From Heteronotia binoei (taxonomy: Eukaryota), in NCBI RefSeq assembly GCF_032191835.1, contig NC_083227.1, positions 24,924,001-24,988,000 on the forward strand: a stretch of 64,000 bases of DNA, written 5' to 3'. Of this stretch, positions 1-64,000 are shown piece after piece. A program made the translations under genes and the position numbers. Each line of letters opens with the position of its first letter. The stretch's first letter is position 1. Below the pieces are notes generated by a model. That model ran no database searches and was not told the DNA's origin. It was given only the letters and a program-made list of their open reading frames with translations.

Positions 1-213
1 GAATGGTTTTAAAAATGATTAAGCAAAATAAACAGCTGCCAAAAAATGACCTAAATATTTTTATAAGCAGAAATCCTAAATTATTAAGCATTTAAACATC
101 CAAATTTTGTAAAACCACTAACCAAAAACACAACAGAGGTAGGCAGTGAACCCATTTTCATTCTTAGAACTCTGAACCAGCAAACCTTTAAAAAATATAT
201 ATTCTTATTTTAT

Positions 214-417
214 GAACATATATGAAGCTGCCTTCTACTGAATCAGACCTTTGGTCCATCAAAATCAGTATTGTCTTCTCAGACTGGCAGCGGCTCTCCA
301 GGGTCTCAAGCTGAGGTTTTTCACACCTATTTGCCTAGGCCCTTTTTAGTTGGAGATGCCGGGGATTGAACCTGGGACCTTCTGTTTCCCAAGCAGATGC
401 TCTACCACTGAGCCACC
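214..417 (-). mobile_element. tRNA-derived SINE (Squam3-like)
   Basis: Minus strand reads GGTGGCTCAGTGGTAGAGC...GGTTCAATCCCCGGCATCTCC (pol III A and B boxes) and ends in a (CATATGTT)-type tail. Near-identical copies at 12735, 18136 and 46292. Family name from recall. Confidence 0.8.
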
Positions 418-821
418 TTTTGAAATTTCATTTGCCAATGAGGATTAGAAACAAACTACAGCTCTGGCTCTGGAGATCTCAAAGATATCAGAATATGGAT
501 TACTCTCTTTCCAAGATCAGCTAAACTTACCCAAAGTTCTTCTCAGAGATTTCTAGAAATTTCTTTTCCTATTTGGGAGTGGGCAAACTTTTAGGGCTTG
601 CAAAAACTGAGCTTTCTAGCAAAGCTTGACTATCCTAATTTGCACAGCCTCCAGCACGAGTCCTGCTACAACTTTTATGTCACCACCAAGCACAGCATCT
701 TTTTATGACTGAAAACGTCTACCAAGCAAAGAATTTAGGGTAGCTCCCATAATTTCCTGCATGGGTCCAGCAAAGCTGCCTTTCCCATATGACTAGTCCA
801 GCAGCCTATTACCGTCTGGAG

Positions 822-1015
822 CAATGTTCCCTCTAAGCTGCAGAGTCTTGTGAGCAAAAATTCTACTTTGTGAGCTATTGGCATTCAAGTTGTGAGCTAC
901 TGCAGAAATTATTGTGCTCGGGGGTCATCCCTCCTGAGCGAAGGCAAAAACCTGTGAGCTGGAGGCTAAAAATCTGTGAGCTAGCTCACGCTAACTCAGC
1001 TTAGAGGGAACACTG
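822..1015. mobile_element. hAT-type MITE (CAGTGTTCCCTCTAAGCTG TIR family)
   Basis: TIRs CAATGTTCCCTCTAAGCTG / CAGCTTAGAGGGAACACTG; perfect 8-bp TSD GTCTGGAG at 814-821 and 1016-1023. Confidence 0.9.
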
Positions 1016-1094
1016 GTCTGGAGTACATTTTCACCCTGCCAAGGAACTCCAAAGCAGCCCAAATGGTTCCTCCCTCCTCCATGACCCTCACAAC

Positions 1095-1278
1095 CAGTGT
1101 TCCCTCTGAGTTAGTGTGAGCTACAGTTTTTTAGCTTCCACCTCACACATTTTTGTCTTAGCTCAGGAAAAATGGCCCTAGAACAAACTAATGTATGCAG
1201 CAGCTCACAACTTGAATGCCAGCAGCTCACCAAGTAGAATTTTTGCTCACAAGGCTGCACCCCTTAGAAGGAGTATTG
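1095..1278. mobile_element. hAT-type MITE, same family
   Basis: Starts CAGTGTTCCCTCTGAG and ends GGAGTATTG; perfect 8-bp TSD CTCACAAC at 1087-1094 and 1279-1286. Confidence 0.85.
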
Positions 1279-2189
1279 CTCACAACAACCAGGCAAGGTA
1301 GGACATGCGAGCCCAAGGTCACCCAGCCTGCTTCATGACTGGGTGGGTGCAAGCTCTTGAACCCAAGTCTCCCTACTGCTAGTCTGATAGAGCACGCCCT
1401 CCCTTGCTGTGGGCACAGAAAAAAACAGCCCTTTCCCTGATCTTTGTCTCTCCAGCACGTGGTATACTGCCTCTGAACCTGGAGGTTCTCTTTTATGGCG
1501 TTGAATGGCTGGACAAAGGAGGTTGCTGTTTCTTTCCTAGCAGGGGGCCTGTGTCTGCAGGGCAGACAGAAATGCAGCCGGTGCAGAGCCAGGGATGAAG
1601 CAAAGCCTCACAGAAGGCATGGATTACCCAGGAAGAGGGTGGTGGTGGAGGAGATGCCCCTTATCTGTGTTTCTCTCTTGCGGTACTCACCACTTTCTCT
1701 AAGCCTCCTTGCATACAAAAGGCAGCTCTTAGCTTGGGCCTCCTTGCCTCACTTCCCCCTCCTCCCCCCATTCATCTGCTGCAGAAGGAAATTCAAGCAG
1801 GAAGGAACTTTCGCTCTTTTTTTGTGTGTGCAGCGCGGAGGCCACACATCCTTTCATCTGCCTGCCCTCTCTAGGAACGGCAGCTCTGTGTCTTTAACCC
1901 TTAGGGAGCTGTGCCGCCGACACGGAGGAAGCAGAGAGGCTCGCAAGGGAATGAACATCAAGTTAACAACTGCAGGGGCATTTTTTTCTTTAATTGGGAA
2001 GAGGGATTTCCAGAATTTCTGGGCAGTCTGTCTGTCCGTGTGTTGTAAATGTGGTCAGATAAAAGATATAGAAGGGAAATACAATCATACAAAGTTTTCA
2101 GGATTCTTAAATACTTGAATAAAGCATTAAAAAAACAGAGCTGAAACTACAGGCAGAAGGCAATAGGCCCATACCAGAATGTCTGAGCC

Positions 2190-2935
2190 TATGATATCTA
2201 GTGTGCTGCAGTAGTGAAAAAGGCAAATTCTATGTTAGGGATTGCTAGGAAAGAGATGGAGAATAAAATGGCCAATATTATAATGCCCCTGCATAGATCT
2301 ATGGTGTGGCCTCATTTGGAATAGTGTGTCCAGTTCTGGTCACTGTATCCCCAAAAGGACATTGCAGAGCTGGAAAAAGTACAGAGTAGGGCGACCAAGG
2401 TGATGAGGTTAAAGCACCTTCCCTGTGAGGAGAGGCTGAAGAGGCTTGGATTTTTCAGTTTAGAAAAGAAATGATTAAGGTGAGACACGACATAGGTTTC
2501 TGGAATTTAGTGAGATGACCAGGAGAAATTTTTCCCTTTCCCCAAATACTACGACATCCAATGAAGCTGGTGGACAGTAGGTTCAGGACAGACAAAAGGA
2601 AATACTTCTTTACACAAAGAGTGCTTAAAATGTGGAGTTTGCTGCTAGCAGACGTAGCGATGGCCATGGGATAAACAGCTTTAAAAAGACTATACAGATT
2701 CACAGTGGAAAAGTCGATCAATAGCTACTAGCCATGGTGACTGAGGGAAACCTCCTCATTCAGAGGCAATAAGCCTCTGAAACCCGGAGCCAGGAGGCAA
2801 CCTCCGGGGAAGGCCTAGGCCTCTCTGCTCTATGGTTGGCCCTCCAGAGGAACTGGTTGGCCACTGTGTGAGGCAGGATGCTGGACTGGATGGACTGCTG
2901 GTCTGATCCAGAAGGGTTCTTTTTATATTCTTATG
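2190..2935 (+). mobile_element. CR1 LINE, 5'-truncated, degenerate ORF2 C-terminus plus 3' UTR
   Basis: Degenerate CR1 ORF2 C-terminal sequence (GTCCAGTTCTGG, GAGAGGCTGAAGAGGCTTGGA, GGACAGACAAAAGGAAATACTTC) followed by a 3' UTR ending TTCTTATG. Stops and indels present. Confidence 0.8.
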
Positions 2936-3807
2936 CTGATTCCCTGAACCCCACGCCTCAGCTGCCAGAGATGGGCTGCTCTTTTAAATGCGGAACAGGA
3001 GGTACATTTATTTATTTTATTTGGTTTATACCCCTCCCTCCCAGCAAAGCGGACTCAGGGCGGCTTACAGGGATTAAAATTCAGGCAAATTAAACATCAG
3101 AAAGTCATATTAACACCAGAACAGAGTTACCACTAAGTTAACACACACTTCTGCTGAGGTGGACACACAATAGAAGCTCTCTGAGTAGTGTCATGGCATG
3201 ACACAGAAATACTATTGGCTACTGTACTAAACAAAAATGCAAATACTATTGGCCCATCCAGCTCAAACTCTCTTTCCTATGGGTGTTGGCAGGGAGCCAT
3301 GTAATTTGGGAACCCATGGATCAGGCCATAGCCAGAAACATCTGAAACAAAACTGGGATAGAATGATTTTTTTAATAAAATGCCATCTCTATTACCATTC
3401 ACTGTAGTTTTAGCTGATGTTTTAGAGTCCTAATGTGTCTATTGTTATAATTTCCTATGATGTAACCCACCCTGAGCCCGATCGCAGGGAGGTTGAGATA
3501 GAAATCAAATAAATAAAAATATATATTGTATAGAATGTTGTTAAAAAGTAAATTAGGTGGACAAGAACAGCACTAGGAAATACATGGTCCTTTTGCCTTG
3601 CAGCAACAGCAATTAACAGGCAACTTTTATTGCTATCCAGACCAAATGATATTCCAATTTATTACACTATTTCACCATCTGATCCTAACTTTGTATCAGT
3701 TTACACTCTTAACCCACCAACTACATATATTTCAGCCCACTGTACCCCATCCCCTCGTCTGAAGACGTATGCATGCATACAAAAGCTTACATTCTTATAA
3801 TATAGTG

Positions 3808-3942
3808 CAGGGGTGGCCAACGGTAGCTCTCCAGATGTTTTTTTGCCTACAACTCCCATCAGCCCCAGCCAGCATGGCCAGTGGCTGGGGCTGATGGGAG
3901 TTGTAGGCACAAAACATCTGGAGAGCTACCGTTGGCCACCCG
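3808..3942. mobile_element. short palindromic hAT MITE (CAGGGGTGGCCAAC TIR)
   Basis: TIR CAGGGGTGGCCAACGGTAGCTCTCCAGATG with matching inverted end. Same family at 19354-19491 and 53037-53124. Confidence 0.8.
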
Positions 3943-4039
3943 ATAGTGGGTTCAATGCAGAGAAGAGACATGGTTGCAGTGAACATAGCTCTCTTTATTA
4001 GTTACAGCAAAGTAATGTGTAAACTGGAGATGGGGAAAC

Positions 4040-4225
4040 AGGGCCAACTATACACAGTTCAAGGTTCCCGCACTAGGACGCCATTGGTTCATTTGAACCA
4101 GTCAGGGGCCTGTGATTGGACCAGGGCAGCAGGGATTTGGATCCTACTGCCCATTGTTCCTGAGTCCCCAAGCTCAGTCCTCAAGGCTCCTATGAGCCAG
4201 GCAGAAACACTGGTAAAGACATAAG
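4040..4225. repeat. unclassified interspersed repeat
   Basis: Collinear similarity with 26287-26470 (GGGCCAACTATA...CCCATTGTTCCT(G/A)AGTCCCCAAGCTCAGTCCT...ATGAGCCAGGCAG). Confidence 0.6.
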
Positions 4226-4544
4226 CAAAAGTTCATATACACAATTCTGAATAAAACTTTGTTGGTCTTAAATGGTGCACTTGACTCCTACTTTGTTAAA
4301 CCTTTTCGGCTGAGAGATTATCCATACAATCCTAAAGAGACTTACTCCAATCTAAGGCCATTAAAATGAATAGGCTTAGACTGGTATAACTCTCTTTAGG
4401 ATTGCACTGTAAGAGTCATCCTAAATCTTAGGTTATATCTTTCATTAAGGGAGAAAAGCTGGAATGGTTCTCTTAAGCGGGTGGAGCTGGGACATATCTG
4501 AATGTTCTGGCCTCATTAATTGCTGTTAGGTGCTCTGAGCGGAT

Positions 4545-4705
4545 TTGGGCTTTTTGTAGCAGGAACTCCTTTGCATATTAAGCCACACATCCCTGATGTG
4601 GCGAATCCTCCTGGAGCTCACAGGACTCTTAGTACAGGGCCTACTGTAGGCTCCAGGAAGACTGGCTACATCAGAGGGGTGTGGCCTAATATGCAAAGGT
4701 GTTCC
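4545..4705. mobile_element. MITE of CAGGGCTTTTTTTGTAGCAGG family
   Basis: GGGCTTTTTGTAGCAGGAACTCC ... GTTCCTGCTACAAAAAAAAGGCCC inverted ends. Related copies near 23655, 27640, 37015 and 46279. Confidence 0.7.
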
Positions 4706-4823
4706 TGCTACAAAAAAAAGGCCCTTCTTGGATTTCACTGTCTCCACTGTCTTTAAGTGCCCTGGTCCCAAACACTTCCCCACTGGCCGGTCGATTTCTC
4801 CCAGCTGGCAGTGGCAGCGCTCC

Positions 4824-5260
4824 TAGGGTTGCCAATCCCCAGGTGGGGGGCAGGGGATCCCCCAGTTTGGAGGCCCCTCCCCCCACTTCAGAAAGCCGGG
4901 GAGGGGGGGAAATGTCTGCTGGGCACTATGGAGACTGATTCCCATAGGGTATAATGTAGAATCGATCTGAGGGGCTCTGAAAAGGCTGTTTTTGAGGTAG
5001 AGATACCAGATTTTCAGCATAGCATCTGCCGCCTTTCTTCAAAACACCCTCCAGGTTTCAAAAAGATTGGACTGAGGGGTTAAATTCTATGAGTCCCCAA
5101 AGAAGGTGCCCCTATCCTTCATTATTTCCAATGGAAGGAAGGCATTTAAAAGGCGATGGCCAGAATTCCCTTTGGAGTTCAGTTATGCTTGTCACAACCT
5201 TGCTCCTGGCTCCACCCCCAAAGCTCCCAGATATTTCTTGAAGTCGACTTGGCAACCCTA
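4824..5260. mobile_element. non-autonomous hAT element (TAGGGTTGCCA TIR family)
   Basis: TAGGGTTGCCAA ... TTGGCAACCCTA termini; 8-bp TSD AGCGCTCC / GGCGCTCC (7 of 8 match). Confidence 0.85.
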
Positions 5261-5669
5261 GGCGCTCCTGAAGCCTCCCCAGCTGGAGCCCTCAGGAGCT
5301 CCGTCCCTGCGGGTGATGGGAGGGTCAGACTTGCTCGCCTTTCCCCCAAGTGGGAAAGGCAGGCCCGCCCCCAGCGGGGTGACCGGGAGGAGCGGTGTAG
5401 TTTTGGCGCGCAAAGAGCCGAGGGGCTGCCGCTTGCAGGAAGTTGGTTTTCGGCGGGCATTTCCCCTCCCTCCAGCGCCTCCTCGTGGCCGGGACTAGTA
5501 GGCAGGCGCGCGCGCGCGCTGCTGCCTCCTTCTGCTGTTTCCCAGAGGTGGCCACTGAGTGACACAGAGGATTGGACTGGATGGGCCATTGGCCTGATCC
5601 AACATGGCTTCTTTTATGGATTTATCATTCTCCCCACCTGTGAGATAGCTGCCTTCTTACACTTTAGAT

Positions 5670-5930
5670 AGATCCAGGTGGACAGCCGTGTTGGTCTGAA
5701 GCAGAACAAAGCAAGAGTCAAGTGGCACCTTTAAGACCAACAAAGTTTTATTCAGAATGTAAGCACACTTCATCACATCCATGATTTTGCATACTAATTC
5801 ACTGCTCACCTTCTATATATTTAGGACTGCTTCCCATTCCATCCTATTGTCTAACAAAGTGTGCTGGTAGCACACGGAAGCTTACATTCTGAATAAAGCA
5901 TTGCTGGTCTTAAAGGTGCAACTTGACTCT
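5670..5930. mobile_element. Penelope-like element ends, inverted pair
   Basis: GCACCTTTAAGACCAACAAAGTTTTATTCAGAATGTAAGC at about 5724-5763 and its reverse complement at about 5879-5920. Inverted pseudo-LTR arrangement typical of PLEs. Confidence 0.65.
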
Positions 5931-5946
5931 TACTTACAATTTAGAA

Positions 5947-6260
5947 CAGAGGTGGCCAAACTGTGGCTCGGGAGCCACATGTGGCTCTTTTACACTTATG
6001 GTGTGGTTCTCAAAGCCTCCACCACCCTGTCAGCAGGTTTGCAGAAGGCATTTGTCTCTTTAAATCGCCAAGACAGCTGATGGCATGGACAATGCATTTA
6101 AAGTTACAGTTGCTTTCTTTCCACCTCTCCCTCCCCCCATCTATTTGACTTCTTTCCTTCCTTGTGGCTCTCAAACATCTGATGTTCATGTCTTATGGCT
6201 CTCAAACATCTGACGTTTATTCTATGTGGCTCTTACGTTATGAAAGTTTGGCCACCCCTG
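5947..6260. mobile_element. hAT MITE (CAGGGGTGGCCAAACTG family)
   Basis: CAGAGGTGGCCAAAC ... GTTTGGCCACCCCTG termini. Homologous to 11307-11592, 18781-19340 and 57457-57685. Confidence 0.8.
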
Positions 6261-7344
6261 ATTTAAGAGAATGAAAAGTGTTTGTATGTTCTAGCACTGT
6301 CGTATGTTTCAGGGTTGCCAGGTCCAATTCAAGAAATACCTGGGGACTTTGGTGCCAGGAGACTTTTTCACTCCCCTAAATAAATAAATAACACAGTAGT
6401 GCAGTCCCCTTGCATACAGTCTTCATTTCCTCGTTAGGGTTGCCAAGTCCAATTCAAGTAATATCTGAGGACTTTGAGGGTGGAGCCAGGAGACATTGGG
6501 GTGGAGCCAGGAGCAAGGGTGTGACAAGTATAACTGAACTCAAAGTGAGCTCTAGCTATCACATTTAAAGGGACCGTACACCTTTTAAATGCTTTCCCTT
6601 CGTTGGAAATAATGAATGATTCTTTTGGGGCTCATAGAATTGGAGTCTCTGGTGCAATCTTTTTAAAACTTGGAGGATATTTTGGGGAGAGGCATTGGAT
6701 GTTATGCTGCAAATTTGGTGCCTCTACCTCAAAAAACAGCTGAACCTATTTTGAAAGTTGAGAATGTTCTGAAGGAGAAGAGTTGGAATCTTGCCTGTGC
6801 TTTGATGAAATTGTAAAAAGCTAGTCAAAGCCTTTGGTGAAACGAGGAAAACAAAGTACAACCTCGTAGCTGTGTTGGGCTGTGTACATCTCAAGCTGAA
6901 CCTTCAAGAGACATCATGGGGTTTCCTCAGGAGCAAGCGGACCAAGGTTCACTTACGTTCTAAATAAAACAAAGTTGGTCTTAAAAGTGCAATCGACTCC
7001 TATTTTGTTCTACTACTTCAGACCAACATGGCTGCCTACTTGGATATATCTTTTAAAGACTATGTTCTTCCTTTTTGTTCACTTTGGGTGTTCTATTCAT
7101 CAGTATATGGTTTGGAATAATGTGTCGTGAAAATGTTTCAAAGAATATAAAGAGGTTTATAAGAATCAACAAATTGTGTAAAGGGATATAGAGGCTGGTC
7201 ATCAGAGTAACTCAGGGTTTACTCTTGTCCACCTGTGGATTGGCAACGCTATTCCTCATCCTTTTTGGGGGGGGAGATATTCAAAGGGTTTTCCAGCAGC
7301 TTCTCTTCATTTTTGGTCAATGTGTGTGTTTGGGGGAGGGGGGT

Positions 7345-7821
7345 ACTTTTAAAATTGCCAAACTGTTCCACTTATAGAACTCTATTTTCTTCCTGTTGAC
7401 TGTACATAGTTTTTAGAGCTGTTGATTGCCAAAGTGTTTGCTCACTGTTTTGTAAGAAGCTGGAAGCATTTTGTAGCAACAGTACACATATACTCAGTGA
7501 AGTTAAGGATAAACTCCCCCAGAATTAAATCTAAGCAATGACAACCTGATAAACTTAGCTTGCTACTGGTCAATGGTGGGGGGGGGGGGGGAGTAAGTTT
7601 TTAAAATTGCCAAACTGTTCCACTTTTATAAATCTATTTTCTTCCTGTTTCCTGTACAGTTTTTGGAGCTGTTGTTTGCCGAATTGTTTGTTCACAGTTT
7701 TGTAAGAAGCTGGAAGCATTTTGTAGCAACAGTACACATATATTCAGTGAGTTCTTTATAAAGAATAAACTCCCCTGGAATTAAATCTAAGCAATGATGA
7801 CTTGATAAACTTAGCTTGCTA
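7345..7821. repeat. local tandem duplication, about 250-bp period
   Basis: AAAATTGCCAAACTGTTCCAC at 7351 and 7603; both copies end CTTAGCTTGCTA (7565, 7821); separated by a poly-G run. Confidence 0.9.
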
Positions 7822-7907
7822 TTTCTGTTTGCATCTGTTAAAGCATTATATCATATGCTTTTATGCTAATTTGCTGTTCAACCTCTGCCGTATGTGTGGC
7901 CTGGTAA

Positions 7908-8600
7908 GAAGAAGAAGATGATATTGGATTTATATCCCGCCCTCCACTCCGAAGAGTCTCAGAGCGGCTCACAATCTCCTTTACCTTCCTCCCCCACAAC
8001 AGACACCCTGTGAGGTGGGTGGGGCTGGAGAGGGCTCTCACAGCAGCTGCCCTTTCAAGGACAACCTCTGCCAGAGCTGTGGCTTGTTAGTATTGAGTCT
8101 GCCTTTACACAGTTTGACAGCTACAACATGACAGCAAGTGATCTAGCTGGCAGGCTAGGTCACAGTGACCTTATCTACAAGCCGGTTCTAGCCGGTAAAG
8201 GACAGGTGGAAAGTACCTGCTGAGTCAGCATGACTATGGACTGCCAGGATTGGCTGATGGAACTATATATGGACTGCACTACCAGTGCACAGGTCTCTCT
8301 TTGAGGAGTCACATGCTGGCGGAGCACTTTGATCCTAAGGTTGATGTATATTACTGCACTAGTGAAAACGTTGTATATAATCTGTAAATACACTGTTTTA
8401 GCACTAGCTGCAGGTGTCTGGCTCGCTCACTTACTGGGGCTCACTGTTGTATATATCACACCGCTCACTCTGCACACACCCGCACCGACATGGCTGACCC
8501 AAGGCCATGCTAGCAGGTGCAAGTGGAGGAGTGGGGAATCAAACCCGGTTCTCCCAGATAAGAGTCCGCACACTTAACCACTACACCAAACTGGCTCTCC
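7908..8600 (-). mobile_element. tRNA-derived SINE with L2-like tail (Squam2-like), split by a solo LTR
   Basis: Head GAGAGCCAGTTTGGTGTAGTGGTTAAG on minus strand at about 8600; tail GGGATATAAATCCAATATCATCTTCTTC at about 7908. Interrupted at 8085-8490. Confidence 0.85.
8085..8490 (+). mobile_element. solo LTR (gypsy/ERV-type)
   Basis: 406 bp, TGT...ACA termini, perfect 5-bp TSD TGGCT (8080-8084, 8491-8495) interrupting a SINE. Internal TATA-like ACTATATATG and GTAAATACA polyA-like motif suggest plus orientation. Confidence 0.8.
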
Positions 8601-9471
8601 ACTGGTAAGTTTCATTTCACTATGAGGAAGTGGTGCACACGAAAGTTCGCACCCTGAATAAAACTTTGTTGGTCTTAATGGTGCCACTGGACTCAAACTC
8701 TGTGGTCCCCTTCTCTAGATTATTTTGCTTGTGGTATTTTTGGACAGGGCACGTCTAATTCTAGTTTATTGGTTTAGCATTAATAAGTACCAATTATCTT
8801 TATATCTTATATCAACCTGTAACAATCTATTTGTAAACTGTCAATTTTGGCTTTGTATATTTGTTATCTTGTATATGATTTCTGAGATAAAATTATTCTG
8901 AACTAAAAAAACCAACTATAAGTGCAGCGACCCACTGATTTAAAACAACACAGATACGAAATTCCTTCAGCCCTCCAGGCCAGCCCATGCTTTTGCTGTT
9001 AATACAACTGACCGAGCACAGCACTGGATCAGAAATATTTATGGTCTGGGACAAGAGTATCTTAAGGACCGTTTACTCCCATGTGAATCTGTCCACTAAC
9101 TAAGACCTTAGGGTGATTACTGGAGATAGGAGTCTTTTCATGGGGTGGGGTTGCCAATCCCCAGGTGGGGGCAGAGGATCCCCCAGTTTGAAGGCCCTCT
9201 CCCCGCTTCAGAAAGCAGGGAGGGAAATGTTGGGCATTCCATTATTCCCTGTGGAGACCGATTCCCTTGTGCGAAAATCCATCCTCGTAGCTGCCTTATA
9301 GTGACACTGTAGGGTTTTCAAGGCAAGAGACAAACAGAGGCTATTTGCCATTGGCCATTGCCTGCCTCTTCACAGTGACTCTGGATTTCCTTGATGGTTT
9401 CCTATTCAAATCCTATCCAGAACCAACTTGGCTAAGCTACTAAGATCGGACCATCCTGGTCAGAGTACAGT

Positions 9472-11051
9472 CTATTGACTCAACGCTAAAACCGGTTTCC
9501 CTGCATAATGTGTTCTCTCATGTCTAGCAAGATGTGCTTTCCGGCTGAAGCTTTTCCCACAGTCTTGGCATTTGTGTGATTTCTCCCCTGTGTGGGTTCT
9601 CTCATGTGCCACAAGGGTTGACCTGGCGCTAAAGCTTTTATTGCAACAGGCACATTTAAAAGGTTTCTCTCCTGTGTGGTCTCGTCGATGCGTGAGGAGG
9701 TGCGATTTCTGGCTAAAGCCCTTCCCGCAGTCTAAACATTTATGTGGCTTCTCCCCAGTGTGGGTTCTCTGGTGGCTATTAAGATTTGTTTTCTGGCTGA
9801 AGCTTTTCCCACACTCTGGGCATTTGTGTGGCTTCTCTCCCGTGTGGGTTCTCTCATGCGCAACAAGGGTGGATCGGCCACCAAAGCTTTTCTCACAGTG
9901 TGAGCATTTGTATGGCTTTTCTCCTGTGTGGGTTCTCATGTGTCCAGTAAGGAGGGTGCTCAAATTGAAGGTTTTCCCACAAACAACACACTTATAGGGT
10001 TTGTCTCCCGTATGAAGTCTCTGATGGTTGGTAAGCTGGGATTTGTTACTGAAGCTTTTCCCACAGTCCAAACACTTGTGTGGTTTCTCTAAAGCATGGG
10101 TGTTTTCATGAGCAATCAGAACCGATCGCAGACTGAAACTTTTCCCACACTGTGAGCACTGAAATGGCTTCTCTCCAGTGTGGATTCTCTGATGACTATT
10201 CAGGTGCGCCCTCTGGCTGAAGCTTTTCCCACAGTCCGAACATTTGTGGGGCTTGTCTCCTGTGTGGGTCCTCTCATGAGCCAGAAGAACAGACCTGAAG
10301 CCGAAGCTTTTACCACATGCCAAGCATTTATATGGTTTCTCCCCTGTGTGGGTTCTCTGGTGCCTTCTGAAGGTCGCATTCCAGCTAAAGGTTCTCCCAC
10401 ACTCAAAACATTTATAGGGCTTGTCTCCTGTGTGGATTCTCTGGTGGGTAATTAGCTGTGACCCAGCACAGAAGGTCTTTGTGCAGTAAGAGCATTCATA
10501 GGGCTTCTCGCCGGTGTGTGATCTCTCATGCACGATCAAGTTTGTGCTCCTGCTGAAGCTCTTTCCACAGTGAGAGCATTTAAAGGGCTTTTCCCCTGTG
10601 TGGATTCTCTGGTGGATATTCAGGTCCGATTTCTGGCTGAAGCTCTTCTCACAATCCAAACACTTGTAAGGTTTCTCCCCTGTGTGGGTCCTCATGTGCT
10701 TAATAAGATCGGTGCTCCAGCTGAAGCTTTTCTGGCAAATGTTGCATGTCTTTTGCCTCTCACCTGTGGAAATCTTCAGTTGGGCTGTCGTTTTGGCGAG
10801 ATCCCCATGTGCTCTCCTGTAACAAATGGAGTTCCCCACTCCTCTGCTTTTGTGGTTTCCTCGCTGCCTATTAGGCCGGGGTGGACCCTCCAAAGCAATT
10901 TCCTGAGCGGGACAACGAAACAGCCTCACTTCTGGTTCCTCCAACAATGACCCAGGTGGCTCCATTCGATCTATAAATCCCAGGGCATGATCTTTCTCCT
11001 CGTTTTCGGGTATCCAGCTAACACTTTTTATGGCAAAGGAAGATTCATTCC
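9472..11051 (-). CDS. gene A exon 3: 15 tandem C2H2 zinc fingers
   Basis: ORF 9472-11079 with 15 CxxC...HxxxH units and TGEKP linkers. Acceptor TTTTTGCTGCAG|GG at 11052/11051, phase 1. Confidence 0.95.
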
Positions 11052-11306
11052 CTGCAGCAAAAAGAAGAGAGAACCACACGGGGAAGTATTTCAGTTTTAT
11101 TTATTAAGTTTGCAACCTGTATGCACTATCCTGGGGAGGGAAGGTGGCACGGTATAGCCTGAATTTGTCAGCTCTTGGAAGCTAAGAAGGGCTGGACCTT
11201 GGATGGGAGACCACCAAGGAAGGCTCTACAGAGGCAAACCACCTTTGCTTCTAACTTGACTTGAAAGGCCTTTGGGGCACTTACATATTTATGCAGTATT
11301 CTAAAG

Positions 11307-11592
11307 CAGGGGTGGCCCAACTGTGGCTCGGGAGCCACATGTGGCTCTTGCACACATATTGTGTGTCTCTCGAAGCCCCCACTGCCCCATCAGCTGGCTT
11401 GGAGAAGGCATTTCTCTCTTTAAATCACTTCTCCAAGCCAAGGCAGAGAGTGGCTAGGAGGATGCATTTAAAGTTGCTTTCTTTCTATCCCCTTCTCTCG
11501 CTCCCTCCCGCCGATGTTCACGTCTTGCGGCTCTCAAACATCTGATGTTGATTCTATGTGGCTTTCATGTTAAGCACGTTTGGCCACCCCTG
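11307..11592. mobile_element. hAT MITE
   Basis: CAGGGGTGGCC...GGCCACCCCTG; perfect TSD TTCTAAAG at 11299-11306 and 11593-11600. Confidence 0.9.
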
Positions 11593-12034
11593 TTCTAAAG
11601 GTTTGGTGTGGGGCTGGGGTTTTTCATCTGATGAGGCTGGGAACTGATAGACATGATGGAGAGAGTTGACAAAAAGACGTTTTCTCCCACTAGAACTTGA
11701 GGGCATCCCATGAAGCTGGTGGGCAGTGGGTTCAGAATGGAAAAAAGGAAATACTGCTTCACACAGAGAATGATTCAAATGTGAAATCTGCTGCCTGAGG
11801 ATGTAGTGATGGCCACAGGGAGAATTCTAGCTCAGCACTGCCTACTCTGGCTGGCAGGAGCTCTTTGAGAGCTCAAGAAGAGCAACGTCCTTCTCATCGC
11901 TTGCAATGTGAGGGCCTTCAACTGGACAAGCCATTGTCTAAACCAGGGCTTTCTTTGTAAAAGTCCAGCAGGAACTCATTTGCATATTAAGCCACATCCC
12001 CCTGACATCACCATTGTTTCACACAGCAAGGATT

Positions 12035-12600
12035 CACCTCATTAGACCTCCCCTAGACTATTGTGCTCAGTTTTGGGCACCACAATTTAAGAAGGATGGA
12101 GAGGAGACAATGGAGAGGTGATATGATCACCACCTTCAAGTACTGAAAGGGCTGTCATATAGAGGATGGTGTGGAGTTGTTTTCTGTGGCCCCAGAAGGT
12201 TGGACTGAAACCAGTGGGTTGAAATTAATTCAAAAGAATTTCTGGCTAAGCATTAGGAAGAACTTCCTAACAGTTAGAACAGTTCCCCAGTGGAACAGCT
12301 TCCTTGGGAGGTGGAGGGCTCTCCTTCTTTGGAGGTTTTTAAACAGAGGCAAGATATGTTCGCTCTGAGTTAGTGTGAGCTAGCTCACAGATTTTTTGCC
12401 TCCAGCTCACACATTTTTGCCTTAGCTCAGAAAGAATGACCCCAGAATGCAATAATTTATGCAGTAGCTCACAACTTTAATGCCGGTAGCTCGCAAAGTA
12501 GAATTTTTGCTCACAAGTCTCTGCAGCTTAGAGGGAACACTGGCTAGATGGCCAACCGACAGCAATGCTGATTCTGTGAACTGGGCGTATCATGAGAAGG
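12035..12600 (+). mobile_element. CR1 3' fragment interrupted by hAT MITE (about 12356-12542)
   Basis: ORF 12171-12368 ELFSVAPEG...IRKNFLTVRTVPQWN matches the CR1 ORF2 end also seen at 51050. The CR1 3' UTR resumes at 12543. Confidence 0.75.
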
Positions 12601-12734
12601 AGGGCAGGAAGGGTTGCACCAGTGCTTAGTTCTTGTGGCCTTTTTTACATGCCAGGGAAATTCTGTTCACCACTTTGGGGTCAGGCAGCAATTTTTCTCC
12701 AGGCTAGTTTGGCCAGGGATCCTGGAGGTTTTTT

Positions 12735-12922
12735 GAACATATGAAGCTGCCTTATACTGAATCAGACCCTTGGTCCATCAAAGTCAGTATTGTCTTCTCA
12801 GACTGGCAGCGGCTCTCCAGGGTCTCAAGCTGAGGTTTTTCACACCTATTTGCCTGGACCCTTTTTTTTTGGAGATGCCGGGGATTGAACCTGGGACCTT
12901 CTGCTGAGCCACCGTCCCTCCC
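12735..12922 (-). mobile_element. Squam3-like SINE with internal deletion
   Basis: Near-identical to 214-417 and 18136-18353 but missing part of the tRNA arm. Confidence 0.8.
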
Positions 12923-13211
12923 CTTTCTTTTTCTTTTTTGATATCTTCTAGGCATGGAGCAGGGTCACTGTGTGTGTTTGTAGGGGAGGCATTTGTGAGT
13001 TTCCTGCATTGTGCAGGGGGTTGGACTAGATGACCTTGGAGGTCCCTTCCAACTCTATGATTCTGTGAATCCACTGCTCTCTAAAAGCACTTGGTGAGTC
13101 CAGGTAGGATGTTGGCAGGCCCCATGGCACCCAGCAGGTGCCATATGGGGGACTCTGGCTCTAACCACTACACAACGCCCCTCTGCTCCTTCTCATAACA
13201 GCACACCTTAC

Positions 13212-13314
13212 CCATGAAGCCTAGATCCCTTGGCTTGGTTTCTTCGGAGTCCAAGAGAGTTGACTCTTCTTGAGAGGAATTCATGGATCCATCATTCCTA
13301 ACTGGCTGCAGGCA
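13212..13314 (-). CDS. gene A exon 2 (103 nt), vestigial KRAB-A-like
   Basis: Acceptor TTGTTTCAG|TGC, donor ATGG|GTAAGG. Phase 0 to 1 joins exon 1 to exon 3 in frame. Peptide CLQPVRNDGSMNSSQEESTLLDSEETKPRDLGFMG. Confidence 0.8.
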
Positions 13315-13534
13315 CTGAAACAACAAACAATTTATTTTTCCAGGGCTGACTGACACAATTCAACCTCTGTGGAGTGGGTGGGTAAAAAGATGTATTTTAG
13401 CTTGGCGCCCAAGAAAAAGTAAATTAGCGGAGTCTCAAAGGGGAGGGTGTTCTGAAGGCCACCACAGAAAATGCCATCCCTAGTTGCCACCTGTCTCACC
13501 TCTGAAGGGGAAATCACAGAGAGTACAGCTTGAG

Positions 13535-13880
13535 AAGCAGATCTTAACTGGCAAAGGGTGATTAACACACGGAATTTACTGCCACAGGAGGTGGTGGCAA
13601 CTGAAAGCATAAAAACAGCTTAAAGAGGGGATTGGATAAACATCTGGAGCAGAGGTCCGTCAGTGGCTATTAGCCACAGGGTATTGATGGAACTCTCTGT
13701 CTGGGGCAGTGATGCTCTGTATTCTTGGTGTGTGTGGGGCCACAGTGGGAGGGCTTCCAGTGTCCTGGCCCCACTGATGGACTTCCTGATGGTGCCTGGT
13801 TTTTTGGCCACTGTGACACACAGAGCGTTGGACTGGATGGGTCATTGGGCTGATCCAACATGGCTTCTCTTATGTTCTTA
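13535..13880 (+). mobile_element. CR1 3' end
   Basis: RVIN(T)WNxLPQEVV-type ORF2 end plus 3' UTR ending GGCTTCTCTTATGTTCTTATG. A further CR1 ORF2 fragment follows at about 13920-14190. Confidence 0.8.
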
Positions 13881-14303
13881 TGGAAGAGGGTTGTATGGGA
13901 GGAACACCACCACTAAGGGGGGAGGGACATGATAGAGGTTTATAAAATTAAGCATGGGATGGAGCGTGTTGACCAAGATATAATTTCCACCCTCGCCCAA
14001 AAGACTAGAACTCGAGGGCATCCAATGAAGCTGCTGGGCAGTGGGTTCTGGATGGACAAAAGGAAATACTGCTTTACGCAGAGTGATTACAAAGTGGAGT
14101 TTGCTGGCAGAGGATACAGTGATGGGCACAAGAATAAACAGCTTGAAAAGGGGATTAAACAGATTCATGGAGGATAAGTCTATCAGTGGTGGGTTTGGTG
14201 GCATTATCCCCCACTCAGGTACCCCCCCTCCCTCAACCCTGCCATCCCCAAGACCCACCCCCAAATCGTCAGGAATTTCTCTACCTTGAATCAGCAGCCA
14301 GAG

Positions 14304-14781
14304 CAGGGTTGCCAAGTCTGACTCAAAAAATACCTGGGGCTTTGGGGGTGGAGCCAGGTTGTGAGAAGCAGAAATGAACTCCAAAGGGAGTTCTGGCCAT
14401 CACATGTCGAGGGACCAGATGCCTTTTAAATGCCTTCCCTCTGTTTGGGATAATGAAGGATAGGGGCACCTTCTTTTGGAGCTCATAGAACTGGAACCCC
14501 TGGTCCAATCTTTCTGAAACCTAGGAGATGTTTTGAGGAAAGGCACCAGATCCTATGCTGAAAATCTGGTACCCCTAGTTTAAAAAAACAGCTCCTCCAG
14601 AGCTCCAAATACCCATGGATCAATTCTCCATTATACCCTATGAGAAGCAGTCTTCATAGGGTATAATGGAGTGCCCATCAGACATTTCTCTCCCCCCACA
14701 CACTTTCTGAAGACCTGAAGTAGGAGGAGGGCCTCCAAACTGAGGGAATCCCCTGCCCCCACCTGGGAATTGGCAGCCCTA
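14304..14781. mobile_element. TAGGGTTGCCA-family hAT element
   Basis: CAGGGTTGCCAAG ... TTGGCAGCCCTA termini and the same internal sequence as 4824-5260, in reverse orientation. TSD not conserved. Confidence 0.75.
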
Positions 14782-14966
14782 TTGGGGGGAGGGAGCTTAT
14801 CAGGGATGTTACGCCATAGAGTCCACCCTCCATAGCAGCCATTTCCTCAATGTGAACTGTTTTCTGTAGCTTGGAGATCAGTTGTAATTCCGGGAGAACT
14901 CCAGTCCTCACCTGGAGAATGGCAACCTTAAATCAGCAGTGGTTTCGCGCATGCGCATGTGTGTGT

Positions 14967-15497
14967 CAGGCCTGAAGCCAGAAAATTTTAAGTGGAGGGG
15001 CCCTGAGGCTCAGAATGACATCACACACTTAAAATATATATGTAAATAAAAAAGGAGAACGGCGGCGGCAAGAGCGGGGTGGAGAGAGTGGTGGGGAGAG
15101 CGGGGGCGCCAAGAGGAGATGCAGCAGGGAGAACGGGGCAGGGAGGGTGGTGGTGGCGGCGAGAGCAGGGCAGCGGGAGTGGTGAGGAGAGCGGGGGCAC
15201 CGAGAGCAACTGTGGTGGGGAGAGCGGGGCACCGAGAGCAGGGCAACAAGGGTGGTGGGGAGAGCAGGGCACTGAGAGTGGCTGTGGCAAGAGTGTGACC
15301 GCGAAAGCATGGGCTGCGAGACCAGCTCTGGCAGGGAGAGTGGCAGCGGTGGTGATGAGAGCAGGGCAGCGAGAGTGGGGTGGCCAGAGCAGTAGCGGCG
15401 AGAGCAGGGCAGTGAAAGGAGGGGCCATATAGGAGGAAGGGGGGGTTGTGTGCAGCGGTCTGCCCCACCCCCGGCCCCCTAAGTATCTACGGGTCTG
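14967..15497. mobile_element. hAT-like element with G-rich internal minisatellite
   Basis: CAGGCCTGAAGCC ... ATCTACGGGTCTG termini flanked by GTGTGTGT on both sides; internal repeats of GAGAGC(A/G)GGG(C/G)...GTGGTG. Confidence 0.7.
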
Positions 15498-15532
15498 GTG
15501 TGTGTGTGTGTGAGGTGGAGCAACACACTCAC

Positions 15533-16339
15533 TTGCTTCTCTCCTGTTCTAGCCTCTCCCTGTCTCGACAGGAAATCCTCAGCCAGGGCCACTGCCTGGG
15601 CACAAGTCTCGGCTCTGTTCTCCCTCAGCCAGATCTGGATCTCCAGGGGCAGGACAGTCAGGAACTGCTCTAGGATCAATAGTTCCAGGATCCGCTCCTT
15701 GGTGTTCCTCTCTGGCTTCAGCCACTGGTGGCAGAGATACCAGAGCTGGCTGCAAATCACACGTGGCCCATCTCCTTCTCTGTAGCGCAGCTGCCTGAAG
15801 CAGAGGCGCTGGACCTCAGTGCTTTCCATTGTCTCCTCTTGAATCTCTTCTTTCACCTCTGCAGTGTTTGCCACACCATTATCTTCCAGGGGGCTTTGAA
15901 CCAACTGAGATTCCTTCTCAAGGCCTAGCCAGCTTCGAAGCCATCGCTGGGTTCTAGGCTGTTGGCTGGCATCAGCTGGCCCTTCCAAAGAAGCGAGCGG
16001 CAACTTCAGGTCCTCTGTTGCTTCTTCCTTCTTCTTTGGGTCCCCCCACTGCAAGTGTGGGGACTCCACAGTCTTCAGGAATGCTTGCCACTGTGTTTCC
16101 CAGTGGTGTGTCAAACCCTCCTCCGGCTCCTGTTTAATCACGCAGCTTGGAAATTCGCTCCGGCTAACATGAGTGGGACATGTTTCCTCCAAGTCTGTCC
16201 CAGGTTGCAGATCGGATGGGTCGTCTTCTTCCATTTTTGTCTTTGGCTCTACCACAGTCTGCAAATCAAGGCCCCAACTGAAGTGGGAGTCCTTTCGGTG
16301 GTCATTTTGACTCTGGCCACCACATTCTTTGAAGTCCAT
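15533..16339 (-). CDS. gene A exon 1: SCAN domain with N-terminal extension; full spliced protein about 829 aa (SCAN + 15 C2H2)
   Basis: SCAN motif [54 protein letters not shown]. Donor AAGCAA|GTGAGT at 15533/15532. 807+103+1580 = 2490 nt, in frame. Confidence 0.92.
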
Positions 16340-16803
16340 TGGTTCCCATATCTTTTATTGTGGCAATTGTTGTGGGAAAATTCACATCTTAGCTTCCCTT
16401 CTGCTGTAAAGGCCATGCAGGAAGTCCTTCCTTCAAGGTAGGATTGACCAGCATTATTTGAACCTTGCACCACAGATTTTTTTTAGGTCACAAAAGAGGA
16501 GTGAGGGCCAGAGATGGTGTTTGAGGCAAGAGAAAAATGGATCCTTCCTGTGGGAAGCAAGACAACATTGAAAAGAAGAGAAAACAGAGAAGCCACATAC
16601 AGAATCCTTTCCTACGGTTTACAGAAACCCCACTTTAAAAGAAAATTCTTTCCTAATAAATGAAAATATAAGGAGATGCCTGTTGGATCAGAATGACCTA
16701 TCTAACCCAGGATCCTGTTTCCAACAGTGGACAGGCTGATACTTTTGGCAAGCCCATAAACAATGCAAGGGACGATTCCTTTTTTTTGCCTCCATGCAAT
16801 GAC

Positions 16804-17025
16804 AGAAGCTGGGTTCAGGTAGCCAGCTCGAGATTGACTTAGTCTTCCATCCTTCCCAGGTCGGTAAAATGAGTACCCAGCTTGCTGCGGGGAAAGTGTA
16901 GACGACTGGGGAAGGCAATGGCAAACCACCCCATAAAAAGTCTGCCATGAAAACGTTGTGGAAGCAACATTACCCCAGAGTCGTAAACAACTCGTGTTTG
17001 CACAGGGGACTATCTTTACCTTTTT
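16804..17025 (+). mobile_element. Sauria SINE, 5'-truncated
   Basis: CTTCCATCCTTCC..GGTCGGTAAAATGAGTACCCAGCTTGCTG...GGGAAGGCAATGGCAAACCAC body and TTTACCTTT tail. Confidence 0.85.
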
Positions 17026-17039
17026 AAATGTCTGATACA

Positions 17040-17343
17040 CCCCGTGGCGCAGAGTGGTAAAGCTGCAGTATTGCAGTTAGAGGCTCTCTCCTCACGACCT
17101 GAGTTCGATTCCAGCAGAAGCTGGTTTCAGCTAGCCGGCTTGAGGTTGACTCAACCTTCCATCCTTCCGAGGTCGGTAAAATGAGTACCCAGCTTGCTGG
17201 AGGGGAAAGTGTAGATGACTGGGGAAGGCAATGGCAAACCACGCCATTAAAAAGTCTGCCATGAAAAACGTGAAAGCAATGTCACCCCAGAGTCAGAAAC
17301 AACTGGTGACTACCTCGCACAGGGGACTACCTTTACCTTTACT
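17040..17343 (+). mobile_element. Sauria SINE, full length
   Basis: tRNA-like head CCGTGGCGCAGAGTGGTAAAGCTGCAG...GAGTTCGATTCC, Sauria body and (ACCTTT)n tail. Confidence 0.9.
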
Positions 17344-18135
17344 ATTCAGGGTTAAAGTTTCTTTGGACATGGACACTCCTTCTAGCCACCTTCTGGCTGT
17401 TAACTTTTGCCTAGGGTTGCCTGGTCCAACTCAAGAAATACCTGGGGACTGTGGGGGTGAAGCCAGGAGACTTTGGAGGTGGAGCTGGGAGTAAGGGTGT
17501 GACAAGCACAATTGAAGTCCAAAGGGAGTTCCGGCCATCACACTTAAATGGACTGTACGCCTTTTAAATGCCTTTGTTCTGTTGAAAATAATGGAGAATG
17601 GTGGCAGCATGGGGGGGGGGGGCGTTTCCTGACAGATCACCTTGTCCTTCATAGTGGTGGTGGGGAAGGAATGGAAGGATGAGCATTATATCAAACAAAT
17701 TCAGCGCCCTTAGTTTGCAAGCATTTTGGGATTAAGATCGATTGTTTTGCGCTTTCAGAAGCATCTCTTGCAAAGCCGCCCTGAGCCTGCTTCAGTGGGG
17801 AGGGCGGGATATAAATAAAATGATGATGATGACATCCCACAACACGTGCTATTGGCAGTGCCTCTGAGCATACACCAAGTGCTTTCTCCTCTTCCCCCCG
17901 CAGGCAGTAAAATTTAATAACCCTCCAAGACACCAGCATTCCTTAGGCCCTGCAAAACGCGCTCAGTTTTTGGGGAAAGAACGGGTTGCCAATCTCCAGG
18001 CGAGAGCTTTGACCCAGATCAGCAAACCGAGGGGCAGCCCCCCTCCTACAACAATCTCTCCTTTACGAACAGTTCTGCAATGGCTCAACATTTCCAATGC
18101 AACAAATCAGCACAGTTTAATCGCGACCTTCCTTT

Positions 18136-18353
18136 GAACATATGAACATATGAAGCTGCCTTATACTGAATCAGACCCTTGGTCCATCAAAGTCAGTATT
18201 GTCTTCTCAGACTGGCAGCGGCTCTCCAGGGTCCCAAGCTGAGGTTTTTCACACCTATTTGCCTGGACCCTTTTTTTTTGGGAGATGCCGGGGATTGAAC
18301 CTGGGACCTTCTGCTTCCCAAGCAGATGCTCTACCACTGAGCCACCGTCCCTC
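18136..18353 (-). mobile_element. Squam3-like SINE, full length
   Basis: Same sequence as 214-417 with intact A and B boxes. Confidence 0.85.
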
Positions 18354-18399
18354 TTTTCCTCTCTGGCAGCCCCAGTCCCCCCCCCCCCGCGGCTGCTGA

Positions 18400-18680
18400 A
18401 GCTTACCTTTTCACTTCAGCCCCGAATTCAAATCAGCGGCTTCCTCCTACGTAATGCAACCCCGCCCCCCCCCCAACAAGGTCCCTTCTCTTGCAACCCC
18501 AGCCCTCCCAGTTATCCTGGGCTTCTCTAGGAAGCTGTTTTCGGTTTGTTTAACCCTTCGATTCCCAGTGATACGACCTGACGGTCCTATTAAGAGACTG
18601 ACTCAGAGTCTCTGACGAACTCTTCTTGGCTTTTTCACCCTACCTTGCTAGGCCCCACCCTTCCGCAAGCCCCAAAAGTG
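18400..18680 (-). promoter_or_regulatory. candidate first (non-coding) exon / promoter of gene A
   Basis: Unique, moderately CpG-containing stretch ending in a strong minus-strand donor AAAG|GTAAGC at 18407/18406. Matching acceptor TTTACAG upstream of the gene A ATG at about 16404. Confidence 0.35.
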
Positions 18681-19353
18681 GCTGCAGTAGGGAGTGCCAT
18701 TTAGGGTGGCCAACCTTCAGTTGGGGCCTGGAGATCTCCTGGGATGACAAGTGATCCGACAGAGACAGGTTCCTCTACAGCAGGGGTGGCCAAACTTGCT
18801 TAATGTAAAAGTCACACAGAAGAAATGTCAGATGTTTGAGAGCCGCAAGACATGAACATCAGATGTTTGAGCCACAAAACAGGAAGGAAGGTAGGTAGGC
18901 AGATGGGAAAGAGGGGAGGGACGGAGAGGTGGAAATAAAACAACTTTAACTTTAAATGCATTCTCCAAACTGCTGGCTACCTTGGCTTGGAGAAGTGATT
19001 TAAAGAGACAAATGCCTTCTCCAAGCTGGCCAACAGGGTGGTGGGGGCTTCGAGAGCCACACAATATGTGTGAAAGAGCCACATCTGGCTCCCAAGCCAC
19101 AGTTTAGCCACCCTGGCTCAGTGATGGTGAACCTATGGATCGCGTGCCAGAGCGGGCACTCAGACCCCTCTCTGTGGGCATGTGTGCAGTTGCTCCTGCA
19201 CAGAGTTCGCTGTTCCAGCTGCACATATTTCCAGAGAATGAGCAACAGCTGACTCATGGGGTGGGCAGGGGCTTCGAGAGCCGCACAATATGTGTGAAAG
19301 AGCCACATGTGGCTCCTGAGCCACAGTTGGGCCACCCCTGCTTTAGAATACTG

Positions 19354-19491
19354 CAGGGGTGGCCAACAGTAGTTCTCCAGATGTTTTTTGCCTACAACTC
19401 CCATCAGCCCCAGCCAGCATGGCCAATGGCTGGGGCTGATGGGAGTTGTAGGCAAAAAAAACATCTAGAGAGCTACCGTTGGCCACCCCTG
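19354..19491. mobile_element. short palindromic hAT MITE
   Basis: Perfect TSD GAATACTG at 19346-19353 and 19492-19499. Confidence 0.9.
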
Positions 19492-20525
19492 GAATACTGC
19501 ATAAATATGTAAGTGCCCCAATAATAGAGATGCGAAGGCCCGGAAAAATGTGGGGGGGAAAACAGGGGGGGTCCGTTTTTTCCCTGAAGCCTTTTTGGTT
19601 TTTTTCTGAAAAATTAGAAAAAATAAAAGAAAAAAATTGATTATGGAATGTTTTATTTTAACATGATGAATAAAATATTTTAAGACAAGGTGTTCAAATA
19701 TTTTCCAAATCATTTCTAAAAAAATTGTATGGTATCAGATTATTCTAATTTCTGTGCACTGAAGACAAGCAAATCCTAGGTCATGCCCATTCAAACTTAG
19801 TCCTACACTCCCTTCTATACACTTCTCCCCTCTTCAATTCTTCTTATGAGAATGAGTTTTTTATTTTTAATTAATACTGTGGAGAGGAAATATGAATAAT
19901 GGTTACGTCTAGATTTTTAAAAATCATTCAGGAGAATGTTGCTCCATTTGTTACAATTACAAATAAATACTATTTAAAAAGTAAATTCTGTTTGTAATAA
20001 TTGTTCGGATACACTATATTTTTAATATGCTAGTTGTGATAATTTCATGCCACATAAAATTGTCCATAGTCATAGTTTATGTTCCTAAAGTGTGACAGAA
20101 TGATTTTCAATCTGGAAAAGAAAAAATAAATGCTAATGTAGCACTTCCAAACATTTCTGTTTTTTTCCAGAAAAAAACAGGGGGGGGAAACGGAATTTCT
20201 GGAAATTTTACATTTCTACTCTCTACTGTTTTTCATCCATTTCTCTTAGTACTGTTGACGGTGATTTTTCAGTATCCCAGGCAGTGAAGTGTCTAACAGT
20301 CACCTCAGACCTTTTAAACGGTGGTGGCAAAAGCAGATTGTAATAATTGTCCACCCATCTTTCACCCCCTACTTGTCATTCCAGAATATGACAGTTCTGA
20401 TTTAAGTTCTAGAGTCTGAGAGACATGAGAACGAAGACTCAGACTGCTTTGGTTTCATCGTTTGAAGCAAAGGAAGGAGGCGAGGGAATTCGAGTCTGAT
20501 AAGTCGAATCTTGTCCTGAGGCAAA

Positions 20526-21194
20526 ATGACCACAACAGAGGAAGGAATTCCTGTTCAACTAGAGGAAGGGGTGCAGACCGATTTTAAAATGGAGGAGGAA
20601 AGTTCAACAGGTCCCCAGTTGACTGAGGACTCAAGGAAAGCCCCTCACGCCCCTCAACCTGGGAATGTTGGAGAATTCCTGCAAAGGAGTCCAGAAGAAG
20701 ATGTGAAACAGGAAGATGAGGGACAACTTCAGAGATGGGAAGTCCAGTGGCAGGAATACCTGAAGACAATGGAGGCCTCTCAGAATCCACAGCTGAGGAA
20801 CAAATGTGTTTCTTCAGGTGAAGCTCAGGCTGTTTCATCTTCACTTCAAGGTCAGCCTGTCACCATCTGCCATACTGAGGGACAGCAAGTGAAGGAGGCC
20901 CTTGGCTCAGAAGTACAACGCCAGCGCTTCAGACAGTTCCTCTACCTGGAGACTGAGGGCCCCCACAATGTTTGCCACCACCTCCGGAAACTTTGTCATG
21001 GGTGGCTGCAGCCCAAAAGATGCACAAAGGAGCAGATCCTGGAGCTGGTGATCCTGGAGCAGTTCCTGGCCATCCTGCCCCCGGAGATGTTGAACTGGGT
21101 TAAGCAACGGGGCCCAGAGACCTGCTCCCAGGCTGCTGCCCTGGCGGAGGAGTTCCTGCTGGAAAAGCAAGCAGCAGAAGGACCAGAAGAGCGA
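20526..21194 (+). CDS. gene B exon 1: SCAN domain; full spliced protein about 421 aa (SCAN + single C2H2)
   Basis: [54 protein letters not shown]. Donor GAGCGA|GTGAGA, phase 0. Confidence 0.9.
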
Positions 21195-21784
21195 GTGAGA
21201 GCGACTTAAGATTTCCACTGCACTTCTTAGCAGCCCTAAGTGTACTGTAGAATAAATTAAAGTGTATGCCTTTAGAAGGGTCTAGGTAGGGTTACCCAGA
21301 TAAAACCAGAGAAACATATTCTGTTAAAATTCTAAATAACAAGACTCATGCGGCATGGGGGGCATTCCCTCTCCTCTACGTGTTCTTCAGGCCTCTAGCT
21401 ACAGGGGGACCATGGAGGCCCTGCCCCGACTTCCTCTTGGGTGCCTCCAACCTTCCCTCCCTCTGCCTCCCCCTCCCACTACAGTGGGGGGGTGAAAACT
21501 AAGAGGCTGGGGGAAGCCCCCTCCCTGTCCCCATGACTTATGTTGCATCGGAGGGGTACCCAGGAGCAGCTGCTTCCCCTCCCAAGCCATATAAAGGACC
21601 CTCAAGTGGTGAGGGGTGGGAGGGAAGGTCAGGCGCCCTGAGTCACAACGGTGAAGGCCAGGGGAGGAGCCACTAAGTGCCCCCCAACTTTTTCACATGC
21701 CCCCAACTTTCAAAATCCTGGCTACGGGCCTGCTGTTCTTGCATCTTCCAGGTGTTGCCCACTGAGGGAGGGAGAAGCCCTGCT

Positions 21785-22530
21785 CCCAGTGTGGTGTAGC
21801 AGTTAAGTGTGCGGACTCTTATCTGGGAGAACCGGGTTTGATTCCCCACTCCTCCACTTGCAGCTGCTGGAATGGCCTTGGGTCAGCTCTCACAGGAGTT
21901 GTATTTGAAAGGGCAGCTGCTGTGAGAGCTCTCTCTGTGTCAAGTCGGCAGATTCAATAACGAGCCGTTTGTTGAAACAAAATAGCTAGTTTATGGATAC
22001 TGTTGTTTACGACTAGGTTGGTATTGAAAGACTAAAGATCATACAATAAAATGAAATCATATAAGGTACACTTCAAAGGGATTCTTTAGGGAGGGGTACT
22101 ATGCAGGGCACATTCACACATTGATGTTACCAATTCGTTCTCAGGCCTACTTTGGCCTTCAGCGTCTCTGGCTGCAGCCTCCCCCGGTGCCAGGCCTGAG
22201 AAGGCTCAGATAAAATGTTCACATATTCCCATTTCAAAGCATTACTACATAACAAAGAAAAGGAGGGGGTAGGGAGAGTTCAAGCTAGCAGCAATGGAAT
22301 ACAGTTTGGCTTTACCCAGGATGCTTCTCACCTGAGCCAAAGTTAGATACGGGCTTGACCAGAGTTTTATACAGACTTGAAACTCAGCCTCATCTATCTC
22401 ACAGGGTGTCTGTTGTGGCGGGTTGGGGGGGAAGGTAAATGAGATTGTGACTGCTCTGAAGCTCTGAGATTCAGAGTATAGGGTGGGATATAAATCCAAT
22501 ATCATCATCTTCTTCTTCTTCATCATCTTC
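21785..22530 (+). mobile_element. Squam2-like SINE split by a solo LTR
   Basis: Head CAGTGTGGTGTAGCAGTTAAGTGTGCGGAC at about 21787. Body resumes at 22383 and ends GGGATATAAATCCAATATCATCATCTTC. Confidence 0.85.
21938..22382 (-). mobile_element. solo LTR (second family)
   Basis: 445 bp with inverted termini TGTCAAGTC / GACTTGAAA (one mismatch) and 5-bp TSD CTCTG / CTCAG matching the SINE consensus CTCAG. Orientation tentative. Confidence 0.7.
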
Positions 22531-22844
22531 TTCCCTGAGAAAGAGTTGTCAAATCCAGCTTAGGAAATAACTGGAGATTTGGGGGCAAAGTCTGAGGAAA
22601 ATGGAGTTCAGTGGGGTATAATGTCATAGAATCTGCCCTCCAAAGCAGCCATTTCCTCCAGGAGAAACGATCGTGGTAGTCTGGAGATCAGTTGTAATTC
22701 TATGAAACCTCCAGCCCCCACCTGGGGGTTGGCACCCTTAGCCTGTGATGGGACATGGGGTGGTGATGGGGGAATTGCAAGATGCTTGTTTTGCTAGCAC
22801 CTTTTCTGGCCCTGGTCTGAACAGGATCTTCATTTCTGTTTCAG

Positions 22845-22974
22845 GGGCTGGAGCCAAGAGAAGAGGCAGTGCCAGACCCCTCCCAAGCAGCACAGGCTCC
22901 TTTGGACTGCTGGCAGATGACAGTCAACAGGGAGGCAGAACGAGAGGACGATGCTGGAGGTGGAAGTTTCCTGG
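22845..22974 (+). CDS. gene B exon 2 (130 nt), vestigial KRAB-A-like
   Basis: Acceptor TTTCTGTTTCAG|GGG, donor CTGG|GTAAGG. Peptide GLEPREEAVPDPSQAAQAPLDCWQMTVNREAEREDDAGGGSFLG, phase 0 to 1. Confidence 0.82.
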
Positions 22975-23042
22975 GTAAGGATTTACCCTGTCCCCAATTC
23001 AACTGCCTCATAACATCTTAGCCTGCCCTTTCAGGAGTTCAG

Positions 23043-23330
23043 GACCTCTTTGGTGTAGTGGTTAAGTGTGCGGACTCTTATCTGGGAGAACCAGGTTTGA
23101 TTCCCCTCTCCTCCACTTGCAGCTGCTGTAATGGTCTTGGGTCAGAGCTCTCATAACAGCTGTCCTTGAAAGGGTAGCTGCTGTATGAGCTCTCTGAGCC
23201 CCACCCACCTCACAGGGTGTCTGTTGTGGGGGAGGAAGATAAAGGAGATTGTGAGCTGCTCTGAGGAGAGCCTGAGATTCAGAGTGGAGAGCAGGATATA
23301 AGTCCAATATCATCATCTTCTCCTCCTCCT
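23043..23330 (+). mobile_element. Squam2-like SINE
   Basis: TTTGGTGTAGTGGTTAAGTGTGCGGACTC head; tail GGATATAAGTCCAATATCATC. Confidence 0.85.
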
Positions 23331-24010
23331 CCTCCTCTCCCCTCCTCCATTGATCCTTACAATGACCTTGTTAGATAAGTGGGGTTGCCAACTTTGGGTC
23401 TGGAGGTCTGGGGTGGAGCCTGGGGAAGGCAGAATTTGAGAAGGGGAGGGACCTCAATAGGGGAAAGTGTTTGTGAGTTTCCTGCATTGTACATTGGTTG
23501 GACTAGATGACCCTAGAGGTCCCTTCCAACTCTATGATTCTAGGGTATAATGCTTCCACTTTTTGCAGGGAAGTTGAAATTCCAATAAAACCATAGAGTT
23601 TTTTCAAATGCCAGAACATCCCTGACAATGCACTAACATAACTTCCAGTGCCAGGGATTTTTTTGTAGCAGAAACTCTTTTGCATATTAGGCCACACACC
23701 CCTGATGTGGCCAATCCTCTTGGAGCTTATGGTAAGCCCTGTGCTAAGACCCTTGTAAGCTCTCGGAGGATTGGCTACATCAGGGGTGTGTGGCCTAATA
23801 TGCAAAGGAATTCCTGCTACAAGAAAAGCCCGGGCAGTGCATACAGGAAGTGACATCAGCATGTCTCTGGCAGTGCCATTACATCACAGGCAAGGGGCCC
23901 AACCACACCCTGCCTGCACCAGTCGCCAGGGGGATCTGGCAACCCAGACACCATCTCTGGCTTCACCATTCACTAACAGGTAACCCATGATTCTTTTTGT
24001 CTCTTTGCAG

Positions 24011-24477
24011 GCAAACGGCTCAAAAGAATGACCGAGGAAGAGAAATGTGATCTGGAAGGATCTGTCCACATGGCTGCCAGTGATGTTTCTAAGGGAAGAG
24101 CAAATGAGATGCCTTTTCAGAGCCATAGAGGAGTATCACAGCATCTATACGGGCCGGAACAGAAGGGGAAATGCTCCAGGGCTGAAATGCAAGGGTCAAT
24201 TCCTTCTCACAGCCCCAAACCAGTCTTTAAAACCATCATACAACACAGAATTCACCCATGGCAGAAACCGCCCACAGTTGGTGAGAGAAGTTCTCAGCCG
24301 TCATCAGCCCTTGTAAAACGTGAGCCCACCCAAGAGAGCCGTAAGCCATACTTGTGCTCGGACTGTGGGAAAACTTTCTTCATGTTCTTAGCTCTGAGGA
24401 CTCATCAGAGAACCCACTCAGACCACAAAAGAAACCAAGCAAGAGTAGCGGACCATACAGTAGGCCCAGTGCTATAA
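24011..24477 (+). CDS. gene B exon 3: one intact C2H2 finger plus degenerate finger remnants
   Basis: Acceptor CTCTTTGCAG|GC, phase 1, in frame with ORF 24028-24477. Finger YLCSDCGKTFFMFLALRTHQRTH at 24349-24417. Confidence 0.8.
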
Positions 24478-25339
24478 ACATTGAGAATAGGGTTGTCCTG
24501 CCATGCCTGGCAACCAGTGGGAAGCCCAGGGGCAAGGATATGATGTCCTGTTCACAGCTATGTCACTTCTGGACACAGAGTAGCTCTAGGAATTGCTGGA
24601 AACTCTATGATTTAAATATATGGTTTTACCAGAACATAAGAACATAAGAGAAGCCATGTTGGATCAGGCCAACGGCCCATCAAGTCCAACACTCTGTGTC
24701 ACACAGTGGCAAAAAATTTTATATACACACATGCACTGTGGCTAATAGCCACTGATGGACCTGTGCTCCATATTTTATGGAAAGCAGAAAGCAGCTAGGC
24801 ACCAAGAATCATCAATTCCTCATCAAAACTGGAAGCATTAATTTAGTATCATCTCTCGGCACTCTGTTTCTGTCTGATACATGTGTGTACAGACATTTTA
24901 GTGTACAACTTTGCCTTTCACGTTCCTGGGTACACATATACAGACTGGGGTGCTCAGCAACTACGTATTTCTAGAGGCAATGGGGAAGAGACACATCTGT
25001 CTATAGTGTTGCTTTCCATGTACTGAAGAAGTCATTTGGAGTGTTGGTCTCTGTGGAGAACCTTACCATTGGAAAAGTCACCTGTACCCATCTGATAAAA
25101 ATATGTGGATATTTATCTGCACTTTGAAAGACTTTGGGTGCAGTTCCCATAAAGTATAATGGAGAACTGATCTGTGGGTATCTGGGGAGCATCTGGTGCC
25201 ACTTCTCAAAACAATCCCCAAGTTTCCAAAAAGATTGGACTGGGGGGTCCAATTCTATGAGCCCCCAAAGAAGGTGCCCCATCCTCCATTATTTTCCATG
25301 GAAGGAAGGCATTTAAAAGTAGCACGATCCCTTTAGATA

Positions 25340-25430
25340 GAACAAAGTAGGAGTCCAGTAGCACCTTTAAGACCAACACGGTTTTATTCAGAAGGTAAGC
25401 TTTTGTATGCAGGCATACTTCATCAGACGA
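25340..25430 (-). mobile_element. Penelope-like end with near-intact minimal hammerhead motif
   Basis: Minus strand CTGATGA AGTATGC CT GCATAC AAAA GC TTAC...TGAATAAAACC...GGTCTTAAAGGTGCTAC. Confidence 0.65.
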
Positions 25431-25630
25431 TGGAATGGGGGTACAGTGACCAGAACTACATATAGCTGGTGGGCAGTGATTTAGAATGCAAAATGGTACG
25501 AAGTTAAAATCTATAATATAGTGGGTTCTTAGGCATTGAAGAGGCGATGTGGTAGTGATAAGCACTTTATTGAGTACAGCATGGTAGGTGGCTGCACGAA
25601 CAAGACTAGCGAATGGGGCCCGCTGGGCCA

Positions 25631-26285
25631 TAGGCTTCCCAACCCTCCCGCCCTGGCAGGGGACCCCAGAATTTCCACCCTCTTCCCCCGGTCCCCAAAA
25701 AAATGGAAACGGGGGGAGGGGGGAAACGGCGCCGGGGAGCATGGTGAGCCACCCCATCCTGGAGCGGGTGAGGCTGCCGAGCCGCCGCCCCCTCCCCGCC
25801 CACCGCAGCTGCTCCTCTGAGATGGGCCCAGGCTGAGCCCATCTTGGAGGAGCAGCCAAGAGGCGGCAGCAGCGCAGGCAAAACCAGGGGAGGGCGGAGG
25901 CAGGCCAGGAGCATGGCGAGCTGCGAATACGGGCCCTTCTAGGACCCGGACTCACGGTTCGCCACGCCCCTGGCCCGCCTCCACCCCCCCCCTCCGATTC
26001 CACCCCAGAGGCAGAGCAGAGCCGGCGAGGCCGCCGCGCCGCTGCCGCCCCCCGCCCCACCGCAGCTGCTCCTCCGAGATGGGCTCAGCCTGAGCCCATC
26101 TCGGAGGAGCAGCCATGGCGAGCAGAGAAGAGGTAGCAGCTGCGCAGCGGCGTCGCCCGCTCCGAGACGGGGCAGCTCGCCACGCTCCCCGGCGCTGTTT
26201 CCCCCCCCCCTAGCTCCACCCCAGTGTCTCCTGGCTCCACCCCCAGAGTCCCCAGATATTTCTGGGATTGGACTTGGCAACCCTA
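25631..26285. mobile_element. GC/CpG-rich hAT non-autonomous element with internal palindromes
   Basis: TAGGCTTCCCAA ... TTGGCAACCCTA termini; perfect TSD CTGGGCCA at 25623-25630 and 26286-26293. Confidence 0.88.
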
Positions 26286-26749
26286 CTGGGCCAACTATAT
26301 ACAACACTGGGTTCCCACGCTAGCACGTTATTGGGTCATTCAAACCAGCAGGGGGCCCATGATTGGAGCAGGGCAGTCTGGATTTGGATGCTGCTACCCA
26401 TTGTTCCTAAGTCCCCAAGCTCAGTCCTTCAGGCTACAATGAGCCAGGCAGGAACACCATTTGGTAACACATAGATTCACATACATAACCAAATCCAATG
26501 GCAAAATAGTGAAATTAACAATTGAAAGAACATTTGGCTGGATAGCATTTGTGTGGGAAACCAATAAAACAGTAAGACAGAATGTCTATTAATTACATGT
26601 CAGAATGTCTATTAATTACTCTATTGCTAGCAAGCCTGGGCCAAAATGAGGACATTTTTTCCCCTCAGAGTTTCCCCCCCCCGTCCAACTAATTTACCTT
26701 TTAACATGTAACATACATATAAACATCATTCTAGTTTGCCATTAGTTTA

Positions 26750-27577
26750 GTTTAGTTTATTTGATTTGTATCCTGCCCTCCCCGCCGAAGCAGGCTCAGG
26801 GCGGCTCACAACATGCAGTGAAGTCACAATAAAACAGTTAAATCAAACATCAATTAAAACAGTTAAAACAATAGAAACAATTTGGTGCTAATTACCATTT
26901 AGTTACAGATGGCGTTCAGTATTCTTAGGCATCCTTTAGAGCTAGTATTCCGGCAATTTCAGTTGAAGGCTAACTGAAATAATATTGTCTTGCAGGCCTT
27001 GCGGAACTGGGCAAGGTCCCGCAAGGCTCTGACCTCCTCAGGGAGCTGGTTCCACCAGAAGGCTCTTTCCCTAGTTGTTTTTAGTCTTGCCTCCCTCAGC
27101 CTGGGGATGGATAGTAAATTTTGCGTTCCAGATCTAAGTATCCTCTGGGGAACATGTGGGGAGAGACAGTCCCTAAGGTAGGCAGGTCCTTGGCCATGTA
27201 GGGCTTTAAAGGTAATAACCAACACCTTGTAGCGAATCTAGTATACCACTGGCAGCCAGTGCAGCTCCGCAGCCCCAGCTTATGTGCTCCTGCATGGAGA
27301 GCCCCTATAATAGCCTGGCTGCCGCATTCTGCACCAGCTGTAGTTTTAGGATTCAGGACAAGGGCAGCCCCATGTAGAGGGCATTCCAGTAGTCCAATCT
27401 CGAGGTGACCATTGCATGGATCGCAGTTGCCAGGGCGCTGCGCTTGAGGAAGGGAACCAGCCTGAAATGGTAAAATGGTACCATCCTGAGATGGTAAAAA
27501 GCAGATTTGGCAGTTATCTGAGCCTCCATTGTTAAAGAAGGTTCCAGTAGCACCCCCAAGCATCTGACCTTGGGCAC
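26750..27577 (-). mobile_element. L2 LINE 3' fragment
   Basis: ORF pieces VTSRLDYWNALYMGLPL and LVITFKALHGQGPAYLRD...WNQLPEEVR. The 3' end GTGAGCCGCCCTGAGCC...GGATACAAATCAAATAAA is on the minus strand. Confidence 0.85.
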
Positions 27578-27639
27578 TGTTGTAAGTGTTGCACCACCAA
27601 AAGCTGTGGATATATAGCTATACTCGAGAATCAGGGATT

Positions 27640-27902
27640 TTTTAATAGCAGGAATGCAGTTCCAGCTGGCTTGGTGTCAGGGGGTGTGGCCTAATATGCA
27701 AACAAGTTCCTGCTGGGCTTTTTCCTACAAAAAGCACTGTGTGAAATAATGGTGATATCAAGGGGGTGAAGCCTAATATGCAAATGAGTTCCTGCTGGGC
27801 TTTTTCTACAAAAAGCACTGTGTGAAATAATGGTGATATCAAGGGGGTGAAGCCTAATATGCAAATGAGTTTCTGTTGGGCTTTTTCTACCAAAAAAGCC
27901 CT
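27640..27902. repeat. CAGGGCTTTTT-family MITE containing an ~81-bp tandem triplication
   Basis: GCCTAATATGCAAA recurs at 27689, 27771 and 27852. Confidence 0.8.
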
Positions 27903-28379
27903 TGTGAGAATGAGTTTAGCATACTAATAAGAAAAAAAATCAATATCCCTGTTCAGTCCTGGGGAGGTGTTTGTTCCACGTTTCATAATACTTTGTAATT
28001 CAGCAATTTCTCTCTCCATTCTGTTCTTGAAGTTCCTTTGCAGCAAAACAGCAACTTTGCCTTTCGGAGTTTAGTTGTGTTTGTTACACCCTTGCTCCTG
28101 GCTCCACCCCCAAAGTCTCCAGGCTCCACCCCCAAAGTCTCCAGGCTCCACCCTCACTAGTCCCCAGATATTTCTTGAGTTGGACTTAACATTTGGCAAC
28201 CCTAGGAGCTGACAACCTTGCGGGCCCGGCCCGGAATCACCTTCTTATGCCCAGTATTCAACACACCCACTTCATGCTTCTTTTGGCCATCCACTGCACG
28301 GCCCTTTAAGGGTCAAATCGACAGAGCTGGCAGTCCTAGAGGGGACATGGGGGGGGGAGGCGGGAAGGATGGCTGCCCC

Positions 28380-28445
28380 CCTCCCCGCCCCTTTGCTGGC
28401 ATATAGAGGAAGAGGCAGAAGTTGCGTGGCTGCAGAGGTGAGAGC
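28380..28445 (+). promoter_or_regulatory. candidate promoter / first non-coding exon of gene C
   Basis: GC box CCCCGCCC at about 28383, CATATAGA at about 28400, donor GCAGAG|GTGAGA at 28437/28438, CpG-containing flanks. Confidence 0.35.
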
Positions 28446-29412
28446 GGGAGGGTCGCATGGAGGGAGCCGGGGGACGGGCTGCATTTGGTGCAATGCAATC
28501 CCGGGCAGAGCTCTTCCATGGAAATAGCAGCAGCAAACGAGTTTTGACCGAATCGGGGCCGATTGCAAGCGCCCCTTTCCCCTGCAATGCAAATCATGCA
28601 TGCCGGGGGGGGGGGATGCTGCCTTTTTGCCCTGTGTAAACAGCTGCATGACTATGCTGCCAAAAATGCAGATTTTTTTTAAAAAATGAATATCTGCATT
28701 TTTTGCAGCATAGAAGTACATTAGTGGAAATATCTCAACCTTTTGGATTCCTGTCTGTTGCAAGGTGCCAGAACAGGGGGGAGAATAGTTCATTGAATAG
28801 TTCTTAAAAGTTGGAACTGATTCATTTAAGTTGTTCCCACCGTGCACTTCTCATTTGGTGCTGGTTTTCGCAGCGTTACTTGTGACATTTAAAAACAAGG
28901 CTCTAGGGTTCGGACTGTGGCTACTTCTTGAATTAGTCATCTGCCAGCCGGTGAGAAGAATCATACTATCCTGTGTAGTCCTTTTTCTTCTCAAGGGCTT
29001 TTAGCAACCCTTTGAGGCACAGCAGCAAGGGAGGGGGGAAGACTACCTGTTGGATTGCTGCCCAGCTGCAGCTAAAGGCCTGGGGAGCAGGACCACTCAA
29101 AAAGGTGGCTTCCTTAGTTGTGAAGGATGTGAGCCACGCTTCCCAGGGTCTCAAATAAGTGGATGTTGCAATTATAGCATTTGTTAGAAAGCCAGGGCCA
29201 CATAATAGGTGTTCTTAAGTTAGGGCTCCCCAGTGATTGCCAAAGCAGTGCATCTCTCACACAAGAGAAGCCATGTTGGATCAGGCCAGTGGCCCATCCA
29301 ATCCAGCACTGTGTCATACAGTGGTCAAACCCAGGTGCCATCAGGAGGTCCACCAGTGCTAACACACCAGCTTAAATTAAACTTGACATTTCATAGCTTC
29401 CATATGATTTTT

Positions 29413-29915
29413 TCCTATGAAGAAAGATTAAAGCGCTTGGGACTCTTTAGCTTGGAGAAATGTCAACTGAGGGGTGACATGATAGAGGTGTACAAGATTA
29501 TGCAAGGGATAGAGAAGGTAGAGAAAGAAGTACTTTTCTCCCTTTCTCATAATACAAGAACTCGTGGGCACTCAATGAAGTTGCTGAGCAGTCGGGTTAG
29601 AATGGATAAAAGGAAATACTTCTAAAGGGTGATTAACACGTGGAATTCACTGCCGCAGGAGGTTGTGGCAGCTACAAGCATGGACAGCTTCAAGAGGGGA
29701 TTGGATAAACCTATGGATCAGAGGTCCATCAGTGGCTATTAGACAGTGATACTCTGTATTCTTGGTGCAGGGGGGGAAGGGTGAAACAGTGGGACGGCTT
29801 CTAGTGTCCTGGCCCCACTGGTGGACCTCCTGATGGCTTTTTTTGTCATTGTGTGACAGTGTTGGACTGGATTGGCCACTGGGCCTGATCCAGTACGGCT
29901 TCTCTTATGTTCTTA
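29413..29915 (+). mobile_element. CR1 LINE 3' end
   Basis: [29 protein letters not shown]...RMDKRKYF (ORF 29233-29625) plus 3' UTR ending CTTCTCTTATGTTCTTA. Confidence 0.9.
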
Positions 29916-30252
29916 GCTCAGACTCTTCCTTTAGTTTTGGATGCTCAAGATGTTTATCTTTTGACTGTCATTTTTATCAGCCCTTTTTTCTGCATTTATT
30001 TAGGAAGACGTTCCCGTTGCCCGGATGGCCACTGACTCATACAACATCCTGCCCCTCAGATTGTTTTGGGAGGAGGCCTGATGGCATGTTTGAATCAATC
30101 CCTGTTGAGCTGACACCGTTTTAATGGTGGGACATTTGGCCAATATTGGCAGCGGGGTCTGGGGTCCGAACCACGATAGACCTTGACTGGGATCGATCTG
30201 GACTCATCAACGCAGAGCAGAACGCAGAGGCCGCTTTCCCTCTTCGGGGGGA

Positions 30253-30957
30253 ATGAGAATGTCTTCCGCCCAGAGAACCTCAGCAGCTCTGGGCCTCCCA
30301 TTCCAGTCAGTGCCAGCAAACATGGTTCCGCTCGAAAGGAATACGAAAGACCAGAACTCTGTGGGCTCCAGCCTTGGAGACAGATTGTCAGGACCTCCAG
30401 AAAACCTTCTTAATGACATCTGGGGGAATGATGAAGACTATCTGAGGTGCAGTGAGGGAGTCCATGTAAGAATAACAGCCCGAAATTCAGAGCCTGCCTC
30501 CTGGGACACCACTAAAACCTCACTGCCCGCAGTAGAGAGAGCGGCATATCCCGGAAGAGAGGTGGCTACCCAGCTCCTGCCAACTGTCAGTGGAGAAGCT
30601 GAACCAGATTCCCTCCGCCTGGACTACAGGGGAGCCCATGAGGATCATCTGGAAAGAGATGCCGCTGCTCTGGAAAAGCTGCGGCGGAACTTCCGGCAGT
30701 TCCGCTACTGGGAGGCCGAGGGGCCCCGGAAGGTTTGCGGCCAGCTGTGGTATCTCTGCCATCGGTGGCTGAAGCCAGAGAAACGCAACAAGGAGCAGAT
30801 CCTGGAGCTGTTAATCCTGGAGCAGTTCCTGGCCATCTTGCCGCCAGAAATGCAGAGCTGGATGGAGAGGAATGGCCCGGGGACCTGTGCCCAAGCGGTG
30901 GCCCTGGCTGAAGAGTTCTTACAGAGGGATCAAGAGGCTGAGCTGTGGGGAGAGCAG
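30253..30957 (+). CDS. gene C exon 1: SCAN domain; full spliced protein about 608 aa (SCAN + 9 C2H2)
   Basis: [54 protein letters not shown]. Donor GAGCAG|GTGAGA. The start codon could be a later in-frame ATG. Confidence 0.9.
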
Positions 30958-30965
30958 GTGAGAGG

Positions 30966-31253
30966 CAGTGTTCCCTCTAAGCTGAGTTAGTGTGAGCTAG
31001 CTCACTGTTTTGTAGCCTCCGACTCATACATTTTTGTCTTAGCTCAGGAAAAATGGCCCCAGAGCAAACTAATTTCTGCAGTAGCTCACAACTTTAATGC
31101 CAGTGAGAACATAAGAGAAGCCATGTTGGATCAGGCCAGTGGCCCATCCAGTCCGACACTCTGTGTCACAGTGGTCAAACAAACAACAAAAAACCAGTAG
31201 CTCATGAAGTAGAATTTTTGCTCACAAGACTCCACAGCTTAGAGGGAGTATTG
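30966..31253. mobile_element. hAT MITE inserted at the gene C splice donor, with a nested CR1 tail
   Basis: CAGTGTTCCCTCTAAGCTG ... GGGAGTATTG; TSD GTGAGAGG at 30958-30965 and 31254-31261; CR1 tail at about 31106-31195. Confidence 0.9.
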
Positions 31254-32281
31254 GTGAGAGGAGATAGTCAGCCTTCCTTAGCTGTGGGAAGTTGTAAAGT
31301 ATTGCGGGGGGGGGGAACACCTTGTCTTCATTAATCAAACACCCCCTCGGCTGACATACTCATATAAGGCCTTGGACCGGGTGCCCTGCTGAGAGCCAGC
31401 ATGGCGTAGTGGTTAAGCAGCAGACTTATCTGAAGACCTGAATTTGGTTCTCCACTCCTCCATATGAAGCCAGATGGGTGACCTTGGGCCACTCTCAGTT
31501 CCTTCAGAACTCTCTGATAAAAACGTAAGAATAGCCCTGCTGGATCAGACCAAGGGTCCATGTACGCCAGTATCCTGTCTCACACAGTGGCCAGCCAGTT
31601 CCTCTGGGTGGCATAGAGGCTGAGGCCTTCATAAGAAAAGCCCTGTAGGATCAGACCAGTGGTCCATCTAGTCCAGCATCCTGTCTCACACAGTGGCCAA
31701 CCGTTTCCTCTGGGTGGCCAGCAACAGGGTAGAGAGGCCGAGGCCTTCCCCTGAGGTTGCCTCCTGGCTCGGATTCAGAGGCTTTAGTGCAGGGGTGTCG
31801 AACTCATTTGTTATGAGGGACAGATCTGATGTAAATGAGGCCTTGTCGGACATTGTTTCTAGATTTTGATGTAATAATTCGTAGCAAGAGCTGTCAGTTA
31901 CTGGAAACTATTAAATGAAGTATTGCAATAGGGCTAATCTCTTAAGCTTGTTTTACTTTAAGTTTTTTAAAAAATCTTTAATTGTGTTTATTTGTGTATT
32001 TTATAAAGTTTATTTCTGCAACTTGGCATTACATTTTGTGACACGTAAGGCCTGGCTTGACAAAGTCTCTTTTATGTTAGATCCGGCCCTCATAACAAAT
32101 GAGTTCAACATCCCTGCACTTGGTCATGTCCATTCTTTTTGCCTCACTTCACTTCATCCCTGCAATGTTGGCCTGGCGAAATGCTGAATCTTTGGCACAG
32201 GGGGGAGCTGCTTGTTTGGATCAACCTCCAACCAGATGAGCCCCCCTAACACATTAAGATCCACATTCCTATTTTTTCCAG

Positions 32282-32402
32282 GCGGCTTTTCCAGAGACGC
32301 CCGTGGATTCCCTTGAAACAGAGCAGATGCCTTCCGAGGCTGCAGAGAAACTGCTCAGCATGGAAGTTAAAGAAGAAGGCTGCAGGGGTGCCAGCCGTCG
32401 AG
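32282..32402 (+). CDS. gene C exon 2 (121 nt), vestigial KRAB-A-like
   Basis: Acceptor TTTTTTCCAG|GCG, donor CGAG|GTACGT. Peptide AAFPETPVDSLETEQMPSEAAEKLLSMEVKEEGCRGASRRG. Confidence 0.82.
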
Positions 32403-32765
32403 GTACGTGTGAGCTTCCTCCAAGGAGTTTGAGGCAGTATACGCAGTTTGCCCCTTCTTCCCCTTTTCCTCACAAGAGCCGGAGGTGAGGGGCCACCGCA
32501 GAAAAAGCCCTGCCAGTCATTATAAAGCCCCACCCCTGAGAACACTCCTGAGATTACAGCTAGTGCCACTTCTGCATTCAATAATGGGAATAAAAGACAG
32601 AGCATGCTTATGTCCCGTTTGTACATATCTTGGTGCCATGTTCTAGCGGAAGAAGAAAAGAAGAAGATGATGATGATGATGATATTGGATTTATATCCTG
32701 CCCTATACTCTGAATCTCAGAGTCTTAGAGCGGTCACAGTCTCCTTTACCTCTCTCCCCCACAAC

Positions 32766-33688
32766 ATAATAATAATAATAATAATAATAATAAATTTTAT
32801 TTGTACCCCGCCCTCCCCTGCCGAAGCAGGCTCAGGGCGGCTAACAATACGGTGACCATGGTGCACCAACAATAAAACAGTTACATTAGAAACGTTAAAT
32901 TAAACATTAATTAACCTTAAAAACCTGATTAAAACAATTAACTAAAACATATTATAACGCTATCCTTGACGCTCTTCTAGTTGATGCTGATGGCGGATTT
33001 TCTTCGTTGTCGGTATAATTCAGTTATTCATAAGCTAATTTAAAAAGGGTGGTCTTGCAGGCCCTGCGGAACTGATCAAGGTTCCGCAGGGCCCGCACCT
33101 CCTCTGGGAGTTGGTTCCAGAGATGTGGGGCTGCGGCCGAAAAGGCCCGAGAGCGAGTGTTCTGTAGTTTAATTTGTCTTGGCCCAGGGGTAGTCAGTCT
33201 GTTCTTTCCTACTGACCTCAGTGCTCTCTGGGGTTCATACGGGGAGAGACGGTCCTTCAGGTAGGCTGGTCCTCGGCCATATAGGGCTTTAAAGGTGATA
33301 ACCAGCACTTTGTACTGGACCCGGTATACAATCGGTAACCAGTGCAGTTCGCGTAGCCCCGGCCGTACATGTTCCCATCTTGGGAGACCGAGCAACAGCC
33401 TGGCCGCCGCGTTCTGCACTAGCTGTAACTTCCGGGTCCGGCACAGAGGCAGCCCCATGTAGAGGGCGTTACAGTAGTCCAATCGTGAGGTGACCGTCGC
33501 ATGGATCACCGTTGCTAGGTCCCGACGCTCCAGGAAAGGGGCCAACTGCTTTGCCCGCCTCAGATGGAAGAATGCTGACTTGGCAGTGGCTGTTATCTGG
33601 GCCTCCATTGATAATGAAGGCTCCAGTAAGACACCCAGACTCTTCACCTGCTGCGCCGCCTTTAGCTGCACACCATCGAAGGTCGGGA
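32766..33688 (-). mobile_element. young L2 LINE, 5'-truncated
   Basis: Uninterrupted 215-aa ORF2 C-terminus (33024-33671: VTSRLDYCNALYMGLP...LQLVQNAAARLL...LHWLP), 3' UTR and (TTA)n tail. Confidence 0.92.
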
Positions 33689-33699
33689 CACCCTGTGAG

Positions 33700-33871
33700 C
33701 AATGTTCCTTCTAAGCCATGGAGCCTTGTGAACAAAAATTCTGCTTTGTGAGCTACTGCATAAATTAGCTTGCTCTGGGGTTATTTTTCCTGAGCTAAGA
33801 CAAAAATGGGTGAGCCAGAGGCCAAAAATCTGTGAGCTAGCTCACATTAGCTCAGCTTAGAGGGAACACTG
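33700..33871. mobile_element. hAT MITE
   Basis: TSD CCTGTGAG at 33692-33699 and 33872-33879; same TIR family as 822-1015. Confidence 0.9.
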
Positions 33872-34404
33872 CCTGTGAGGTAGTTGGGGCTGAGGGAGCT
33901 CTCCCAGAAGCTGCCCTTTCAAGTACAACTCCTGTGAGAACTATGACTAACCCAAGGCCATTCCAGCAGGTGCAAGTGGAGGAGTGGGGAATCAAACCTA
34001 GTTCTCCCAGATAAGAGTCCGCACACTTAACCACTACACCAAACTGGTGTAGAATGAATGAGGGGCCACTACACTTGGCCCTGCTCCCCCTTTCTGTCCA
34101 CTAGTGATTCTACTCCTGTGTATGACTGATGGGCCCCTGGCAATGCTGGGACCTGGGCAGCTGTCCATTTGGCCCATTGGCTGGAGGACGACACTGAAAC
34201 AAAGGAGGAGGAGAAGCCAGGCAAATGTGGGGGGGGGCACACTGACTGGTAAATATTCCAGGCCAGGGCTTAGTTTCTGAGGTCCCCTCTCTTTCTCTAA
34301 ACAATGAGTAATGAACACATGGAATTCACTGCTATAGGAAGTGGTGGCAGCTACAAGCACAGACAATTTCCAAAGGGGATTGGATAAACAGAGGTTCAGT
34401 AGTG

Positions 34405-34880
34405 GTTCTTATTTATTTATTTAATAGGCTTATATTCCGCCTTTTCCCATAAACGGGCTCAAGGCAGATCACAACATATAAAAATAGCAATGAATACCTA
34501 CATATCAAAGTTAAAACACCAATTTAAAATGAACAGTAAAAACAATCAATCAATAAAACCCACCACTGGTGGACAGGTGGTGGGTTTTATTTATTAACCG
34601 GTTGTAGGCCCACCTTATACGATGGTAATAACAACAGGATAGCACTGTAATAAGCATGATGTCACCACAAGGGAGGCCAAATGATGGAATAATAGGATGC
34701 CCGCTGCCTCAGCCATAGGCCCTGCGGATCAGCTCCATCTTGCAGGCCCTACGAAATGGCAGTAATTCAGGTAGGGCCCGGATGTCCACAGGGAGCTGAT
34801 TTCACCAGGCAGGGGCCAGGGCTGAAAAGGCCCTGGCCCTGGTTGAGGCAAGTCGGACGTCTGTAGGGCCGGGGGTTGCC
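34405..34880 (-). mobile_element. older L2 3' fragment
   Basis: (TTAT)n tail and GGGCTCAAGGCAG end motif, TTGCAGGCCCTACG ORF2-end remnant. Contains a perfect 15-bp hairpin at 34552-34591. Confidence 0.65.
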
Positions 34881-35171
34881 ACAACCTTAGCCACAAACTA
34901 TAGATAACACTCTGTCTGGGGCAGTGTTGCTCTTGTATTCTTGGAGCTTGAACTTCTGGAGCCCTGGCCCTGCTGGTAGACCTCCTGATGGCACCTGGGT
35001 TTTACCCACTGCGTGATACATATTTTTGGACTAGATGGGCCATTGGCCTGATCTAACAGGGCTTTTCTTGTGTACTTATATCCACCTAACAATGCATCCT
35101 GAACATTTCTGGGTTTGTGTGGGGAAATGTATTTGCATTAGCACTGGAAATTTTCTCTCTTGTTCTCACAG

Positions 35172-36172
35172 GTGATTGGCCACTGAATGAAAAGGAGATC
35201 CTACAGCTGGAAAGGCCAAAGCAAATGGAGGTGCCTGAGGGGAGGAAAGGGAGATGCTCCCTGCTTTTGACGGAGGAGGAAACTTCTTCCAATCCTCCCG
35301 GATCAGACAGGGAGCTGGGGAAGGAGCCAACGGATAGCCCTGTTTGCGCCGAGGCCCCTCGCAGTCTTGGTGAATCCGTGACCCAGCAGAAAACCTCCAA
35401 AGGCAAGCTAGAAACAACTTGTAGCGTGTGTGGGAAGAGCTTTAGCCGGAGGACGGGCCTCTTGGCCCACGAGAGGGTCCACACGGGAGAGAAGCCGTAC
35501 AAGTGCACTCACTGTGGGAGAAGCTTCCAATCCAAGTCGACCCTCGTGGTCCACCAGAGAACCCACACAGGGGAGAAGCCCTACCAGTGCAGGGAGTGCG
35601 GAAAGAGCTTCCCAGTGACCACGCAGCTGATCGAGCACGAGCGGACCCACTCGGGGGAGAAGCCCTACGAGTGTGCCGAGTGCGGGCAGACGTTCCGCCA
35701 GAGGTCGCACCTGAAGAACCACCAGAAGATCCACACGGGAGTCAAGCCATTCAAGTGCTCCTACTGCGGGAAGGGCTTCAGCATCAGCTCGGACCTCATC
35801 CGACACGAGAGGGCCCACACGGGAGAGAAGCCCTACCAGTGTCCGGACTGCGGCAAGCGGTTCTGCAACAGCTCGCAGGTGATCACTCACCGGCGGGTCC
35901 ACACGGGGGAGAAGCCGTACAAATGCCTGGAGTGCGGGAAAGGGTTCACTGTCAGCCAGCAGCTGATCCGACACCAGGCGGTCCACACGGGGGAGAAGCC
36001 GTATCAGTGCCTGGAGTGCGGGAAGACCTTTGGCGTCAGCACGCTGCTGGCCGGCCACCTGAGGATCCACACGGGAGAGAAGCCGTACGAATGCTCGGAA
36101 TGCGGAAAGTGCTTCCGGCTCCGCTCCACGCTCATCACGCACTTGAAAATCCACACTGCCAGAAAAACTTAA
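35172..36172 (+). CDS. gene C exon 3: 9 tandem C2H2 fingers, CpG-rich
   Basis: Acceptor TTCTCACAG|GT GAT TGG, phase 1. 705+121+1001 = 1827 nt in frame; stop TAA at 36170-36172. Confidence 0.95.
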
Positions 36173-36426
36173 GGAATCGGCGGACTTCGGAGAACACTAG
36201 GCGGGGCAAGGAACGTTGTGGTGGAAAGGGCCGTCAAGTCACAGCCGACTTGCTGTGAACCCCGTAGGGTTTTCAAAGCAAGAGAGAAACCGGGGTGGTT
36301 TGCCAGTGCTTGCCTCTGCATAGCAACCCTAGGCTTCCATGGTACTAACCAAAGCTGACCCTGCTCGGCTTCTGTGATCTGGCACCGGGCCACTCAGGTC
36401 GGGGAGAAAAGTTTTAGGTCATAATT

Positions 36427-36432
36427 AATAAA
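36427..36432 (+). terminator. candidate polyadenylation signal of gene C
   Basis: AATAAA about 255 nt after the stop codon. Confidence 0.5.
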
Positions 36433-36524
36433 GACACGGAAGTAAATTCGACTGCCAAAGACTCCATCCTAATCTGCATAACAAAATCAGTGTGTTTATA
36501 TGGTATTGACAAGATAAAGAGTTC

Positions 36525-36950
36525 ATAGAACCATAAGAGTTGGGAGGGACCTCCAGAGTCATCTAGTCCAGCCCCCCTTGCACAATGCGGGAAAGGCACA
36601 AATACCTCCCGCCCCCCAGCATACTCTCCTAGTGATTTCTGTTTCATGCCCAAAAGATGACAAAAACCCTTCCAGGATCCCTGGCCAAACTAGCCTGGAG
36701 AAAATTGCTTTCCGACCCCAAAGTCAGCATTTATCTCGGTGTATAAGAAGGGGCCACGAGAACTAAGCCCTGATGCAACTCTTCCTGCCCATCCCTCATG
36801 ATCTGCCTAAGTTCACAGGATCTTCATTGCTGTCAGATGGCCATCTAGCCTCCAAGGAAGGAGAGCCCACCACCTCCTGAGGAAACCTGTTCCACTGAGG
36901 AATAGCTTCAGCTGTCAGGAAGTTCTTCCTAATGTTGAGCGAAAAACTCT
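36525..36950 (-). mobile_element. CR1 3' end
   Basis: Reverse complement of the CR1 3' UTR (ATGACTCTGGAGGTCCCTCCCAACTCTTATGGTTCTATG) and ORF2 end (ATTAGGAAGAACTTCCTGACAG). Confidence 0.75.
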
Positions 36951-37577
36951 TGATTTCATTTCATCCTGTTGGTTCATGAGTTGCTCATCATGTGGTGTGT
37001 GGTGATCCTAGACCTGGGACTTCTTTTGTAGCAGGAATTAGGCCACACACTCCTGATGTAGCCAATCCTCCAAGAGTTTACATAGCTCTTCGTATAGGGC
37101 CTACTGTAATCTCTTGGAGGACTGGCTACAGTGTGTGGCCTAAAATGCAAAGGAGTTCCTGCTACAAAAAAAAGCCCTGCTTACAACAAACCAGTAAGGT
37201 AGATCATGATTATGTTTTCTGTATTGGAGACAGGTAGAGAGAGTGTGACTTGGCTAAGGTCAGCCAGTGAAGTCATGTTGAAGGCAAGAGAAAAATGAAA
37301 AAATTAGTAATTCTAATGGGGGAAACTGAGCTATGTCCGTTCTGGATTCAAAAAACGATGTCTGTGAAAATATTCTTCGCTGGTTGCTTTAAAAGTTCTA
37401 GATGAAGAAGAACGAAGACGAGAGGCTAAAGGCTGGGTGGGGGAGTTTTAGTGTTTAAAATCTGACTCACATGGTAGATGAAAGCAATGGGGATTAGGAG
37501 TTAGGGGACCCCCTGGGGTAAAATCAGAGTCAAAAACACAAGCTGCCAACAGAAAAAAAAAAGATCCTGTTCTTTTA

Positions 37578-37845
37578 AGAAGAAGAACACAAATTTATAC
37601 CCCATCCTTCTCTCTGAATCAGAGTCTTAAAGCAGTTTATAATCTCCTTTATCTTCTTCCCCCACAACAGACACTCTGTGAAGTAGGTGGAGCTGAGAGA
37701 GCTCTCCCAGAAGCTGCCCTTTCAAGGACAACTGCCAGAGCTATGGCTGACCCAAGACCATTCCAGCAGCTGCAAGTGGAGGACTGGGAAATCAAACCTG
37801 GTTCTCCCAGCTAAGAGTCCACACACTTAACCACTACACCAAACA
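37578..37845 (-). mobile_element. Squam2-like SINE
   Basis: Collinear with 42241-42515 in reverse orientation. Confidence 0.8.
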
Positions 37846-39443
37846 GGCTTAAAGTATGAGAACATTTAACCACTACACCAAGAGGCTTAAAGTATAGTAC
37901 AGGAAATGGGCAGGTAGAGCTTTTCATGGCATGGAGTTGAATCACATCACCTGGTGAATAGCGGCCTGTTAAATCTCTGGTAAATGGACAGGACATTTTG
38001 TTTTCTCCAGGCTTGTTAGCAACTCTGTCAAGAGCAACCCTGGCAGATAATACACTTTCTGAATCTTCTTGTTTCTACCAAGAAGAGCCATTCATGAAGG
38101 AGCTCTTTTGACAATCAGAACAAAATCTGAGTCCAGTGGCACCTTTAAGACTAACATTCTGGGTGTATGCTTTCATGTGCATGCACACTTTTCCAGCAAA
38201 AAAAAAAAAATCCTAAAGCCTTACATATGTGTGTGTGCGTGTGTGTGCTGGTTTTTAGGAAGGGCTAGTTAGAGTCAAGATGCATAAGTAATATGCGTAG
38301 CTGAGTTTGGATTAAAGCAGTTGGTAAAATCTGTGAATACCAGCAAATTAATTTACAAATACAAGAATCAACAAACAGATGTGAAGACTAGATTTGAGCC
38401 CAGTGGCACCTCCAAAACTGACAAAGTTCAATTCCAGGCATAAGTGAGGACCAAGTGATTTAGCATGCATAGTGGGATAAGAATCCACTATCTCTGTTAA
38501 GTCCTGGGGGTTCCATTGTCCTGAGTGTTGTAATAATGTGTAATTCATCAATCTCCCATTCCAGTCTGTTTCTGAAACTCTTTTGCAATAAAACAGCTAC
38601 TTTTAGGCCCCCCATTGAGTGCCCGGAGGTGGGGGGTGGTTGAAATGTTCTCTTGTAGGTTTCTCAGTTTTGTGATTCTAGATGTCAGATTTGTGTCTAG
38701 CACCAGCACAGCTATCCGCCTAAATCTATCTTGACAAGCAGGTTAGTTCTTTAGAGACTTCTAATGTGCGGAAGCCTCCCTGTGAATGGTGCCCGTGGTT
38801 GTCACAGGCCTGTTACAGGTTCAAAGCCATGACCCTGCCAAGTTTGTACACTGGGGAAAGGTTAAGGCATACTTTGAAACCACACTGAGTTACACGGAAA
38901 CATATAAGATGGTGGAAGAGTACAATCATTTTAGCTGGGGGGAAGAATAAAAGATGTGGATGGAATTGGTGAATCATATCCCTGCCTCCTTATACTCTCT
39001 TTAAGCTGACTTTCTGTACAAAGTGTGAACTAAACCACTACTGGATTTGTTTCCTATATCCTAGGCTACCCAAACCCCCATTCCCAGCAGGGGAACCCCC
39101 AGTTTTCCAGGCTCCACCCTGTCCCCAGCCAGCTGGCTGGTGGGGGAAAACCCACCCCTGCAGCTACCATGACCCTTTAGATCTCTGCAGATTTAGAAGC
39201 ACCTTGCAAACACCTTGCATCTTAAAATGTGTGTGTGCACCTTTAAATTTGAGCAGGAAGTGAAAGCTGCATCAGGAGTTCCCAGTTCTGACAGGGGCCA
39301 GCAGCAGAGCCACATGTGTGAGAGAGAACAAAGCAAGAGTGGAATGCCTCTGCTTGCTTTGCTTTGAGAAATGTGTGCCTATGCTCCTTTTTTGGATTCA
39401 TTTCAGATGTCTTTTATAGTAACCTGTTTATGGGATGGAGAAG

Positions 39444-39735
39444 AGCCCCATGGTGCAGTGTGCTAAAGCTGCAGTATTGCAGTCCGAAGCTCTGCTCATG
39501 ACCTGAGTTTGATCCCCGGCGGAAGCTGGGTTTTCAGGTAACCGGCTCAAGATTGACTCAGCCTTCCATCCTTCCGAGGTCGGTCAAATGAGTACCCAGC
39601 TTGCTGGGGGGAAAGTGTAGATGACTGGGGAAGGCAATGGCAAACCACCCCGTAAAAAGTCTGCCATGAAAATGTTGTGAAACGTCACCCCAGAGTCGGA
39701 AATGACTGGTGCTTGCACAGGGGGCCTTTCCTTTC
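39444..39735 (+). mobile_element. Sauria SINE
   Basis: Same head and body as 17040-17343. Confidence 0.88.
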
Positions 39736-40205
39736 TTATGGGATGGAGGAAAACTCCATCTCTCTCTCATTTGCCTGTGTTAGTATGAAGAAGTTGGTTG
39801 GAAATACAGCAGCTCCTGTGCGTAAAGCCCCAGTGAGATCACAAAAGTGTGTGCTTTCAAACTGTTTATTTTGGCTGCTTTGTTAGCGTGAGTTCACTTT
39901 CATTTACTGGTGTTGGGGACAAGGAAATGAAGACTATTCAGGGGAATTGCACTGCTGTATTTTTATTTATTTTAGGGAATGGGTAAGTCTCCTGGCTCCA
40001 CCCCCAAAGTCCCCAGGACTTGGCAACCCTATCCTGAACTCTTGCTTTTTCTCCCACTACAGACAAACTAACACGGCTATCTATCTTGATCTATCTCCAT
40101 GGAAGGGTATCTGAAGAAGTGAGCAGTCACTCACCAAAGCTCATCGCTTGCCACAAACTGTTAGTCTTTAAGGTGCTGCTGCTGGACTCTTGGTCTTTTC
40201 TGTTA

Positions 40206-40703
40206 TAGGGTTACCAATCCCCAGGTGCGGGCAGGGGATCCCCAGGTTTGGAGGGCCTCCTCCCTCTTCAGGGTCATCAGAAAGCGGGGGGAGGGGAGGG
40301 AAATGTCTGCTGGGAACTCTATTATTCCCTGTGGAGACGATTCCCATAGGAAATAATGGAGAATTGATCTGCGGGTATCTGGGGCTTTGGGGATGCTGTT
40401 TTTGGAGGCAGAGGCACCAAATTTGCAATATAGGATCCAGTGCCTCTCCACAAAATACCCCCCAAGTTTCAAAAGGATTGGAGCAGGGGGTCCAATTCTA
40501 TGAGCCCCAAAAGAAGGTGCCCCTATCTTTCATTATTTCCAATGGAGGGAAGAGGTGTGCTGTCCCTTTAAATGTGAAGGCTGGAACTCCCTTTGGAGTT
40601 CAATTATGCTTGTCACACCCTTGCTTCTGACTCCACCCCCAATGTCTCCTGGCTCCACCCCCAAAGTCCCCAGATATTCCTTGAATTCGACTTGGCAACC
40701 CTA
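40206..40703. mobile_element. TAGGGTTGCCA-family hAT element inserted among Penelope-like ends
   Basis: TAGGGTTACCAATCC ... TTGGCAACCCTA. PLE-type ends flank it at about 40100-40200 and 40710-40815. Confidence 0.8.
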
Positions 40704-40859
40704 TTTCTATATCGCTTCTTCAGATGTAGCAAATTCATTCTAGCTGTGTCTGAAGAAGTGAGCTGTGACTCACCAAAGCCCCGCCACCAATTTTTGTTAA
40801 ATCTTTAAGGTGCCTACCGCGTTTTTCCTCTATTCTAATATTTTGAAGGGTTAAATCTA

Positions 40860-40990
40860 CATTTACGATTCCTAGATAGGCCGGAAACACTGAGGGTGGG
40901 CGTTGGATAATGCAGTCCTTTCCGGCCAAAAAGGGAAGCGAACAGCAAGCCGGGGGAGCATTGCTGCAGCTCAACAGCAGAGAGGTGAAG
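40860..40990 (+). promoter_or_regulatory. candidate promoter / first non-coding exon of gene D
   Basis: Unique CpG-containing patch with two CCGG(A/C) ETS-like cores and donor AGAG|GTGAAG at 40984/40985. Acceptor CATCCTTAG upstream of the SCAN exon at about 43362. Confidence 0.3.
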
Positions 40991-42240
40991 GCTTTGCGGG
41001 TCTGGGGAAAACGCGGGGAGAGATTGCAAAGGGAGAATTGGAAGGGGGGTGTCCGGGGATGAAGTGCATTTTTAAAAAAAGACATTTTTTTTAAAATTAA
41101 AAAAGGGAAATCCATTTCAGTTGGGATTGGGAACAGAGTCACAGAACTGGTGCGCAGAGCTGGAGGTCTGGTTGCATGAATTCAAGCTCTGGGGGTGCCT
41201 TTCATTTTTTGGTACCCCACTCCCTCCCTCCCCAAAAATGTAGACCTCTTGAGCGGCCCCATTCTAGGGTTGCCAGCCTCCAGGTGGTAGCTGGAGCTTT
41301 CCTGGGATTCCACCTGCTCTCCAGGCAGCAAGAGCTCCGTTCCCCAGGAAAAATGACTGCTTTGGAAGGGGTCCCTCCTCTCCTCAAACCTCTGCTCTAC
41401 TCAGGCTCCACCCCCCAAAAAAATCTCCAGGAATTTCCTAAACTGGAGCCAGCGACCCTAGTTGGTCCTGGAGACCTCCAGAATTATACCTAGTTTCCAG
41501 TTACAGAGATCAGTTCCCCAGAAGAAAATGATAGCTCCAGAGGATGGGCTATTTCCCTCTGAGTACTCCCCCACCCCCAATTGTGCCTTCCCCACAATTG
41601 ATTCCCAAATATCCAAGAATTTCCCACCTGGAGTTGGCAACTCTACCTGTTGCATATAGGGCTGCCCTGTGTCGTCTGAAAGCAGAGTGAAATCAAGAGC
41701 AACCCTGCTGGTCCAGCTCAAAAACTCATCTAGCCCAGCATCCTGCACTCCATTGTGGCTGGTCAAGAGGTCCACTAACCTGCTAGGAATGCACCTCCCC
41801 ACTTCACTATTTCATTATAATGTAAAGGATGTTGTGATGGTATCAAAAACGGATAAGACAAATTTGCAGAAAAGAAGATTACGATGATATTGGATTTATA
41901 TCCCACCTTTCACTCTGAGTCTCATAGTGGCTCACAATCTCCTTTACCTTGGAATGTTGTTAGCCGCCCTGAGCCTGCCAAGGTGGGGGAGGGCGGGATA
42001 TAAATGAAATTAATAAATAAATAATAAATAATAATAAATACCTTCCTGCCCCACAACAAACGCCTTGTGAGCAATGTTCCCTCTAAGCTGCGGAGTCTTG
42101 TAAACAAAAATTCTACTTTGTGAGGTACTGGCATTAAAGCTGTGGAGGGAGTGGGCACCTATTGGAAACTAGATGTTGCATTACATGGAATGCTTATTAA
42201 ATTTGCAGATGATACTAAATTGGAAGGGGTAGCAAATATG

Positions 42241-42515
42241 AGAGCCAGTTTAGTGTAGTGTTGAAGTGTGTGGACTCTTATCTGGGAGAACTGGGTTTGA
42301 TTCCCCACTCCTCCACTTACAGCTGCTGGAATTGCCTTCAGTTAGCCATAGCTACCGCAGGAGTTGTCCTGAAAGGGCAGCTGCTGTGAGAGCTCTCTCA
42401 GCCCCACCCCCTCACAGGGTGTCTGTTGTAGAGGGAGAAGATATAGGAGATTGTAAGCCGCTCTGAGTCTCCGATTCAGAGAGAAGGGCAGAGTATAAAT
42501 CTGCAGTCGTCTTCT
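42241..42515 (+). mobile_element. Squam2-like SINE inserted in a CR1 fragment
   Basis: CR1 ORF2 sequence TTTGCAGATGATACTAAATTGG (about 42200-42240) continues as GATACAGGATGATCTTGACAGGCTGG at about 42535. Confidence 0.8.
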
Positions 42516-43499
42516 ACAGTAGAAGAAAGAGTCAGGATACAGGATGATCTTGACAGGCTGGGAAACTGGGCTGATTGCCATTTGGGGTCAGGAAGCGATA
42601 TTTTCCAGGCAAGTTTGGCCAGGGCTCCTGGAGAGGTTTTTTTGCCATCTTCTGGGAAAGGAGCAGGGGTTGTTGGAGTGAAATTCCTACATTGTGCAGG
42701 GGGTTGGCTAGTTGGCCCTGGAGGCCCTTTCCAATTTTGTGATTCTATGGAACAGTTATATGATCTGTCAGAGGTCCCCCTAGTTGGCATACAACTTAAC
42801 AACTGTGGTAGGGTATATGAAAAGCCCCATTCAAGGCCAACAGTGCCAGGCTTATTGATATAAACCAGGGGTGGCCAAACTGCGGCTCAGGAGCCACACA
42901 TGGCTGTTTCATACATATTGTGTGGCTCTTGAAGCCCCCCCCCCCACCTCATTGACCAGCTTAAGAAGGCATTTGTGCATTGGAATATCCTACCTTCAAG
43001 GCTGAGGTTGGGAAGGTTCAATGGAATTCCATATTCAGATTAGACTCTGAAATTATTGGTGGCAACAACCAAATCTGTTCTGTGGATCGTATTTTGTTTT
43101 GACTGCCTGAAATTTTCAGATCTGAGAGCTAAACTAATCTCTCCATTATTTAATTAGGACTTTTGTCTCTTCAGAAGCAAACTCATCGTGGTTACTCAGA
43201 GATAAACAAAATACTTTTGCATGTGACAACATTTCTGGCAGCTGTTGTTAAGTTCTATGAAAACGTTCGTAGCAATTTTTAGGTTCTTCCTTTGTGGGAT
43301 GAGGGTTTGCTGTAAGTAAAATGGTAAATGAATCGTTAACATCTTCATATTGTACATCCTTAGCTATCGCTCATCCATCCACTCTGCGGGATTCGAGACT
43401 TTTGATCGGCTTGATAGCCCACCCCCCCTCCCCAGGCAAGTCTCATCAGATCAGATGTCCTCTGTGAAGCAGGTACTTGCAAGAGTGAATTAAGAGCTG

Positions 43500-44237
43500 A
43501 TGTGGAAGGAGCCAAAGATGTTCTTGCATCGCAACAGAGAGGAAATGGAGCAGGTGGAAATGACACAGGTAGATCCCCAGGTCAAAGTGCCAAAAGCACT
43601 GAGGGCAGAGCCAGGAAATTCTATAAGGGAGCTGGACAGACTGCAATCAAAAGTGGACAAGGTGCTTGGCAGAAACCCAGAGGATGTTGTCGAAGGCAAA
43701 GACCCTACACAGCAAGAGTTTCCAATGGAGGTGCAGTTGCCTAATTCAGGATGGGAAAGGCCAAAGCCTGTCTTAAGCAATGTTACCAAGGCCTGTCTGT
43801 CCTCACTCAAAGGGGGAAATAGTCAAAGAGACGGGGCAAGCCACCTCCATCCAGGCCTTGCTGGAGAAGGTGAGGAGGCCTATAGCTGCTCAGACTCCGG
43901 GGCAGCTTATGAGAGTGAGGTTGAGGCCACAAGGAAAGATGCTGCCGTCATGGAGTCCCAACGGCAGAACTTCCGGCAGTTCCTCTACCAGGAGGCTGAG
44001 GGCCCCTGCGAGGCATGCAGCCAACTCTGGTACCTCTGCCATCGGTGGCTGAGGCCGGAGAGGCACACCAAGGAGTGGATCCTGGAGGTCTTGATTCTGG
44101 AGCAGTTCCTGGCCATCCTGCCATCAGAGATGCGAAACTGGGTGAGGGAACACGAACCAGTGACCTGTTCCCAGGCGGTCGCCCTGGCTGAGGATTTCCT
44201 GTTGAAGCAAGAAAAGGCTGGGAGACCTGACGGACAG
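43500..44237 (+). CDS. gene D exon 1: SCAN domain; full spliced protein about 606 aa (SCAN + 9 C2H2)
   Basis: [54 protein letters not shown]. Donor GGACAG|GTAAGA, phase 0. Confidence 0.9.
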
Positions 44238-44619
44238 GTAAGAGAGCATCTTTTCTAGCGGAATCTTAAAGGCTGACCAAATTTATTCCAGCATGAGCTT
44301 TTGTGGGCTCACTTCCTCAGATACAAGAGGAAGGAAGAAAATCATTTACCTTACTTAAAGAAAGTTGTAGAAGGGGGAGAAATGATTTTCTTTCTATCTT
44401 TTGTTTATTGGAAAACAGTTTATTGAGAAATAAATAAGTTACAAAATAGTGTGAAATAGAAAATCAAGACTCATATACACACATAAAGCTGCCAAAACAT
44501 AACAGGAATAAAAATGGTACACAGTATGACTCTGAAACTGCTTATTAAATAAGGTAAGGATACAGATTCAATTTAAAAAACCTCATCAGTAAAGGTATGC
44601 TGTCAAATACTAATTTATT

Positions 44620-44975
44620 TATTTATTTAATTTTATTTATATCCTGCCCTCCTCATTGAAGCAGGCTCACAGCATAAAATCCCAACATACAGTTAAAATC
44701 AATAAGAATTAAAAATTACACATTCAACAGTAAGACAAAATATTCAATAGTTAAAACAGTTAAGAACAGAATATAAGTTTGGTGCTATTTCAGTGGCAAT
44801 GGCATATCTTCCAGTTCCCTGAAATACAGGCGCCATGTCAGTTAAACGCCAGCCAGAAGAGAGCCGTCTTGCAGGCCCTGCAGAACTGCGCAAAGTTCTG
44901 CAAGGCCCTCACTTCCTCTGGCAGTTGATTCCACCAGCAGGGGGCTGCAATCGAGAAGGCCCTGTCTCTGGTAGT
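44620..44975 (-). mobile_element. L2 3' fragment
   Basis: (TTAT)n tail with ATATCCTGCCCTCC...GCAGGCTCA and an ORF2-end remnant TTGCAGGCCCTGCAGAACTG. Confidence 0.7.
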
Positions 44976-45633
44976 TTACAATTTATAGTAACTCAGTATT
45001 AAACTGCTTAACACAAAATTAAACACAAGATATAATCTTCATGAGTCAAAGTAGATGAAGCATAGGTGGGCCTGAATTTCCAATTTTCTTTCTTGAATCT
45101 GAGGAAGGGAGCTCTGACTCAGGAAAGCTCATATTGGAATATGTTTCATTAACCTTTAAGGTGCTGCTGGAATTCTGTTTTGTTTCAGTGTGACAGATTA
45201 AACCCTCACGATAAACTACCCCAACGAACCCCACGAGGGGGAGTCAGCTCCCAATAGAGTTCAGACTGGGAGCCTCCATGAAATAATTCCTCATTAAAAC
45301 CAAAATGGCAGCAACAGAAAACCAGGCATAAGAACATAAGAGAAGCCATGTTAGATCAGGCCAATGGCCCATCCAGTCCAACACTCTGTGTCACACAGTG
45401 GCAATTTTTTTTTAATATATATATGTCGAGGCATATTGAGGATGCTGAGTGAAGTACAGGCTCCTCTCAGAAGTAGGGATTTTTTTTCTGGTTTTGAGAT
45501 CATTTGAATTTACCCATCCTCCATATCAAAATGACTCTCATTAACACGACTCAAAATATGGCATAATAAACATCTTGACCTGAAACAAAACCCTACGTAA
45601 AGGGGATGAACATCTCACAAAGTACACATAGAC

Positions 45634-46229
45634 CAGGGGTGTCAAACATGCGACCCAGGGGCCAAATCAGGCCTCTGGAGGCCCCTTGGAGGGCCCCCGA
45701 GCAACTTGTCATCTGCTTCCTTCTCCCTCTAGATTCCTTCTGCATCACAACTTGCTTTGCCAGGCTCACTCAATTGCACAGGAGCTCCAAAGCAAAACCT
45801 TGATTTTCTCCATTGGTTGAAGCTCCTCCCTTGGGGAGGAAGGAGAGCTTGCTTTGCTCTCTCAATCACACAGCAGAACTACTGAGCCAAGCCTCTCTTC
45901 CTTCTATTGGTGGAGGCTCCTCCTCCTCCTGGTCCCCTGGGAAAAGAAGGAAAGAGCCAGAGTTTCCTTTGCCCAGTTCCCTGTATCCCATGGGAGAGAT
46001 ACAAAGAAAGCACCTTTAAGGCCAATGAGTGGCAATGTTTCAAACATGTTTTATTTTAAGGTTTTTTTTAAAAAAATCTTTAATTATGTCTGTGTCCTTT
46101 ATAAAGTTTATATCTCTGCTACCTAATCTTAAATAGGTACACACATGGCCCAGCCCAAGATGGCTCGGCCCCCAAAAGTCTAATTTATGTCAGGTCCGGC
46201 CCTCATAACAAATGAGTTTGACACCCCTG
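45634..46229. mobile_element. hAT element (CAGGGGTGTCAAAC TIR family)
   Basis: CAGGGGTGTCAAAC ... GTTTGACACCCCTG. Homologous to 62384-63014 and partly to 31789-32117. Confidence 0.8.
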
Positions 46230-46278
46230 ACCAAATTACCGCATTTGGCACCCAGCTGAATTACACCATAATCTTAGC

Positions 46279-46775
46279 CAGGGCTTTTTTTGAACATATG
46301 AACATATGAAGCTGCCTTATACAGAATCAGTCCTTTGGTCCATCAAAGTCAGTATCCTCTTCTCAGACTGGCAGTGGCTCTCCAGGGTCTCAAGCTGAGG
46401 TTTTTTCACACCTCTTTGCCTGGACCCTTTTTTGGAGATGCCAGGGATTGAACCTGGGACCTTCTGCTTCCCAAGCAGATGCTCTACCACTGAGCCACCG
46501 TCCCTCCCCACTGTCCTTTTTTTTGTAGGAAAATAATAATAATAATAAATTTTATTTATACCCCGCCCTCCCCGCCGAGGCAGGCTAAGGAAGCCTAGCA
46601 GGAAGTCATTTGCATACTAGGCCCACACCCCTTGAAGCCACTATTGTTTTGCACAGGTCTTTTTTGTAGGAAAAAACCCAGCAGGAACTAATTTGCATAC
46701 TAGGCCACACACCCTGACACCAAGCCAGCCAAAACTGCATTCCTGTGCGTTCCTGCTAAAAAAAAAAAAGCCCTG
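46279..46775. mobile_element. CAGGGCTTTTT MITE with nested Squam3-like SINE (46292-46510) and L2 tail
   Basis: CAGGGCTTTTTTT ... AAAAAAAGCCCTG; TSD ATCTTAGC / ATCTCAGC. Confidence 0.8.
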
Positions 46776-46870
46776 ATCTCAGCCCTCCCTGTACCCTATG
46801 CAGTCCTGAACCACTTGCCCTCTTGTGTTCCTCCAGTCTCCATGACAACCAGTCCTCTCAGTTGTTTCAG

Positions 46871-46952
46871 GTGGCTGCCATCCTTTCTCCTGAGGCAGAT
46901 GGAGCTCCTTCAGATAGCGGAGAGAAGCTGTTGCGTCCTGAAGTCAAACAAG
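46871..46952 (+). CDS. gene D exon 2 (82 nt), vestigial KRAB-A-like
   Basis: Acceptor TTGTTTCAG|GTG. The only frame-preserving donor is CAAG|GTGATT. Peptide VAAILSPEADGAPSDSGEKLLRPEVKQ. Confidence 0.68.
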
Positions 46953-47033
46953 GTGATTGCTCTTCAAGGGGAAGGGTTTGTTTTTAACTTCTCTGGGCAT
47001 TCTGGGATTTCTGGCTGTCTGGCTCTATTTCTG

Positions 47034-47300
47034 AGAGCCAGTTTGGTGTAGCGGTTAAGTGCACAGACTCTTATCTGGAAGAACCGGGTTTGATTCCCCG
47101 CTCCTCCACTTATAGCTGCTGGAATGGCCTTGGGTTAGCCATAGCTCTCACAGAGTTGTCCTTGAAAGGGCAGCTGCTGTGAGAGCCCTCTCAGTCCCAC
47201 CCACCTTACAGGGTGTCTGTTGTGGGGGGAGAAGATAGATTGTAAGCTGCTCTGAGTCTCTGATTCAGAGAGAAGGTATAAATCTGCAGTCGTCGTCTTC
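47034..47300 (+). mobile_element. Squam2-like SINE
   Basis: GAGAGCCAGTTTGGTGTAGCGGTTAAGTG head and TATAAATCTGCAGTCGTCGTCTTC tail. Confidence 0.85.
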
Positions 47301-47617
47301 TTTCTCCAAACCAAGGATCCCCAGCCTGGGGCCCTATTTGTGCCATGGTGACTGCTGAGACTTCAGATAGTGGGCAGGACAAGGACTAGGTGGGGCTTTT
47401 GCCCAGCATGGCTTCTGATTGGCAATTGGAGATTTGATTGGCTGTGCAGATTTTTTTTTAAATGGTGCTTTGGAACCATAGCGAAGGGTTCTCCGCTATG
47501 CAAATGAAGCTGGCACTAAAGCATCAGGATCTCCACTGTGTGACTGAAGGCAAGCTGCGTAACAATCACAAGCAGTCACACAGTAAAAGTATGATGGAGT
47601 ACAAAAATTCCAAGTAT

Positions 47618-48097
47618 GAATTCCAAATAAAACTTCAATGACAGTTAAGTCAGTCATTTTCATTCAGGTACAAGCACACCTACAGAACGTGGAATGCTTA
47701 AAAAAGATACGATATTCACAAAACTGAACAGGTTCAAGGTAAATGGCAGAACCAATAGCCCACAGAAGCCAAAATCCAAATTCTGATAACGGATGGCGCT
47801 TCAAAGTTTAAATTCCCTTTCAGGCGTCCAGTGCTTCCATTTCTGTTGGACCTAGTTCTCACCCAAAAAAGGTCGGTTTGGAAGTTGCCTGGAAAGAAAC
47901 ACAAAAGGATTTTGTGGAGGTCCTTGGACACCACAGCAGGCCTTTGAATTGTCAGCTCGCGAAAAAGCAATTTATTGTGAAACGCGGCCAATATTAGCTA
48001 GCAACGCGTTGAGAGAACATCTGCATCTCTGAACCGACTTTTTTTGGATGAGAACTAGGTCCAGCAGAAATGGAAGCATAAGTTTTATTTGGAATTC
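47618..48097. repeat. foldback / long inverted repeat
   Basis: 47832-47878 is the near-perfect reverse complement of 48032-48078; 47618-47635 is the exact reverse complement of 48080-48097. Confidence 0.85.
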
Positions 48098-48130
48098 TGA
48101 AGTTCCTTTTCTTCCCAGTGCTGGAAATAA

Positions 48131-49168
<1,038 letters not shown>

Positions 49169-49185
49169 AAACTGTTTGTTGTGGG

Positions 49186-49191
49186 AATAAA
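49186..49191 (+). terminator. candidate polyadenylation signal of gene D
   Basis: AATAAA 17 nt after the stop codon. Confidence 0.4.
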
Positions 49192-49950
49192 AATGGGATT
49201 TCCTTTAATTCAGCTGGTTTATTTCTTGTAAGGGGTTTTGGGAACCTCATCAGACTCCCAGAAGATATTTTTGTTTTGATTAGGGATGTAACTAAAGAGC
49301 AGTTTTCTTTGAAGGTGTGCTCATTAATTGGGACATTTTCTTACATTTCTAGCAGAAAAAAAAACAAAAAGTCCAGTAGCACTTTTAAGACTAACAAAAT
49401 GTGTAAAAAGGTAAAGGTAGTCCCCTGTGCAAGCACCAGTCGTTTCCAACTCTGAGGTGACGTTGCTTTCACAACGTTTTCATGGCAGACTTTTAACGGG
49501 GTGGTTTGCCATTGCCTTCCCCAGTCACAAAATGTGTAGCAGGGTATTTTATTAGTCTTTAAGGTGCTGCTGGACTCCTGCTCTTTTCTACTGCTACCGA
49601 AAGACTAACACAGCTTCCCGTCTTGACCTTGCATTTCTAGTAGATGTAATGTGAAGAAATGCTTTTGAGGCTGTAGGATTGTTGTTGAAACCTGGATTAT
49701 AGAACTAGATTAAGAAAATGAATATAGTCTCATAATTTGGACCCGTGAAACTATAATAAGCCTGAGGTACTTCCATGGGGATCTTGGACATTGGTGTAAA
49801 TTTTAATTATAGCAAACCCGATGCTCTGAATTTATTTGTTTGGTTTTTGTGCATCTCCTTTCTCCCCAGTAGAGACCCAGGCATTTTACATCATTCTGTT
49901 TTATCCTTACAAAAACTGTGTGAGGTAGGTTAGGCTGAGAGTGTCTGATA

Positions 49951-50622
49951 CAGGCCCGTAGCTGCAATGGGGCCTAGGGGGGCAGGCCCATCCTTTAAAA
50001 AAAAAACCCCAAACCCTCCAACTGTGTGGCCCCTCCATTGGAGGACCCCAGTCTGTCTCCTTTGCTCACCACAACTCTGAACAAGTAGTAGCATTGCTGC
50101 TGGTCTTTTTGCTTTTTTTCTCTCCTCTTCCCTAACACAACATGCAGAACAAAAAGGGGGGAGTCTTCTTGCAGCTGCTGCAATGGCCTTGGGTCAGCCA
50201 TAGCTCTCAGAGTTGTCCTTGAAAGGGCAGCTGCTGTGAGAGCCCTTTCATCCCCACCCACCTCGCAGGGTGTCTGTTTTGAGGGGAGAAGATATAGGAG
50301 ATTGTAATCCGCTCTAAGTCTCTGATTCAGAAAGAAGGGCGGGGTATAAATGTGCAATTCTTCTTGCAGCCAGCCTTCCGAGCACCCAACTTCAGTTCAA
50401 GAGGTCTCCGTCTCTCTGAGAGAGTGGCACATAAGAAAGGAGGTGGGGGAGCGGAGCTGCTGTGACTGCCCTGGTGAGGAGGGGTTAGCTTGCGGAACTC
50501 AAGGCAGCTTACAGTGCGCGGAGCCTTGGGCTGCCAAAACACATGCCCCCCCCCCACCCTCCCCAAACAACAAATCCTGCTGTGGGCCCCACCAAAAATG
50601 AAATCCCAGCTACAGCCCTAGT
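49951..50622. mobile_element. CAGGCCCGTAGC-TIR element with nested Squam2-like SINE (about 50165-50362)
   Basis: Internal sequence is the reverse complement of 60060-60330; termini CAGGCCCGTAGCTG / CAGCTACAGCCCT. Confidence 0.7.
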
Positions 50623-51049
50623 CTGACAGGTTCAAGTCACCATGGGAGTGTGGGGATTCAAACCTGGTCCAGCGCTCTAACCACTAGCTTCCCCGATAAA
50701 ATAAATACATTTTTTGGAACATATTATTTCCCACTTAATAACAACCACAGTCTGATACAATTCCCATCACTGCTGAATCTTTGTTCAGAAGTGGTGAATT
50801 TTTATGCCACAGATGTCCCATATTGCCGCTTAAGCCAGACAGAATTACAGAACTGGACCCCTTTGCTGAGATCCTATGACAGTGGTAGAGCCTCTGCTTG
50901 GTGTGCAGAAAGTGCCAGGTTCAATCCCTGGAATCTCCAGGGTTTTTTTTTTAACGGGCCAAGCCGAAAGTGATGAAAGAGACCTCTGCCAAAGACCCTG
51001 GAAAGCTGCTGCCAGTTTAAGTGGACAATACTGACCTCCATGGACCAAG

Positions 51050-51487
51050 GTGAGGAGTCTGGAGACCAAGTCCTATGAGGAAAGGTTGAAGGAGCTGGGC
51101 ATGTTTAGCCTGGAGAGGAGGCGGCTGAGAGGTGATGTGATCACCATCTTCAAGTACTTGAAGGACTGTCATATAGAGGATGTTGTGGAATTGTTTTCTG
51201 TGGCCCCAGAAGGTAGGAGCAGAACCAATGGGTTGAAATTAAATCAAAAGAGTTTCCGGCTCAACATTAGGAAGAACTTCCTGACGGTTAGAGAGGTTCC
51301 TCAGTGGAACAGGCTTCCTCAGGAGTTGGTGAGCTCTCCTTCCTTGGAGGTTTTTAAACAGGCAAGATGGCCATCTGACAGCAATGAAGATCCTGTGAAT
51401 TTAGGGGAAGGGGTATTTGTGAATTTTCTGCATTATACAGGGGGTTGGACTGTATGACCCTGGAGATCCCTTCCAACTATGATTCTA
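51050..51487 (+). mobile_element. CR1 3' end with intact ORF2 tail
   Basis: 135-aa ORF SYEERLKELGMFSLERRRLRGD...IRKNFLTVREVPQWNRLP and an ATGATTCTA tail; abuts a tRNA-SINE head at about 50873-51048. Confidence 0.9.
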
Positions 51488-51915
51488 AGTGTCTGTTATT
51501 ATTTTTCATACGTCAAAGTTACACACAGGAAGCATATACTACAAAATACTTAACCAATTTGATAAAATGGGTATGCAGACTGATTGGCTGGTCCCCCTAA
51601 ATATTAAACCCACTCAATTACAGCTGGGGTGAGTTCAGAGATCTCTCTCACATCTCTCTGGAAAGCACGATGCTCATATTCCTGTGACAGATACGAAGTA
51701 GTTTGGTGGGCTGCATCACAATTGCATTCAGGCCCTGGTATTTTGTCCCATTTAAGCATCAAGCCTGCACAATTGCCAAAACCTGTTTGCATTCTTTTGG
51801 CCTGTTGTCCAAACTTTATGTGGCAAGTCTAATCCTGAAGGCTTCTCAGTGTCTTATTGGGTTACTGATTGCACCCATGTTCGCAACCATTAATTCCCTG
51901 CACACTAAAGACAGA

Positions 51916-52046
51916 GGCTGCAATCACACACAGCAATGCACTTTCCAACTGGATTTTGCCAGTTCACACAGTAAAATCTAGTTGTAAAATGCACTGAAAG
52001 TGGATTGAAAGTTCATTATTGTGTTTGTGTGTGTGTGATTGCAGCC
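51916..52046. mobile_element. PIF/Harbinger-type MITE
   Basis: TIR GGCTGCAATCACACA / TGTGTGATTGCAGCC with 3-bp TSD AGA. Confidence 0.7.
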
Positions 52047-52405
52047 AGAGTCTTCAAGCTGGCCAACGTTATTCCATCAGAATCCTGATACTTTAAAAAC
52101 AGCCTACACCCCTTACAAAATAAAACCAACGTCCGATGGCTAACGACATTTATTTAAAGCAAATTGGCACCTTAAGGCCAACAAAGTTTTATTCCTGGTA
52201 TAAGCTTTCGTGTGCACGCATGTTTCCTCAGATACATCTATTGAAGAAGGAGCTTTCGTAGATTCAGCAACCCACTAAAGGTAAAGGTGCAAAAATCCTG
52301 TGCAAACACCAGTCGTTTCCGACTCGGGTGACGTCGCATCGCGTTTTCATGGAGGACTTTTTATGGGGTGATTTGCCATTGCCTTCCTCAGTCATCTACA
52401 GCAGC

Positions 52406-52939
52406 TAGGGTTGGCAAGTCCAATTTAAGAAATATCTGGGGACTTTGGGGGTGGAGTCAGGAGACTTTGGGGGGTGGAGTCAGGAGACATTAGGGATGGA
52501 GCCAAGATCAAGTCTGTGACAAGCATAATTGAACTCCAAAGGGAGTTCTGGCCATCACATTTAAAGGGACAGCACACCTTTTCAATGCCTTCCTTCCATA
52601 GGAAATAATGAAGGATAGGGGCACCTTCTTTTGGGGCTCATAGAATTGAACCCCCTGGTCCAATCGTTTTGAAATTTGGGGGATATTTTGGGGAGGGGCA
52701 CTAGATGCTGCACTGAAAATTTGGTGCCTCTACCTCAAAAAACAGCCCCCCCCCCAGAGCCGCAGATACCCGCGGATCAATTCTCCATGATTTTCTATGG
52801 TAATAAATCTCCCTAGGGGATAACAGAGTTCCCAGCAGACATTTCCCTCCCCTCCCCCCACTTTCTGATAACCCTGAAGAGGGAGGAGGCCCTCCAAACC
52901 GGGGGATCCCCTGCCCCCACCTGGGGATTGGCAACCCTA
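52406..52939. mobile_element. TAGGGTTGCCA-family hAT element inside a minus-strand Sauria SINE (about 52277-52405)
   Basis: Perfect TSD ACAGCAGC at 52398-52405 and 52940-52947. Confidence 0.9.
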
Positions 52940-53159
52940 ACAGCAGCCCAATACATCGGCACAAATTCCACAGGTGAAGTTTCCAGGTGAGAAATGGAGC
53001 TTCACCAGCTGAACTGCTGCATGCAACCCCCTAGTCCAGGGGTGGCCAACAGTAGCCTACAACTCCCATCAGCCCCAACCAGCATGGACAAAAAAATCTG
53101 GAGAGCTACCGTTGGCCACCCCTGCCCTATCTTTCCTCCCTCCACGTTCCTTTCCCTCC

Positions 53160-53560
53160 CCTCAAGCTAAAAGATGGCCGCCATTTTAGTTGTTATGGTT
53201 ACGGAGAAACGGCGGGCCTATTGCGGCTCCGCTTGAAACCCAGCCCGGTGGACTAAAACCCGCGAGAGGACGCCTAGAGAGGACTTGAGGGGGGGGATTT
53301 AGGGGGGGGAGGAAATGAGAGGAGGAGATGGAAGATGGCCGCCCAGCTCGTTGCCATGGCTACAGGAGACCGGCGCGTCTAGATAAGCTAGGGAGGAAGT
53401 TGCTTAGAAAGGTTTCAAGCATGTTTTGTGTCTCTATGGTGCAAGCCCTTTCAGGCCCCGCCTTCTTGTGTGCAAGAGCGGAGAGAGGCGCTTAGACGCC
53501 TGCATGGATGCTGTTGGTAAGCGGTGGAATTGGGCTGGCGGCGTGAAGGCAGCGCAGTCC
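53160..53560 (+). promoter_or_regulatory. CpG-rich promoter candidate of locus E with duplicated YY1 + RFX X-box module
   Basis: AAGATGGCCGCC at 53171 and 53332, each followed after 6 nt by GTTG(T/C)(T/C)ATGG(T/C)TAC (53189, 53350). Candidate donor TTG|GTAAGC at about 53517. Confidence 0.6.
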
Positions 53561-53841
53561 GGTGTTGTGCATTGAGCTTTATTGGTTATAATCTGGGGTA
53601 TCGCCTGATCTATTGCACAGACTATTGGGGTGCAGTGTGATTTTATTTTATTGCATTGCTTATTGTGGAGTATAGGCAAAGTAAATAAATACAAAATCTG
53701 TTACATTGGGCCGAAGTGGGTAATCACTTCGGCAATTCCGAGCCAGATGTGCTAGCCCTGTAAAAAGTTGCAGGGAGGGTGTCTGGGGATTTTGGTCGCC
53801 CTGGTTTTTTTGCTGGTAGGTGCAAGAAGCTGGTGGGTAAA

Positions 53842-54312
53842 TAGGCTTGTCAAGTCCAATTCAAGAAATATTTGGGGACTTTGGGGGGTGGAGCTAGGAG
53901 CAAGGTTGTGACAAGCATTATTGACCCCTAAAGGGAGTTCTGGTTGCACACCTTTTAAATGCCTTCCCTCCACTAGAAATAATGAAGGATAGGGGCACCT
54001 TCTTTGGGGGCTCATAGAATTGGACACCTGGTCCCATCTTTTTGAAACTTGGAGGGTATTTTGAGGAGAGTCACCGGATGCTATGCTGCAAATTTGGTGC
54101 CTCTGCCTCAAAAAACAGCCCCCCCCCCGAGCCCCAGATACCCACAGATTAATTCTCTATTATGCCCTATGGGAATTGGTCTCCATAGGGAATAATGGAG
54201 TGCCCAGCAGACATTTCCCTCCCCCTCCACACACTTTCTGATGACCCTGGAGTGGGGGGAGGGCCCCCAAACTGGGGGATCCCCTGCCCCCACCTGGGGA
54301 TTGGCAACCCTA
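53842..54312. mobile_element. TAGGGTTGCCA-family hAT element
   Basis: Perfect TSD TGGGTAAA at 53834-53841 and 54313-54320. Confidence 0.9.
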
Positions 54313-55617
54313 TGGGTAAATTACACAGGTGAACCCTGTGGTTACATAGTGGAGAGGGGCATCAGATGGCAAAGAAGGGAGATATCATGGGGGTGGAGAG
54401 AAAGCTGGCGTTTTGGCTGTGAAGACCACCTGCAGTCAGATCTCATATTAAGCTCTTTTGGTCCCCTGTTGGAAGCAAATTGCATATCTTGACATGGGTG
54501 TGAGGTTGATTAGGTTGAGAGAGGCAGACAGTCAGCAACAGTTAATATTTCCTCTGGCCATCCAGCAACTCAGGTGGAACTCTGCTGAAGCCCATTTAAA
54601 TTAGTTATCCAGATATCCACACACAACAGAATTTGATTCATATTGCCTGGAGTGACAGCAGTAGCATTCAAACTTTTAAAATGTTGTGAGCCACTCTGAG
54701 CCCTGTGTTGCGGGAGAGTGGTGGGATTGAAATCGAATAAATAAATAGGAACATAAGGGAAGCCATGTTTGATCAGGCTAATGGCCCATCCAATCCGACA
54801 CTCTGTGTCACACAGTGGCCAAAAAACACCCAGGTGCCATCAGGAGGTCCATCAGTGGGGCCAGGACACTAGAAGCCCTCCCACTGTGCCCCCCGCAAGC
54901 ACCAAGAATACAGAGCATCACTGCCCCAGACAGAGAGTTCCATCAATACGCTGTAGTTCTGCATGGAGCACAGAAATATTTGTCTCTTGCTGCTGTGCTG
55001 CTCTGTCACTGACTTAAATTTGCTAATGGAGAACTCAGAGGGATTGAGTGACCTTATGAGTGCCTGTATTTATGTGGGATCTCAAAGGGAAACTTTCCTT
55101 CATGCTTTCATTATGTCTCTGTTTTGTTTTTTATCTTAGGGTAGCCAGCCATTTCCTGGACAACACCTGTAAAAGGCCCCCCCCCCCCTTGGTGCTTTGT
55201 AGACTCCCCAGAAACATCTGTTAGTCCCTGTGGGACCAGCATATAGGTGGGCAGCTATCTGGCAACTGGGTAAATTGAATATGGTTGAGGTAGCAGGTGC
55301 CCTATTATTCCATCATTTGGCCTCCCTTGTGGTAACATCATGCTCATTACAGTGCAACTGGTTGTGATATGCTGTGCCCTGTCTGCCAATGGTGTGTTTT
55401 ATTTATTGTTTTTACTGTTAATTTAAACCGGTGTTTTAACTTTGATATGTAAGCTTTTATTGCTGTGATCCGCCTTGAGCCTGTAATGGGAAAAGGTGGA
55501 ATATAAGCCTATTAAAATAAATAAATAAATGTACAGCAATCTTTTTGAAGATACAGGGTCTGGAGAGGTAGCGAGAGGCCATTTGGAATTAGGGTCGTTC
55601 TTGCCCTGAAAGGCTAA

Positions 55618-56299
55618 ATGGCTGCCATTCAAGGGGCTGAAGGGGCCTTGGCTGTTCTACTGTTAGCAGTCAAAATGGAGGATCTTGGTCTGGTAGGACT
55701 TGAGAGAGAGGGAAGACCCTCTTGTGATTCCAAGGCTGGGGAGGAACAGGATTTTCTGAAATGGGGGCAACTGAAGGAGGAACCAGATGTCAAGAAGCTT
55801 CAGCAGGGTTCAGAATCACAGGAACATCTTGAGGTGACCCGCTTAGAATGGGGAAGCCCACAAGCACCACGGCCTGTGTGATGGGATAACACTAAGGACA
55901 CCTGAGAAGCTGCTGATGTTGACCGAAGGCCCCAAGCTGTGAGAAGGTTAGAGACCAGAAATGAGGGGGAGTGTCTGAAGGAGAGAGAAGAGACCACCAC
56001 GGATGATGATCCAAGTGCCACTGACATGCGGCGAAAGCTGTTCAGGGAATTCCTCTTCCAGGAGGCTGAGGGGCCCTATGTGGCCTGTGGCAGTCTCTGG
56101 TACCTCAGCCATCAGTGGCTGAAGCCGGAGAGGCACACTAAGGAGCAAATCCTGGAGCTGGTGACCCTGGAGCAGTTCCTGGCCATACTAGATCCAGTGC
56201 TGGGTCAAAGCTGGCCACCCACAAAGCTGTGCCCAGGCGGTGGCCCTGGCGGAAGGCTTCCTGCTGAAGCAGAGGGAGAGCAAGAAGCTGGAAGAACAG
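55618..56299 (+). pseudogene. locus E exon 1: disabled SCAN exon
   Basis: In-frame TGA at 55879-55881 and 55903-55905. Frameshift at about 56189 after EQFLAIL; the shifted frame restores [26 protein letters not shown] and the donor GAACAG|GTAAGG. Confidence 0.9.
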
Positions 56300-57148
56300 G
56301 TAAGGAAGTCTCCTGGGAAATCGAAAAGATTTATGTGCATGTAATGGTGGCAAGGAGCAGGCAACAGCCTGTTCCTATCAGCATTAGCCACTGCCTTTTG
56401 TAGCCCACACATCACAGATTTTTTTGGAAGGAGGAGGTATCTGTTCCAGTGTTGAACATCATAAGAACTTAAGAAGAGCCCTGCTGGGTCAGACCAGTGG
56501 TCCATCTGGTCCAGCATCCTGTCTCACGCAGTGGCCAAGCAGTTCCTCTGGAGGGCCAAGAAGAAGGCAGAGGTTGAGGCCTTTGCCTGATGTTGCCTCC
56601 TGGCTCTGGGATTCAGAGGCAGAATACCTCTGAACATCGAAGTTCCCCTCAGTCATCGTGGCCACTGATAGACTTATCCTTCATGAATCTAACAAGTTGT
56701 ATGTTGTATATAGTGCATTTTATGTGTTTATTGTGACATTTTTATTTATGACTGGAACCCGCCCTGAGCCTGTTTTGGCGGGATGGATGGATGGGGTAGA
56801 AATCCCGTCAAATAAATATTTCTAATCCCCCTTTAAAGCTTATTCCTATGGCCATCACTACATCTTCTGGCAGCAAATTCCGTATTTTAATCACTTTCTG
56901 TGTTTCGATGTATTTTGAATAGTTTTGATGATGTATGTTTTTTTGGGGGGGAGGGGGTTAATGGTTGTAAAATGCAATTTAATTATGTATGTTTTAATTT
57001 GTTAGCTACCTTGGCAGCTCTGGTGAGGGCAGAAGGGTGGGATACAATAAAATAAATAAAATCTTGTAAAATAAATATAAGTGAAATATTGGGAGTAAAT
57101 GCATAAACTCTGAGCGGCAGTGAACTGCGCCTTCCCTGCTCTTTTAAG

Positions 57149-57251
57149 GTGGTGATGCCAATCCAGGTGACAACTGTGGCCTCTGGAACTCCAATGGATG
57201 CTGGGAAGAGGCAAGTGGGGACCAAGGATGGCAGGGATGCCAGCACACTGG
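57149..57251 (+). pseudogene. locus E exon 2 (103 nt)
   Basis: Acceptor CTCTTTTAAG|GTG, donor CTGG|GTGAGC, phase 0 to 1. Peptide VVMPIQVTTVASGTPMDAGKRQVGTKDGRDASTLG. Confidence 0.75.
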
Positions 57252-59092
57252 GTGAGCTCCCTTGTACCAGAATTTGGAGATTTTCCTGGGTCAGGTTTGG
57301 GCTGGGATGCCAAACTCTTTTTCCTGCAAGCAGTATTCCAAAGGAGGCAGAACAATAGATCTGTACAAAAGCGTTACTACAGTGGCCATTTTATTTTCAG
57401 TCCTTTTACAAGTAATTTCTATTGTTTGCCTTTTTCACCACTGTCACACACTGGATCAGGGGTGGCCAAACTGCGGCTCGGGAGCCACATGTGACTCTTT
57501 CACAGATATTGTGTGGTTCTCAAATCCCCAACTGCTCCAATGGCCAGCTTGGAGAAGGCATTTCTCTCTTTAAATCATTTCTCCAAACCAAGCCAGCCAG
57601 CAGCTTGGAGAATGCATTTAAAGTTAACATTGCTTTCTTTCCATCTCTCCCTCCCTTCATTCGCCCACTCCTGCACTTTGGCCACTCCTGCTCTGGATCA
57701 GCATTTTCATCAAGCTTTCCACTACAACCTCAAGACCTCTTTCCGTCTCAGTCTTGATCTATTTCAGTAGATTTTATTTCTCTTCCACTGGAGGTTGTCA
57801 TGGCACTTCAGTTTTCTCTATCCCTTTCCAGAGCATCACTTGCGCTGTTTATTAGCACCATATACGTTTGGTATTATAATATGTTGCAATTAGTAAGAGG
57901 AGAGTTTTGGATTTATTTAACCTGCGCTGCCAGTCAAACAAATTCATAACCTGATTTTTAATTTGGATTATTATATGTCCTTATAGTTTATTTCTCTTCC
58001 ACCCCAATTTAAAAACCATTAACCTCTTTAATGGTAAGCGTGTAGGGGGTGAGCTTTCTGCCACTGCGCCTTCCATCCAGTTTCTTCCTCGGTTATGCTT
58101 ACTCTGAAAGCAAGCTTGAATTTTCTCCTAGTGCAAAATGCAGGAGGCAAGTGGATAACAGGACTCAGGGAGGGACTGGGTCACACACTAAGCGTCAGGG
58201 GGGGGGAAATTATAATGTCGTGTGGCATAAAGGCGAACAACTCGTTATTTGGACAAGCTTTTGTGGACCAGAACCCGTTTTGTCAGACTCACACAATAAT
58301 GGGTTTACATTGCAGGAGAAAAGGTACCAGCTGGATATTAGGATTTTTTTTTTTTTGAAAGAAGGTTATTCCCTCTCTTGAAATGTCAGTATAAGAACTT
58401 AATTAAGCGAAAAAAGAGGGAGCAGGTGGAAGGAAGTCATTTTAGGCATTTTACTTAAAGAGGAAAATGACAGTCCCATTTGGCAAGAACGTAGATCCTT
58501 TCAGCAAGGTGAAAACTTAGCTTCTGATATTCCATTGTCTATCTGGGAATGCTATTTCGAAGGTACATTTAAAGACACTGTGGGAGGACCTACCTCTTCT
58601 TTTAATATTGGCATCTCCCAGTTACCAGATTTGCCTCTGGCGTCCTCTGTGCCATTTCACAATTTCTAGAGACAGTCACTCAAATAACATCCATTACAAC
58701 TTTCACACTGCCACGCTGCCTTAGTGTTGTATTGGCCCGGCAATCATTAGATTCATTGTTGTTAGCAGGACTCAAGATTCAGCAGGAGCACAGCTCCTGA
58801 ACCTTTCTGAGGGTTCCCCCTCTTCCTCCCCACCTATCTTGTCCTTTGAATAGTAGATGCAGCTGCATAACGATCCCTGGATTAGGAGAGCAGGCAGCCA
58901 GCCAGTTATACCCTTCCAAACCCACTGACTTCAGTGGTCATGGATAGGATTGTACTATAATAGTCTGACTGGTCTTGTTAAGCCTGGTAGATTTAGTTTT
59001 TAAGTAAAACTAAATATAGAGGCTCTGATTCCATCCTTTCTCCTCTGTGCTTTGGAACGACTTGCGTAAAGTTTCTGTGTTTGTTCTGGCAG

Positions 59093-59624
59093 GCGACGGG
59101 TGGGCGAGCGAGAACAAACAGGAGAATCCTCTGCTAGAAAATCCTGGCCAACTGAAGCCTGCCTGCCAAGAAGACGGAGAGTCAGCTGCAAATTGGAATG
59201 GATCAGAGAGAGGAAGGGGATGCTGCCTGGAAGAGAGCCCAGCCCATTCTGGCACAACGGCTCTCCAGCAAAGACGGCTCAAAGACAACAAGTGGCACAA
59301 GTGCTTCCGACAGAGTTCCTCGTTCACGTGCCATCTGAGAATCCACACAGAGGAGAGACCGTTTGATTGCTCCACCTGCGGGAAAGCCTTCGCTATGTGC
59401 TCAGACCTTACAAAACGTTATAGGACCCAAGCTTGGAAAAGTCCTATAAGTGCCCCGAATGCGGGAGGAGATTCCGCCGCCACTCCTCTTTCGCCAACCA
59501 CCTGAAAAGCCACAGAGGAGAGCTGCCGTTCAGATGCTCATACTGTGGGAAATCCTTCAGCGTGAGCACAGTACTGCAGCTTTACCGCTCTGTGCCACGG
59601 GGCTCAAAAAAGCAGTTGCTGTAG
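59093..59624 (+). pseudogene. locus E exon 3: degenerate zinc-finger exon
   Basis: Acceptor TTGTTCTGGCAG|GC. Fingers with lost Cys/His and a frameshift at about 59432; only [23 protein letters not shown] is intact. Confidence 0.85.
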
Positions 59625-59974
59625 AAAGCTAAATTTAAAAAGCCAATTGCTAGTAGCAGGTTAATGGGATGGCATATTTGCCGCGTGAAATTCACAGTGA
59701 TTTATTATGAAGTAGCGCATCTTTTTGTTCTTGTTCCCTTGATGGTAACAAATGTTCCGTTTGTGTCATTCAGAGCTTGTTGAACAGGTGACTTAGGATT
59801 CCATCCTGCTGAGATAAAGTCGCTCCATTGTTGGCATTATCCAGCAACACTCCTATCTTGGTGCAAGTTCGTTCTGTTTTATTGAAAGTTGAGAGGTATG
59901 TAGCCGAACCCCAACTGAAAGTACTTGCTACCAGGTTTAATGTGCCTCTGAAACACATCTCCCAATGTCTCTAG

Positions 59975-60403
59975 CAGGGCTGTAGCCAGGATTTCAGGTT
60001 TGGTGGGGCCTACAGCGGGATTTGTTTGAGGGGCGACCGAGGGGCCACCTGGTTTGGTGGCCTGGGGTCTCGGCACCATAAGCTGCCTTGAGTTCCACAA
60101 GCTAACCCCCCACCCCCATTTCGCTTGGACGGTCACAGCAGCTCTGTTTCCCCCACCCTTTTCTTATGTGCCCCTCTCTCAGAGAGGCAGAGTTCTCGCG
60201 ACTCTCCCCCCCTTTTGCTCCACATGCTGTGTTGGTGAAAGGGGGAGAAAAAAGCGAAAAGACCAGCAGCAATGCTACTACTTGTTTGGAGTGGTGGTGA
60301 GCAAAGGGGACAGACTGGGGGCCCTCTGATGGAGGGGCCATACAGTGGGAAGGGGGGTAGAAAGGATGGGCCTCCCCCCCCCCCCCCAGTAGCTATGGGC
60401 CTG
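59975..60403. mobile_element. CAGGGCTGTAGC-TIR element
   Basis: CAGGGCTGTAGCC ... AGCTATGGGCCTG; flanks GTCTCTAG / GTCTTCAG resemble a decayed 8-bp TSD. Confidence 0.7.
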
Positions 60404-60954
60404 GTCTTCAGCACCATTTTCTTTTTCTGTTCCTGTAGTAGGGTTAACTCTGAAATAAGCGCTGTCTTTGTAACACAAAATGAACAGTCAGCCTCTGAAT
60501 CTCAGAGCTAGGAGTCAACACCAGGGGAAGGTCTCGACCTCTGTGCCTTGTTGCTGTCCATCCAGAGGAACTGGTTGGCCACCGTGTGAGAGAGAATGTT
60601 GGTCTGATCCAACCAATTTTCTGCCTTTCTTATGAGCAATAATTCCTATTGGCAGGGGGGGAAACAGCATGGGACGTGCTTATTAGTTTTGGCTTCTGTG
60701 TTGTGAACCTACAACGGCGGGGCATCCAAATAGCATTCTCTCCTGTTGTCTCCAGCCTTCTCAAACATTATTTCAAATGGTGTCAGATATTTACTACCCC
60801 GCTCTGGACAATCAGATCTCCCGTGGCCAATCAGAAGCCTTGCTGAGCAAAAACTCCACCTGGTTCCACCCACTTTCTAAGAATGCTTAGCAGGCAGCAG
60901 CAAAGGTGTTGGCAGGTGCCATGGGTAGCACTTTGGGGCCCCCTCTTCTAGAGA

Positions 60955-61245
60955 CCCGTGGCCCAGTGTGTTAAAGCTGCAGTACTGCAGTCCTAAGCTC
61001 TGCTCACAACCTGAGTTCGGTCCCCAGCGGAAGCTGGGTTTTCAGGTAGCCGGCTTGAGGTTGACTCAGCCTTCCATCCTTCCGAGGTTGGTAAAATGAG
61101 TACCCAGCTTGCTGGGGGGAAAGTGTAGATGACTGGGGAAGGCAATGGCAAACCACCCCGTAAAAAGTCTGCCATGAAAACGTGAGAGCAACGTCACCAC
61201 AGAGTCGGAAATGACTGGTGCTTGCACAGTGGACCTTTCCTTTCC
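60955..61245 (+). mobile_element. Sauria SINE
   Basis: Collinear with 17040-17343. Confidence 0.88.
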
Positions 61246-61825
61246 TTCTAGAGCTATAGGCTTGAAAGGATTAGACAAAGTAATGTTGATGGGTTCTGTC
61301 AAGTAATATGTGTGGCTGGAACCTCTTGTTTTTGGAGGTGATGCTCTTGATACCAGGTGTGCCTGGGTACAGCTGTCACTGGACAAGAGGAACCTTTTGC
61401 TCACTCCATCAAAGCAAACCTTAGTTTTGGCCACTGGCCATTTTGCGTGGCCTTAGCAGCAAGCCAGGTTTGCACTTTGCAGAGGCCCTGCCCTTCCCAT
61501 CCTCTAAAGTGGGTCAGGGTCATGTTTTGCATCGAGATCTCATCACTGAGCAAATTCCAAAGGGAACGTGACAAGGATGATCCCCTATTCTCTCCTCCCC
61601 CTGACCCACTCAGACTTGGAACTTGGGAGGATGGCAGAAGACCACTGCAGACCCCTGATTTGTAAAAAAAAGAGATCTGCTGATACATACTAAAAATGGA
61701 GCAAAAGTTAGTGGCTGTTATCCACAAGGTAGCCGTGGTGCAGAGTGCCAGTCTGAGTAGACAATACTGACTTTGATGGACCGAGGATCTGATTCAGTAT
61801 AAGGCAGCTTCACAGGTTCATATAG

Positions 61826-62082
61826 TGATAAGCTGTGGTACTACAGTCCAAGCTCTGCTCACGACCTGAGTTCTATCCCAGCGGAATCTGAGTTCAGGTA
61901 GCCGGCTCAAGGTCAACTCAGCCTTCCATCCTTCCGAGGTTGGTAAAATGAGTCCCCAGTCCCCAGCTTGCTGGGGGGAAAGTGTAGATGACTGGGAATG
62001 GCAATAGCAAACCACCCCGTAAACGTCACCCCATGGGTCGGTAACGACTCAGTGCTTGCACAGGTGACGACTTTTACCTTTT
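61826..62082 (+). mobile_element. Sauria SINE
   Basis: Sauria body and TTTTACCTTTT tail. Confidence 0.85.
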
Positions 62083-62383
62083 TATGGGTGGAGCACTCTG
62101 TCTGAGGCAGTGATGCTCTGTATTCTTGGTACTGGGAGGGCTTCTGGAGTTCTGGCCCTGCTGGTGAACCTCTTGATGGCCCCTGGGTTTTGGCTACTGT
62201 GTGACACAGAGTGTTGGACTGGATGAGCCATTGGCCTGATCCAGCATGGCTTCTTACGTTTCTAACAAGATTTCCAGAGTCTTAGTTGTTGACTTGGATA
62301 GCCCAGTCTAAACTGATCTCATCAGATCTTGGAAGCTAAGCAGAGTCACCTTGGTTAGTGTTTGGGTGGAAGACCATCTAGGA

Positions 62384-63014
62384 CAGGGATGTCAGATATG
62401 CAGCCCAGGGGCCAAATGAGGCCCCCAGAGGGCTTCTATCAGGCCCCCAAGCAACTGGCTGTCATCTGCTTCCTTCTCCTTCCCTCTTGCTTCCTTCTGC
62501 ATCACAACTTTACTTTTTATGATTAATATCCCACCCTCCCCGCCGAAGCAGGCTCAGGGAGGCTCACAACAAAATCACAACAGGAGCTACAGAGTAAAAC
62601 CTTTATTTTCTCCATTGGCTTGGGAAAGAAGAGGGGGGGGGGCAGAGCTTGCTTTGCCAGGCTCTCTCAGTTGCACAGCAGAGCTACTGAGCCAAGCTTC
62701 CCTTCCTTCTATTGGCTGAGGCTTCCCTCCCAGTCCCGTGGAGAAGGAAGGAAGAGCCAGAGCTTCCTTTGCCCAGTTCCCTGGATTCCATGGAGAGATA
62801 CAAAGAAAGCACCTTTAAGACCAATAAGTGCTAATGTTTTAAGCATGTTTTAAGGTGGGTTTTTTTTTTTTTAAAAGTTAATTGTGTTTGTTTCCTTTAT
62901 AAAGTTTATATCTTTGCTACCTGCCATTACATTTTCTGACACACATGGCCCGGCCCGAAAAGGTCTCATTTGTGTCAGATCTGGCCCTCATAACAAATGA
63001 GTTTGACACCCGTG
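62384..63014. mobile_element. hAT element (CAGGGGTGTC family)
   Basis: TSD ATCTAGGA / ACCTAGGA; homologous to 45634-46229. Confidence 0.82.
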
Positions 63015-63272
63015 ACCTAGGAAGTCCAGGGCTACTGTGTAGAAGCAGGCAAAGGCAAACCAGCTCTGAACGTCTCTTTCCTTGAAAACCTTTAGCGATG
63101 GGGTCACCATAGATCAGCTGCCACTTGACAGTACTTTCCACCGGCACGATTTCAAGAGCCAACTCTCCTTTTGTCAGATACTTTGACGCTGAGAAGCTTA
63201 TGCATTGAGAATCTTGTTGGTCCTTGCTCTTTTCTAGCTACCTGTCTGTTTATCCTGTTCGGTCTTGGTGTT

Positions 63273-63525
63273 GAGAGCCAGTTTGGTGTAATGGTGAAGT
63301 GTGCGTACTGTTATCTGGGAGAACCGGGTTTGATTCCCCACCCCTCCACTTGCAGCTGCTGGAATGGCCTTGGGTCAGCCATAGCTCTCTCAGGAGTTGT
63401 CCTTGAAAGGGCAGCCGCAGTGAGAGCCTCAAAGCCCCACCCACCTCACAAGGTGTTTGTTGTGGGGGAGGAAGATAAAGGAGATCCTGAGACTCTGCAT
63501 GGAGGGTGGAATATAAATCCAATTT
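63273..63525 (+). mobile_element. Squam2-like SINE
   Basis: GAGAGCCAGTTTGGTGTAATGG head and GGAATATAAATCCAAT end. Confidence 0.85.
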
Positions 63526-63785
63526 CTTCTCCCTTCTTCTCCTCCTCCCTTCTTCTCCCTTCTCCTCCCTTCTCCTTCTCCCTTCTTCTCCTTCTCCTCC
63601 TCCTCCCTCTCCTCCCTTCTTCTCCTTCTCCTCTCTTCTCCTTCTCCCTTCTTCTCCCTTCTCCTTCTCCCTTCTTCTCCTTCTCCTCCCTTCTCCATTC
63701 TCCCTTCTTCTCCTTCTCCTTTCTCCTCCCTTCTTCCCTCTTCCTCCTTCTCCTCCTTCCCTCCTTCTTCTTTCTTCTTCCCTTG
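63525..63785. repeat. pure pyrimidine low-complexity tract, (CTTCTC/CTCC)n
   Basis: About 260 bp of almost only C and T directly after the SINE end; probably an expanded SINE tail. Confidence 0.9.
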
Positions 63786-64000
63786 CCCCATATTCATGGT
63801 TGCGGTTTGCAGCTTATTGCTCGTCCGGGTGACTTCCCAGATCATCCGCATCACATCACACCCTTGAAAACCTACTCACAGAGGGGTTTTGTGTGTGTGT
63901 GTGTTGGGGAGTACATTCTCCTCCGTCTTTCAAAGGGCTTCCTACCGCAACTGTGCACTCTTAAGCAGAGCTACACCCTTTTAAGCTCGCCCGGCTTCAG

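What the first reader, a model, noticed from the sequence alone, without database searches (positions are those of the whole stretch)
13212..57251. Middle exon of all five SCAN-ZNF loci appears to be a decayed KRAB-A exon (candidate TRIM28-independent subfamily)
Seen: each locus has a short phase 0-to-1 exon (103, 130, 121, 82 and 103 nt) between the SCAN and finger exons. The gene C peptide AAFPETPVDSLETEQMPSEAAEKLLSMEVKEEGCRGASRRG aligns without gaps to a 41-residue KRAB-A consensus recalled from memory ([41 protein letters not shown]), with 10 identities by hand. Gene A has SQEESTLLD against SQEEWALLD. Gene B has APLDCWQMTVNREAERE and gene D has APSDSGEKLLRPEV, both keeping the A-x-x-D-x-x-Q/E spacing. 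Established: the KRAB-A exon is typically about 127 nt and phase 0-to-1, and its DV, EEW and MLE residues are needed for TRIM28/KAP1 binding. None of the five exons keeps these motifs intact. Inference: the cluster descends from a SCAN-KRAB-ZNF ancestor, lost repressor recruitment, and kept the exon as a linker, so these proteins may act as activators or through other cofactors.
Basis: partly seen in the sequence, partly recalled or inferred. Interest (0 to 1): 0.75.

Follow-up and report, generated by a model that had tools for sequence, protein, structure and literature searches.

The report
Vestigial KRAB-A exon in SCAN-ZNF genes
The short middle exon of these five lizard SCAN zinc-finger genes is a worn-down copy of the KRAB-A repressor exon, an old relic shared by many squamate paralogues and of a kind already described in mammals.

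Summary
All five loci have a short phase 0-to-1 exon with good splice sites (103, 130, 121, 82, 103 nt) between a SCAN exon and a finger exon.

The five peptides give no Pfam KRAB hit on their own. They belong to an exon family I call X1, found directly after the SCAN exon in at least 62 gene units of geckos, lacertids, skinks, cordylids, anguids and amphisbaenians.

- **Membership:** genes C, B and D score 25-33 bits against an X1 model, A 10.6 and E 4.6. No shuffle out of 1000 reaches any of them.
- **X1 versus canonical KRAB-A:**
- **Pfam:** KRAB is the only recurrent family among X1 peptides (6 of 67, best E 0.001).
- **Geometry:** exon size, phase and the final Leu-Gly split codon also match.

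Two corrections. The decay is ancient and family-wide, not special to this cluster. In some relatives X1 sits upstream of an intact 127-nt KRAB-A exon, which the window genes lack. Gene E is a pseudogene and gene B keeps one finger.

Loss of TRIM28 binding fits the replaced key residues but is untested. The scan reported the same relic 7.7 Mb away (s1-323889).

The parts
15533..16339 (-). Gene A, first coding exon with SCAN domain (ATG 16339, donor after 15533, phase 0)
   Evidence: Pfam SCAN E 2.7e-35; ORF and donor
13212..13314 (-). Gene A, middle exon X1 (103 nt, phase 0 to 1). A vestigial KRAB-A exon that keeps the Leu-Leu-Asp core.
   Evidence: Splice sites. X1 model 10.6 bits, 0 of 1000 shuffles reach it. 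Only E 0.26 in a whole-window six-frame scan.
9472..11051 (-). Gene A, finger exon (phase-1 acceptor at 11051, 15 fingers)
20526..21194 (+). Gene B, SCAN exon
   Evidence: Pfam SCAN E 1e-36; donor
22845..22974 (+). Gene B, middle exon X1 (130 nt, phase 0 to 1)
   Evidence: X1 model 27.8 bits, 0 of 1000 shuffles; six-frame scan E 9.6e-7
24011..24477 (+). Gene B, last exon with a single C2H2 finger (truncated array)
30253..30957 (+). Gene C, SCAN exon
   Evidence: Pfam SCAN E 7.6e-37; donor
32282..32402 (+). Gene C, middle exon X1 (121 nt, phase 0 to 1), the best-preserved copy in the window
35172..36172 (+). Gene C, finger exon (9 fingers).
43500..44237 (+). Gene D, SCAN exon
   Evidence: Pfam SCAN E 6.4e-39; donor
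46871..46952 (+). Gene D, middle exon X1 (82 nt, phase 0 to 1), shortened at both ends
   Evidence: X1 model 25.3 bits; six-frame scan E 3.4e-6
48168..49168 (+). Gene D, finger exon (9 fingers)
55906..56400 (+). Gene E, SCAN exon remnant. The SCAN model is split over two reading frames at about 56192-56214, so the gene is a pseudogene.
57149..57251 (+). Gene E, middle exon X1 remnant (103 nt, splice sites kept, sequence nearly unrecognisable)
   Evidence: X1 model 4.6 bits, 0 of 1000 shuffles; not found in the whole-window scan
59093..59621 (+). Gene E, finger exon remnant, frameshifted, with one intact finger

Best explanation
Each locus is a three-coding-exon SCAN-ZNF gene: a SCAN exon, a middle exon and a finger exon. 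The middle exon belongs to an exon family, here called X1, that descends from a KRAB-A exon.

**What X1 keeps.** It keeps the slot directly after the SCAN exon, the phase (0 to 1), roughly the length (82-130 nt against 127) and the terminal Leu-Gly split codon. About 45% of the KRAB-A consensus survives (Phe-Glu-Glu, Glu-x-Glu, Asp, Gln-Arg-x-Leu-x-Arg-Glu, Glu).

**What X1 has lost.** The residues that mutagenesis in mammals ties to TRIM28/KAP1 binding are replaced. Trp of EEW is mostly Gln and never a majority Trp. Met-Leu of MLE is mostly Lys-Gln. Val of DV is variable.

**Age.** The decay predates the split of geckos from other squamates and is shared by most SCAN-ZNF paralogues.

**Relatives.** Some carry, downstream of X1, a small 56-nt exon and an intact 127-nt KRAB-A exon. 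The window genes have neither, and no remnant of either is detectable.

**Inferred, not shown.** In genes A, C and D the proteins dimerise through SCAN and bind DNA through the fingers. X1 would serve as a conserved acidic spacer that no longer recruits TRIM28. It is possibly reused as a Lys-x-Glu (SUMO-type) or acidic motif.
For: **The window exons belong to X1.**
- phmmer of exons B, C and D finds the segment 10-46 residues after SCAN in many relatives (E 1.7e-7 to 1e-3).
- An X1 model built without window sequences scores C 32.9, B 27.8, D 25.3, A 10.6 and E 4.6 bits. None is reached by 1000 shuffles.
- It picks B, C and D as the top three of 2693 six-frame pieces of the window.

**X1 is homologous to KRAB-A.**
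- hhalign of 62 X1 exons against canonical KRAB-A of SCAN-KRAB relatives: probability 97.5, P 8.6e-12, 42 ungapped columns.
- 100 column shuffles: mean score 7.1, maximum 11.7, against 47.0 observed. The reversed alignment scores 6.7.
- The result holds with X1 taken only from proteins that also carry a true KRAB (P 2.7e-8). It also holds with the least KRAB-like half of X1 (P 1.3e-8).
- The tool's own hhalign gives P 3.1e-9 over 43 columns.
- Pfam KRAB is the only family hit by more than one of 67 X1 peptides: 6 members, best E 0.00097.

**Exon structure.**
- Hemicordylus P0028: SCAN exon | X1 121 nt, phase 0 to 1 | 56 nt, phase 1 to 0 | KRAB-A 127 nt, phase 0 to 1 | finger exon in phase 1.
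- Anolis P0157: an intact 127-nt KRAB-A exon directly follows the SCAN exon.
- Hemicordylus P0160 has half-decayed KRAB-A exons. Their place directly after SCAN is inferred from protein coordinates; the SCAN-exon junction was not recovered.

**Key residues and spread.** Column table. Carriers are named: geckos, a cordylid, an anguid, a skink, lacertids and an amphisbaenian.
Against: - None of the five window peptides hits Pfam KRAB even at E 10.
- No X1 exon of any relative reaches Pfam's gathering score (best in the per-protein scan: 17.1 bits against 20.4).
- Against a squamate KRAB model the five peptides alone are only marginally above shuffles.
- Gene A is a weak X1 member and gene E a marginal one.
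- A PDB-wide profile search puts a mouse KRAB structure second, but at E 0.8.
- Nothing here measures TRIM28 binding, repression or SUMOylation.
Confidence: 0.82

Rival explanations
1. The middle exon is an ordinary acidic linker exon unrelated to KRAB. The resemblance comes from composition and chance.
For: No Pfam hit for the five peptides. The single-peptide scores against a KRAB model are close to shuffles. The PDB search is not significant.
Against: The profile-profile match runs over the full KRAB-A length without gaps at P 1e-8 to 1e-11. That is about 25 standard deviations above column shuffles, which keep composition. Pfam KRAB is the only recurrent family. Exon slot, phase, size and terminal codon are the same. 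A graded series runs from intact to decayed.
Confidence: 0.04
2. History variant 1. The ancestor of these genes had the full arrangement SCAN | X1 | 56-nt exon | intact KRAB-A | fingers. The window lineage lost the last two exons together. Together they are 183 nt, so the frame is kept. X1 would then be an old tandem duplicate of the KRAB-A exon.
For: The arrangement exists in Hemicordylus, Zootoca and Rhineura. Removing 56 + 127 nt preserves phase. In mammals the KRAB exon of SCAN-KRAB genes is described as the third exon after SCAN, and KRAB loss is recurrent (PMC2443715). Units with a canonical KRAB need only 3 changes of state on the SCAN tree.
Against: No remnant of a canonical KRAB-A exon is found in any window intron (best E 0.76, intergenic and on the wrong strand). 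The SCAN tree is unresolved and unrooted. No gecko gene with this arrangement was seen among those named.
Confidence: 0.4
3. History variant 2. X1 is the original KRAB-A exon of the founding SCAN-KRAB-ZNF gene and decayed early. The intact KRAB-A in some relatives was acquired later, for example by fusion with a neighbouring KRAB-ZNF gene.
For: An intact or half-decayed KRAB-A exon occupies the X1 slot in some Anolis and Hemicordylus genes. X1-only genes are by far the commonest type (59 units against 10-18). The 56-nt exon often carries a Met a few residues before the KRAB.
Against: That Met is not conserved in position. There is no direct evidence of a fusion. The literature on mammals fits variant 1 as well.
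Confidence: 0.3
4. X1 is still a working, divergent KRAB that recruits TRIM28 or a related cofactor despite the changed residues.
For: X1 is somewhat better conserved than its unstructured flanks among lacertid orthologues: 88-95% against 79-92%. Lizard KRAB consensus already departs from the mammalian one (PMC3971581).
Against: The invariant Trp and Met of the relatives' true KRAB-A are replaced in nearly all X1 exons, and the Leu-Leu core becomes Pro-Ser. In the window, D lacks the N-terminal third, and A and E lack the C-terminal half.
Confidence: 0.1

Closest known systems
KRAB loss by in-place sequence degeneration in mammalian SCAN-KRAB-ZNF genes (Tadepally et al. 2008, PMC2443715)
   Same: An exon in a SCAN-ZNF gene keeps its place and splice structure while the KRAB becomes unrecognisable at protein level. 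KRAB loss is described as recurrent in this family.
   Different: Those cases are recent and gene-specific, still over 82% identical in DNA between orthologues. Here one decay event is shared by dozens of paralogues across squamates and shows only at profile level. The relic can coexist with a second, intact KRAB-A exon.
Variant KRAB domains of old KZFPs that do not recruit TRIM28, many of them SCAN-bearing (reviewed in PMC4592553; variant-KRAB papers listed, not read)
   Same: A KRAB-derived segment next to a SCAN domain with changed TRIM28-contact residues.
   Different: Variant KRABs still pass KRAB domain models. X1 does not (best 17.1 bits against 20.4), and its Trp and Met-Leu are gone.
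KRAB-like region of PGBD1, a SCAN + decayed KRAB + transposase gene (PMC9538788)
   Same: A decayed KRAB after a SCAN domain that is missed by automatic domain searches.
   Different: PGBD1 is one mammalian gene, with Ka/Ks near 1 for that part. X1 is a multi-gene exon family that shows some conservation.
Canonical KRAB-A box (Pfam PF01352)
   Same: Collinear over about 42 residues. The exon is about 127 nt, phase 0 to 1, ends in Leu-Gly with a split codon, and lies upstream of the finger exon.
   Different: X1 is below the Pfam threshold and its DV, EEW and MLE hallmarks are not kept.

Membership tests
KRAB box (Pfam PF01352) | Score at or above Pfam's gathering threshold (20.4 bits) | tested here: not met
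   0 of 5 window peptides hit at E up to 10. The best relative in the per-protein scan scores 17.1 bits. 6 of 67 X1 peptides hit below threshold, best E 0.00097.
KRAB box (Pfam PF01352) | Homology to KRAB-A over its length (profile level) | tested here: met
   hhalign P 8.6e-12, 3.1e-9, 2.7e-8 and 1.3e-8 over 35-43 ungapped columns. Column shuffles reach at most 11.7 against 47.0.
KRAB box (Pfam PF01352) | KRAB-A exon geometry: about 127 nt, phase 0 to 1, ends in Leu-Gly with a split codon, lies before the finger exon | tested here: met
   Window exons are 103, 130, 121, 82 and 103 nt, all phase 0 to 1. A, B and E end in Met/Leu + G|gt. True KRAB-A exons of relatives are 127 nt, phase 0 to 1.
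KRAB box (Pfam PF01352) | TRIM28-contact residues DV, EEW and MLE (mutagenesis in mammals; established knowledge) | tested here: not met
   In X1 the Trp column is Gln 45%, Glu 15% and Lys 11%. The Met column is Lys 71% and the Leu column Gln 61%. None of the five window exons keeps any of the three motifs intact.
KRAB box (Pfam PF01352) | Binds TRIM28 and represses when tethered | not testable with these tools
   This needs co-immunoprecipitation and a reporter assay.
SCAN-C2H2 zinc-finger genes | SCAN domain (PF02023) upstream of tandem C2H2 fingers in one gene | tested here: met
   SCAN E 1e-35 to 1e-39 in A-D, with 15, 1, 9 and 9 fingers. In E the SCAN is split by a frameshift and one finger is left.
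Squamate post-SCAN exon family X1 (defined here) | Significant match to the X1 model built from relatives only, in the exon that follows the SCAN exon | tested here: met
   C 32.9, B 27.8, D 25.3, A 10.6 and E 4.6 bits, with 0 of 1000 shuffles each. A and E are weak in a whole-window scan.

The most novel reading that the evidence does not exclude
X1 is the original KRAB-A exon of the founding SCAN-KRAB-ZNF gene, next to which the retrotransposon gag fragment was captured. It has survived for about 200 million years as a cryptic module with a new job, for example a Lys-x-Glu/acidic SUMO-type motif in place of Met-Leu-Glu. The intact KRAB-A of some squamate SCAN genes is then a later re-acquisition. 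If the same relic sits in the middle exons of mammalian SCAN-ZNF genes, every SCAN-ZNF gene would carry a hidden KRAB.
Probability: 0.2. Interest if true: 0.7.

Novelty: new member of a known kind. Interest (0 to 1): 0.42.

Why it matters
It settles the origin of an unannotated exon found in dozens of squamate transcription-factor genes. It also supports the view that SCAN-ZNF genes descend from KRAB-bearing ancestors.

Domain-based censuses of lizard ZNF genes undercount KRAB ancestry, because this relic falls below the Pfam KRAB threshold.

The series from intact through half-decayed to vestigial KRAB-A, all in one exon slot, is a natural set of variants. With it one could test which residues squamate TRIM28 needs.

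Tried and rejected
**Tried, with little or no yield**
- Pfam on the five peptides at E 10: nothing.
- A first crude model of the whole SCAN-to-KRAB linker was too gappy. Together with single-peptide KRAB scores it gave equivocal results. It was replaced by an iterated X1 profile and profile-profile comparison.
- My first reading was that X1 lies between SCAN and a true KRAB in relatives, so it cannot be a KRAB. I rejected it when the same search hit the true KRAB core in the same register and hhalign confirmed it.
- Six-frame scan of the window for canonical KRAB-A remnants: none.
- SCAN-domain tree to order the architectures: unresolved and unrooted.
- PDB profile search: a KRAB structure ranks second but at E 0.8.
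- Emerson and Thomas 2011 is not held in the library.
- The look-up of encoding contigs failed for two non-longest isoforms. It worked with the longest isoforms.

**RNA evidence**
- The look-up of sequencing runs listed RNA runs.
- Those places were sent to no search tool afterwards. A local script did scan the whole window's translation with a SCAN model and a finger pattern inside the sandbox.

**Left out on purpose**
All searches were done exon by exon, by reference.
- The big word-index protein search was not used.

Full report
**Layout**

The window holds five SCAN-C2H2 loci. Gene A lies on the minus strand and genes B-E on the plus strand.
- Pfam finds complete SCAN domains in A-D (E 1e-35 to 1e-39) and a partial one in E.
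- Finger arrays have 15 (A), 1 (B), 9 (C), 9 (D) and about 1 (E) fingers.
- In E the SCAN model is split over two reading frames near 56192-56214 and the finger exon is frameshifted, so E is a pseudogene. B is truncated after one finger.

**The observation**

- The five middle exons are 13212-13314 (minus strand), 22845-22974, 32282-32402, 46871-46952 and 57149-57251. They measure 103, 130, 121, 82 and 103 nt.
- All have polypyrimidine-AG acceptors and GT donors and a length of 3n+1.
- The SCAN exons of A-D end in phase 0 at conserved donors, and the finger exons have good phase-1 acceptors. The three-exon models are therefore in frame.
Everything was searched exon by exon.
Only 37 of 100,000 shuffles reach that number at the fixed register.

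**Direct test**

Pfam on the five peptides gives no family at all at E up to 10.

**Relatives**

A full phmmer search with the SCAN exon of gene C returned 150 representatives. Those that were named are all squamate:
- Podarcis, Lacerta and Zootoca;
- Hemicordylus, Anolis and Crotalus;
- Sphaerodactylus and Eublepharis;
- Elgaria, Tiliqua and Rhineura.

The ten closest relatives have SCAN and fingers but no Pfam KRAB. Ten others have SCAN and a clear KRAB (E 1e-15 to 1e-23). Nine of these ten have 45-105 residues between the two domains.

**The exon family X1**

- Exons B, C and D match the stretch 10-46 residues after SCAN in many relatives (E 1.7e-7 to 1e-3).
- An iterated profile built only from KRAB-less relatives has a core consensus of the form Phe-Pro-Glu-Ala-Glu-Gln-Ala-Pro-Ser-Asp ... 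Gln-Arg-Gln-Leu-x-Arg-Glu-Ala-Lys-Gln-Glu.
- A model built from 62 such exons, with no window sequence in it, scores C 32.9, B 27.8, D 25.3, A 10.6 and E 4.6 bits. No shuffle out of 1000 reaches any of these values.
- In a six-frame scan of the whole window it ranks B, C and D first (E 1e-6 to 1e-8). A scores E 0.26 and E is not found.

**A turn in the argument**

In SCAN-KRAB relatives the profile hits a segment between SCAN and the true KRAB strongly (E 3e-10 to 1e-4). X1 is therefore not the decayed remains of that KRAB.

I followed this up in five ways.
- X1 (62 exons) against canonical KRAB-A of the relatives: hhalign probability 97.5, P 8.6e-12, score 47.0, 42 ungapped columns covering nearly all of KRAB-A.
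- Controls: 100 column shuffles of X1 give mean 7.1, SD 1.6 and maximum 11.7. The reversed alignment gives 6.7.
- X1 taken only from proteins that also have a true KRAB (n = 8): P 2.7e-8.
- The half of X1 least like KRAB (n = 31, none above 2.5 bits singly): P 1.3e-8.
- The tool's hhalign of alignment A1 (5 window exons + 62 X1) against A2 (10 Pfam-verified KRAB-A): probability 96.1, P 3.1e-9, 43 columns.

Two further searches used independent models.
- **Curated Pfam model:** it agrees. Among the 67 peptides KRAB is hit by 6 (best E 0.00097), and no other family by more than one. In a separate per-protein scan, P0079, P0085, P0122 and P0096 hit at E 0.004-0.14.
- **PDB profile search:** it is not significant (a mouse KRAB structure ranks second at E 0.8).

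**Exon structure**

| Gene | Structure after the SCAN exon |
|---|---|
| Hemicordylus P0028 (locus L002) | X1 3612-3732 (121 nt, phase 0 to 1); small exon 4203-4258 (56 nt, phase 1 to 0); KRAB-A 6855-6981 (127 nt, phase 0 to 1); finger exon in phase 1. The SCAN exon ends in phase 0. |
| KRAB-less P0079 (L001) | X1 (130 nt), then straight to the finger exon, as in the window |
| Anolis P0157 (L004) | An intact 127-nt KRAB-A exon (9261-9387) directly after the SCAN exon (donor 7197, phase 0), that is, in the X1 slot |
| Hemicordylus P0160 (L003) | Half-decayed KRAB-A exons (Trp lost). Their place after SCAN is inferred from protein coordinates; the SCAN junction was not recovered. |

Both X1 and KRAB-A exons end in Leu plus the first base of a Gly codon, as do window exons A, B and E.

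**Key residues**

- The true KRAB-A of the relatives has invariant Trp and Met.
- In X1 the Trp column is mostly Gln. Leu-Leu becomes Pro-Ser, Met becomes Lys (71%) and the next Leu becomes Gln (61%). The final Glu is kept (76%).
- About 19 of 42 consensus positions are identical between X1 and KRAB-A (my count).
- 35 of 62 X1 exons carry a hydrophobic-Lys-x-Glu motif, against 1 of 27 true KRABs. This fits a SUMO consensus, but that is my inference only.
- Among lacertid orthologues X1 is 88-95% identical. SCAN is 92-95% and the unstructured flanks 79-92%. This is a hint of constraint from few sites.

**History**

The window introns hold no remnant of a canonical KRAB-A exon (best E 0.76, intergenic and on the wrong strand).

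The SCAN tree is unresolved and unrooted, although units with a canonical KRAB cluster in few groups.

I therefore cannot say whether the window lineage lost the 56-nt and KRAB-A exons or never had them. Together those two exons are 183 nt, so their loss would keep the frame.

**Known work**

- Tadepally et al. 2008 (PMC2443715) described KRAB loss by in-place degeneration, and by exclusion of the exon, in mammalian SCAN-KRAB genes.
- Liu et al. 2014 (PMC3971581) counted 89 SCAN-ZNF and 240 SCAN-KRAB-ZNF models in Anolis. They noted that the lizard KRAB consensus departs from the mammalian one.
- PGBD1 has a decayed KRAB-like part after its SCAN domain (PMC9538788).
- The phenomenon is therefore of a known kind. 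I found no description of the squamate-wide relic exon or of its coexistence with an intact KRAB-A, but the library is incomplete.
- Another note of this scan (s1-323889) reports the same relic in four genes 7.7 Mb away. It agrees with my result but is not independent evidence.

**Limits**

- Nothing here tests function.

Noticed in passing
window 55906-56400 and 59029-59621: Gene E is a pseudogene. The SCAN model is split between two frames near 56192-56214, and the finger exon is frameshifted with one intact finger. Its X1 exon still has good splice sites.
   Followed up: partly
window 23977-24477: Gene B has an intact SCAN exon and X1 exon, but its last exon ends after a single C2H2 finger. 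No further fingers appear in any frame downstream.
   Followed up: partly
L002 4203-4258, and the equivalent part of other SCAN-X1-KRAB relatives: A conserved 56-nt exon (phase 1 to 0) lies between X1 and the intact KRAB-A. It has a Cys-Gly-Gly-Val-Glu ... Gln-Gly motif, often with a Met. It might be the former first coding exon of a KRAB-ZNF gene.
   Followed up: no
L003 4723-4848 and 8121-8247 (Hemicordylus P0160): Two KRAB-A exons that are half decayed (Trp lost, Asp-Pro-x-Gln-Arg-Ala-Leu kept). They are natural intermediates between canonical KRAB-A and X1. Their position directly after SCAN is inferred from protein coordinates only.
   Followed up: partly
window 51035-51454 (+), 27099-27676 (-), 33027-33710 (-): Open frames that look like fragments of LINE reverse-transcriptase genes, in introns and between the genes. 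This is judged by eye only.
   Followed up: no
window 22248-22559 (-), 23065-23370 (-), 32526-32852 (+), 37482-37811 (+), 49998-50396 (-): A repeated element gives similar open frames with a Leu-Asp-Leu-Tyr-Pro motif after a Lys/Met-rich run. It occurs in several introns and spacers and is probably a SINE or other interspersed repeat.
   Followed up: no
window 25209-26440: A G+C-rich stretch between genes B and C has long open frames on both strands, rich in Gly, Ala and Arg. It may be a CpG island or a low-complexity region.
   Followed up: no
window 63250-63998: A purine-rich low-complexity repeat that reads as Glu/Gly/Arg/Lys runs in several frames.
   Followed up: no
window 11051, 35172, 59093 (starts of finger exons): The finger exons of this family start with a shared Gly-Asp-(Gly)-Trp ... 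Asn-Glu motif that is also seen in relatives. It is a second small conserved element of unknown role.
   Followed up: no
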